Source: Anthoceros angustus
Lineage: Eukaryota; Plantae; Anthocerotophyta
DNA length: 64,000 bases
Assembly (NCBI GenBank): GCA_010909165.1
Contig: MU008167.1
Coordinates: 1 to 64,000 of the forward strand
Direction of reading: 5' to 3'
In this document: positions 1-64,000 of the stretch, piece by piece
Numbering within the stretch: the first letter of the stretch is position 1
How the letters are laid out: each line of letters opens with the position of its first letter
Notes under the pieces: generated by a model
Databases searched by the model: none
The model's input: the letters and a program-made list of their open reading frames with translations, nothing else
Told to the model about the DNA's origin: nothing
Translations under genes and position numbers: made by a program

Positions 1-2012
1 GAACGAGAAGTCCAAAGAACGGAGAATGCACAACTCCCTAGGAGGATAGGGGAGTTGGAGGAAGAAATGGCAAAGGAGAAAGGCCGCCATGAGTGGTGCA
101 GATATGTTGGCGGTGAGGGAGGGAGATTTCGGGCTGATTATGCCCTACAAGAGAGATTGATCCGCCAACCGCAATGAGAGGACGGAGAATGTGGCTCTCC
201 ATGTCAAGACCGTGAGCTGGCCTTGGAGCGAGATGCTTACAAAAGCAAGTGTGAGCATGGAGTATGGCTTGAGGATTACGAAGAATTGGAGATGGCACAA
301 CAACGATTTGCAGCCCATCTTCACAACAAGGTGCTCCACTAACGAGTTGTTGCGACTTGCCGAAAGGAGGATGTTGGGACCTCATGACGATGATAGGGAG
401 GCCCTCATGCAAGTCCAACCGAAGCCTTAGACTTGGAGAGTGTCCCAAGCAACAGGGGGTGGAGAAACTGCACTGTGGAGAAGCAAGCGGGAAGCTGCTG
501 TGGAGAGAATCACCCCTGTGAAGGGGTAAGGAAGAAGAAATGACCGTAGGAACTCCTACTGTGGTAGGAGGAGTTCCTACTGGAGAGGACTCCCACTGTG
601 GTAGGAGAAGGTCCTACCATGGTAGGGCCGGAAGAGCGGATTCAAGGTCGCTAGCATGGATTTGACGGCAAGGGAGGCGAGTACCTTGGCCTTGCAGAAA
701 GAAGGAAGAGGGGTTGATCTTGCAGAATGGAGCAAGAATCACAAGGAGAAGACCAACCTCCAACATGGGTGCAGGAAAGGAGCTCACTTGCTCCACAAGT
801 GAGAGGAAGAGGAGAAGTCGAGGATGAGCCGGGCTAAGAGAGCCCGGCTATTTTATTGGAGGAAGGAACTCAAGATAGGCATCAAGATAAGGAAGGGATT
901 CATAAGAAGTCCTTAAATTAGCTTGAAGACATGGGGCAAGATGCCACTTGGGAAGACTTTTCTTTAGAGGAGGACAGCATTAATGCTTGTCAAAGAGAGT
1001 GTTGACTAGCTAGATAGGAATGTTGACAGAGCCATTAAGGCTCACATAGGTGAATTTGCTAGAATAGAATTTTACCCAAGATGCTTGGATGTCGAACTTA
1101 AAGTCGACAATAGGATACACTAAAATAAGGAGTAAGGCTGCGGAGGGCGCTGTGAGGCTGTATGTGAGGACCTCCCTATAAAAGGAGGGAGCTTGTGAAG
1201 TAAAATTATCGTGTCTTGCGCCCCATCCTCCCGAGTCCTTCACTTTGTGTGAATTTCGCGCCGTGCAAGCCAACGCAGGTCCGTAGAGAGGGAGAACGCG
1301 CGGTGGAGTGCCGGGTGGAGGGCTTGCTCTGCAGTGCGCCCGCTAGCGCCTCCTTGTGAATGGTTGTGTGAATTGTTTTGCTTTGAGTGTGTGATGCTCA
1401 AGGAACTCTTTGAGGGTAGACTGCAGGAAAGACTCGGAGGTTCTCGCTCTGCAAACCACATAGCAACCGCCCAAGGAAGAACTCGACGACCCCTGTGTGG
1501 CCAGCCGTAAGGGCGAGTTGGAATTAATGAGCCAGAATTGGTGTTAGAGTAGGAGATTGTGGAGGAAGGAAGGGTAGATGAGTAGAGAAGAAGAGGGCGT
1601 TGTTGATTGAGAGAGTTGTGAGGAGGATTAGAGTGTAGGAAAACGGCCACAGTGCAGAGCCTAAGGGACGAATCCCAACTGCAAGTAAGAGGGCGCCCCT
1701 GTGGAGAAGAGTGTCTTAGGAGTAGGGACGGTTGCGGTGGGTCGTGGGGTCCCCGGCGCCGTGATGATCACCTTGTCGTTAAGACGAACTGCAATTGTGT
1801 GGTGTCGTTGTAGGTTGAGGTTGAGGCACGGGCGAGAAGGGCCAGAGGAGCGTGAGAGGCGCCTTGCTTGTTTAGAAGGTTGAGGTAGTGTGCGCAGTGT
1901 AGGATTTCTCAAGATTCGACTGCTCCAAGTCTCATGGGACAAACCCAACGTGACGAAACGAGGATAAGTGTGGCTTAGAGGGAATCTCGAGTGCCCGGGA
2001 TCTCCTCCCACA
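1..2012 (+). mobile_element. 3' part of Ty3/gypsy family A element (end of extra ORF, PPT, 3' LTR)
   Basis: Reverse complement of 2161-4150. PPT-like AGAGGAGGACAG at 966-977, then an LTR ending CTCCCACA at 2012. Confidence 0.8.
983..2012 (+). repeat. LTR, family A (copy 1)
   Basis: Homologous to 2161-3201 (minus), 8114-9339 and 18278-19483. TATA (CCTATAAAAGG) at ~1177; ends in CA. The 5' boundary is approximate. Confidence 0.75.
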
Positions 2013-2141
2013 CGTGGAGCTCCTCCTTCACAACGCAGGTTCCAGGACATGTAGGCCTCTTCCCAGACCCCGCTACCTCCTTACAAGATCTTCTCACCAC
2101 TGCAAGCTAGCAACGAAAATCTCAAAATTTCAGCTACCACA

Positions 2142-2157
2142 AGTCCCGACGGCGCCA
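2142..2157 (-). other. Primer binding site (TGGCGCCGTCGGGACT)
   Basis: Lies 3 nt after the LTR end ...CCACA on the minus strand. Begins TGG and resembles the TGGCGCCG-type PBS of Athila/Tat-group elements. Primer tRNA not determined. Confidence 0.8.
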
Positions 2158-2160
2158 AAA

Positions 2161-3201
2161 TGTGGAGGAAAACCCCGGGCACCCCGAGATTCCCCTCTAC
2201 ACTTATCCCACTGTCGCCAGACGCTGGGTTTCGTCCATGAGACTTGGGGAACAAATCTTGAGAATGTCACTACCTGACTACACACTACCTCAGCCTTCTA
2301 AACAAGCAAGGCGCCTCTCACGCCTCCCTACAGCTACGCCGCATCGCTCAGAACTCACCAAACCTCAACCTACAACGACACCACACAATTGGTGTTACGC
2401 CTCAAAGCAGGTGTCTATCACGGCGCCAGGGACCCCCGACCCACACCGCAACCGTCCCTACTCCTAAGACACTCTTCTCCACAGGAGCGCCTTACTTGCA
2501 GATTTGGGATTCGTCCCTTAGGCTCACTGCGGCCTCCGCTTTTCCTACACTCTAATCCTCTCACAACTCTCTCAATCAACAACGCCTCTTCTTCTACTCA
2601 TCTACCCTTCCTTCCTCCACAATCTCCCTAACACCAATTCTGGCTCATTAATTCCAACTCGCCCTTACGGCACAACCTGGGTCCGTCCGGAAATTAACGA
2701 GTTCTTCCTTGGGCCGGCTATGTGTGGTTTGCACGGCGAGAACCTCCAGGGAGTCTTTCCAGTCTACCCTCAAGCCGAGAGTTCCTTGAGCATCGCCACA
2801 CACTCAAAGCAAAACAATTCACACAAAGAACCATTCACAAGGGGAGCAGCAGGTGGGCGCAGAGAGCAAGCCTCCGCCACTCCGGGCGTTCTCCTCTCTA
2901 CCAGAACTGCTTGGCTTGCAGCTGACGAAATTCTGCACACAAAGTGAAGGACTCGGGAGGATGGGAGCGCAAGACACGATAATTTTACTTCACAAGCTCC
3001 TCCTTTTATAGGGAGGTCCTCACATACAGCCTCGGCGCGCCTCACGCCTTACTCCTTATTTTAGTGTATCCTATCAGACTTTAAGTTCGACATCCAAGCA
3101 TCTTGGGTAAAATTCTATTCTAGCAAATTCACCTATGTGAGCCTTAATGGCTCGCCAACATTCCTATCTAGCTAGTCAACACACTCATCGGGTGACAAGC
3201 A
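2161..3201 (-). repeat. LTR, family A (copy 2)
   Basis: Inverted homolog of 983-2012. TATA at 3004-3010, PPT at ~3208-3220, followed by the PBS. Confidence 0.75.
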
Positions 3202-3699
3202 TTAATGCCTCTCCTCCTCTAAAGAAAAGTCTTCCCAAGTGGCATCTTGCCCCATGTCTTCAAGCTAATTTAAGGACTTCTTATGAATCCCTTCCTTATC
3301 TTGATGCCTATCTTGAGTTCCTTCCTCCAATAAAATAGCCCGGCTCTCTTAGCCAGGCTCATCCTCGCCTTCTCCTCTTCCTCTCACTTGTGGAGCAAGT
3401 GAGCTTGCCCTGCACCCATGTTAGGAGGTTGGTCTTCTCCTTGTGATTCTTGCTCCATTCTGCAAGATCAACCCCTCTTCCTTCTTTTCCGCAAGGGCCA
3501 AGGTACTCGCCACAATCCATGCTAGCAGCCTTTGAATCCGGCTTCTTCAGCCCTCCTACCATGGTAGACCTCCTACCACGGTAGGAGTCCCTCCTACCAC
3601 GGTAGGAACTCCTACCACGGTAGGAGTTCCTACCGGGTCTTTCTTCCTCACCCCTTCCCGGGTGATTCTCTCCCTGAAGCTTCTCCGCTCACTTGCTTC

Positions 3700-6560
3700 T
3701 CCTGTGCAAGTTTCTCACCTGTTGCTTGGGACACTCTCCAAGTCTAAGGCTTCCGGTTGGACTTGCATGAGGGCCTCCCTATCATCGCCATGAGGTCCCA
3801 ACATCCTCCTCTCGAAGTCGCAACAACTCGTTAGTGGCCTTGAGCACCTTGTTGTGAAGATGGGCTGCAAATCGTTGTTGTGCCATCTCCAATTCTTCAT
3901 AATCCTCAAGCCATACCCATGCTCACACTTGCTTTTGTAAGCATCTCGCTCCAAGGCCAGCTCACCGGTCTTGACATGGAGAGCCACATTCTCCGTCCTT
4001 TCATTCGCAGCGGATCAATCTCTAGGGCATAAATCTCGCCTCCTCACCGCCAACATATGCCGCACCACCGCCTCATGACCTTCTCCTTTGCCATTTCTTC
4101 CTCCAACTCCCTATCCTCCTAGGGAGTTGTGCATTCTCCGTTTGGACTTGCTCCATTTCCAATCTTTGGACAAAATGTGTCCGTTCTTCCTTCAATTCCA
4201 GCCTCTGGATTTCTCCCAGCTCCTTTTCCATGTCACTAAGCTATGACCCGTGTGCGCCTACTTGCCTTTGTCTGTCCTCATTTGCCGCAGAGATTGCTCT
4301 CGTCTTGACCTTTCCTCCATTAGCAGCACTTGCTTGTCTTCCGCCTTCTTTTCCCATGTGCGCACCATGTGAGCAAGTTGCTCCACCTTCTCCTCTCGAG
4401 CCAATTGCTTGGTAAGAGCCTTGTTCTCCGAATATGATGGTTTGTTGTGCCTGCCTTCAAGACTCTTTCCAAGTGCTCCACTTGAGCTTCCATCCTCATA
4501 ACATCCTCCCGCCACTGGGTTTCCGCCTACCGCAATTTCCCTTGCTTGGTAGGTCCTTGTCTTCTCCGCCTCGTCTTCAAGAATTCAACTCTCCTCTTGG
4601 CCTCCTATGTCTACCTTGCTGAACATCTCCCTATGCGCAGATCTCCTCCAACATGTCTAAGTCTCCTTTCTTACCTCCGGAGACTCAAGGCCTGCCTTGC
4701 TCATGGGATCTTACATCCCTTGCTTCCCTATGATGAGCTCCCGCTCATCACTTGGTGGGCAACTCCTCCCACCGTGACTCCATCCGCCGCCCACCTAACG
4801 GGCCGGTTGCCTTCTTATCTCCCTTGGGAGCTTCCAAACCGTGACTTCCTTTCCTCCTACCGTGGTAGGAGGTGCTCCTACCAGGGGACTACTTCCCACC
4901 GTGGTAGGACTAATTCGCCAGTAGGTCTTGTCATGAGAGGACGAAAGGGGTCCCAAACCACCGTGGAACACCTCCCACCTCGCAGTGATTCCCCGCCATG
5001 GTAGGATCTATCCTACCTTCCATCTCCGCATCCTCCGGTCCAAACTTCAAATCTACAACTTCTCCTTGCAAGTCCTCCGCACATCCTCGGCCTATCTTTC
5101 GAGGGGATTCCTTCCGAATAATTGTGGGTGGTGCCGGCACCTCCTTAGCCGCAAAGCACCAAGCACTCTCCCCTCTCTCATAAGTACACAATGTTAAAGG
5201 GATGCTTGGAATCATCCAACTCCTTACTTGTGAGTAGCCCTCTACTTCCCACAAATGCACTAGATAAGTGCTAAGATAGCGGCCTTGACCTCTTCATCCG
5301 ACGCGTTGGGTTTCGAACTTTTCCGTGGTAGGTGTATGCTTCATACATGATGAGCCCCAATCCGGCCGCTCCTTGAGTGATCTTCCATAGAAAATGGAGG
5401 AAGGTAGTGAAATATGACACCCTTGGATTGCTCACCAAGCCCAAAACAATTCTTGTGAACAATCTCCACTTGGGCTCCAAGATTTGGTCCAACCGTTCTT
5501 GGACTTAGCCTTCATGCCCCTTGCATAAGTAAGGGCTGGGAAGATCCGCGTTGATGCACGCTTGCCTCGCTGCCTTCCATCAACGTGATTCCGCTATCCT
5601 CGCTATCCGGCCCGCCATATACGCGTATGCTCTACCAACACGTGGATCCGTGCGGCTTATCCGTAAGGCCACCTCTTCCGCCGCATTAGCAAAACACTCT
5701 TCTATCAATTCAAGGTTGGTGACCAATGTCGCCCATACACCCACTCTAGCTGATATATTCTCCTCTGCTGCCCAAGGTCGAAAGTCCGAAAGGTCTCTAG
5801 AGGATAGCTGGCCCATAGCACGTAACAAGGGCATGTCAAATTTCCACCCTCTCGATCCTCCTTAGACCTCTTGCCTCGCCACCTCCCTTGGTGGACGCTC
5901 CTTCCTAGCTACTACCTCCTTGCCCTTGGTCATGGTAGGCTTGGTCATGGCCTCCTTAGTACTTGCGAAATTGAAGAAAAGTGATGCCTGCACTGCACAC
6001 CGCCACCTTCCTATCCTTGCAAACGTTTCTCCTCCTGATTTGCTCTTGCTCACAGCTCAAAGGTCTTGCCTTGCTCTCCTCCTCAGTCCACCTTGCCCCA
6101 AACCCCGATTTCTCCGCAAGAGAAAGCTCACCAAAATTCTCCGGACTTTACACCGCAAATTTAGGAGCCCTTCCCACGGTTTCCTAGCAATCTTGCCACG
6201 CTCCACCCTCCTAGGCACCCTCACGAGCTTGGCAAGTGTTGCGCCCAACCTTCTTCTCCTTCTCTTCTTCCTCAATTCCTCGCTCTTTCTCTTGCGGGAC
6301 TTCCACCTCCTCACTGAGCTCACGCCCTTCTTCTTCACCTTGCCACAAGCCACCTGGCCTTGCACCTTAGCCTTCCCAAGCACCAACTCTGCTGTTATGA
6401 TTTGAAACGAAATTCTCCAAAGTTCCTCACGAGTCCTTACACTTGTGTCCGATTTGGGAGCTTTTCCTTCACGCAATCTGCCACGCCCCACCCTTCCTAT
6501 CGCTCCTGCAAAGTTAGGAGGTGTGGTGCCCCTGCACCTTCCCTTTCTCTTCTTCTGCAC
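3700..6560 (-). pseudogene. Frameshifted extra ORF of family A element, function unknown (basic N-terminus, conserved core, coiled coil, GPHxD block)
   Basis: Peptides GQLSSRDLSDFRPWAAEENI, KWRL...IMYEAY and HLWE align with the minus-strand ORF at 29250-32480. Confidence 0.6.
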
Positions 6561-7414
6561 CTCCTCTTGGCGCCCCGCCGCTTTTCTCCTCCGTTGCCCA
6601 ACCTCCCTTCCTCTCAGCTTAGCATGGGCGGGCGCGCTGCTGTATGGGGCCGAAGCTTGAGATGTGGTGGCGCCTTCGAGGGTGTCTCAGTTTTGAGAGT
6701 GGCCTGCAGCACCGCAGCCACTTTTATAAGTCACCCAAGGGTTAGAAAAGTAACTACCATTCTATCCTGCCCTTGGATGTGTGCCACGTGGCCCCTTTCT
6801 CACCGTTGATGTTAGTTTCCTAATTATATACTAAAATACCATTTCCCTATTTTCTAATTTCTACTGAAAATTAGCCTCTAATTTCTTAATTACCTATTTT
6901 GGCCTATTTATCTAGTCCACTAAAAGACCCTATATAGCAAGCCTATCCGCCTAAAACATAAGCTACTTTCCTTAGAACCTATCTCCTGTGTGGTAGGACA
7001 TCCTCCCATGGTGGTTCCCTTTCTCCTACCACGAGAGTTACGTGTAGGACCTTCCTACCCTCTCCTACCATGGTAGGAGCTTCCTACACCGTAGGTGATC
7101 AAAACACTAGCGGTCATTCTCCTACGGTGGATCTCTCCTACCTCCTACCATGGTAGGAGTTTCTCCACTGGACACCTCCTACCACTCATGTAGGTTACCT
7201 TTCTCCTCACCAGAAGGTCGTTTTGACCCGTTTCTTTTCCTGCATATCCTCTTTGCCTTCCCGACATGGTCCTACAACCCGCTCAAAAGGAGCAAAAATT
7301 TCCTTGCATGTCTTCACCAAACCATTTCTAGAAAAGAGCCCTCCAGCAAACTCACAAGCTGCTCAAACTTTATGCTCCACAGAATTGAGAAGAGCCGTGG
7401 TGGCAGAAGAGTCA

Positions 7415-7870
7415 GCATGCAAAGGAATGCAAAGGAAAGCTAGGACAAGGAAGTGAGAACTGCCTATAAAGAGAAGGAGGTGCATAAGGAGTTGTGTGAA
7501 GGATTTGAAGCACAATCAGAAGAGGGCAGCGAGCTGAATTTTGCGTGCCTAGGACCTTGCAAGTGAGGGATTTGGGCGCATAAGGAGTTAGGCCGTGAGG
7601 GCATCAAGTTTGAGCTAGGTGGGACCGTGGAGTGAAGAGGAAGTAAGTGAAAGGGCTGAAGTTGCTCTTGGTGGATTTTAAGTGAAGAAGGCTCGCAATT
7701 GTGTGTAGAAACCGAGGACTAGGTGAAACAAGGTGGGGTGCCCAAGCTTGTTGGGCTTATTGAAGGGTGCAAGATGGAAAGCGCACTAAGAAGGGCAAGT
7801 TGGGAGCCGTGAGAAGAGGAACTGAGGAAGGAGGGGGAGGAGACTGCTTGGTTTGGGAGCCCAACACATC
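7415..7870. repeat. Dispersed ~460-500 bp repeat, second copy at 14910-15410
   Basis: Shared GCATGCAAAGGAATGCAAAGGAAAGCTAGGACAAGG start, GCCCAACACATCCG end and colinear interior. Confidence 0.75.
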
Positions 7871-8113
7871 CGGCTGTGTATGGAAGGCCGAGAGGATGAC
7901 TTGGAGGAGGAAGAGGAAGGCATGGAGCAAGATCCGCCACGGGAGACCTTCTTGAGTGGGAGGCGTAGGAAGAAGTGACCCACGTCCAGGGAGGTGTAGA
8001 GGGTGGCCCTACATCAGGATCACCGGTGCGACGCATCTAGAGGTAATTGAAGAGGGTGGTGGTAGCTTGGAGGCTCATTGCTTGGGGAGACTTTTCTTTA
8101 GAGGACAGATTAA

Positions 8114-9339
8114 TGCTTGTCAACCCAAGAGGGTGTGTTGACTAGCGATAGGAATGTTGACAGAGCCATTAAGGCTCATAGGTGAATTTGCTAGAATAGA
8201 ATTTTACCCAAGATGCTTGGATGTCGAACTTAAAGTGAGGATACACTAAAATAAGGAGTGAGGGGCTGTGAGGGCGCGCTGTGGGAGGAGGTCAGATGTG
8301 AGGACCTCCTATAAAAGGAGGGAGCTTGTGAAGTAAAATTATGTCTTGCGCCTCCCACCGCGAGTCCTTTGCTCCTTGTGAAGGAAGTTCGTGCACCGCA
8401 AGCTAACGAAGGCCCGGGTAGAGAGGGAGTTTGACGGTCGGAGTGCTTGGCGAGAGCTCGCCTTGCGGCGCCCGCAGTTGCTCCTTGTGAATGGTTGCGT
8501 GAAATTGCTTTGCTTTGGGTGTGTGGCGATGCCCAAGGAACCCTCTTGAGGGTAGACTATGTGGAAAGACTCGGAGGTTCTCGCCGTCTGCAAACTCATA
8601 GCAACCCCGCCCAAGGAAGAACTTGTTGGCTTGTAGGCGCACTCCAGCTTGTGCCGTAAGGGCGAGCTAGGGCTGGAGCTTGAAGTAAGGTTAGATTAGG
8701 AGGATGAGGAGTTGAGTTGAGGTGAGTGTTGAGGAGAATGTGGAGCTGAATGTTGAGTAGAGGAGTAGGTAGAGATTAGGAGTAAGAAGAAGGCCCAAGT
8801 CGAGCCTAAGGGAGGGGTCCCAAATCGCACCAAACCGAGACCGAAGCGGGCTAAGGTCTCAAAATCACGGGTGGAGAAGTCGCGCCAGAGGGGGTCCCTA
8901 TGCGAGAGGACCTACCGCCGGGGGGACCTACGATCGTAGGATGTCGTTGTAGGTCCAGGAGTGGTGATTCACGAGCAAGGCGAGTGGCGTGGGCCGAGTT
9001 GGTGGTTGAGGTGTGCCAATTGTGGGAAGGCGATGGGAAAGGAATAGTGGAAGATCACGGGTGGTGAAGTCGCTGCAACGTAGGGGGTCCCCACGCGTAA
9101 ACCGACCCGCTGGGGTGTGGACCTACAGTAGGGTGTCGGGTCTAGAAGCGGTGATTGACGGAGCAGGTGGTGCCCTGTGGAGGAGTTGAAGTTGCTTGCA
9201 GGTGAGGGAGCTTGGGGTGAAGAGAGGGTGCCTTGATTTTGACCGACAAACAAGAGTCTCATGGGACGAAACCTATTGTTAGCGAGGGGGATAAGTGTGG
9301 CCACTAGAGGGTGAATCTAAGCCCCGGTTTTCTCCCACA
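8114..9339 (+). repeat. LTR, family A (copy 3)
   Basis: PPT-like AGAGGACAG at 8100-8108, TATA at 8310, ends CTCCCACA and is followed by the PBS. Confidence 0.75.
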
Positions 9340-9343
9340 TTTT

Positions 9344-9360
9344 TGGCGCCGGTCGGGACT
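9344..9360 (+). other. Primer binding site (TGGCGCCGGTCGGGACT)
   Basis: Directly after the LTR end; near-identical to the PBS at 2142-2157. Confidence 0.8.
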
Positions 9361-12300
9361 CTTTGCTTTGGCAAGTCGGGGAAGAGGCATGAACATTGTT
9401 GAGAATCTCTAATCGGGGATGAGAAGAAGAAGTTTTATTGCATAGAGAGGAGATCGCCCGCTGATTTTTGCAAGTGGTGTGAGAGTTGCATGACGGTAGA
9501 GGAAGAAGAGGAGAGAGCTCTCAGAGGAAGCTACATGTGCTAACATCTTCAAGGGTTCCGTTGAGGAAGAAGAGGTAGTTGTCTAAGAGCAAGAGGAGGT
9601 TGTGCTCACGGACAAGAGGAAGGAGGTTGTTGCCGAGGAGTTGCCGATCAAGGGTGAGGGTCAAGAACCGAGCCAGTTAATAATTTCAAGGTACATCTTC
9701 CGCTCTTGCAAGAGGAGGATTTTTTCGGCGTGGATTGTTGAGCTCTTCTAGCTCGAGTTGGTCGTCAAGAGGAGGAAGGCAAGAGGGTGAGATTTGGAGA
9801 AGTTGGGGTATGAGATCTAATGGAAGATTTCGCAAGGTCTTGATCGAATTATTGCCCACTCTGCCCTTTCAACCTTGCTTGTTAGAGGATCGAGGCGCTT
9901 GTGTGCCCAAGTCTGTATAGTACATCCCGCAGCAGGCATTTGTTACACCGTGACAGGGAATCTGGGAGGTGTGCCTGGTGGACGCCTTGACCATGAGTGG
10001 AGGAAGTGGAGGTGGTGGAAGTCACCACCCCACAGCCGCCAGCGGGAGATTTGGGGAGAAGAACAAGGTGAAGATGATGAGGCTTTTGTGCAAACTTTGA
10101 ACATATGACTCATGCGAATTTGGAAGCCTCAATCGTGGATTGTCTCCAAATTTTCCTAGAGGAGGTCATGCCCAGCGATAGTCACACGATGGAGCTGCAT
10201 CTTGGTTGGGATGATTTGAGAGCTGTATCTTTGAACCGGTTTGTGGCTTAAGCTATGCACATCACACGCTCCGCTGAGGACTCAAGGAAGAGGAGGGAGT
10301 CTTTGTATGATTACATAGAGGAGAGAGTACCACCACGGCCACCAAGGATGTAGCCTTCGCAAAAGCAAGGCCTATGGTATGACCTTTCTTGATAAAAGTT
10401 GGGAAAAAGGTAGGAAGGAGTTAGAGGGAACACATGTAGATCCATGTGCCATAGAAAAATTAGAGCTAGAATGTGGTAAGGTGGTGAAGATTTCTAAGTG
10501 TAGAGGAGATGGTAGAGTTTAAGAAGTGCGGGAAGAGCATGAGAATGGTTTCATTTTTCGAAAAACCGGAGAGCGACTTGAGGCCACAGATGACCGATTT
10601 CGACGAGGAGTTGGTTGCCACACCTGAAGGGGAGGACGTGAGCATGTTGTAGACGGCCTAAGGATTGATCAGCAAGACTTGTTGCCAGCAGAGAGGCCAA
10701 ATGAGCAAGAAGGAGCGCAGTGAAAGGCCGCAGCAGGACAACTGGAACCGAGAGAGGATAAGGGCGCCAGCATGGGCGCGAGGAGGAGGCTGAAATGCTC
10801 CTCAAGGGTGAGTAGTCAAGAGGGCTGCAAGTGGAGGCCATCACGATGGCAAAGAAAGAAGCAAAAAAGAGAGCACAAGAGGAAGGCGCCCACTTGGCGA
10901 GGTCAGAAGCCAGGCGCCATGAGGCCGCAAGGAGGAGAAGGCCCTAGGGAGGTGGACACGCCAGAGGGCGAAGGAGGAGATGCGCTTCATGAAAAGTTTG
11001 AGCAGAAACTGCAGAAGGGAGAGTTGGCAGATCTGTGGGCAATCACTCAAAATTCGACCATGGAGGTGCAGCAAGGCGAGGAGGTCGCCATGGGAGCGCA
11101 ATCTGGACCTGGACATGAGGCTAGGCCAACAAGAAGGGAGGAAATCGGAACTTGGTTGGAAGGGAGTCACAACGACCGTGCGAAAACTTGCGATTGGCAA
11201 AGCAGGAGGAAACGGTTTTGTGAATGAGGTTGAGCATGCCGAGCAACAACGTGGTTTGCTGGTAAGCGAGCTAGCAAGAGACCACAACGGTGGCAAGGAT
11301 GATGGAGAAATTGCGAAGAAATCACAATTTGGAGGAAGGAGAAGTGGCACACAAAAATGGTGTGCTGAGGAGCTGTGTGCGCTAGAGCCCAGGAGCGAGG
11401 ATGGCTCTATGGTGATGTGTATGAAGGAGGATTGTGGAGAAATCACACCTCAAGATATGCTTGCAGTGGAATTGCAAGAAGGAGCGTCGACCAATTCACG
11501 GTCGATTGCGGAAATTGCCGTGAAACCGCAACGTAAGGAGATCGCTGCTAGAGCGTGATCTAGGGCTAGACATGAGTCTAGAAGGTCGGGAGATGGTGTA
11601 CCAGCGATGATGCACAGGTCCACGACCTGCAGGCACGGATGCCTGCAGCATCGACATGCAGGGAGAAGCTAGTTTTGTGAGCCGAGTTGAAGGCGGGGTT
11701 GTGGCCACAGCACCAACATCCACTGGTGAACAAGCTAGATGGAAACAAGCAAGGCGTGGCTGGCCTAGAGGCTGAAGAGCAAGTCTTGATGCTGTTGGAA
11801 AGCCCAGGATCCGTGAAGGGAGTTTTGTGCAGGAGATGCTGCAACCTAATGAATTGGGGATTCCGAGCGAGGAGAAAGGGTGAGCAGTCAAGAGGGCTGC
11901 AAGTGGAGGCCACGAAGTTGGCAAAGGGAGAAGAGAAACGGAGAAATCGGAGGACTCCCACACATGGCGGTGTGGGAAGAGTATGATGGAGCCTCGGAGT
12001 AGGGACGGCTCGAGGATGGTGTGCATGGAAAGAAGCGGTGAAGAAACCGCTGCGATCAAGGGAGCTTGCAGAAAAGGAATTGGCGAATTCATGGGCGCCA
12101 AGGAAGCCACTTTTGTGGAGGTACGGCATGTCGAGAGTATTGTCGAGGAGCGCGAGCTAGCTCGGGCCAGAGCCTAAGGTTATCATGGCGACCACCGCTG
12201 CAAGAAGAGCAAGTTGACGAGGCGTGGATACCGCAGGCTGGCCGATGCAAGGAGCAAAGGCCCACGGGTCATAATGTACATGCTGTAGTGTCCGGCAGGG

Positions 12301-13210
12301 CGGGTGAAGTGGCAAAAGTGCATGCAAGAGGTTGGAGGCCATTATTAGTGTAAATCACGGTGAAGAAGATCTTAGATGCAGCATTGTGGGCTTACAGAAA
12401 GCGGAGAAAGTGACTACCAAGAAGACTCTATTATTTAACGATGGGGATGTCTCCGTGATGCTTGAATTTGAGGTACCTACCTATAGATCATGGAGGATGA
12501 GCGATAATCAGAGGAGAGTCGAAGTTAGACTAGAGTCTTTCATAGAGCATGAGGAATGTAGGGAAGAGGCTTTAGAAGAAACCCATAATCTGTGGAGCTT
12601 AGAAAGGAGAGGCATGATGGGAATTAAGGAAGCAAGAGGCTATCATGGCCGGGATTTGGTTCTTCTATATGATGGTCGTTACATGGATTTCCTGGAAGCT
12701 TAGGACCGATGTGGTGGTGGTGGTATGAGAATGGATCCGCAAACACGCAGGCCGGATGGGGATTTGCTACCCAGAGTGAATGGGTGGAAGGTTAAGAAGC
12801 ACCTTCAAGAGTCTGTGTTGAGGACGCAAACAGTGAGGAGGGGAGTATGTGGAATGCAAAAGTTTGGGCAATCGGTTTAAGTGAGTTGTTTTTGAACAGT
12901 CCAATTTTTGATAGAAATGGTTTGGTGGAAACATGCGAAATGTTTTGTTCCGATTGAAGCCGGATGGGGATGTCAAGGCAGAGGATACTTAGGGAAAAGA
13001 AACGGATCAAATGACCTTCTAGTGAGGAGGGTAGGAGACATATGTGAACGGGAGATGTCCCACTAGGAGGTATCCTACCACCGAGAAACTCCTACCACGG
13101 TAGGAGAAACTCCTACCACCGTAGGTATGGGTAGGAGAATGTCCCACCACCGTAGGTAAGCGGCCTAGCGCTTTTGATGACCCACCCACAGGAGTAGCTC
13201 CTACCACCGG
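9361..13210 (+). mobile_element. Degenerate internal region of family A element (gag-like remnant, integrase remnant; no RT/RNase H motifs seen)
   Basis: Follows LTR and PBS. RESLYDYIEE gag-like peptide at ~10290-10325, integrase motifs at 12060-12760, diverged internal duplications (10810 vs 11880; 11380 vs 11990). Confidence 0.6.
12060..12760 (+). pseudogene. Ty3/gypsy integrase remnant (core and GPY/F-side region)
   Basis: QGSHF, KVTTKKT...EFEVPT, EECREEALE and GRDLVLLYDGRY match non-chromovirus integrase motifs. Confidence 0.75.
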
Positions 13211-13975
13211 AAAAGGGTGAAGGCAATTAAGCCAAGGAAGTAGCTTGAGGTTGCGCATGCTGATAGGCTTGCAGAGGCAAAGGCCTGATTATTGGGGCCA
13301 CCACCAAGTTTGAGGGGAAGGCAAAGTAATTTGCCACATGTGTGGAAGAAGTGAGACATGGGTGTGCTCATATTGCTGAGATTTTGCAAAGAAGGAGGAC
13401 CTGCTAGGTAGAGATGTGTGGCAAGGGTTGTCAGGGAAGATGGGCCAAGTGCCCGTAATGGTGGAATCAGTGATCCGCAGGCTCTAGGTTGGGAGCTCAA
13501 GATGCAGAGAGGAGCAGAATTGGTGCAAGGATGGGAGCGAGGAGCTCATGTTGAGGGTGAGCAGCCACAAGGGTTGCAAGAGGAGGCCATGGCGGTGCCG
13601 AGGCACATGGAAGTGCTCAATGGAGTCACGATGTGAGGATGGCGGTGTTGAACTAGGAAAGGCCGTGGTAGAGCACTCACGCAGTTGAATTTGTAGCCGG
13701 GCTGCAAGATGGAGGTGTGGCCAAACCATAGAAGGCGCGTGTGTGGGCAACATGGTGAAGGGATCACAACGGGTGTGCATCATGACGGCGGAATTTGCAA
13801 AATGCAAGTCAAAGTGAAGGGAGGCCGTTGTGGTGGCCGCGAGGAGAAATGGGTAGCAAGGAGGGTTGATACGAGATGTTGTTGAGGTGTGAGGAGTTCA
13901 CCGGGGAATAAGTGGAGTTTATTCAAGTTGATTGTTGTGCACAAGTCAATTTGGTGTGTTGGACAATGAAGTATA

Positions 13976-14049
13976 AGAACTCCAGAGTTAAGCGTCCTAA
14001 GGGTGGATCAGTAGTGAGATGGGGTGCCTTTTGTGTGAGGTGTTTCAAC
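13976..14049 (+). pseudogene. 5S rRNA-like fragment (A box to C box region)
   Basis: AGAACTCCAGAGTTAAGCGTCCT matches 20 of 23 nt of plant 5S nt 40-62. Ungapped continuation to GATGGGGTGCC gives 37 of 53, counted by hand against the recalled Arabidopsis 5S sequence. Confidence 0.55.
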
Positions 14050-14330
14050 TTATTATATTTGCAAAAGTCACATGAGAGCCCTACGAGGGGTAGGTGTAGG
14101 GTGATAGTTGGCCCTACAAGAATGGAGGGGGCCTACATGGAGAGCCGCATAGGGTGTCAAAAGCTGTAGGGTAGCACGAGGGGTACATAGGATGGCACAT
14201 GATGGCACGAGGGATGGTAGAGGATGGTAGTGGACGAGGGCATGGCACATAGGAGGGGAGTGCACACGGGAGGAGGTGCACCCACGGGAGTGTGAAGGAG
14301 GTCCCCACGAGAGTGTGAAGGAGGTGCACC

Positions 14331-14408
14331 TATGTATGTATGTATGTATGTATGACATGTATGTATGTATGTATGACATGTATGTATGTATGTATGTATG
14401 TATGTATG

Positions 14409-14440
<32 letters not shown>

Positions 14441-14530
14441 TGTATGTAGTATGTATGTATGTATTCATGTATTCATGTATGTATGTATGTAGGCATGTAT
14501 TCATGTATGTATTCATGTATGTATTCATGT
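14331..14530. repeat. (TATG)n microsatellite
   Basis: Direct reading. Confidence 0.95.
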
Positions 14531-14665
14531 AGAACTGCATATAGGTTCACAAGATAGAGGAAGAGGAGAAGGAGGTGCACCCTACGAGGGTAGGTAGATA
14601 GGTAGGATGTAGGTAGCAGGCCCCATTAGTAGGTAGATAGGTAGGATGAGAGTGTCTCACCATAG

Positions 14666-14870
14666 GAAGTGGAGAGGTCTCCCACCGTAGGAAGTGGAGA
14701 GGTCTCCCACCGTAGGAAGTGGAGAGGATTCACGTGCAACTAAGTGGGGGACACTACATGGATGGGAAGCAAGATTTGATAACGCAGTACAAACCTAGGA
14801 AGTAATAATAAAACATAAATATGTGGGGTAGGTAGTAGGAGTGGAGAGGTCTCCCACCGTAGGAAGTGGA
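14666..14870. repeat. 25 bp repeat GGAAGTGGAGAGGTCTCCCACCGTA (about 2.5 tandem copies plus one more at ~14840)
   Basis: Direct reading. Confidence 0.8.
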
Positions 14871-15899
14871 GGAAGAGGAGGAAGAGCTTGAATTGCACTA
14901 AGAGCTTGTGCATGCAAAGGAATGCAAAGGAAAGCTAGGACAAGGACTTGGTGAGAATGCCCATGTGTGTGCAAGGAGAAGGAGGTGTGCATAAGGAGTT
15001 GTGTGAAGGGATTTGAAGCACAATGTGAAGAGGGCAAGGAGCTGAATTTTGCGTGCCTAGGACCTTGCAAGTGAGGGATTTGGGGACGAAGCATGGAGTT
15101 GTGGCATCAAGGTTGAGCTAGGTGGGACCGTGGAGTGAAGAGGAAGTAAGTGGAAAATAAAGGTTGCTCTTGGTGGATTTTGTGTGGCAAGTGAAGGCTC
15201 GCAATTGTGTGTAGAAACCGAGGTGACGACTAGGTAGAAACAAGTGGTGCCCAAGCTTGCTGGCAGCAATTATCTTGAAGGGTGCAAGATGAGGAAAGTT
15301 GCACCTAAGAAGGGCAAGTCAAGGTTAGGGAGCCAGGAGAAGAGGAACTTGAGGAACTGGAGGATAGGGATGCAAGGATCGATCCAGTGTTGGACAGCCC
15401 AACACATCCGATAGTGCCAGGAACGCCAAATTTGGGTCCACTTAGAAGAGGGGCGATGCCTCTTAGTTTTGTTCATATTAGTTAGGTTTTATTTTTCTTT
15501 TTCTTTTCTCACCAATGTAATCGGAAGACAACAAGGAGTGGCAAGTGGAGAAGCAAGGACAGATTTATACCCTCGACTGGGATGAAGGAGGAAAACAGAT
15601 TCAAAACGGGTCCAACGACGAAAGGACGGAGGTCCGGACAGAGGTCCGGGAAAGTTTACGCCGAGAGGAAGGTTCATGGAAGGCCGAACCTCGCCAAGAA
15701 GGAGGGTCAGGTGCTGCCTAGTGGCGGCGGCCAGTCACGCCCGCCGTATAGACATGCAATGGAGTAAAGTCCTTACTCCACCGGAAGACGCGCGCGAGAA
15801 GGGTCGAAGGCCGCAATTTCGGCCGAGCGAGCTTGAGGTGGTGCGCGAGCCGGCTGTGACAAAGCGCTGAAAGGAGGAGGAAGAGGCGCAACAAAGACC

Positions 15900-17120
15900 A
15901 AGGAGGAGCGATGCATGCATATATAGAGAAATCGCCCTGGCGCCGGAGGAAGAAATCAGCGCTGCCCTTGGCCTTGGTTGAGGAATTCCAAACGTCTGAA
16001 GGGAAAGGTCCTGGCCTCTGGACAGGGAAATTTCGTCCTGGCCTTTGGGTGTGGAAAATCCTTCCTCACCCTATATATGTAAGAGGGGAGGCCGAGGTCG
16101 CCAAGAATGAAGAACTGAGGCCAAACTCAAGGAGCCGGAGGGAGGACAGCCATGGAGTAAGGAGCGTGAGGAGCTCATGAAGCAAGCAACGGAGGTCAAT
16201 TAACCAACGGGAAGGAAGAGGTAGCCCACCGGAGGAAAATGATGCATCGCATGTCGGTCGCCGTAAGCAACGCCAGTTGATGCATGGCAGAAGGGATACC
16301 GGAGGCATGGAAGAGAGATGTCACGAGAATGTCACTTTACGCCTGCTTGAGTGAGGTGACGCTGAGAGGGATGCGCTATGGTAAGATAGCCTCGTGGAGA
16401 GTGGCCCGAGGAATTTGATGAGATTTGTTTGAAGGGCCGTGAGAGATGCAGTCCACTTACATGCTAGGGTCAACAAGTTTGCTAAGGAGATGCGCCTTGT
16501 TGACAAGGAAGTTGTTGGGTCCCCACGATGACAGGGAGATTTTGAAGAATTGCACCCCGCCTCGAGATTCGTGGACTTGGAGAGTGAATGGATGCAAGGC
16601 TCAATGTGGGAGGAGCCAATGGAAGAGGAAGAGATTTCCAGCAGGGTAGAGTTGGTGGGGTGTCCGCACAGATGTGAGTGCACCAACACCCAACCGCCTG
16701 AGGTAATTGCGCGGCAGACAGATGGCTATAGAGGCCAAGGCCTACAAGAGCGCCTGCAAGAGGGTGGCGCCACCGCCATCAAGATCACGAGACAGTGTGG
16801 AGGTTCCCGCCAGACGAGTGAAGAGATCCTGGGGACACAAGCCAAGAGGAGGAAGATGGTGGTTGGCCAACACCCAAGAAGAAGTAGGCGATAGTTGGTA
16901 GGGAGTGAATGGGTCATTAAGACCCCTAGGGGTTAGTGGGATTGTTAGGAGGTAGGTTAAGAACCTTTAAGAGGCCACCTACTTAAAACCGTAAGCAACC
17001 CCACCTACCCCACCGACTTAATTAATGCTAGGGTTTGGGGAGCTCCTATAAGAGGGAGGAGCTCATAATAAAATGTCATGCCTTGCCTCCCGGGTGTGCT
17101 TGTCTTGCTACACAAGCGGT
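15900..17120 (+). mobile_element. Fragment of a third, more diverged LTR element (extra-ORF end and LTR-type promoter)
   Basis: RKLLGPHDDREI at ~16510-16540. CTCCTATAAGAGGGAGGAG...TAAAATGTCATGCC at 17043-17082 resembles the TATA block of families A and B. Confidence 0.5.
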
Positions 17121-17400
17121 GACCGTGAGGGTGCATGGTGTTTGGTAGGGTCTTGAGGTGCGGTGACTGTGGTGAGGGCGGGCCCAAACCTTTCTTTCTC
17201 GGAGGTAGCACCGGTAGCGCTCGAGGTGAGGGAGCGCATTGTGGTTGCGTGACGGTGCTGCATCGTGGAAGACTAGCAAGACCCCGCAAAGACGCGGACG
17301 CCAGCCCAAATGTCCGCCTAGGTCCGTGAGGGCAATGCCCTATGATCTCGAGGCGCTGGGAGGCCGAGGCGCCTGAGATAGTTAGCTAGGAAGAGTGGAA

Positions 17401-17610
17401 GAGGTAGATTAGAGAAGAGAGGAGAAGAGAGGAGAGAAAAGAGAGAAAAGAGAAAAGAGAAAAGAGAGAGAGCGAGAGAGTGAGAGCGAGAGGACGAGAG
17501 AGGAGCTAGAGAGGATAGGGAGCAAGAGAGGAGAAGGAAGGAGCAAGAGAGAAAAGAGAAAAGACAAAAGAGAAGAGAGGAGGAAGAAACCTAGAAAAGA
17601 GAGGAAGGTG
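17401..17610. repeat. GA-rich polypurine low-complexity tract
   Basis: Direct reading. Confidence 0.9.
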
Positions 17611-18014
17611 GAATTTCAAGGGTGGACAAGAGCTTGAGGGGCGGCCCCAAATTTGTCATGAGAAGGGTCTTAGGGAGTGTAGGAACTGCTACTGGTGGGA
17701 GGATTGCCCATCAGACGGTGATTTGGGGTCCCCAAGGTCGCCACGCAGACATGGTCCTCTCTGACGAGGTCCGCGCGACGAGTCATCGCGGCGAGGGTAG
17801 TGTGACTTACCGAGGGTGGGTCACCGCGTCCGTAGGAGGGTAGTTAGTCACGGCCACAGACGGGAGCCGAGAGTCGAGAGGTCACTGAGGGCGCACCTCC
17901 ATTCGAAGGGAAAGGGCTCCCCACCCTTCGTGGAACGAAACCCACTGCACGAACCGAACTGATGGGTGTGGCCGCCAGGCCGAGGGTTCCCGGGTCCCCG
18001 GAACCTCCCACCAC

Positions 18015-19483
18015 ATGTATGGAAGGCCGAGAGGATGACTTGGAGGAGGAAGAGGAAGGCATGGAGCAAGATCCGCCACGGGAGACCTTCTTGCAGAGAG
18101 AGTGGAGGCGAGGGGCCATAAGAAGTGACCCCACGTCCGTAGGAGGTGTAGAGGGTGGCCCTACATCCGTAGGATCACCCGGGTGCGACGGCATCTAGAG
18201 GTAATTGAAGAGGGTGGTAGCTTGGAGCGTGGGCTCATTGCTTAGGGGAAGACTTTTCTTTAGGAGGACAGTATTAATGCTTGTCAACCCAAAGAGGGTG
18301 TGTTGACTAGCTGGATAGGAATGTTGATGAGCCATTAAGGCTCACATAGGTAGAATTTGCTAGAATAGAATTTTACCCAAGATGCTTGGATGTCGAACTT
18401 AACCGACCAAGAGGATACACTAAAATAAGGAGTGAGGCTGTGAGGGCGCCTGTGGGAGGTCAGTATGTGAGGACCTCCCTATAAAAGGAGGAGCTTGTGA
18501 AGTAAAATTATCGTGTCTTGCGCCCTACCTCTAGTCCTTTGCTCCTTGTGAAGGAAGTTCGTGCCGCAAGCTAATGTAGCCCGGTAGAGAGGAGTTTCAT
18601 GACCGGAGTGTTTATGGAGAGCTCGCCTTGCGGGCGCCCGCAGTTGCTCCTTGTGAATGGTTGTGGAAATTGCTTTGCTTTGGGTGTGTGGCGATGCCCA
18701 AGGAACTCTCGGCTTGAGGGTAGACTACAGTGAAAGACTCGGAGGTTCTCGTCTGTGCAAACTCATAGCAACCGCCCAAGGAAGAACTTGTTGGCTTGTA
18801 GGCGCACCCTGTGCAGCCAGCCGAAGGGCGAGCTAGGGCAGTGAGCTTGAAGTAAGGTTAGATTAGGAGGATGAGGAGTTGAGTTGAGGTGAGTGTTGAG
18901 GAGAATGTGGAGCTGAATGTTGAGTAGAGGAGTAGGTAGAGATTAGAGTAAGAAGAAGGCCCAAGTCGAGCCTAAGGGAGGGTCCCAAATCGCACCAAAC
19001 CGAGACCGAAGCCGGGCTAAGGTCTCAAAATCACGGGTGGAGAAGTCGCGCTGTAGGGGGTCCCTGTGAGACGGTGGACCTACAGAGGGCGGACCTACGA
19101 CCGTAGGATGTCGCTGTAGGTCCAGGAGTGGTGATTCAGCAGAGGGCGTGGCGCCGCCGAGTTGGTGGTTGAGGATGTGCCAATTGTGGGAAGGCGGCGG
19201 GAAGGAATAGTGGAAGATCACGGGTGGTGAAGTCGCTGCAACGTAGGGGGTCCCACGTGTAGTCGCCGACACCGTCAGAGGGTGTGGACCCACAATGTAG
19301 GGGTGTCACAGAGGCGCAGATTTACGGGCAAAGGCAGCGTGGCTGTCAGAGGGAGCGTGAGAGGCGCCTGCTTGTTTAGAAGGCCGAGGTAGTGTAGTGT
19401 AGGTAGCATCGATTTCAAGATCCGACTGCTCCACAAGTCTCATGGGACGAAACCCAACGACAAACGACAGGGGATAAGTGTGG
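18015..19483 (+). mobile_element. Family A 3' internal end, PPT and LTR (copy 4, LTR 18278-19483, lacking its last ~40 bp)
   Basis: Colinear with 7880-9300; TATA at 18480. Confidence 0.75.
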
Positions 19484-20761
19484 ACGCTATTGCAGTAATG
19501 CCTGATCGCCCACCACAAAGCTACGAGGAGGACGAGGAAGAGATGTGCTTGGAAGATACATACCAAATCCAAGAGGCAACACCAGCCTGGGTACCAAAGA
19601 CTTATACCCTCAAGTTTACGAAACCCACCGGTATGGGTATTCGAATCGATGGTAAGGAACCCGTGATGATGAGTGCCATGTTGTTACAATTGTCGAGGGT
19701 CTCGCATCTTGCCTGGTTGCCCCTCCGCATCTCGCCAGGAATGGTGATTTTGAAAGGTGTGGTGGATTGCAAGCAATCAGTCACGAGGGGCCGCCGCCGC
19801 ATAATCAAGAAACATGTGAGGATTGCTCAACCTCCTACGGCGACCCACCCCCGCAGAAAGCCCGCTGCCGCAATGCAAGTCAAGATGCGCCATGGTCAGA
19901 TGGGAGGATTCCGAGGCTGCACCGAGGAGCCCGGAAGGGTTGGGGATGTGGATAGTGGTATTACGGAACTCGCGGTCGCTCAACGGGAGCGGCGAGAGGA
20001 AGGCGACACCCTAAGAAGGGGAACGGGGAAAAGAGAAAGAAGAACGGAGTGGAGCCCATAACGTCCGCAAGTGAGGAGGAAGGAAGAGGCGCTTCATCAA
20101 AGCGGGAAGGAAGAGAAGTCCAACCACAAAAGGCGACGAGGGACTCGATGGGAAAAGAAAAGGGCATGCGAATCCAAAATGGACGGGAGCAAGGCACGAA
20201 CGCCACACTTAACGCGAGGGTTGCGATTTTGGGGCATGGTGTGTAACTCCCTTAGCACCGAGACCGGATTCGAGGGTGAAGTGCAAAACGAGGACAATGA
20301 CGGCAGGGACTCGAGTCGACACATGGGGCGAAAAACCCGCAAGAGGAAAAAAGGATGAGTCGGCGCTTCGCCGATGTCGGGAAGTTATGGATATGATCCG
20401 ACAAGAATCGAATGACTCGACCATATACCACCATCGACCCACCCACCTACCGCCATCCTGCTTCAACGATCAACATCTCAAGAGCTACCGCGTTGTTGAA
20501 ATGACGGTTGGCAAGGAGAAACAGAAAACAACAAGTGTCCTTTCAATTTGGAAGCTATCATGGACCAAAAGTTCATGATAACATTCGACAGCGTGGACAA
20601 TCACATGTACCGCCAAAGAACTGGGGCATTGAAGGCGGCACAACCCAAGAAGAGACGGAACCTTTCCACCCCAAGGCAAACCCTTGCTGTGAATATGGTG
20701 GCCATGATGGACTGTGGTCCATGAGCTGATAGAAATTGCGGATGTGTAATCAAGAAGGTGC

Positions 20762-21060
20762 CGCTAGATTCCGGGTCGGAGTCAACATCATGACAGAGGA
20801 GACCGCCTAAGCTTGGGTTGCGATAGAACATACATCAAAGGTGTTGGCGGACATGTCCAAAATGGCGCTAGGGGAGTTGACGGAGTCCTAACCCATATTG
20901 GTACCATTCCGCACTCATGGACTACGTGGTCATTAAACAAAAAGCGCTGTGGATATGAGGTTCTCATTGACGAACATGGATGTATGGGGCACGTTGCACC
21001 TTCAAATGGGCAAGAAAGGAAGTGGATTCAAACCGACGGGACCCCAAAATTAAGGAGGAA
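20762..21060 (+). pseudogene. Retrotransposon aspartic protease remnant
   Basis: LDSGS(G)VNIMTE...KLGL and YEVLI..WMYGA across frameshifts. Confidence 0.7.
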
Positions 21061-21639
21061 GGATATGTTTGACTTGGAGCAGAGATACGACGTGTGGGAG
21101 ACACCCACAAACGGAGGGATACACCTCATCAAGATACCTGGGGAGAGGATGAGAAGGAGAAATTCCCATTCGCATATTTCGTGGTCGATGAAGAGGACGA
21201 CACCGGAGAGATATTCCCATTCCATCAACCTATTAGGGTGCTATGGAGTCACAATTGACAACGGTGGTGAGGATCGGACCGAAGGCCGGGACGAGGTCGA
21301 GGAACAGAAGTAGAGGTGGTCGAGCCGGGAGCGACGATCCGACAAACTTCGAGGGTGCGAGGAGGGTGTCTCACGCTTTACCTCGACGACCTATTCCGGA
21401 ATGGGGAATGCGAAGGAGAACCAAGACCGGAGGAAGGGTTCTAATCACATCCGCCGGTGGAAAGAGAGTGGCATGACGATGAGGTCAAGGACGTGGAAGT
21501 GTTGGCAAGGTCCTTAAGTTTTCGAATGATGAATGCACTTGGAAAGGGTATGAAACAAATTGCATGGAATTTATCCATGTTTTTGCTTTTGACGTTATGT
21601 ATATGAAGGGTATACCGAGGGAGTGGGGAGCACAAGATT

Positions 21640-22350
21640 GATCTCGAGGGTGTCGCCAACCGGATACCGCAATACAAGCTAAATCCAAAGTATTCAAGGT
21701 AAAGGAACAATTGGAGCTTTACTTATGCGCGGACGCCATATATCCTATTGTGACATCGGAGTGGGTAGCCCCAATTGTGGTGGTTCCCAAAAGCGTAAGG
21801 GAAGATACGGTCCGCTGTGATTGGAGGAAGTTAAACAAGGTGACCAAAAAGACCACTACCCGCTTCCATTCATAGACAACATACTGGACTTAGTTGCGGA
21901 GAATGGTCTACTCGTTCCTGGATGGGTATTCGGGGTATAATCAGCTGCATCTCAGGGAGAGTGATTGGCCACTGACAGCCTTCACTACAGACTGGGGAAC
22001 CTATGCCTACAAACGGAGTGCGTTCGGATTAACAGGGGCACCAGGATCCTTCATGCGGACAGTTGTCAAGATTTTCAAGGAATACCTTAGGGACTTCATG
22101 GAGGTCTTCCGATGACTTCGCGTGTTTGAGCACAAAGATCACCTCAACCACCTTCGCAAATGTCTCGGTGTCACTGACCCAATTGTGTCTACATCCCGAG
22201 AAATGTTATTTCGCATGCCGAGGGTATTTTGTTGGGGCACCGCATTTGCAGGGGATAGAGGTCGACCCGATAAGGTCAAAATCATCATTTCAAGCCACCT
22301 ACCACAATCAAGGAGCTTAGGGATTCTCGGATGGTAGGCTATTATCAAGG
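21640..22350 (+). pseudogene. Ty3/gypsy reverse transcriptase remnant
   Basis: SEWVAPIVVVPK, DWRKLNKVTK, YPLPFIDNILD, YSFLDGYSGYNQL, TAFTTDWGTY and FGLTGAPGSF. The catalytic DD is frameshifted at ~22110. Confidence 0.92.
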
Positions 22351-22389
22351 TTTGTGAAGAATTTTTCCGTAAGCGCTACGTAATCGCAA

Positions 22390-22810
22390 GGACCGGAGTG
22401 AATGGACGCAAACGAGAGGAGGCCTTCAATGATCTTCGACCACCGATCACAAAGACCCACGCTGGGACCGATCGAGCAAGAAATTCCACGTGTTTGTAGA
22501 CGCCGCCTATGCACCTGCACCATTCTAAGCCAAAGGGATGACAAGAAGCACGATTATCCAATCTATTATGCAGGAGGCAGCTCACTGACGCAGAAGAAGT
22601 ATACCACCACCGAGAGGGAGGCGCTGAGGATGGTGTACTCGGTTCGCAAGTTTCGTCACTATTTGCTATCCCACGAGTTCGTCTTCCATGTGGACCACTT
22701 CGCCTCAAACACCGTAAACAAACCGACTTGTCCGGACGCATAGCAAGATGGATCCTACTCCCGCAAGAATTCACGTTCACGGTGGAGAGAGGAGGAGTAA
22801 ACATGTGAAT
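22390..22810 (+). pseudogene. RNase H remnant
   Basis: YPIYYA...KKYTTTEREALRMVYSVRKFRHYLL.HEFVFHVDH. Confidence 0.9.
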
Positions 22811-23129
22811 GCATTACATTTCGAGGCGAGAACAGAGGAGGTTACACAGACCAAAACGACGATTTTCGATGAAGCTGTTCATGACAGAGTTAGAGGGGAA
22901 GGCACTACCAACCATAAGGCGAGGGTAAATGGTGGCTCGGCAGAAATGAGAAGGGGAGAACGGATACACAAGGCCCACCACGAGGAGATGATGGAATTCG
23001 GAAACGGGAAAATACCACCGGATCTTTCAAACCCCCAAAGCGCTAGGCACTATTCGCGTCCGCTTGTACGACGAAAGACAGACAATCGAGGACCGGATGG
23101 ACGAGTTATGGGTAACAAGGAGCAGTTAT

Positions 23130-23900
23130 CCGAGCCGACGGAGATGCACGAGGGGAAGCGGGGACATTTTGCACATATCACGTGCAAGAAGGTGCTTGAA
23201 ACGGGTATTGGTGGCAAACCATGCATCGATGCTAAGGAGTTTGTTAAACTATGATGCGCCGAGGGTTGGGAAACCGTCCGCAACCACTCAATGGCCAATG
23301 GTTCCGATATTGGCCCTGGCGCCATTTGAGAAATGGGGAATAGATTTCGTTGGTCCCATACGCGTGCAATAGTCTGTGGCCACTAGGATGTATTGGTTTT
23401 GTCGCGTCTTCGTTTTTGGCCCCCCCCTCAGCATGGGAAGAGATTTTCAAGGGGACTCCACTGGCAACAGAGGTGGATGCAACCGAATTGGTGAGGGTGC
23501 GACCTTGCTGGGAGGAAAGTTCTCGATGAGGGATGGCGTCGCGCGGGCCGCCACAACAAGTGGACTTGCAGAATCGACCACGCCGATGATCCGGCCCAAG
23601 CGGTTGGATCAAGCGGCTTTAGCTCTCACCTAGCTGGGTGCAAGGGCGACGGAGGAAGTGGTGAAGGCCAGTTTGACGGGGGGAGGCCAAGCGCAAGCAA
23701 TCGGAGGAAGACAAGGAACCTAGAGGAAATAAGGGCCAAGATTCAAGAAGATTTGTGCAGGCCTGTGAGAGAAGTTGCAAGCCATGACGAGCGAAGCACT
23801 CATGGCTCAAATTAAGGATGCCCACGAGACGAACCAGAGATGCAGTGGGGAGGCTGAGCAGGAGGCGGGCGGCCTCGGTGGAAAAGGCCCATAAGTCATG
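23130..23900 (+). pseudogene. Integrase remnant (domain order PR-RT-RH-INT indicates Ty3/gypsy)
   Basis: GHF..ITCKKVL zinc-finger region and LAPFEKWGIDFVGPI. Confidence 0.85.
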
Positions 23901-25299
23901 AGCGATAACGGAGCGGATGAGGCACGTGGCGGGCGAGAAAAGACAAAGGGAAGGGGAAGCAGGTAACCACGATCGGGGTAGCGGAAGGAACTACCGATCG
24001 AAGGAAGCAGAACCGAGGTAGCCGAAACCTCACCTACCAAGGTTGAACGACGACGGTCATGTGGAGTCCACTACAAGGTAGTTGAAGGCCATCGACATTG
24101 GCGCATCCAACCCAAGGTGCATGGGCGGAGCGGCAGACGCCGACGTGGCGCGCAAGGACATGTGGACTGTGCAACCCACGGAGGAGGGGGTAAGCACCTC
24201 AAGGGGTCCTATTATATTGCGACACATGGATGAGGAAACTTATGTTCCCGGGTCTATATGTGAATGGAGAACGCGCTTAACTTCACCGCCCATGTGCGTG
24301 TGGAAATAGGAGGGACTGTGGCCTACCTCGCAAGTGAGGACCAAGTGCATACTTCTACCACCGCGCCTGAGTGTGGGGTTGGCCCCTATTATGTGGAGGC
24401 GACTTTGGAGGAGTTGAGTGAGGAGGAGGTCCAGCTTGGGTGGACGAGGAACCGTAATAATCCTCAATAAAGTGGCCCCGGAAGATGCGGAAGCTCCAGG
24501 CGAGTACACCTCAAATTCGACGCCCAAAGAAGTTGAGCGTGAGGTGGAAGTAGTGTGGAAACCCGTCCACCAGCGGCAGAGCTCGTGGCGCAATGGAGGA
24601 CGAGGGGCACGCCAAGTCGAGGTAGCGCAGACAGCGAGCGAGGTGATAGCATCCTAAAGATAATTTGGTTAGGTGTCGCATCGACCTAGGATCGCCCGAA
24701 TCGTGGCGCCCTTCATGATAGCCATCTTAAGACCTAAAATCCGGGGCATGGCGCCCAAATGTATAAGAGGGGCAACTTATGTCCCTCACGCAGATAACTC
24801 CCGGTTGAGATCCCCACGTGCTCGTGGGCTGGTTGGAGACGTCCGATTGATGAGGTGATGCGCGAGACGCTCCTAGGGGTGGTCGAGAGCTTGCTCCGCA
24901 ACTGGGGGTGGAGGGGTGATAGAGCAATCTTGCTGACAAGGGAGGAGGAAACCACGGGGTTGGCGCGGGGCGGGACTGGAGCTTGCTCGTAACGCCTGCT
25001 GTGACGCCCGAGGGTTCTTCCTTCCTTCACCTTTGATCCCGGTAGCTTGTGTTCAAATCGAGGGTGTTTGAGTGGATGGTTGGAAGCTGCGAATTGAGGA
25101 AGGAGAGAGAAGAGATCGGGTGAAGGAGAGATCACGTGAGCTGGCGCGATGGTGAGATCGTAAGTGGAAAGAGAAGGAGAGCGAATTGGGACGTTAACAG
25201 TGGAGAGTTGTGTGTGTGTGGTTTGTGAAACTCGAACCGTGCAAGGGCTTGGAAAGTGCACAAGGAAACAACGCCTTTGGTGGAAATCGTGTGGGTGTG

Positions 25300-25326
25300 G
25301 TGTGTGTGTGTGTGTGTGTGTGTGTG
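25300..25326. repeat. (GT)n microsatellite
   Basis: Direct reading. Confidence 0.9.
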
Positions 25327-26132
25327 AGAAGCGGGCGTGAGGTATCCTAGGAACTTTGGTCTCTAGGAATCGGAGTGCGCATGAAGGGTGGAGTGCACAA
25401 CACCGACTGGTGAGCCGCCTGCGAGATCCGGCGCTGCGCGCCAGAGATGAGTTGCTAGGGTTTGGTGTGGGACCCACCTCGGTGGTTGTAGCAACTACCC
25501 GGTAGTGGTGAGAGCCACCGTGGTAGTAGCTCCGTAACGGGGGTCGTGGAACGAGGTTTGCGGGAAGTTAGATCCGTAGTAGGATGGGAGGTAGTCGTAG
25601 TTGAGTAGATAGGTGCGAGAAGCGGGCGGTCCGCCCGTGCTTAGGCAAAGGTTGGTAGTGATAGAAGATAGCGTCTTTTGGCACAAACCATTCCCTTGGG
25701 AGCGAATCCTGTGACTACAACGACATTGAGGGTAAATGTGGACCTCACCGTGTCCCACGACACGGGTCTTCACCCCACAACTCCGAGGTCCTCCCACTAT
25801 AGCGGCCACACTTATCCCACTGCCGCTTCAGACTGGGTTTCGGCCCCATGAGACTTGTGTGAAAGTTCGAGGTCTTGTGATCACCAATCGCCACGCAGAG
25901 ACACAACTTCTCACCTTCTCAACGAGCAAGGCGCCTCTACTCTCCCTCTTAAACTTGCACACCGAAAAAAAATCGCCAATCCTCGACCTACAACGACACA
26001 AAACAATTGGTGTCCCGCCAAGCCGAGGAGCCTATCACGGCGCCTGTGGACCCCGATCCACACCGCGATTTCGTCCCTACTTCTAAGACCACTCTTCTCC
26101 ACTCTGTGGAGCGCTCTTACTTGCATTTGGGA

Positions 26133-28360
26133 TCCCTTAGGCTCGCCTGTGGCCTTCCACTAACACCTACACCTCTAATCCTCTACTCATCTTCTCATCT
26201 TCTCATCCTCTTCCTCCTATTCTAACCTCGCCTGGCCATCGCTCGACCGCCTCACGGCACAACCGCCTGGGTCGGCCTCCACCAAGAAGTTCTTCCTTGG
26301 GCGGTTGCTATGAGTTTGACACCACTGCGAGCCTCCAGTGAGTCTTTCCTGTGGTCCCTCAGAGAGTTCTCGGCATCCACACACCCAAAGCAAAGCAATT
26401 TCACAACAACCATTCACAAGGGAGCAACTGCTTAGGCACTTGCGAGCAAGTCCTCCACCAAGCACTCCGACCACCGCGACTTCCTCTCTACCATCACTGT
26501 TGGCTCACAAATGCACGAAATTCCTCAGAATGGCAAAGGACTCGATGAGGTGGAAGCGCAAGACATGATACTTTACTTTGTGAAATCCTCCTCCTCTTAT
26601 AGGAGGCCTTCCACATACAACCTCCCTTAGGTGACCCTACCGCAGTCACCTTTTCCAATTTTCTATTATTTCCTACCGCCAAGATTTAATGTCCGCACCT
26701 AAGTCTATTGTCCTTGGTAAATTCTATTCTAGTAACTTCACCTAAGACCATCCTTAAGGATGTCACACACCACCTATCCTTCCATTCTCCAAAGCTCATT
26801 TATGGTCATTGACCATTCTTAGTCCTTATCTCAGGGTGGTGACATGTCCTTGTGGATTGGCCCTCGCCTCCTTTTGCTCGTCCCTTAGGCTCTTGTGGCC
26901 TTCCACTAACACCTACACCTCTAATCCTCTACTCATCTTCTCATCTTCATCCTCTTCCTCCTATTCTAACCTCGATTCGGGCTTCTTGGCCGACTCGCCC
27001 TGCAGCTGCTGAGGTCGGCCTCCACCGGCAAGTTCTTCCTTGGGCGGTTGCTATGAGTTTGACACACCAGCGCCCGAGTCTTTCCACATGTGGTCTCTGA
27101 GTGTTCCACAGGCATTGCCACACACCAAAGCAAAGCAATTTCACAACAACCATTCACAAGGAGCAACTCGTTTAGGCACTTGCGAGCAAGTCCTCCACCA
27201 AGCACTCCGACCACCGCGACTTCCTCTCTACGGACTGCGTTGGCTCACGGTAAACGAAATTCCTCTGTAATGGCAAAGGACTCGATGAGGGTGGGCGCAA
27301 GACATGATACTTTACTTTGTGAAATCCTCCTCCTCTTATAGGAGGCCTTCCACATACAACCTCCCTTAGGTGACCCTACCGCAGTCACCTTTTCCAATTT
27401 TCTATTATTTCCTACCGCCAAGATTTAATGTCCGCACCTAAGTCTATTGTCCTTGGTAAATTCTATTCTAGTAACTTCACCTAAGACCATCCTTAAGGAT
27501 GTCACACACCACCTATCCTTCCATTCTCCAAAGCTCATTTATGGTCATTGACCATTCTTAGTCCTTATCTCAGGGTGGTGACATGTCCTTGTGGATTGGC
27601 CCTCGCCTCCTTTTGCTCGTCCCTTAGGCTCGCCTGTGGCCTTCCACTAACACCTACACCTCTAATCCTCTACTCATCTTCTCATCTTCTCATCCTCTTC
27701 CTCCTATTCTAACCTCGATTCGGGCTTCTTGGCTTGACTCGCCCCTTCTGGCACAGGGTCGGCCTCCACCGGCAAGTTCTTCCTTGGGCGGTTGCTTTGT
27801 GAGTTTGACACACCAGCGGCCGAGTCTTTCACATCTGGTCTCCGGCGAGTGTTCCACAGGCATTGCCACACACCAAAGCAAAGCAATTTCACAACAACCA
27901 TTCACAAGGGAGCAACTCGTTTAGGCACTTGCGAGAGCAAGTCCTCCACCACACACACTTCCTCTCTACGGCTGCGTTGGCTCACGGACGAAATTCCTCT
28001 GTAATGGCAAAGGACTCGATGAGGGTGGGCGCAAGACATGATACTTTACTTTGTGAAATCCTCCTCCTCTTATAGGAGGCCTTCCACATACAACCTCCCT
28101 TAGGTGACCCTCTGCGGTCACCTTTTCCAATTTTCTATTATTTCCTACACTTGACATTTTAACGGCACCTAAGTCTATTGTCCTTGGTAAATTCTATTCT
28201 AGTAACTTCACCTAAGACCATCCTTAAAGGATGTCACCACACCACCTATCCTTCCCCAAAGCTCATTTATGGTCATTGACCATTCTTAGTCCTTATCTCT
28301 TTGGGGTGGTGACATGTCCCTTGTGGATTGGCTCCCTCGCCTCCTTTTGCTCTGTCCCTT
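26133..28360 (-). repeat. Tandem triplication (~745 bp) of PPT region plus LTR promoter
   Basis: Units start at TCCCTT at 26133, 26881 and 27620. Confidence 0.9.
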
Positions 28361-28875
28361 CCTGCATCTTGTCGCCTTCCTAATGTGTGGGGCAAGTACA
28401 ATCTGCCCCTTCCTCCATCTCTGGGCGGCGCCTAAGTCTGTCCTTCCATCAATCGCCTCCGCACCTAGGCGCCTTTTCTCCAGCCTCCGCACCGGTCGCT
28501 ACTCATCAAGATTCTACCGCTAGTCCGGCATTATCGGTACTACCTACCATGGTAGTCTCGCCTTTTCCTTCTTCTCCTTCTCCTCTCCTGATGTCTCTGG
28601 TGAAGATCTTTTGCTCTGTCCCTTCCCGGATCTTGTCGCCTTCCTAATGTGTGGGGCAAGTACAATCTGCCCCTTCCTCCATCTCTGGGCGCCTAAGTCT
28701 GTTACCTTCCATCAATCGCGCCCCTCCGCACCTAGGCGCCTTTTCTCCTCCGCTGGTGGCGCCCGTTCATCGGCACCCTACGCGGTAGTCGGCGGACTAC
28801 CGTGGTAGGACCTTCTCCTACCATGGTAGTCGCCTATCTCCTTTCTTCCTCTCCGTGATGAGTCTGGGTCAAGAT
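28343..28875. repeat. Tandem duplication (~265 bp)
   Basis: CTTTTGCTCTGTCCCTTCC...TCTTGTCGCCTTCCTAATGTGTGGGGCAAG at 28343 and 28609. Confidence 0.8.
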
Positions 28876-29249
28876 CTCCATTGCTCTTTTGCCTTTGTTT
28901 GGTTTGTCCATACCTATCATGGAGCATCTTCAAAGAGTCTTCCCCAATTGTCACCAATGTTCCACTAACCCTTCTTTCGCTGGTCTCCTCCGGCTGCCCT
29001 CCCTTATCCGTGGGGCGAGGGAACTTCTCACCCTCCCCTTCCTCGACGGACCCCGCCTGTCCTCCTGGGTTGTCTCCCCACCACCTCAACCGCCTCCAGG
29101 GGTATACCACGGACCCCTCCCCTTCTCGCCCAGCCTCCGCCGACTCCCCAACAGCTCACCTGGCACTGCACCCTAGTCCGCACTACAGAGGTGGTCACCA
29201 CGGTAGTCCGCAGATCACTCGTGGTAGGTGGTCACCACGGTAGGTTGAC

Positions 29250-32200
29250 CCCGTGAGGGTGGGCTGTCCTCCTTGCTCTCGCGCCATCTTCCACCTTGGC
29301 GCCACGGCCTCATCTCCCGACTCCTCGATTCCTGAGTCCATTTCACGATGGCCTCATCAAAATCGGAGGCCTCCGCCGCACTGCTCCCTTTCTCATCATC
29401 ATGAGGACCCAATGTCCTCCTCTTGGCCAAACGCAAGACGTTGTTGGCCTTCAAAATTCTATTGTGGAGGTGAGCCCCAAGCTATGATATTGCATTTGGA
29501 GATCATCAATCTCCGTGGCCACTCTCCATCTTCACACCTACCTTGTAGGCGTCCCTTGAGGTGGTCAATTCCCCACCTTGACATGGAGGGTCACATTCTC
29601 CTCCCTCACTTCACCGGTTGGCCATCTTGCCTCAAGGGCATAGTCCGCCCAAAATCTCCCGCTTCACCACCAAGATTCTGCACCACCTTCTTGTGGCTCC
29701 TCCTCTTGGAACCTCCTTTGTTCCAGCCGCTTGGCAAGTCTCCTTCTCCACTTGCCACTCACTTCTCGCGCTCTAATTCTTGTACTGATCTTGAGCCTAG
29801 CTCCGCTTCTCTTCCAAATTGAACCGATCCTTCGCAATTCTTCCATGTCCGGATCTTGATGGCTTGGGTAGCCATCACTGCTGCCATTGCTGGACCGCTT
29901 CTCCTTCCGAGAGCCTCCGCTTTTGCCCTTTCGCTCTTGCTCTAATTGGGCAAAGTGCTCCTCCGCCTGCCTCCATGAATCCCGTTGGGTTGGTTGCTCG
30001 AATGGCTCTCTTCGCGACACCTTCCCTTCTAGGACTTTGCTCCGCTCATCCATGAGGTCGCTGGAGCTTCCACCTTTGGCGCTCGGCGCTCCTCATCTCC
30101 GACTCCTCAGTTCCTCGAGTCCATTTTGATGGCCTCATCAAAATCGGAGGCCTCTGGGACTGCAGCTCCTTTGTCATCATCATGAGGACCCAATGTCCTC
30201 CTCTTGGCCAAGCAAGATTCATTGTTGGCCTTCAAAATTCTATTGAGGTGAGCCCCAAGCTATGATATTGCATTTGGAGATCATCAATCTCAGTGGGCCA
30301 CTCTCCATCTTCACACCTACCTTTGTAGGCGTCCCTTGAGGTGGTCAATTCCCCACCTTGACATGGAGGTCACATTCTCCTCCCTCACTTGCTTGGTTGG
30401 CCAATTTTGCACGAAGGGCATAGTCAAAATCTCCTTTTCTCACCACGGCATTGCACCACCTTCTTGTGGCTCCTCCTCTTGGAACCTCCTTTGTTCCAAT
30501 TGGCCTTGGCAAGTCTCTCCTTCTCCACTTGCCACTCACTTCTCGCGCTCTAATTCTTGCACTGGATCTTGAGCCTTCTCAGCGCTTCTCTTCCAAATTG
30601 AACCTGATCCTTCGCAGTTCCTCTTCCATGTCCCGGATCTTGATGGCTTGGGTAGCCATCACCTGCTCTGGCGTCCAATTGCTGGACCGCTATCTTCTCC
30701 CTACCGAGAGCCTCTGTTTTGCCCTTTCGTTCTTGCTCTAATTGGGCAAAGTGCTCCTCCGCCTTCTGTCTCCATGAATCCCGTTGGGTGGTCGCCCGAA
30801 TAGCCCTCTCTTCAGCCTGCGACACCTTCCCTTCTAGGACTTTGCTCATCCATGAGGTCGCGTTGGAGCTTCTCTACAGCCTTTTCCAGTTTGGCTGCCT
30901 TCTCATCGGACTCCATGGCCTCCAATTGCCATTTAGTCCTCGCCTCCCGCCATGTCTTGGGCTTTCCTCTTGGCATGCCCACAAGGAGGCTGCTAGGTCC
31001 CTAGCCCCTTCAACCACATGGCCGAGTGCTTCACAAGCACTCAAAGAAGTCTCCTAGGGGTCCTAATTCCACCCTCCTACCTTCTTGCTGGAAATTTCCA
31101 GCCTCCTCACTGGACCATCACGGCGCGGGTCCCTCACCGCCCATCCGCCTCTTCCTCCCAATGCGGGGATGCCAAGGCCGCTTCTCCTTCCTTCCCCACA
31201 GAGGGCTGCCGCCTACCGTGGTAGTCCGCCCACCGTGGTAGGATCTCTCCTACCATGGTAGGACACCTCCTACCACGGTAGGAGTTTCTCCTACCACGGT
31301 AGTCCGCCCACCCTTGGTAGTGCCGGTGCCTCCCTCTAGGCACAATGAGATGGTGGGGACTCCCCACCCTTGGGGTCACACCTCCTGGTAGTCCTCCTCT
31401 CATAGACTACCATTCGGCCTTCCTCGGCGGTTCCTGTTCTTCTCCCCTCTCTTGCTCCTGTGGGGGAAAAGATTCCCATTCTGGCAACCCTGTTGCATCC
31501 ACATCCTCCTCCCTTGCTCTAGCATGCTTGTGGAGGTCTGACCTCCCACTGTCTTCCTCAATGCAAAAGGCAAGGCCTTTCCAAGCTTGGCTGGAGATGG
31601 ATTATCTGGGATGCCAAGCATCTTCCAACTCCTTGCTTGTGAGAAGCCCTTCCGCTTTCCCACAAATGCACCAAATAGGTGCCGAGGTAAAGGCCTGGGC
31701 CTTCCTCATCCACGAATTTGGCTTGAGGAGCTTTTCTGTGGTGGATGTAGGCCTCATACATGATGGTGCCCCAACTGCTTGGCTCCTCTTGAAATCTTCC
31801 ACAAAATTGGAGGAAGTTGGTCTTTGAAATAAGGGCGTTGGTAATTTACCAACCCCAACACAATCTTAAGAGCCTCCACTTCAGCTCCTTGATGCTCTGC
31901 TTTTCCAGCCATTCTTGGCGTGGGCCTTCACCTCCATCCATCATGTCGAGGAGTTCTGGAATATCGAGAGGGCCTCTTCCTCCATTCGACCTTTCGAGGA
32001 GAGCAATTCGAGCTCTCCTGCCTCCCATACACTTGCCTAATGCTCCTTACGCCCAGCAATGGGATCCGTCGCATTCCTTCCCAGAAGGCAGGTCGCCTGA
32101 TTGATGGAGGTTGATGAAACACTCTCAATCAATTCCAAATTGGTGTAGGCCCATTACGGCCATACACCCATCCCAATTGGATGTTGTCTTCCTCTGCCCA

Positions 32201-32480
32201 CTGCCTGAAATCCACTAAATCTCGGGGGTTGAGCTGCCCTGCAAAACACGTGAATTGGGGCATTACAAGCTTTTCTCGCGCAGGCCTCGCTGCCGCTTCT
32301 TCTTCTTCTTCTCGAGGAAGAACCCTTGGCAGGCGGCTCCTTCCCTTTGCTTTTTCCTCCTCGAGGCATGGCGATGTCTTCCTTTCCAAGTGTTTCAAAG
32401 GAAGGGAATTACTTCCCAACGCCCAACACTGGTGCTCCCAAACTTCTCTTCCAAACACTTCTCCCCTTGGGGTAGCAACC
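29250..32480 (-). pseudogene. Frameshifted extra ORF of family B element; C-terminal ~780 bp duplicated (29315-30062 and 30095-30862)
   Basis: MPRGGKSKGK start, GQLNPRDLVDFRQWAEEDNI, WGTIMYEAY, HLWE, coiled coil, LAKRRTLGPHDD present twice. Confidence 0.6.
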
Positions 32481-32999
32481 ACACTTCACCTGCAGCACAC
32501 GTTAGCCCTGGTCCGAGTCTTTCAGCTGCGGTCAGCCTCCTCCCCGTTGTCCTTCTTCCAGGGCAGAGCGCCGCCGCCGATTGTTCGCAACGCTCTTCCT
32601 GCCTTCAATTCTATGACCACAGTACCACAAGTGCGTTGCTTCCTTGGCGCTCGCTCCACACTTTCCTCTCCAGTGGCCCGAGGCGCGTGACGAGCTCTCC
32701 CACTGCTCGCGGCACTCCGCGTTTTTCCTTCTACCGGTCGCTCACGCCTCGCGGTTGGGTTCGGTCTCCTTTCGATGAAGCGCGAATAAGGCTCTTACAA
32801 CACGCGGCCCCGTAGGGCCATGAATGAGAGGATGGGTGGCACCCCATCTTATCACCGACATCGACATGGCGACAATGGAGTTCCAATGAGCTCACGTGTT
32901 TGGATGTCGCTCCTTCAAGGAGGACTACAAAACAAATATTATTTCACCTTTTGGCTTTTGATTCAACGTTTGAATGTGTCGTTTTGTTTCAACCTTTTG

Positions 33000-33720
33000 T
33001 GAAACGAGACGCTTGTTTGTTCGATGCATTTTGCAACTTTTAGCTTAGCTTTAGCCTCCCTTGAAATGGTTGGTAGCACTTTTCTCTTCTTAAAAGCACC
33101 TTGACTACTTCTTGGAGCCAATAATTTTTAGTTGGAGCTTTTCTTAAAAGCGATTGAGGTTGAATTATTATGCTTAAGAGCAACTTGAATCTTGTTATCA
33201 AGTTGAGCAACAATGCTGGTCATAACTTCCATGTATAATTTGCGATGGAAATCAATATTCAAAACTTGAGTGTGGAGCACTTGAATCTTGCACCAAGTTA
33301 TCCCACTCATAGTTTGATTGTTCAATGATATTGCTTAATATGCTTTTGTAGAACAGCAGTCCTTATGTTTAGAGGAAGTAGATAGTTTCTCTTGTCTCTT
33401 GAGATCTTTAAATTTATCTCTAGAGATATCTACTATTACTGGTATAAAAATACACTTCTTGGGTCCGAAAGTATTTTTAAATGCATCATTGATAATGCTT
33501 GCTTTATTTTTGTAATACTTGAGCATGTATTACAACAAGGTGCTTAGACACTTGACTTCCTTGAAAACTTGTTCGATTCGCATTGCATCTCATCAATGTG
33601 ATGCGATATTAAGCGATGAATCACGGTGCTGCGCATATGTTGACATTTTTCCAACATTTTGGCGTGCATAACTCCCTCGGTGTGAGTTGAGTTTAAAAGG
33701 CTAGCGAGATCGCTTGTTAA
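33000..33720 (-). pseudogene. Degenerate unidentified ORF-C (~240 codons); copies near 40750-41470, 49290-50030 and 57560-58270
   Basis: Consecutive open peptides joined by frameshifts or stops (SDLASLLNSTHTEGVMHAKMLEKCQH ... KNTFGPKKCIFIPVIVDIS ... NIDFHRKLYMEVM). No family recognised. Confidence 0.4.
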
Positions 33721-33845
33721 TTAATGATAAAAGGATCATTAACACACCAATGTTTTAAAACATAAATAAACAAAGATGTGTTATCAAGGAGAAAAGAACA
33801 AAACCCCGAGCAAATAAAACAAACCACACCTACCTCGGGGCTAGT

Positions 33846-33921
33846 GCTCACTTCCTTGTGCTCACTTCCGCTCGACTCTATAAATACTACATGTACTTGC
33901 TATTTCTAGCGTTTAGGGTTT
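33846..33921 (+). promoter_or_regulatory. Promoter-like block: twice GCTCACTTCC, TATAAATA and a telo-box (TTTAGGGTTT); present in all four units
   Basis: TATAAATA at 33879-33886 and TTTAGGGTTT at 33912-33921. Motif match only. Confidence 0.4.
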
Positions 33922-34359
33922 CACCCTCATCTCCTCCTTACAATAAAGAATATCCCATCCCTTGTTATTTCTAGCTAAGCATTCTTCTGTTTATAGCTAA
34001 ATATAATATATTAAATCACATTTACTCATTTTCATGATGGGCTCTCCCATCATCTCTCCTCCCTCAATAGAACTTCATTTTTATTTCTTATTATTTGCAA
34101 CTAGACATCATTTACTATGTTTTTCTTGTTTTCTCAGCCATGACTACTTTTATGAATGCGGGTTTTAAACAAGGGATGCGAGAATGGGCCCTCCACCTCG
34201 TAGGGGCATCGGGGTCATCCCGACTTTACTTTTGCTCACGATGACTCCTAGAGATCATGAGTCTTCTCACAACCATACAAACCACTTCTTCTAAGGAGAG
34301 AAGCCTACCAGTGGTTTCTCGACCAACTACTAAAAACTATCAAGGCGTCTCAGTGGTGA

Positions 34360-34752
34360 TCAAAGATCATTGAAGGTGGCATAAGAGCACGAAAGTTGGC
34401 ATAATCAAACACCATTGAAGATGACATAAAACCTTGAAGTATAAGACAAGGAAAAAGGCATAATCAAACACCATTGAAGATGACATAAGACCACGAAGTG
34501 GCGAAGACATTGAAAGTTGGCATAACTAAATACCTTTGAAGATGACATAAAACCTTTGAAGTGGGATAAGAGCACGAAAGTTGGCTCAATCAAACACCAT
34601 TGAAGATGACATAAGAGCATTGAAGTGGCATAAGACAAGGAAAGCTAGCATAATCAAACACCATTGAAGATGACATAAGAACCGAAGTGGCGAAGACAAC
34701 AAAAGTCATAATCAAACACCATTGAAGATGATATAAGACCTTGAAGGTGGCA
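34360..34752 (+). repeat. ~60 bp minisatellite (core AATCAAACACCATTGAAGATGACATAA), 6 monomers
   Basis: Direct reading. Confidence 0.9.
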
Positions 34753-35007
34753 AGAAAAAGCGCTATAAACTATAAAGTATATGGCATCATAATTGGGGAC
34801 TTATCTCAATGGATAAATGTTTGGGGCAAAGAGCTTTTAATGTCACTAATCGAAAGCGACCCCATGAGCTGGGTTCCACAAGGCGTTGGTACACATTACT
34901 AACTCACCCCAATGCATTGAGATATTTTAATACAAGATTTGTTAAAACACGATAGATACGCATTAAATCATGGCGAGATTTAGATCACGTTACCCATGAT
35001 CTAAATC

Positions 35008-35674
35008 TTGACCGCGATGAGGGTCCGCCTCGGTTTGGCTCATCCTCTTGCCTCTTCTCTTTCCACGTGCAGTTGTGGAGCTGCCATCGACGACTTCGGG
35101 TCCCATTTGGCGCGTTGTCCCGTGGAGGGGCAACGTATTGCTACGCATGACGCCGTTCGCGACGTCATGTTTTCGATAACTAAGGAGAGCGGATTTTTTC
35201 CGTATAGGGAGCGCCCATATACATTGCGTAATGGCGTGTCACTCAGGGCGGACCTTTTTTATACCAGGAGGGAGCAAATTTACATCGCTGATTTGGTTGT
35301 CATGGATCCCACGAGACTCGTATGCGAGCACGTCATCATCAACCCCGAGGTGGCGGAAGGATGCGCAACTAGCAAGACTCACAAGTACCCTCCTTTGCAA
35401 GACGGCCATGTTTTCATCCCCTCATCCTCGAGACTCATGGGGCTATGGGCAAGGACTTCTCTAGGTTAATTAAGGAGTGTGCAAAAGCCTATCACGAATG
35501 AATTGGAGGGCCTCCCCTTTCCTCTGTGGTGGCTTTCTTCGCCTTTGGGTTTTCATAGCCAGACAGCCGCGTTTATTTGTCGGACGGCTACATCGCGGGA
35601 CTGGCGGCTTCTTGACATTGGTGGTAGGTAGGCCCTTCATCATCCCCGATCACGATATCATTGGTGCGAGGTAG
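35008..35674 (+). mobile_element. 5'-truncated non-LTR retrotransposon end (CRE/R2-type zinc knuckle plus restriction-like endonuclease)
   Basis: RVRLGL..CSCG..DDFGSHLARC..GQRIATHDAVRD, RADL...ADLVVMDP, K..KY and FIPLILETHGAMG are hallmark RLE-clade C-terminal motifs. Confidence 0.85.
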
Positions 35675-36619
35675 TTACGGAAAGGCATTCGAGGGACTAG
35701 GACTTCCCTTTTACTATTAGCCCTTTTAGGTTGTTCCTCCTTGGACTTAAGGGTTGATGGCATTTCCTATCTCGCCTATTAAGGCGTCTACTCTACTCTT
35801 CTTACACATGATTAAAGTGCAACGTCCATTACTTTTATGCCTTTATTTTTTATTACCATGTTGTATTATGTCATTTTTTTATTTCTTATTATTTACAACT
35901 AGACATCATTTACTATGTTTTTCTTGTTTTCTCACCATGACTACTTTTATGGATGCGGGTTTTAAATGCTGGGAGGGGCATATCGGCACTCCATAGGGGT
36001 ATTTGTGGGTCATCCGACTTCACTTTACACTCACCATGACTCCTAGAGATCATGAGTCTTCTCACAAACATACAAAACCACTTCTTCAAGGAAAGCGTAA
36101 CCAAGACTTTTACATCAAAGTCGCCTTGGAGATTTGGAAGCCAATAGGCCTGGACAACATCCTAGGAGGTTGGGAAGCTAGTGGCCTTGGTGACATATTT
36201 ACAATGATTTACTTAACTTAAGAGAAAGTAAAGTCTCGCGTTATGAGGACTCGCATGAGGAGACCAACGTACCCCATCCGGAGGGACCAACTTAGCGGAT
36301 GCTGGAAATCGAAGAGCTTCACTCAGCTGAAGCTAAAGAGCAACTATCACTAGTTCATAGCGGTCGGTGGATTCGTAACTTCGTAAGAAAATTGTTGTCG
36401 TGCTTTAGCAAATCTTTCTTTAAGATCTCTTATTTTATTATATTGGGGTGATCAATCCCTAATTATGGTACCATATTCTTTATAATTTATAGTGCATTCT
36501 TAGATTATGCCATCTTTATGGTCTTGTGCCACCTTTATGGTCTTTGATTGTGCCACCTCTGTGGACTTTTGCCACCTTTCGTGGACTTTTGTTTTGCCAA
36601 CCTTGTGGTCTTCTCTCAT

Positions 36620-38430
36620 GCCACCTTATGCCACTTTCTACTTGATGAAGGTAGCTCCAGCTTGCTCTAAGGTGGGATGAAATAATCGTGTGGATCCGGA
36701 TCATCAAAACACTCGTTGCCTCCCTAATATTCCTTCTCCACATAGGTTTGCACATCATTACGCCATTTTGGAGGTGCTCGCACACACTCCACGACCTGCA
36801 CAACTTGACTACGTGAGGCTCGCTCAATGTTTGCTCGATGTGTGTTCACAAAAATGCATTGCGAGCATCGTAGTTTCTTCAACTCTTGTGTCAACCCAAC
36901 TGTGCACACTTGAGAGTTAGTACCACATTATGAGAAGCCTATCCACTTGTAGTTATGCTCCAACATTGCTTTCAATACATAGAAATGGATTTTTCACTCT
37001 AAGCAAATGTGACATGATACACATGCACAAAGTTCCAAATTCAGACTAGTACCCACAACTCGGCTCCTTCTTTCACATGTAACGTCGTTACATTGCTCCA
37101 AAAATAACAAAATGGTATCATTTTGTTCTTCTTGTTGAGCGCTAATAGATGGATATATCAAAACAATTACAATTGGTTGAGCATTTGGTGAGAAATTGCC
37201 CGCTTTCTGATTCGAATTCCTCAAGGCCCATGTTCCGTCGTTTTAGTGACTTAAAAACTACATGTTTGGCACCATTATGTTCCTCTTGTTGAGTTCTATC
37301 GATGATACCAAGATACAATTGGCCAAGTATTTTGCGAAAAACTCAGCCTCACTTTTTCGTCACCGCTAACCTCACATGGGCATTGGTTAGCTGGAGTTTG
37401 CTGGAGGAATGAAGAGTCTGCAGGAATCCTTCTTCAAACCAGCACCCTCTCATCTTTGGGCACCTCCAGATGCATAAGACGATTCTGTCGTCACGTTTGT
37501 GAAAACATCAGCCCTCAAAGTGTCTTTGTTGACCGTCTGAGCATCTCCTGGTGTGTAGAATGGGGTTTTACAAGCGCTCGTCTTGAGGACATGCTCGTCA
37601 ATTGCATCTCCATCAACCACCTGCACCTTTGCCAATCACATGAGCGTTTACGTCCTCACAGATTGTCCAAAAGTCTACATTTTTTTTGCTCACTGTGTGC
37701 ATACATGTGTCTTCATCAACCACTTGAGTGCCATATGAGTCTTCACCAGTTGCTGGCCGTTGCATATGTCTTCACCGCCGCTTTGGCCGTTGCATGTGTG
37801 TTCACATTGCCATTTTGTATTCTTGTGCACCTCTGTTTGTTTCCGTGGGCACAAGATGAACCCTCTTCCACAACATTGTCGGCATGTAAAGACATCACGT
37901 CAGATCAATGTCTTCCTTCACGCTGGAGTAAGAGCTGACCAATTTGCTTGCTACCAAATCCTTGCCTTCATCTCCGACACTGGGATTAGGTTTTTCTCAT
38001 TCTTCCTTGGCTCTCGCTGCAATTTCCTCACTTTCAGCAGAAAGCAGTTTACTTGTTATGCGTCCTCCTCGAGCAACTGTCCCCGCAGGCACGTGTACCC
38101 TTCACTAGTACCCTTCCACCGCCACTGCCTCCCAACATTGTTGTGTTTGCATCGATTCCACAGCCTTGCCTTGCCTTGCCTTTCTTCCACCTATGCTTCA
38201 ACCCTAATTTTTCCTCCAACCAGGCGGGGCGTTGGAAGGCGTGCATGAGAGGCCCATTTGATTCGACCTCTCCTTTTTGTGATGAAGTGGGACGCTCCTC
38301 GGGAGGTGGGCCTGTTCCTCCACTTTCTTCCCCTTTTGTCCGTAGGCCTCTTCTCTTCCTTGTTTACCTTCTCTTGAAGTTGCGCAATTTGGGGTCTCAC
38401 TCAATTAGCGTTGCTCTTCAATTCATGAAC
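36620..38430 (-). pseudogene. Degenerate unidentified ORF-B (~600 codons); copies near 45690-47490, 53970-55760 and 61370-63170
   Basis: Overlapping ORF-track peptides from different units tile into one reading: charged N-terminus, acidic middle, globular-looking C-terminus (QPIVIVLIYP...EFGTLCMCIMSHLL...KLRCSQC...PPKWRNDVQ). Confidence 0.45.
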
Positions 38431-39026
38431 TAATCTACATTATTGAATACAGACATGATCAATTCCTTCACGCTGGAGTAAGAGCTGACCAATTTGCTTG
38501 CTACCAAATCCTTGCCTTCATCTCCAGAGCGTCGATTAGGTTTTTCTCATTCTTCCTTGGCTCGCTGCAATTTCCTCACTTTCAACGCAGTTTACTTGTT
38601 ATGCGTCCTCCTCGAGCAACCTCCCCATCACACCGTGTACCCTTCACTAGTACCCTTCCACCGCCACTGCCTCCCAACATTGTTGTGTTTGCATCGATTC
38701 CACAGCCTTGCCTTGCCTTGCCTTTCTTCCACCTATGCTTCAACCCTAATTTTTCCTCCAACCAGTGACGTTGAAGGCGTGCATGAGAGGCCCATTTGAT
38801 TCTGACCTCTCCTTTTGTGATGAAGTGGGACCCGCTCCTCGGGAGGTGGGCCTGTTCCTCCACTTTCTTCCCCTTTTGTCCGTAGGCCTCTTCTCTTCCT
38901 TGTTTACCTTCTCTTGAAGTTGCGCAATTTGGGGTCTCACTCAATTAGCGTTGCTCTTCAATTCATGAACTAATCTACATTATTGAATACACATGACATG
39001 ATCAATTCCTTCCGGATATCCATTGC

Positions 39027-39375
39027 TCATTCCTCCAAATAAGCATGCTTTCGACATAATGGCATGTAAATATCTTCATCCCCAACAACGACTTGAGGTA
39101 ATAATTTTCCAATTCTATGTGTGAATGGTGCAACCTTGCCACATAATTTACATTTGGCTAGCAATGTTTCTATTCTATCAACTAATGGAATCAATTGTAA
39201 TAACTTTCCAAATAGTTTTTGACTATCCCCGTCCAATCCCGCCACCATTATTTTTCTTTCCTTTATCTCGCGCCTTTCGGTTGCTAGTCTACCTTCGTTC
39301 TAATCGTATGCTTCTTAACAAGTAACTTGTTTTGCCACTAAACATAGGTACCATAATAATGAAAAATTTCTCCAT
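39027..39375 (-). pseudogene. Thymidine kinase (type II, TK1 family), internally deleted and frameshifted (unit 1)
   Basis: PMFSGKTS P-loop, VAGLDGD, zinc ligands CKLC and PLCRKH. Confidence 0.88.
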
Positions 39376-42127
39376 TTTTATCATCGTCACTTATGGGATT
39401 ATATTCAGAAACAAAACAAGTATTCTTTTGAAAGTAAGAAGGTCTCAAGCTGATCAAGCTAGAGTAAGAAATTCTAAACTAATCCAACTAGAACAAGAAA
39501 CTCTAAAGTGATCGTGCTACATTATGAGTTGTTTTCTAATGGATTTTGTCTAATCAACTAAATAAACAATCACAAATGATCGAACAAAGAATGCATGATT
39601 CAATTGATAAGTCAAAGCTTAAGATTTTGCATTATGAATTACAAATCATGAAAATTGTGCATGCGAAATGGCCGTGAACACAATAATCACGCGAGAAGTT
39701 TCAAAAGAATGCTTATTTTCGGTGAAAACTGTTTATATAACTTTCTATTAATTTTTTACTAAGCAAGCAACAGTCAAAGCTCTATGTGAAACTTATTAAG
39801 ATTATGGTCATCAGTAACCGCTTTCCAGTTAATTACAATTTCTTTGAATCCTTCACATTCCAATCAATTATAATTAACTTGTTCCATTGGGCTCTCTTCG
39901 CATTGGTTTCTTCCAGTTTTGTAACTCACTCTGCAAATTATTACCTACTCAAAATGATTGAATTAGTATCTAATAGGCCTCTCTGGAGCAGGCCTCATAG
40001 ACTCACATTAATTAATCCAACATTGCAAATCGATGACCTCTTGAGTCATGACATTGTGCCTCTTGCTTCCTCTATTTCTTGTGATAGGGCTAACACTAAC
40101 AAGGATGGCGTGAAGGTAATCGCGAAAGAGTAAAACTTGGACTAAGTCAACATGTAGATCGTCGAAAATCAACACATAAAACAAAGAATTTGAAAACTCA
40201 AAACTTGAAATCAAAAATCAAAAGTTGAGCCACAAAACAAATAAGGAAATCAACAGCTCAAAACAAAGATCGAAATCCCAAAATGAATATAAACAAATAA
40301 GTGCGGATGTACAATGTCATTTACGATTGCACAACATTGTTTTGTTACAATGTCTAATGCCATTTACAATACACAACACCACTTGTAAAATTTTCGTTAC
40401 GAATGCACGTCACAATGAAAACGAAAATAGATCTTAAACATGTAGTTCGACCATATCTAAACATCTTTTATATATACACACATAGGTATATAGAATTTGT
40501 ATCTTGCATTTCATTCAAAAGAAGCCCGTGCGGACCAATGGGCGGCCTCGTAGGGCTCTTACAACACGCCCGTGGAATGCTGAGAGGATGGGTGGCACCC
40601 CATCTTATCACCGATTCTTGATTACAATGGAGTTCCAATGAGCTCACGTGTTTGGATGTCGCTCCTTCAAGGGAGGACTACAAAACAAATATTATTTCAC
40701 CTTTTGGCTTTTGATTCAACGTTTGAATGTGTCGTTTTTGTTTCAACCTTTTGTGAAACGAGACGCCGTTTGTTTGCTTGATGCATTTTGCAACTTTTAG
40801 CTTAGCTTTAGCCTCCTTGAAATGGTTGGTAGCACTTTTCTCTTCTTAAAAGCATCTTGACTACTTCTTGGAGCCAATAATTTTTAGTTGGAGCTTTTCT
40901 TAAAAGCGATTGAGGTTGAATTATTATGCTTAAGAGCAACTTGAATCTTGTTATCAAGTTGAGCAACAATGCTGGTCATAACTTCCATGTATAATTTGCG
41001 ATGGAAATCAATATTCAAAACTTGAGTGTGGAGCACTTGAATCTTGCACCAAGTTATCCCACTCATAGTTTGATTGTTCAATGATATTGCTTAATATGCT
41101 TTTGTGAACCGTGCAACGGTCCTTATGTTTAGAGGAAGTAGATAGTTTCTCTTGTCTCTTGAGATCTTTAAATTTATCTCTAGAGATATCTACTATTACT
41201 GGTATAAAAATACACTTCTTGGGTCCGAAAGTATTTTTCGTCGCCATTGATAATGCTTGCTTTATTTTTGTAATACTTGAGCATGTATTACAACAAGGTG
41301 CTTAGACACTTGACTTCCTTGAAAACTTGTTCGATTCGCATTGCATCTCATCAATGTGATGCGATATTAAACGATGAATGCGGTGCTCGCATATGTTGAC
41401 ATTTTTCCAACATTTTGGCGTGCATAACTCCCTCGGTGTGAGTTGAGTTTAAAAGGCTAGCGAGATCGCTTGTTAATTAATGATAAAAGGATCATTAACA
41501 CACCAATGTTTTAAAACATAAATAAAACAAAGATGTGTTATCAAGGAGAAAAGAACAAAACCCGAGCAAATAAACAAACCACACCTACCTCGGGGCTAGC
41601 AGCTCACTTCCTTGTGCTCACTTCCTGCTCACTCTATAAATACTACATGTACTTGCTATTTCTAGCGTTTAGGGTTTCACCCTCATCTCCTCCTTACAAT
41701 AAAGAATATCCCATCCCTTGTTATTTCTAGCTAAGCATTCTTCTGTTTATAGCTAAATATAATATATTAAATCACATTTACTCATTTTTCATGATGGGCT
41801 CTCCCATCATCTCTCCTCCCTCAATAGAACTTCATTTTTTATTTCTTATTATTTGCAACTAGACATCATTTACTATGTTTTTCTTGTTTTCTCACCATGA
41901 CTACTTTTATGAATGCGGGTTTTAAACAAGGGGATGCGAGAATGGGCCCTCCACCTCGTAGGGGCATCGGGGTCATCCCGACTTTACTTTTGCTCACGAT
42001 GACTCCTAGAGATCATGAGTCTTCTCACAACCATACAAACCACTTCTTCTAAGGGAGAGAAGCCTACCAGAGTTTCTCGACCAACTACTAAAAACTATCA
42101 AGACGTCTCTGTCCGAGTGGCGCGATC

Positions 42128-42512
42128 AAAGATCATTGAAGGTGGCATAAGAGCACGAAAGTCGGTATAATAAAACACCATTGAAGATGACATAAAACCA
42201 AGTGGCATAAGACAAGGAAAGGCGGCATAATCAAACACCATTGAAGATGACATAAGACCACAAGTGGCGTAAGACATTGAAAGTTGGCATAACTAAATAC
42301 CTTTGAAGATGACATAAAACCAAGTGGGATAAGAGCACAGTTGGCTCAATCAAACACCATTGAAGATGACATAAGAGCATCAAGTGGCATAAGACAAGGA
42401 AAGCTAGCATAATCAAACACCATTGAAGATGACATAAGAGCACGAAGTGGCGAAGACAACAAAAGGCATAATCAAACACCATTGAAGATGATATAAGACC
42501 ACCGCTCAAAGG
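42128..42512 (+). repeat. ~60 bp minisatellite, 6 monomers
   Basis: Direct reading. Confidence 0.9.
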
Positions 42513-42771
42513 TGGCAAGAAAAAGCGCTATAAACTATAAAGTATATGGCATCATAATTGGGGACTTATCTCAATGGATAAATGTTTGGGGCAAAGAGCT
42601 TTTAGTATCGCTTAATCGAAAGCGACCCCATGAGCTGGGTTCCACAAGGCGTTGGTACACATTACTAACTCACCCCAATGCATTGAGATATTTTAATACA
42701 AGATTTGTTAAAACACGATAGTGCATTAAATCATGGCGAGATTTAGATCACGTTACCCATGATCTAAATCT

Positions 42772-43427
42772 TGACCGCGATGAGGGTCCGCCTCGGTTTG
42801 GCTCATCCTCCGGCCTCTTCTCTTTCCACGTGCGTTGTGGAGCGCCATCGGCGATTCCGGTCCCATTTGGCCCGTTGTCCCGTGGAGGGGCAACGTGTTG
42901 CTACGCATGACGCCGTTTGGCGGCGTCATGTTTTCGATAACTAAGGAGGCGGATTTTTCCGTGCGAGCGCCCATATACATTGCATAATGGCGTGTCACTC
43001 GGGCGGACCTTTTTATACTAGGGGAGCAAATTTACATCGCTCATGTGGTTGTCACGGATCCCACGAGACTCAGATGCGAGCACGTCATCATCAACCCCGG
43101 CTGGGTGGCGGAAGGATGCGCAACTAGCAAGACTCACAAGTACCCTCCTTTGCAAGACGGCCATGTTTTCATCCCCTCATCCTCGAGACTCATGGGGCTA
43201 TGGGCAAGGACTTCTCTAGGTTAATTAAGGAGTGTGCAAAGCCTATCACAGCCAGGGTGGAGGCCTCCCCTTTCCTCTGTGGTGGCTTTCTTTCGCCTTT
43301 GGGTTTTCATAGCGTAAGCGGCTAACGTTGTTTATGGGGCCACGGTAGCAGGACTAGCGGCTTCTTGACATTGGTGGTAGGTAGGCCCTTCATCATCCCC
43401 GATCACGATATCATTGGTGCGAGGTAG
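42772..43427 (+). mobile_element. RLE retrotransposon 3' fragment (unit 2)
   Basis: Homolog of 35008-35674. Confidence 0.85.
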
Positions 43428-46400
43428 TTACGGAAAGGCATTCGAGGACTAGGACTTCCCTTTACTATTAGCCCTTTTAGGTTGTTCCTCCTTGGACTTA
43501 AGGGTTGATGGCATTTCCTATCTCGCCTATTAAGAACGCGTCTACTCTACTCTTCTTACACATGATTAAAGTGCAACGTCCATTACTTTATGCCTTTATT
43601 TTTATTACCATGTTGTATTATGTCATTTTTTATTTCTTATTATTTGCAACTAGACATCATTTACTATGTTTTTCTTGTTTTCTCAGCCATGACTACTTTT
43701 ATGGATGCGGGTTTTAAATGCGGTGGGAGGACGGGTGTCGGCACTCCATAGGGGTATTTGTGGGTCATCGACTTCACTTTCGCTCACCATGACTCCTAGA
43801 GATCATGAGTCTTCTCACAAACATACAAAACCACTTCTTCCAAGGAAAGCGTAACAAGAGTTCTCGACCAACTACTAAAACCCATCAAGACTTTTGTGTC
43901 CGAGTCGCCTTGGAGATTTGGAAGCCAATAGGCTGGACAACATCCTAGGAGGTTGGGAAGCTAGCAGCCTTGGTGACATATTTACAATGATTTACTTAAC
44001 TTAAGAGAAAGTAAAGTCTCGCGTTATGAGGACTCGCAGGAGACCAACGCACCCCATCCGACGGGACCAACTTAGCGGATGCTGGAAATCGAAGAGCTTC
44101 ACTCAGCTGAAGCTAAAGAGCAAGCTATCACTAGTTCATAGCGGTCGGTGGATTCGTAACTTTATTAAGAACGTCTACTCTACTCTTCTTACACATGATT
44201 AAAGTGCAACGTCCATTACTTTATGCCTTTATTTTATTACCATGTTGTATTATGTCATTTTTTTTATTTCTTATTATTTGCAACTAGACATCATTTACTA
44301 TGTTTTTCTTGTTTTCTCACCATGACTACTTTTATGGATGCGGGTTTTAAATGCGGTGGGAGGACGGTGTCGGCACTCCATAGGGGTATTTGTGGGTCAT
44401 CCGACTTCACTTTCGCTCACCATGACTCCTAGAGATCATGAGTCTTCTCACAAACATACAAAACCACTTCTTCCAAGGGAGAGAAACGTAACAAGAGTTC
44501 TCGACCAACTACTAAAACCCATCAAGACTTTTGTGTCCGAGTCGCCTTGGAGATTTGGAAGCCAATAGGCTGGACAACATCCTAGGAGGTTGGGAAGCTA
44601 GCAGCCTTGGTGACATATTTACAATGATTTACTTAACTTAAGAGAAAGTAAAGTCTCGCGTTATGAGGACTCGCAGGAGACCAACGCACCCCATCCGACG
44701 GGACCAACTTAGCGGATGCTGGAAATCGAAGAGCTTCACTCAGCTGAAGCTAAAGAGCAAGCTATCACTAGTTCATAGCGGTCGGTGGATTCGTAACTTT
44801 ATTAAGAACGTCTACTCTACTCTTCTTACACATGATTAAAGTGCAACGTCCATTACTTTTATGCCTTTATTTTATTACCATGTTGTATTATGTCATTTTT
44901 TTTATTTCTTATTATTTGCAACTAGACATCATTTACTATGTTTTTCTTGTTTTCTCACCATGACTACTTTTATGGATGCGGGTTTTAAATGCGGTGGGAG
45001 GACGGTGTCGGCACTCCATAGGGGTATTTGTGGGTCATCCGACTTCACTTTCGCTCACCATGACTCCTAGAGATCATGAGTCTTCTCACAAACATACAAA
45101 ACCACTTCTTCCAAGGGAGAGAAACGTAACAAGAGTTCTCGACCAACTACTAAAACCCATCAAGACTTTTGTGTCCGAGTCGCCTTGGAGATTTGGAAGC
45201 CAATAGGCTGGACAACATCCTAGGAGGTTGGGAAGCTAGCAGCCTTGGTGACATATTTACAATGATTTACTTAACTTAAGAGAAAGTAAAGTCTCGCGTT
45301 ATGAGGACTCGCACGAGGAGACCAACGTACCCCATCCGACGGGACCAACTTAGCGGATCTTTGGAAATCGAAGAGCTTCACTCAGCTGAAGCTAAAGAGC
45401 AAGCTATCACTAGTTCATAGCGGTCGGTGGATTCGTAACTTCGTAAGAAAATTGTTATCGTGCTTTAGCAAATCTTTCTTTAAGATCTCTTATTTTATTA
45501 TATTGGGGTGATCAATCCCTAATTATGGTACCATATTCTTTATAATTTATAGTGCATTCTTAGATTATGCCATCTTTATGGTCTTGTGCCACCTTTATGG
45601 TCTTTGATTGTGCCACCTCGTGGACTTTTGCCACCTTCGTGGACTTTTGTTTTGCCAACCTTGGTGGTCTTTTCTCATGCCACCTTATGCCACTTTCTAC
45701 TTGATGAAGGTAGCTCCAGCTTGCTCTAAGGTGGGATGAAATAATCGTAACTGATCCGGATCATCAAAACACTCGTTGCCTCCCTAATATTCCTTCTCCA
45801 CATAGGTTTGCACATCATTCGCCATTTTGGAGGTGCTCGCAAGCACACTCCACGACCTGCACAACTTGACTACGTGAGGCCTGCTCAATGTTTGCTCGAT
45901 GTGTGTTCACAAAATCATTGCGAGCATCGTAGTTTCTTCAACTCTTGTGTCAACCCAACTGCACACTTGAGAGTTAGTACCTGTTATGAGAAGCCTATCC
46001 ACTTGTAGTTATGCTCCAACATTGCTTTCAATACATAGAAATGGATTTTTCACTCTAAGCAAATGTGACATGATACACATGCACAAAGTTCCAAATTCGA
46101 GACTAGTACCCACAACTCGGCTCCTTCTTTCACATGTAACCGTCGTTACATTGCTCCAAAAATAACAAAATGGTATCATTTTGTTCTTCTTGTTGAGCGC
46201 TAATAGATGGATATATCAAAACAATTACAATTGGTTGAGCATTTGGTGAGAAATTGCCCGCTTTCTGATTCAGAATTCCTCAAGGCCCATGTTCCGTCGT
46301 TTTAGTGACTCAAAAACTACATGTTTGGCACCATTATGTTCCTCTTGTTGAGTTCTATCAGATGATACCAAGGCGATACAATTGGCTAAGTATTTTGCGA

Positions 46401-47560
46401 AAAAACTCAGCCTCACTTTTTCTGGTCACCGCTAACCTCACATGGGCATTGGTTAGCTGGAGTTTGCTGGAGGAATGAAGAGTCTGTGCAGGAATCCTTC
46501 TTCAAACCAGCACCCCTCTCATCTTTGGGCACCTCCAGATGCATAAGACGATTCTGTCATCACGTTTGTGAAAACATCAGCCCTCAAAGTGTCTTTGTTG
46601 ACCGTATGAGCATCTCCTGGTGTGTAGAATGGGGTTTTACAAGCGCTCGTCTTGAGGACATGCTCGTCAATTGCATCTCCATCAACCACCTGCACCTTGC
46701 CACCACATGAGCGTTCGTCCTCACAGTTGCCCAAAAGTCTACATTTTTTGCTCACTGTGCACACATGTGTCTTCATCAACCGCTTGAGTGCACCGTATGA
46801 GTCTTCACCAGTTGCACTGGCGCCGTTGCATATGTCTTCACCAACCGCTGCGCCGTTGCATGTGTGTGTTCACTGTTGCCAAACTGCTTTGTATTCTTGT
46901 GCACCTCTGTTTGTTTCCGTGGGCACAAGATGAACCTCTTCCACAACATTGTCGATGTAAAGACATCACGTCAGTATCAATGTCTTCCTTCACTGGAGTA
47001 AGAGCTGACCAATTTGCTTGCTACCAAATCCTTGCCTTCATCTCCAGCAGCGTCGCCGATTAGGTTTTTCTCATTCTTCCTTGGCTCTCGCTGCAATTTC
47101 CTCACTTTCAACGCAGAAAGCGGTTACTTGTTATGCGTCCTCCTCGAGCAATGTCCCCGTCACACGCACGTGTACCCTTCACTAGTACCCTTCCACCGCC
47201 ACTGCCTCCCAACATTGTTGTGTTTGCATCGATTCCTCGGCCTTGCCTTGCCTTGCCTTTCTTCCACCTATGCTTCAACCCTAATTTTTCCTCCAACCAG
47301 TGCACGTTGGAAGGCGTGCATGAGAGGCCCATTTGATTCTGACCTCTCCTTTTTGTGATGAAGTGGGACCTCCTCGGGAGGTGGGCTGTTCCTCCACTTT
47401 CTTCCCCTTTTTGTCCGTAGGCCTCTTCTCTTCCTTGTTTACCTTCTCTTGAAGTTGCGCAATTTGGGGTCTCACTCAATTAGCGTTGCTCTTCAATTCA
47501 TGAACTAATCTACATTATTGAATACACGGACATGATCAATTCCTTCCGGATATCCATTGC

Positions 47561-47916
47561 TCATTCCTCCAAATAAGCATGCTTTCGACATAATGGCATG
47601 TAAATATCTTCATCCCCAACAACGACTTGAGGTAATAATTTTCCAATTCTATGTGTGAATGGTGCGGCAACCTTGCCACATAATTTACATTTGGCTAGCA
47701 ATGTTTCTATTCTATCAACTAATGGAATCAATTGTAATAACTTTCCAAATAGTTTTTGACTATCCCGTCCAATCCGCCACCATTATTTTCTTCCTTTATC
47801 ATCGCACTTAACTACGGTTGCTAGTCTACACCTTCTCGTTCTAATCGTATGCTTCTTAACAAGTAACTTGTTTTGCCACTAAACATAGGTACCATAATAA
47901 TGAAAAATTTCTCCAT
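47561..47916 (-). pseudogene. Thymidine kinase remnant (unit 2)
   Basis: Homolog of 39027-39375. Confidence 0.85.
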
Positions 47917-50679
47917 TTTTATCATCGTCACTTATGGGATTATATTCAAGAAACAAAACAAGTATTCTTTTGAAAGTAAGAAGGTCTCAAGTGATCAAGC
48001 TAGAGTAAGAAATTCTAAACTAATCCAACTAGAACAAGAAACTCTAAAGTGATCGTGCTACATTATGAGTTGTTTTCTAATGGATTTTGTCTAATCAACT
48101 AAATAAACAATCACAAATGATCGTAACAAAGAATACATGATTCAATTGATAAGTCAAAGCTTAAGATTTTGCATTATGAATTACAAATCATGAAAATTGT
48201 GCATGCGAAATGGCCGTGAACACAATAATCACGCGAGAAGTTTCAAAAGAATGCTTATTTTCCGTGAAAACTGTTTATATAACTTTCTATTAATTTTTAC
48301 TAACGGTACAGCCAATCAAAGCTCTATGTGAAACTTATTAAGATTATGGTCTTCAAGAATCGCTTTCAGCTTAATTGCAATTTCTTTGAATCCTTCACAT
48401 TCCAATCAATTATAATTAACTTGTTCCATTGGGCTCTCTTCGCATTGGTTTCTTCCGCTTTGTAACTCACTGCAAATTATTACCTACTCAAAATGCTTGA
48501 ATTAGTATCTAATAGGCCTCTGAGCAGCCTCATAGACTCACATTAATTAATCCAACATTGCAAATCGATGACCTCTTGAGTCATGACATTGTGCCTCTTG
48601 CTTCCTCTATTTCTTGTGAGGCTAACACTAACAAGGATGGCGTGAAGGTAATCGCGAAGAGTAAAACTTGGACTAAGTCAACATGTAGATCGTCGAAAAT
48701 CAACACATAAAACAAAGAATTTGAAAACTCAAAACTTGAAATCAAAAATCAAAAAGTTGAGCCACAAAACAAATAAGGAAAATCAACAGCTCAAAACAAA
48801 GATCGAAATCCCAAAATGAATATAAACAAAATAAGTGCGGATGTACAATGTCATTTACAATACACAACATTGTTTTGTTACAATGTACAATGCCATTTAC
48901 AATACACAACACCACTTGTAAAATTTTCAGGTTACGAATGCGTCACAATGAAAACGAAAATAGATCTTAAACATGTAGTTCGACCATATCTAAACATCTT
49001 TTATATATACACACATAGGTATATAGAATTTGTATCTTGCATTTCATTCAAAAGAAGCCCGTAGCCGTGCAGACCAATGGGCGGCCTCGTAGGGCTCTTA
49101 TAACACGCGCCCCAGAGGGGCTGAATGAGAGGATGGGTGGCACCCCATCTTATCACCGACATCGATTGGCGACAATGGAGTTCCAATGAGCTCACGTGTT
49201 TGGATGTCGCTCCTTCAAGGGAGGACTACAAAACAAATATTATTTCACCTTTTGGCTTTTGATTCAACGTTTGAATGTGTCGTTTTTGTTTCAACCTTTT
49301 GTGAAACGAGACGCCGCTTGTTTGCTTGATGCATTTTGCAACTTTTAGCTTAGCTTTAGCCTCCTTGAAATGGTTGGTAGCACTTTTCTCTTCTTAAAAG
49401 CACCTTGACTACTTCTTGGAGCCAATAATTTTTAGTTGGAGCTTTTCTTAAAAGCATTGAGGTTGAATTATTATGCTTAAGAGCAACTTGAATCTTGTTA
49501 TCAAGTTGAGCAACAATGCTGGTCATAACTTCCATGTATAATTTGCGATGGAAATCAATATTCAAAACTTCAGAGTGTGGAGCACTTGAATCTTGCACCA
49601 AGTTATCCCACTCATAGTTTGATTGTTCAATGATATTGCTTAATATGCTTTTGTGAACCAGTCAACGGTCCTTATGTTTAGAGGAAGTAGATAGTTTCTC
49701 TTGTCTCTTGAGATCTTTAAATTTATCTCTAGAGATATCTACTATTGCCTGGTATAAAAATACACTTCTTGGGTCCGAAAGTATTTTTTTCGTCGCCATT
49801 CGAAGTAATGCTTGCTTTATTTTTTATAATACTTGAGCATGTATTACAACAAGGTGCTTAGACACTTCCGCTTCCTTGAAAACTTGTTCAGTTGCGCATT
49901 GCATCTCATCAATGTGATGCGATATTAAACAGTGAATGCGGCTGCTCGCATGTTGACATTTTTCCAACATTTTGGCGTGCATAACTCCCTGTGAGTTGAG
50001 TTTAAAAGGCTAGCGAGATCGCTTGTTAATTAATGATAAAAGGATCATTAACACACCAATGTTTTAAAACATAAATAAACAAAGATGTGTTATCAAGGAG
50101 AAAAGAACAAAACCCCGAGCAAATAAAACAAACCACACCTACCTCGGGCTAGCACTCACTTCCTTGTGCTCACTTCCCAAAGGCTCAGCTCTATAAATAC
50201 TACATGTACTTGCTATTTCTAGCGTTTAGGGTTTCACCCTCATCTCCTCCTTACAATAAAGAATATCCCATCCCTTGTTATTTCTAGCTAAGCATTCTTA
50301 CTGTTTATAGCTAAATATAATATATTAAATCACATTTACTCATTTTTCATGATGGGCTCTCCCATCATCTCTCCTCCTCAATAGAACTTCATTTTTATTT
50401 CTTATTATTTGCAACTAGACATCATTTACTATGTTTTTCTTGTTTTCTCAGCCATGACTACTTTTATGAATGCGGGTTTTAAACAAGGGATGCGAGAATG
50501 GGCCTCCACCTCGTAGGGGCATCGGGGTCATCCGACTTTACTTTTGCTCACGATGACTCCTAGAGATCATGAGTCTTCTCACAACCATACAAACCACTTC
50601 TTCTAAGGAGAGAAGCCTACCAAAGAGTTTCTCGACCAACTACTAAAAACTATCAAGACGTCTCGTCCGAGTGGCAGTC

Positions 50680-51060
50680 AAAGATCATTGAAGGTGGCAT
50701 AAGAGCACGAAGTCGTATAATAAAACACCATTGAAGATGACATAAGAACCAAGTGGCATAAGACAAGGAAAGGCATAATCAAACACCATTGAAGATGACA
50801 TAAGACCACCAAGTGGCGTAAGACATTGAAAGTTGGCATAACTAAATACCTTTGAAGATGACATAAGAGCACCAAGTGGGATAAGAGCACAGTTGGCTCA
50901 ATCAAACACCATTGAAGATGACATAAGAGCATTGAAGTGGCATAAGACAAGGAAAGCTAGCATAATCAAACACCATTGAAGATGACATAAGAGCAAGTAA
51001 GACAACAAAAGTGGCATAATCAAACACCATTGAAGATGATATAAGACCACCAAGTGGCAA
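50680..51060 (+). repeat. ~60 bp minisatellite, 6 monomers
   Basis: Direct reading. Confidence 0.9.
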
Positions 51061-51317
51061 GAAAAAGCGCTATAAACTATAAAGTATATGGCATCATAAT
51101 TGGGGACTTATCTCAATGGATAAATGTTTGGGGCAAAGAGCTTTTAGTATCGCTTAATCGAAAGCGACCCCATGAGCTGGGTTCCACAAGGCGTTGGTAC
51201 ACATTACTAACTCACCCCAATGCATTGAGATATTTTAATACAAGATTTGTTAAAACACGATAGTCTGCATTAAATCATGGCGAGATTTAGATCACGTTAC
51301 CCATGATCTAAATCTTG

Positions 51318-52876
51318 ACGCGATGAGGGTCCGCCTCGGTTTGGCTCATCCTCCGCCTCTTCTCTTTCCACGTGCGGTTGTGGAGCTGCCATCGACGATT
51401 CCGGATCCCATTTGGCCCGTTGTCCCGTGGAGGGCAACGTGTTACGCGACGCCGCCGTTTGGCGGCGTCATGTTTTCGATAACTAAGGAGGCGGATTTTT
51501 TCCATACAGGGAGCGCCCATATACATTGCGTAATGGCGTGTCACTCAGGGCGGACCTTTTTTATACTAGGGGGGAGCAAATTTACATCGCTGATGTGGTT
51601 GTCACGGATCCCACGAGACTCCGTGCGAGCACGTCATCATCAACCCCGGCGGGTGGCGGAAGGATGCGCAACTAGCAAGACTCACAAGTACCCTCCTTTG
51701 CAAGACGGCCATGTTTTCATCCCCTCATCCTCGAGACTCATGGGGCTATGGGCAAGGACTTCTCTAGGTTAATTAAGGAGTGTGCAAAAGCCTATCACGA
51801 CCACAGAATTGGAGGCCTCCCCTTTCCTCTGTGGTGGCTTTCTTTTGCCTTTGGGTTTTCATAGCGCTGCTAACGTTGTTTATAGGACGGCCACAGCGCA
51901 GGACTAGCGGCTTCTTGACATTGGTGGTAGGTAGGCCCTTCATCATCCCCGATCACGATATCATTGGTGCGAGGTAGTTACGGAAAGGCATTCGAGGACT
52001 AGGACTTCCCTTTTTATACTAGGGGAGCAAATTTACATCGCTCATGTGGTTGTCACGATCCCACGAGACTCCGTGCGAGCACGTCATCATCAACCCCCGG
52101 CCGGGTGGCGGAAGGATGCGCAACTAGCAAGACTCACAAGTACCTCCTTTGCAAGACGGCCATGTTTTCATCCCCTCATCCTCGAGACTCATGGGGCTAT
52201 GGGCAAGGACTTCTCTAGGTTAATTAAGGAGTGTGCAAAAGCCTATCACGACCACAGAATTGGAGGCCTCCCCTTTCCTCTGTGGTGGCTTTCTTTTGCC
52301 TTTGGGTTTTCATAGCGCTGCTAACGTTGTTTATAGGACGGCCACAGCGCAGGACTAGCGGCTTCTTGACATTGGTGGTAGGTAGGCCCTTCATCATCCC
52401 CGATCACGATATCATTGGTGCGAGGTAGTTACGGAAAGGCATTCGAGGACTAGGACTTCCCTTTTTATACTAGGGGAGCAAATTTACATCGCTCATGTGG
52501 TTGTCACGGATCCCACGAGACTCCGTGCGAGCACGTCATCATCAACCCCGGGCTGGGTGGCGGAAGGATGCGCAACTAGCAAGACTCACAAGTACCCTCC
52601 TTTGCAAGACGGCCATGTTTTCATCCCCTCATCCTCGAGACTCATGGGGCTATGGGCAAGGACTTCTCTAGGTTAATTAAGGAGTGTGCAAAAGCCTATC
52701 ACGATACGGGTGGAGGCCTCCCCTTTCCTCTGTGGTGGCTTTCTTTTGCCTTTGGGTTTTCATATGTGAAAGCACCTTCGCGTTTATAGGACGGCCACAG
52801 CGCAGGACTAGCGGCTTCTTGACATTGGTGGTAGGCCTTCATCATCCCCGATCACGATATCATTGGTGCGAGGTAG
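51318..52876 (+). mobile_element. RLE retrotransposon 3' fragment (unit 3), endonuclease half triplicated
   Basis: Homolog of 35008-35674; repeats start at 51555, 52009 and 52460. Confidence 0.85.
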
Positions 52877-55830
52877 TTACGGAAAGGCATTCGAGGACTA
52901 GGACTTCCCTTTACTATTAGCCCTTTTAGGTTGTTCCTCCTTGGACTTAAGGGTTGATGGCATTTCCTATCTCGCCTATTAAGAACGTCTACTCTACTCT
53001 TCTTACACATGATTGAAGTGCAACGTCCATTACTTTATGCCTTTATTTTTCATTACCATGTTGTATTATGTCATTTTTTTTATTTCTTATTATTTGCAAC
53101 TAGACATCATTTACTATGTTTTTCTTGTTTTCTCAGCCATGACTACTTTTATGGATGCGGGTTTTAAATGCGGGCTGGGAGGACGGGTATCGGCACTCCA
53201 TAGGGGTATTTGTGGGTCATCCCCGACTTCACTTTCTCACCATGACTACTTTTATGGATGCGGGTTTTAAATGCGGGCTGGGAGGACGATCGGCGGCCTC
53301 CATAGGGGTATTTGTGGGTCATCCGACTTCACTTCTGCTCACCATGACTCCTAGAGATCATGAGTCTTCTCACAAACATACAAAACCACTTCTTCCAAGG
53401 GAGAGAAAGCGTAACAAGAGTTCTCGACCAACTACTAAAACCCATCAAGACTTTTGTGTCCGAGTCGCCTTGGAGATTTGGAAGCCAATAGGCCCGGACA
53501 ACATCCTAGGAGGTTGGGAAGCTAGCGAGCCTTGGTGACATATTTACAATGATTTACTTAACTTAAGAGAAAGTAAAGTCTCGCGTTATGAGGACTCGCG
53601 AGGAGACCAACGTACCCCATCCGACGGGACCAACTTAGCGGATGCTGGAAATCGAAGAGCTTCACTCAGCTGAAGCTAAAGAGCAAGCTATCACTAGTTC
53701 ATAGCGGTCGGTGGATTCGTAACTTCGTAAGAAAATTGTTATCGTGCTTTAGCAAATCTTTCTTTAAGATCTCTTATTTTATTATATTGGGGTGATCAAT
53801 CCCTAATTATGGTACCATATTCTTTATAATTTATAGTGCATTCTTAGATTATGCCATCTTTATGGTCTTGTGCCACCTTTATGGTCTTTGATTGTGCCAC
53901 CTCTGTGGACTTTTGCCACCTTCGTGGACTTTTGTTTTGCCAACCTTGGTGGTCTTTTCTCATGCCACCTTATGCCACTTTCTACTTGATGAAGGTAGCT
54001 CCAGCTTGCTCTAAGGTGGGATGAAATAATCGGAACGAGATCCGGATCATCAAAACACTCTGCCTCCTAATATTCCTTCTCCACATAGGTTTGCACATCA
54101 TTCTCGCCATTTTGGAGGTGCTCATGCACACTCCACGACCTGCACAACTTGACTACGTGAGGCCTTGCTCAATGTTTGCTCGATGTGTGTTCACAAAATC
54201 TGCGAGCATCGTAGTTTCTTCAACTCTTGTGTCAACCCAACTGCACACTTGAGAGTTAGTACCACATTATGAAGCCTATCCACTTGTAGTTATGCTCCAA
54301 CATTGCTTTCAATACATAGAAATGGATTTTTCACTCTAAGCAAATGTGACATGATACACATGCACAAAGTTCCAAATTCGAGACTAGTACCCACAACTCG
54401 GCTCCTTCTTTCACATGTAACTGTCGTTACATTGCTCCAAAAATAACAAAATGGTATCATTTTGTTCTTCTTGTTGAGCGCTAATAGATGGATATATCAA
54501 AACAATTACAATTGGTTGAGCATTTGGTGAGAAATTGCCCGCTTTCTCTGATTAATTCCTCAAGGCCCATGTTCCGTCGTTTTAGTGACTCAAAAACTAC
54601 ATGTTTGGCACCATTATGTTCCTCTTGTTGAGTTCTATCAGATGATACCAAGATTACAATTGGCCAAGTATTTTGCGAAAAACTCAGCCTCACTTTTTTC
54701 GTCACCGCTAACCTCACATGGGCATTGGTTAGCTGGAGTTTGCTGGAGGAATGAAGAGTCGTGCAGGAATCCTTCTTCAAACCAGCACCCCTCTCATCTT
54801 TGGGCACCTCTAGATGCATAAGGATTACATCATCACGTTTGTGAAAACATCAGCCCTCAAAGTGTCTTTGTTGACCGTATGAGCATCTCCTGTGTGTGAA
54901 TGGGGTTTTACGAGCGCTCGTCTTGAGGACATGCTCGTCAATTGCATCTCCATCAACCACTGCACCTTGCCACCACATGAGCGTTTACGTCCTCACAGAT
55001 TGTCCAAAAGTCTACATTTTTTTTGCTCACTGTGTGCATACATGTGTCTTCATCAACCACTTGAGTGCCTGTATATGAGTCTTCACCAGTTGACTGAGCG
55101 CCGTTGCATATGTCTTCACCGCGCTCGAGCGCTGCATGTGTGTTCACTGTTGCCATGTTTTGTATTCTTGTGCACCTCCTGTTTGTTTAGTGGGCACAAG
55201 ATGAACCCTCTTCCACAACATTGTCGGCATGTAAAGACATCACGTCAGATCAATGTCTTCCTTCATGGAGTAAGAGCTGACCAATTTGCTTGCTACCAAA
55301 TCCTTGCCTTCATCTCCGGATAGCGTCGCCCGATTAGGTTTTTCTCATTCTTCCTTGGCTCTCGCTGCAATTTCCTCACTTTCAACGCAGAAACTACTTG
55401 TTATGCGTCCTCCTCGAGCAATCCCCGTCAGACGTGTACCCTTCACTAGTACCCTTCCACCGCCACTGCCTCCCAACATTGTTGTGTTTGCATCGATTCC
55501 CGGCCTTGCCTTGCCTTGCCTTTCTTCCACCTATGCTTCAACCCTAATTTTTCCTCCAACCAGGCGGGGCGTTGGAAGGCGTGCATGAGAGGCCCATTTG
55601 ATTCTGACCTCTCCTTTTGTGATGAAGTGGGACCTGCTCCTCGGGAGGTGGGGCCTGTTCCTCCACTTTCTTCCCCCTTTTGTCCGTAGGCCTCTTCTCT
55701 TCCTTGTTTACCTTCTCTTGAAGTTGCGCAATTTGGGGTCTCACTCAATTAGCGTTGCTCTTCAATTCATGAACCAATCTACATTATTGAATACACAGAC
55801 ATGATCAATTCCTTCCTGGATATCCATTGC

Positions 55831-56186
55831 TCATTCCTCTAAATAAGCATGCTTTCGACATAATGGCATGTAAATATCTTCATCCCCAACAACGATTTGA
55901 GGTAATAATTTTCCAATTCTATGTGTGAATGGTGCAGCAACCTTGCTAAATAATTTACATTTGGCTAGCAATGTTTCTATTCTATCAACTAATGGAATCA
56001 ATTGTAATAACTTTCCAAATAGTTTTTGGACTATCCCGTCAATCGCCACCATTATTTTTCTTTCCTTTATCTCGCACTTAACTACGGTTGCTAGTCTACC
56101 GCTTCTCGTTCTAATCGTATGCTTCTTAACAAGTAACTTGTTTTGCCACTAAACATAGGTACCATAATAATGAAAAATTTCTCCAT
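55831..56186 (-). pseudogene. Thymidine kinase remnant (unit 3)
   Basis: Homolog of 39027-39375. Confidence 0.85.
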
Positions 56187-58927
56187 TTTATCATCGTCAC
56201 TTATGGGATTATATTCAGAAACAAAACAAGTATTCTTTTGAAAGTAAGAAGGTCTCAAGCTGATCAAGCTAGAGTAAGAAATTCTAAACTAATCCAACTA
56301 GAACAAGAAACTCTAAAGTGATCGTGCTACATTATGAGTTGTTTTCTAATGGATTTTGTCTAATCAACTAAATAAACAATCACAAATGATCAAAACAAAG
56401 AATACATGATTCAATTGATAAGTCAAAGCTTAAGATTTTGCATTATGAATTACAAATCATGAAAATTGTGCATGCGAAATGGCGTGAACACAATAATCAC
56501 GAGAAGTTTCAAAGAATGCTTATTTTCGGTGAAAACTGTTTATATAACTTTCTATTAATTTTTACTAACGACCAACAGTCAAAGCTCTATGTGAAACTTA
56601 TTAAGATTATGGTCTTGATAACGCTTTCCGATTAATTGCAATTTCTTTGAATCCTTCACATTCCAATCAATTATAATTAACTTGTTCCATTGGGCTCTCT
56701 TCGCATTGGTTTCTTCGGTTTTGTAACTCACTCGCAAATTATTACCTACTCAAAATGCTTGAATTAGTATCTAATAGGCCTCTCTGGAGCAGGCCTCATA
56801 GACTCACATTAATTAATCCAACATTGCAAATCGATGACCTCTTGAGTCATGACATTGTGCCTCTTGCTTCCTCTATTTCTTGTGACAGGCTAACACTAAC
56901 AAGGATGGCGTGAAGGTAATCCTGAAGAGTAAAACTTGGACTAAGTCAACATGTAGATCGTCGAAAATCAACACATAAAACAAAGAATTTGAAAACTCAA
57001 AACTTGAAATCAAAAATCAAAAGTTGAGCCACAAAACAAATAAGGAAAATCAACAGCTCAAAACAAAGATCGAAATCCCAAAATGAATATAAACAAATAA
57101 GGGTGCGGATGTACAATGTCATTACATGCACAACATTGTTTTGTTACAATGTACAATGCCATTTACAATACACAACACCACTTGTAAAATTTTCAGTTAC
57201 GAATGCACGTCACAATGAAAACGAAAATAGATCTTAAACATGTAGTTCGACCATATCTAAACATCTTTTATATATACACACATAGGTATATAGAATTTGT
57301 ATCTTGCATTTCATTCAAAAGAAGCCCGTAGCCGTGCCAATGGGCGGCCTCGTGAACTCTTACAACCTGACCCGTAGAGACATGAATGAGAGGATGGGTG
57401 GCACCCCATCTTATCACCGATTCGATTGGCGACAATGGAGTTCCAATGAGCTCACGTGTTTGGATGTCGCTCCTTCAAGGAGGACTACAAAACAAATATT
57501 ATTTCACCTTTTGGCTTTTGATTCAACGTTTGAATGTGTCGTTTTGTTTCAACCTTTTGTGAAACGAGACGCGTTTGTTTGCTTGATGCATTTTGCAACT
57601 TTTAGCTTAGCTTTAGCCTCCCTTGAAATGGTTGGTAGCACTTTTCTCTTCTTAAAAGCACCTTGACTACTTCTTGGAGCCAATAATTTTTAGTTGGAGC
57701 TTTTCTTAAAGGCTTGAGGTTGAATTATTATGCTTAAGAGCAACTTGAATCTTGTTATCAAGTTGAGCAACAATGCTGGTCATAACTTCCATGTATAATT
57801 TATGGAAATCAATATTCAAAACTTCGAGTGTGGAGCACTTGAATCTTGCACCAAGTTATCCCACTCATAGTTTGATTGTTCAATGATATTGCTTAATATG
57901 CTTTTGTGAACCAGAACCGTCCTTATGTTTAGAGGAAGTAGATAGTTTCTCTTGTCTCTTGAGATCTTTAAATTTATCTCTAGAGATATCTACTATTGCA
58001 CAGTATAAAATACACTTCTTGGGTCCGAAAGTATTTTTTTCCGCCATTCAAGTAATGCTTGCTTTATTTTTGTAATACTTGAGCATGTATTACAACAAGG
58101 TGCTTAGACACTTGACTTCCTTGAAAACTTGTTCGATATGCATTGCATCTCATCAATGTGATGCGATATTAAGCGATGAATCGCTCGCATATGTTGACAT
58201 TTTTCCAACATTTTGGCGTGCATAACTCCCTCGGTGTGAGTTGAGTTTAAAAGGCTAGCGAGATCGCTTGTTAATTAATGATAAAAGGATCATTAACACA
58301 CCAATGTTTTAAAACATAAATAAACAAAGATGTGTTATCAAGGAGAAAAGAACAAAACCCCGAGCAAATAAAACAAAACCACACCTACCTCGGGGCTAGC
58401 AGCTCACTTCCTTGTGCTCACTTCCCAAAGGCTCAGCTCTATAAATACTACATGTACTTGCTATTTCTAGCGTTTAGGGTTTCACCCTCATCTCCTCCTT
58501 ACAATAAAGAATATCCCATCCCTTGTTATTTCTAGCTAAGCATTCTTCTTGTTTATAGCTAAATATAATATATTAAATCACATTTACTCATTTTTCATGA
58601 TGGGCTCTCCCATCATCTCTCCTCCCTCAATAGAACTTCATTTTTATTTCTTATTATTTGCAACTAGACATCATTTACTATGTTTTTCTTGTTTTCTCAG
58701 CCATGACTACTTTTATGAATGCGGGTTTTAAACAAGGATGCGAGAATGGGCCCTCCACCTCGTAGGGGCATCGGGGTCATCCGACTTTACTTTTGCTCAC
58801 GATGACTCCTAGAGATCATGAGTCTTCTCACAACCATACAAAACCACTTCTTCTAAGGAGAGAAGCCTACCAGAGTTTCTCGACCAACTACTAAAAACTA
58901 TCAAGACGTCTCTCCGAGTGGCGCAGT

Positions 58928-59480
58928 CAAAGATCATTGAAGGTGGCATAAGAGCACGAAAGTTGGCATAACTAAATACCTTTGAAGATGACATAAAACC
59001 AAGTGGCATAAGACAAGGAAAGGCATAATCAAACACCATTGAAGATGACATAAGACCACCAAGTGGCGAAGACATTGAAAGTTGGCATAACTAAATACCT
59101 TTGAAGATGACATAAGAGCACCTGGTATAATAAAACACCATTGAAGATGATAAGAGCACAAGTGGCATAAGACAAGGAAAGGCGGCATAATCAAACACCA
59201 TTGAAGATGACATAAGACCACCAAGTGGCGAAGACATTGAAAGTTGGCATAACTTCTAAATACCTTTGAAGATGACATAAGAGCAAGTGGGATAAGAGCA
59301 CGAAAGTTGGCTCAATCAAACACCATTGAAGATGACATAAAAGCAAGTGGCATAAGACAAGGAAAGCTAGCATAATCAAACACCATTGAAGATGACATAA
59401 GAAACCAAGTGGCGGAAGACAACAAAAAACATAATCAAACACCATTGAAGATGATATAAGACCACTGTTCAAAGGTGGCA
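58928..59480 (+). repeat. ~60 bp minisatellite, 9 monomers
   Basis: Direct reading. Confidence 0.9.
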
Positions 59481-59737
59481 AGAAAAAGCGCTATAAACTA
59501 TAAAGTATATGGCATCATAATTGGGGACTTATCTCAATGGATAAATGTTTGGGGCAAAGAGCTTTTAGTATCGCCTAATCGAAAGCGACCCCATGAGCTG
59601 GGTTCCACAAGGCGTTGGTACACATTACTAACTCACCCCAATGCATTGAGATATTTTAATACAAGATTTGTTAAAACACGATGTGCATTAAATCATGGCG
59701 AGATTTAGATCACGTTACCCATGATCTAAATCTTGAG

Positions 59738-60387
59738 ACCGATGAGGGTCCGCCTCGGTTTGGCTCATCCTCCGGCCTCTTCTCTTTCCACGTAGGTTGT
59801 GGAGCTGCCATCGACGATTCCGGTCCCATTTGGCCCGTTGTCCCGTGGAGGGGCAACGATGTACGCATGACGCCGCTTGGCGGCGTCATGTTTTCGATAA
59901 CTAAGGAGGCGGATTTTTTCCGTGCAGGCGCCCATATACATTGCATAATGGCGTGTCACTCGTATGACCTTTTTATACTAGGGGAGCAAATTTACATCGC
60001 TCATGTGGTTGTCACGGATCCCACGAGAGACTCAGTGTCGAGCACGTCATCATCAACCCCGGTGGGTGGCGGAAGGATGCGCAACTAGCAAGACTCACAA
60101 GTACCTCCTTGCAAGACGGCCATGTTTTCATCCCCTCATCCTCGAGACTCATGGGGCTATGGGCAAGGACTTCTCTAGGTTAATTAAGGAGTGTGCAAAA
60201 GCCTATCACGTCCACGGTGGAGGGCCTCCCCTTTCCTCTGTGGTGGCTTTCTTTCGCCTTTGGGTTTTCATAGCAGAAAGCGCTAACGTTGTTTATAGGG
60301 GCGCTGACGGGGACTAGCGGCTTCTTGACATTGGTGGTAGGTAGGCCCTTCATCATCCCCGATCACGATATCATTGGTGCGAGGTAG
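59738..60387 (+). mobile_element. RLE retrotransposon 3' fragment (unit 4)
   Basis: Homolog of 35008-35674. Confidence 0.85.
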
Positions 60388-63240
60388 TTACGGAAAGGCA
60401 TTCGAGGACTAGGACTTCCCTTTACTATTAGCCCTTTTAGGTTGTTCCTCCTTGGACTTAAGGGTTGATGGCATTTCCTATCTCGCCTATTAAGAACGCT
60501 CTACTCTACTCTTCTTACACATGATTAAAGTGCAACGTCCATTACTTTTATGCCTTTATTTTTTTATTACCATGTTGTATTATGTCATTTTTTTATTTCT
60601 TATTATTTGCAACTAGACATCATTTACTATGTTTTTCTTGTTTTCTCACCATGACTACTTTTATGGATGCGGGTTTTAAATGCGGTGGGAGGACTGGGTA
60701 TCGGCACTCCATAGGGGTATTTGTGGGTCATCCCGACTTCACTTTCTCACCATGACTCCTAGAGATCATGAGTCTTCTCACAAACATACAAAACCACTTC
60801 TTCCAAGGGAGAAACGTAACAAGAGTTCTCGACCAACTACTAAAACCCATCAAGACTTTTGTGTCCGAGTCGCCTTGGAGATTTGGAAGCCAATAGGCCT
60901 GGACAACATCCTAGGAGGTTGGGAAGCTAGCAGCCTTGGTGACATATTTACAATGATTTACTTAACTTAAGAGAAAGTAAAGTCTCGCGTTATGAGGACT
61001 CGACGAGGGAGACCAACGCATTCCCCATCCGACGGGACCAACTTAGCGGATGCGAAATCGAAGAGCTTCACTCATTGAAGCTAAAGAGCAAGCTATCACT
61101 AGTTCATAGCGGTCGGTGGATTCGTAACTTCGTAAGAAAATTGTTATCGTGCTTTAGCAAATCTTTCTTTAAGATCTCTTATTTTATTATATTGGGGTGA
61201 TCAATCCCTAATTATGGTACCATATTCTTTATAATTTATAGTGCATTCTTAGATTATGCCATCTTTATGGTCTTGTGCCACCTTTATGGTCTTTGATTGT
61301 GCCACCTCAGGACTTTTGCCACCTTCGTGGACTTTTGTTTTGCCAACCTTGGTGGTCTTTTCTCATGCCACCTTATGCCACTTTCTACTTGATGAAGGTA
61401 GCTCCAGCTTGCTCTAAGGTGGGATGAAATAATCGTAACCCAGATCCGGATCATCAAAACACTGCCTCCCTAATATTCCTTCTCCACATAGGTTTGCACA
61501 TCATTCGCCATTTTGGAGGTGCTCATGCACACACTCCACGACCTGCACAACTTGACTACGTGAGGCCCTGCTCAATGTTTGCTCGATGTGTGTTCACAAA
61601 AATGCATTGCGAGCATCGTAGTTTCTTCAACTCTTGTGTCAACCCAACTGCACACTTGAGAGTTAGTACCACCGATGAGAAGCCTATCCACTTGTAGTTA
61701 TGCTCCAACATTGCTTTCAATACATAGAAATGGATTTTTCACTCTAAGCAAATGTGACATGATACACATGCACAAAGTTCCAAATTCGAGACTAGTACCC
61801 ACAACTCAGCTCCTTCTTTCACATGTAACTGTTGTTACATTGCTCCAAAAATAACAAAAATGGTATCATTTTGTTCTTCTTGTTGAGCGCTAATAGATGG
61901 ATATATCAAAACAATTACAATTGGTTGAGCATTTGGTGAGAAATTGCCCGCTTTCCTGGGTTGTAATTCCTCAAGGCCCATGTTCCGTCGTTTTAGTGAC
62001 TCAAAAACTACATGTTTGGCACCATTATGTTCCTCTTGTTGAGTTCTATCGATGATACCAAGATTACAATTGGCCAAGTATTTTGCGAAAAACTCAGCCT
62101 CACTTTTTTCGTCGCTAACCTCACATGGGCATTGGTTAGCTGGAGTTTGCTGGAGGAATGAAGAGTCTGTGCAGGAATCCTTCTTCAAACCAGCACCCCT
62201 CTCATCTTTGGGCACCTCTAGATGCATAAGGCGATTACGTCATCACGTTTGTGAAAACATCACCCTCAAAGTGTCTTTGTTGGACCGTATGAGCATCTCC
62301 GGTGTGTAGAATGGGGTTTTACGAGCGCTCGTCTTGAGGACATGCTCACAATTGCATCTCCATCAACCACCTGCACCTTTGCTACCACATGAGCGTTCGT
62401 CCTCACAGTGCCCAAAAGTCTACATTTTTTGCTCACCTGTGTACACATGTGTCTTCATCAACCGCTTGAGTGCACACATGTGTCTTCATCAACCGCTTGA
62501 GTGCTGTATATGAGTCTTCACAGTTGCCCGGTGCGCCTTTCACCGGCCCGCTGGCGCCGTTGCATGTGTTCACCACTGCCTTTGTATTCTTGTGCACCTC
62601 CTGTTTGTTTCCGTGGGCACAAGATGAACCCTCTTCCACAACATTGTCGGCATGTAAAGACATCACGTCAGATTAATGTCTTCCTTCACTGGAGTAAGAG
62701 CTGACCAATTTGCTTGCTACCAAATCCTTGCCTTCATCTCCGTGTAGCCCGATTAGGTTTTTCTCATTCTTCCTTGGCTCTCGCTGCAATTTCCTCACTT
62801 TCAAGCAGTTTACTTATGCGTCCTCCCTCGAAAACAGCTGTCCCCGTCCACGGCACGTACCCTTCACTAGTACCCTTCCACTCTTGTCTCCCAACATTGT
62901 TGTGTTTGCATCTCGATTCGGCCTTGCCTTGCCTTGCCTTTCTTCCACCTATGCTTCAACCCTAATTTTCCTCCAACCAGTGAGACGTTGGGCGTGCATG
63001 AGAGGCCCATTTGATTCCCCGACCTCTCCTTTTGTGATGAAGTGGGACTGCTCCTCGGGAGGTGGGCCTGTTCCTCCACTTTCTTCCCCTTTTGTCCGTA
63101 GGCCTCTTCTCTTCCTTGTTTACCTTCTCTTGAAGTTGCGCAATTTGGGGTCTCACTCAATTAGCGTTGCTCTTCAATTCATGAACTAATCTACATTATT
63201 GAATACATGACATGATCAATTCCTTCCGGATATCCATTGC

Positions 63241-63597
63241 TCATTCCTCCAAATAAGCATGCTTTCGACATAATGGCATGTAAATATCTTCATCCCCAAC
63301 AACGACTTGAGGTAATAATTTTCCAATTCTATGTGTGAATGGTGCGACAACCTTGCCACATAATTTACATTTGGCTAGCAATGTTTCTATTCTATCAACT
63401 AATGGAATCAATTGTAATAACTTTCCAAATAGTTTTTGTACTATCCCCGTCCAATCGCCACCATTATTTTTCTTTCCTTTATCTGTCGACTTAACTACGG
63501 TTGCTAGTCTACCTTCTCGTTCTAATCGTATGCTTCTTAACAAGTAACTTGTTTTGCCACTAAACATAGGTACCATAATAATGAAAAATTTCTCCAT
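63241..63597 (-). pseudogene. Thymidine kinase, open 118 aa frame lacking the central DEAQF segment (unit 4)
   Basis: MEKFFIIMVPMFSGKTSYLLR...GKLLQLIPLVDRIETLLAKCKLCG...GDEDIYMPLCRKH. Confidence 0.88.
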
Positions 63598-64000
63598 TTT
63601 ATCGCATACTTATGGGATTATATTCATGAAACAAAACAAGTATTCTTTTGAAAGTAAGAAGGTCTCAAGCTGATCAAGCTAGAGTAAGAAATTCTAAACT
63701 AATCCAACTAGAACAAGAAACTCTAAAGTGATCGTACAACATTATGAGTTGTTTTCTAATGGATTTTGTCTAATCAACTAAATAAACAATCACAAATGAT
63801 CGTAACAAAGAATACATGATTCAATTGATAAGTCAAAGCTTAAGATTTTGCATTATGAATTACAAATCATGAAAATTGTGCATGCGAAATGGCCGTGAAC
63901 ACAATAATCACGCGAGAAGTTTCAAAAGAATGCTTATTTTACGGTGAAAACTGCTTATATAACTTTCTATTAATTTTTACTAACGGTACAATAGCAGTCA

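Follow-up and report, generated by a model that had tools for sequence, protein, structure and literature searches.

Four head-to-tail mosaic units of about 7.2 kb that probably form a long-monomer satellite

Four large and similar units lie head to tail in the right half of the window, by which we mean the whole 64,000-bp stretch of DNA that was analysed, and the question they raise is how such a patchwork of gene and transposon pieces came to be repeated. The preliminary description of this locus had proposed a non-autonomous rolling-circle element, a re-integrated circular DNA or a nascent macrosatellite, and the last of these fits best. Specifically, we give a probability of roughly 65% to the array being a long-monomer satellite (macrosatellite), in which mosaic junk DNA was block-amplified by unequal exchange or replication slippage and no new mobile system is involved.

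Self-BLASTN and feature mapping delimit a direct array that runs from position 32787 to the window end and contains four colinear units, with starts at 32787, 40551, 49090 and 57353 and periods of 7764, 8539 and 8263 bp:

32787-40550, plus strand: unit 1, 7764 bp, first in the array (self-BLASTN, junction alignment)
40551-49089, plus strand: unit 2, 8539 bp (self-BLASTN, mapping)
49090-57352, plus strand: unit 3, 8263 bp (self-BLASTN, mapping)
57353-64000, plus strand: unit 4, at least 6648 bp, incomplete because the window stops at 64000 (self-BLASTN, mapping)

The units are 92-95% identical in long colinear alignments of 2-6 kb (E=0). Their lengths are unequal because each carries different private tandem duplications, and when these are subtracted a core unit of ~7.2-7.35 kb is obtained. 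The private changes are:

37913-39012, plus strand: unit 1, duplication of ~550 bp, 37913-38469 against 38463-39012, 94% identical with a 7-nt overlap at the joint (self-BLASTN)
43528-45441, plus strand: unit 2, block of ~637 bp in three copies, 97-98% identical, which includes the repeat block A' listed below (self-BLASTN)
51558-52912, plus strand: unit 3, block of 451 bp in three copies, 96% matches, within the RLE-like fragment described below (TRF, self-BLASTN)
58937-59465: unit 4, expansion by additional 60-bp repeats

These figures agree to within a few bases with the four-unit array, unit sizes and private duplications reported earlier. A long-monomer satellite is recognised by units of >1 kb in unbroken head-to-tail order, and here there are four direct units of 7.8-8.5 kb; four copies are few for a satellite, and the array may amount to no more than a segmental amplification of local extent. 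In the junction alignment the left border falls sharply at about 32787, where it abuts unrelated GC-rich retrotransposon debris, and no similarity between the array and the 32.7 kb on its left was detectable.

Each unit is itself composed of several unlike blocks, for which the coordinates in unit 1 and those of the further copies are as follows:

32850-34070, unstranded: AT-rich module, 31-38% GC, with short minus-strand ORFs; copies at 40624-41827, 49151-50384 and 57412-58633 (GC profile, mapping)
34078-34300, plus strand: block A, ~220 bp; further copies at 41836-42059, 50392-50612 and 58641-58862
34370-34755, plus strand: left arm of a fold-back module, ~60-bp tandem repeats in ~6 copies; also at 42136-42526, 50681-51062 and, expanded in unit 4, 58937-59465 (TRF)
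35876-36095: block A', a direct repeat of A inside the unit (85%); further copies at 43627-43849, 44261-44478, 44899-45116, 53077-53405 and 60590-60808
36450-36650, minus strand: right fold-back arm, in which repeats of ~43 bp are accompanied by ~60 bp of unique sequence; also at 45510-45709, 53794-53994 and 61199-61397
36660-38460, unstranded: GC-richer module, 42-52%, with a 31-bp mini-repeat, non-coding in appearance; also at 45719-47537, 54004-55806 and 61407-63217

The AT-rich module runs across the unit junction into an AT-rich block that bears a thymidine kinase (TK) relic, making 2.7 kb in all; its minus-strand ORFs belong to no family recognisable by Pfam and have no viral relatives, and Pfam was likewise negative on the GC-richer module. 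A fold-back module had been proposed from the letters alone, and TRF and mapping did recover its 60-bp repeats together with an inverted partner. The 24-mer core of these repeats occurs 13 times against an expectation of 0, and the right arm is inverted relative to 34370-34810 with an arm identity of 74-76%. Overall this 2.2-kb module (34370-36650) resembles Pack-type DNA transposons and Foldback elements in having arms of inverted subterminal repeats around unrelated DNA, whereas its arms are of such modest similarity and of unequal length, and the TK lies outside them. No terminal inverted repeats or target duplication were identified for the module.

Between the arms lies the piece that the preliminary description had called an RLE retrotransposon end:

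35005-35570, plus strand: RLE-like fragment, a candidate C-terminal piece of an R2-like non-LTR ORF (translation); copies at 42768-43313, at 51312-51865, 52008-52316 and 52459-52764 (in the unit 3 triplication) and at 59730-60281

Its translation has a CCHC-type knuckle followed by (A/P)D-(12 aa)-D, with AD in the copy at 35005, and then K..KY, a pattern that may correspond to that of R2/NeSL-type elements, which are non-LTR retrotransposons carrying a restriction-like endonuclease (RLE). These motifs are in register with R2, and database support comes down to one PDB match, to residues 941-1020 of the R2 protein 9nl2_A at a weak E=0.38; Pfam and word searches were negative, and the AlphaFold model, with a pLDDT of 37, is unusable. 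The assignment is thus plausible but weak. No RVT match is found upstream of the fragment in any unit, the 60-bp repeat array being there instead, and because there is no upstream RT the fragment would be 5'-truncated. Unlike R2/NeSL-type elements, it consists of the last ~180 codons alone, and it looks like a passenger and not the engine of the unit.

In regards to the thymidine kinase, tblastn and Pfam find one TK1-type, intronless piece in every unit:

39030-39375, minus strand: unit 1 relic, P-loop VPMFSGKT and the C-terminal zinc/lasso half, with an 82-codon open stretch at 39030-39275 (tblastn, translation, Pfam, PDB)
47564-47916, minus strand: unit 2 relic, Pfam TK match at 1.4e-11 over profile positions 117-175 of 176 (also tblastn)
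55834-56186, minus strand: unit 3 relic (tblastn, mapping)
63241-63597, minus strand: unit 4 relic, a single 118-codon ATG-to-stop ORF encoding a gutted TK (tblastn)

The earlier identification of a TK in each unit is therefore borne out, though what is present is a gutted relic. Matches to Pfam TK (PF00265) reach E values of 1.4e-11 and 3.4e-16, TKs in the PDB match at 7e-07, and the library search gave 1651 hits. By tblastn, however, the relic keeps only reference residues ~5-31 and ~100-181 in all four units, so that the alpha/beta core from P-loop to C-terminal zinc/lasso domain is in no unit complete; ~65 central residues are missing, and the length is ~118 codons as against ~180-200 in reference TKs. 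The sequences show that this central deletion has a common origin in the four relics and preceded amplification. Note that the plural captured gene pieces of the preliminary description are reduced to this one, since the other ORFs match no family, structure or homologue.

The absence of a transposase, Rep/helicase, RT, rRNA or LTR, remarked on earlier, was repeated in domain, Rfam and PBS searches, all of which were negative. Specifically, no transposase, Rep, helicase, integrase or RNA gene was found in stop-to-stop pieces of at least 42 aa in unit 2 and at least 48 aa in units 1 and 3, absent ORFs being weak evidence here because the sequence carries many indel errors, and neither an LTR/PBS nor a Helitron end was found at the unit boundary. 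Only a brief segment beside the unit junction bears some likeness to 5S rRNA. The 5S-like relic that had been claimed is not supported: with the Rfam 5S model, neither the gathering threshold nor a cutoff relaxed to E<=1 for 32 kb and to E<=10 for a single unit yielded a match.

How could such a unit have been multiplied? In the satellite reading, a heterochromatin-like stretch of ~7.2 kb would already have been a patchwork before amplification, made up of a fold-back element whose subterminal repeats measure 60 bp and whose arms enclosed a 5'-truncated R2-like tail, together with a 220-bp block present twice within the stretch, non-coding DNA of higher GC content, and AT-rich DNA bearing the intronless, internally deleted TK relic. 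Tandem duplication of this stretch would have been followed by expansion and partial homogenisation through gene conversion, replication slippage and unequal exchange (sister-chromatid or homologous), and the same agents would later have produced the 450-640-bp duplications that are private to single units. In favour of this reading, every component is a fragment and the private 450-640-bp duplications have identities of 96-98%; the unit itself would have neither function nor mobility of its own. Against it, a single array end lies in the window, at which a signature distinguishing exchange from circle or rolling-circle insertion is unreadable. Such a circle origin, in which a 7.2-kb circle was excised and replicated by rolling circle and its concatemer re-integrated, is unlikely, though the most probable of the alternatives. 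It agrees with the head-to-tail units and their uniform phase, the A/A' direct repeat and the fold-back arms could promote excision, and satellite-derived circular DNA is described from plants as a proposed amplification route (PMC2543021, cited in PMC3648361). No sequence feature requires it, however, and A/A' lies inside the unit and not at the junction, and thus does not mark a point of circularisation. The substitution-only divergence of 2.4-3.6% between units, derived from the four-way alignment, and the private duplications also indicate that a concatemer, if there was one, has since changed in situ through ordinary processes.

That the array was produced in whole or in part by a noisy long-read assembler, which over-expanded or mis-joined a repeat, is quite improbable, even though the sequence has clear marks of such data. 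Differences between units comprise 1059 gap events and 876 substitutions, with 69% of the gaps being 1 bp, and the gap/substitution ratio is alike in the repeats of the window's left half. This excess of indels over substitutions throughout the window looks like residual long-read error in un- or poorly polished sequence, and assemblies of that kind fail at repeats; it also means that true identity between units is probably above 92-95%. One true copy read repeatedly would, however, give private random errors only, whereas every unit carries a structural variant of 450-640 bp that the others lack and the four-way alignment contains 58 parsimony-informative two-against-two sites. Such sites far exceed what independent errors would yield and, along with the unit-specific duplications, indicate that the units are distinct copies. 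They are distributed 30/16/12 over the three possible splits; such a mosaic is what exchange or conversion among the units would be expected to leave, and not simple stepwise duplication. Conflicting groupings of shared variants together with private duplications are what concerted evolution leaves, with alignment noise as a caveat, as part of the pattern could come from misalignment near indels.

A foreign source for part of the unit was considered as well. The closest relatives of the TK relic are at most ~54% identical among 1.84 billion representative proteins, and TKs of giant viruses score equal to those of plants. It is a long shot that the AT-rich junction block and TK are a remnant of foreign DNA (giant-virus-like or horizontally acquired), or that the unit still propagates via 7.2-kb circles. 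If the former were true a TK relic would have been co-amplified with transposon debris, and in either case the array would preserve a trace of viral endogenisation, or of the birth of a satellite driven by circles, in the genome of a bryophyte-like host.

Capture of gene fragments is well known in Helitrons, which are also able to build tandem arrays. A non-autonomous Helitron-like or other mobile element that captured the TK and other fragments, with tandem copies formed by terminator read-through, would account for the foreign gene piece carried by the unit, but we regard it as very unlikely. Specifically, the terminal signals fail at the visible array end, where the shared sequence begins TA(A/G)GGCTCTTAC and not with a 5' TC after a host A. 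The sole recurring GC-rich hairpin followed by CTRR (units 2, 3 and 4) sits in the RLE-like coding stretch and not at a unit border, the junction folds no better than shuffled sequences (z = -1.8), Rep/helicase is absent throughout the window, and the TK is the only captured gene piece that can be demonstrated. As to dispersed copies or an autonomous partner, two exact-word scans of metagenome contigs found nothing. Finally, the array might consist of LTR-element copies joined by recombination (LTR-internal-LTR-internal), or of pararetrovirus genomes of 7-8 kb integrated as a concatemer. Caulimovirid genomes and LTR elements are of similar size to the unit, and there is Gypsy debris in the flank, but domain scans have largely refuted this reading, as none of the units gave an RT, RNase H, protease, integrase, movement or coat domain. 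The unit also has no primer-binding-site-like match to TGGTATCAGAGC, its border neither starts with TG nor ends with CA, and it shares no similarity with the Gypsy sequences of the flank.

It is also unwarranted to speak of an undescribed system, for which the preliminary description had seen a candidate here, because mosaic long-monomer satellites are of a known kind. For example, the Sobo satellite of the wild potato Solanum bulbocastanum is described as an array of ~360 kb with a 4.7-kb monomer composed of LTR, satellite and genomic DNA (PMC3648361). The present array is similar in having a kilobase-scale mosaic monomer that was multiplied head to tail in repeat-rich surroundings, whereas its monomer is 7.2 kb with a TK relic and an R2-like tail instead of LTR sequence, and four or more units are seen. 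In humans, D4Z4 embeds a DUX4 copy. The human macrosatellites D4Z4, RNU2 and the 7.3-kb tRNA array at 1q23.3 offer a second comparison (PMC3018141, PMC4132748, PMC4041453). These are built of direct tandem units, 3-7 kb long, whose variation comes from unequal exchange, and some embed an intronless gene copy; in contrast to the present array they are GC-rich with a functional or transcribed gene, whereas here the embedded gene is gutted, nothing suggests function and the host is plant-like. Amplified repeats on the male sex chromosome of Marchantia polymorpha reportedly embed multicopy genes. These are likened here by description and not by sequence, in that gene copies were co-amplified with repeats in non-recombining DNA of a possibly related host lineage, though they are said to carry intact male-specific genes.

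If the satellite reading is true, the value of the locus is modest: it would be a well-resolved example of the start of a long-monomer satellite, in which remnants of transposons and a defunct gene copy were amplified as a block and sub-duplications followed within single units. Young arrays of few units are seldom caught, and the present one could be useful for work on how satellites arise. Annotation here, including the labelling of the TK copies as pseudogenes, requires polished sequence, the window being error-rich.

The flank of the array is filled with Gypsy debris, one fragment of which is only ~75% identical at the DNA level to a Marchantia polymorpha element. This fragment points to a liverwort-like host, probably of another species than M. 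polymorpha, and the genome is repeat-rich and probably that of a bryophyte. TRF and self-BLASTN also reveal other tandem duplications beside the array, of 264 bp, of ~750 bp in three copies and of ~780 bp in two copies, and because the array adjoins duplications at several scales this region appears prone to tandem duplication.

Self-comparison of the window showed that the DNA from 32787 to the window end is a direct head-to-tail repeat throughout, and mapping of ten unit-1 sub-features onto this array placed the unit starts at 32787, 40551, 49090 and 57353. The resulting periods between unit starts are 7764, 8539 and 8263 bp, with unit 4 being cut at 64000, and the unit coordinates and sizes of a preliminary description of this DNA were reproduced to within a few bases. 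Colinear alignments between units extend for 2-6 kb, and identity within them is 92-95%. The unit lengths are unequal because of duplications that are private to single units; once these are removed the unit measures about 7.2-7.35 kb. The private changes are as follows:

37913-38469 and 38463-39012: unit 1, duplication of ~550 bp
43528-45441: unit 2, ~637-bp block present three times
51558-52912: unit 3, 451-bp block present three times (TRF)
unit 4: expansion by additional 60-bp repeats

The left border of the array is abrupt, and comparison of the array with the 32.7 kb to its left revealed no similarity.

The most economical account is that a pre-existing mosaic of junk DNA was amplified as a block, which would have occurred via unequal exchange or replication slippage, to give a young satellite with a long monomer. 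All parts of the unit are fragments, and none of them appears from its sequence to be able to move or replicate the unit. Tandem duplications are abundant in the neighbourhood, variants shared between units conflict with one another, as exchange or conversion would predict, and very recent internal duplications are present within single units. A likeness is found in the Sobo satellite of wild potato, whose monomer, like the array unit, is a mosaic; according to PMC3648361, the Sobo monomer is 4.7 kb long and combines LTR, satellite and genomic DNA, its array spans 360 kb, and the same candidate mechanisms are put forward there. The evidence favours reading the array as a further case of an established type, the mosaic long-monomer satellite, rather than the undescribed system that had been proposed. 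Of the three mechanisms suggested at that time (a non-autonomous rolling-circle element, re-integrated circular DNA or a nascent macrosatellite) it is the macrosatellite that is favoured. An origin from circular DNA or by rolling-circle amplification would be expected to leave the same picture, and we regard it as improbable.

The quality of the sequence bears on the possibility that the array is an assembly artefact. Between units we counted 1059 gap events versus 876 substitutions (about 25 versus 21 per kb in the array), with 69% of these gaps being 1 bp and 37% lying in a homopolymer context. The older repeats of the left half have the same ~1:1 ratio of indels to substitutions (56 versus 53 per kb), and in all repeat copies measured (32787-64000, and repeats in 1-32700) indel events are at least as frequent as substitutions and are mostly 1 bp. 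In genuine paralogue divergence indels are normally several-fold rarer than substitutions, so the window most likely derives from an imperfectly polished long-read assembly that retains residual long-read error. The real identity between units is therefore probably above 92-95%, frameshifts in the thymidine kinase (TK) copies may be errors, and the finding that no ORF exceeds ~280 codons anywhere in the 64 kb, which such error would explain, carries little weight. A four-way MAFFT alignment of the units also contains 58 sites that divide them two versus two, split 30/16/12 over the three groupings, where by our estimate independent random errors would produce about one. These sites, and the fact that each unit has its own structural variant, indicate that the units are genuinely different copies, and an assembly artefact is unlikely in view of such unit-specific variants. 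We also observed that identity between units differs among modules: it is mostly 97-100% in block A, the fold-back arms and the left AT-rich module, and 90-94% in the GC-richer modules (the retrotransposon tail and 36660-38460). This pattern could reflect a bias in the errors, or GC/CpG-rich DNA may decay faster.

The unit border at the one visible array end has no Helitron termini, and neither TG..CA ends nor a primer binding site. No significant hairpin is present at the unit junction. A vector or transgene concatemer is dismissed as there was no plasmid match. As a separate observation, variability within the unit is highest in the ~70 bp surrounding each junction (for example 49060-49130), where a CCAAT...GGGCGG stretch occurs together with three CCCGTAG-like words.

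The repeated and retrotransposon-like modules, in unit-1 coordinates, are:

34078-34300: block A, 220 bp, with a direct repeat (A') at 35876-36095, 85% identity
34370-34755 (and copies): 60-bp tandem repeats, which with a further ~55 bp of unique sequence make up the fold-back left arm
35005-35570 (and copies): candidate retrotransposon tail
36450-36650: fold-back right arm, inverted relative to the left arm, 74-76% identity

The inverted partner of the 60-bp repeats confirms the fold-back module reported earlier, and both the retrotransposon tail and block A' sit between its arms. The tail translates to a CCHC-type knuckle (C-x-C...H...C) followed by AD-x12-D and K..KY, an order that is the C-terminal layout of the restriction-like endonuclease (RLE) of R2-type elements. 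A single PDB sequence matched this piece at E<=10, namely residues 941-1020 of a 1121-residue R2 retrotransposon protein (E=0.38). The piece had no match in Pfam, and word-index protein searches gave nothing for it or for the TK piece, for which a length filter was partly responsible; a single-sequence AlphaFold model of the RLE piece was unusable (pLDDT 37). No reverse transcriptase was found upstream. The tail is probably that of a 5'-truncated R2-type element, in line with the earlier assignment to an RLE retrotransposon, although support for this is weak.

For the GC-richer module of 1.8 kb, and likewise for the AT-rich modules, searches for protein families, RNAs and viral relatives gave no match. 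Ten ORFs of the window were looked up exactly in a protein collection, which contained none of them, and exact-word scans of metagenome contigs gave no match. Rfam detected no 5S in the array at gathering threshold, and relaxing the cutoff to E<=1 for the whole array and to E<=10 for one unit brought none to light. Rfam with ARAGORN found no RNA gene, and the proposed 5S-like relic is unsupported. Just downstream of the unit junction lies AGGATGGGTGGCACC, which we take to resemble the box-C region of 5S rRNA and which may be what was read as that relic.

When all stop-to-stop pieces were scanned with Pfam (minimum length 42 aa in unit 2 and 48 aa in units 1 and 3), the sole significant family in units 1-3 was PF00265, thymidine kinase (E 1.4e-11 and 3.4e-16). 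A recurring EDC4_C match (E 0.0064, 16.7 bits versus a cutoff of 27) disappeared in the better-joined unit-3 copy and was taken as noise. Most of the preliminary description is accurate, the exceptions being its 5S relic and the plural of its "captured gene pieces". Using full-length TKs from giant-virus contigs as rulers, we delimited one relic per unit:

39375-39030, minus strand: TK relic, unit 1
47916-47564, minus strand: TK relic, unit 2
56186-55834, minus strand: TK relic, unit 3
63597-63241, minus strand: TK relic, unit 4

Two stretches of the reference survive in the relic: residues ~5-31, with the P-loop VPMFSGKT, and residues ~100-181, which form the C-terminal zinc/lasso half and are matched by PDB thymidine kinases. 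The ~65 residues in between are absent from all four units, so this deletion is older than the amplification. The unit 1 relic has an 82-codon stretch in the correct TK frame, and that of unit 4 is a single 118-codon ATG-to-stop ORF, which may be real or may be the product of compensating sequencing errors.

The relic is uninterrupted across two intron positions of a lycophyte TK1 gene, and exon skipping is ruled out as the source of the deletion, as the missing residues begin within exon 2 and end within exon 3 of that gene. This contiguity, together with a deletion that ignores exon borders, indicates as donor either a gene lacking introns or a processed transcript. Among 1.84 billion representative proteins many TKs were matched and none was close (best identity ~54%), with the named matches being a mixture of plants and metagenomes; look-ups of matches led to metagenome contigs only. 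Plant TKs (45-49%) and giant-virus TKs (41-48%) are equally distant. A giant-virus link was not supported beyond TK itself: 22 viral TK loci have 37-48% identity, but tblastx of the array against these loci matched nothing except TK, and no viral relatives were found for the ORFs of module 1 of the unit. A literature search found no described TK-bearing repeat in liverworts. The origin of the AT-rich block with its orphan intronless TK is the one loose thread of some interest in the array: the block may derive from the host through a processed copy, or it may be foreign DNA, possibly from a virus.

GC content in the left 32.7 kb is 50-55%, and blocks of strong strand skew occur there. This part contains degraded Gypsy sequence, with an RNase H domain at 22402-22740 (E 1e-12) and a YLDD motif at 21379. 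Among named sequences, a protein of Marchantia polymorpha comes closest to the RNase H piece (67% identity), and 271 bp have 74.5% DNA identity to this species. These matches hint at a host that is liverwort-like or another bryophyte, probably a species other than M. polymorpha. The contig is not of human origin, and it involves no toxin gene and no virus of animals or crops. Two direct 1.3-kb repeats of LTR-like appearance (7877-9137 and 18016-19307, 88% identity) were also noted, the second being followed by degraded Gypsy gag-pol at 19400-25000. Immediately to the left of the array lie three further tandem duplications, and the neighbourhood as a whole is prone to such events:

26133-28380: ~750 bp, three copies
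28344-28877: 264 bp, two copies
29288-30872: ~780 bp, two copies

At the left edge of the window, 18-2012 and 2161-4142 form a 2-kb inverted duplication (85% identity, ~150-bp spacer), so that the GC-rich repeat DNA here contains a large palindrome. A (TATG)n microsatellite occupies 14331-14524, with the motif repeated ~49 times. Finally, the near-palindromic 14-mer CCTACCACGGTAGG has 21 matches versus ~0 expected (one mismatch allowed, both strands, with palindromic variants counted on both), all in small clusters within the retrotransposon-rich left half at 555-626, 3572-3624, 4856-4908, 7064-7157, 13091-13125, 28796-28809 and 31212-31303.
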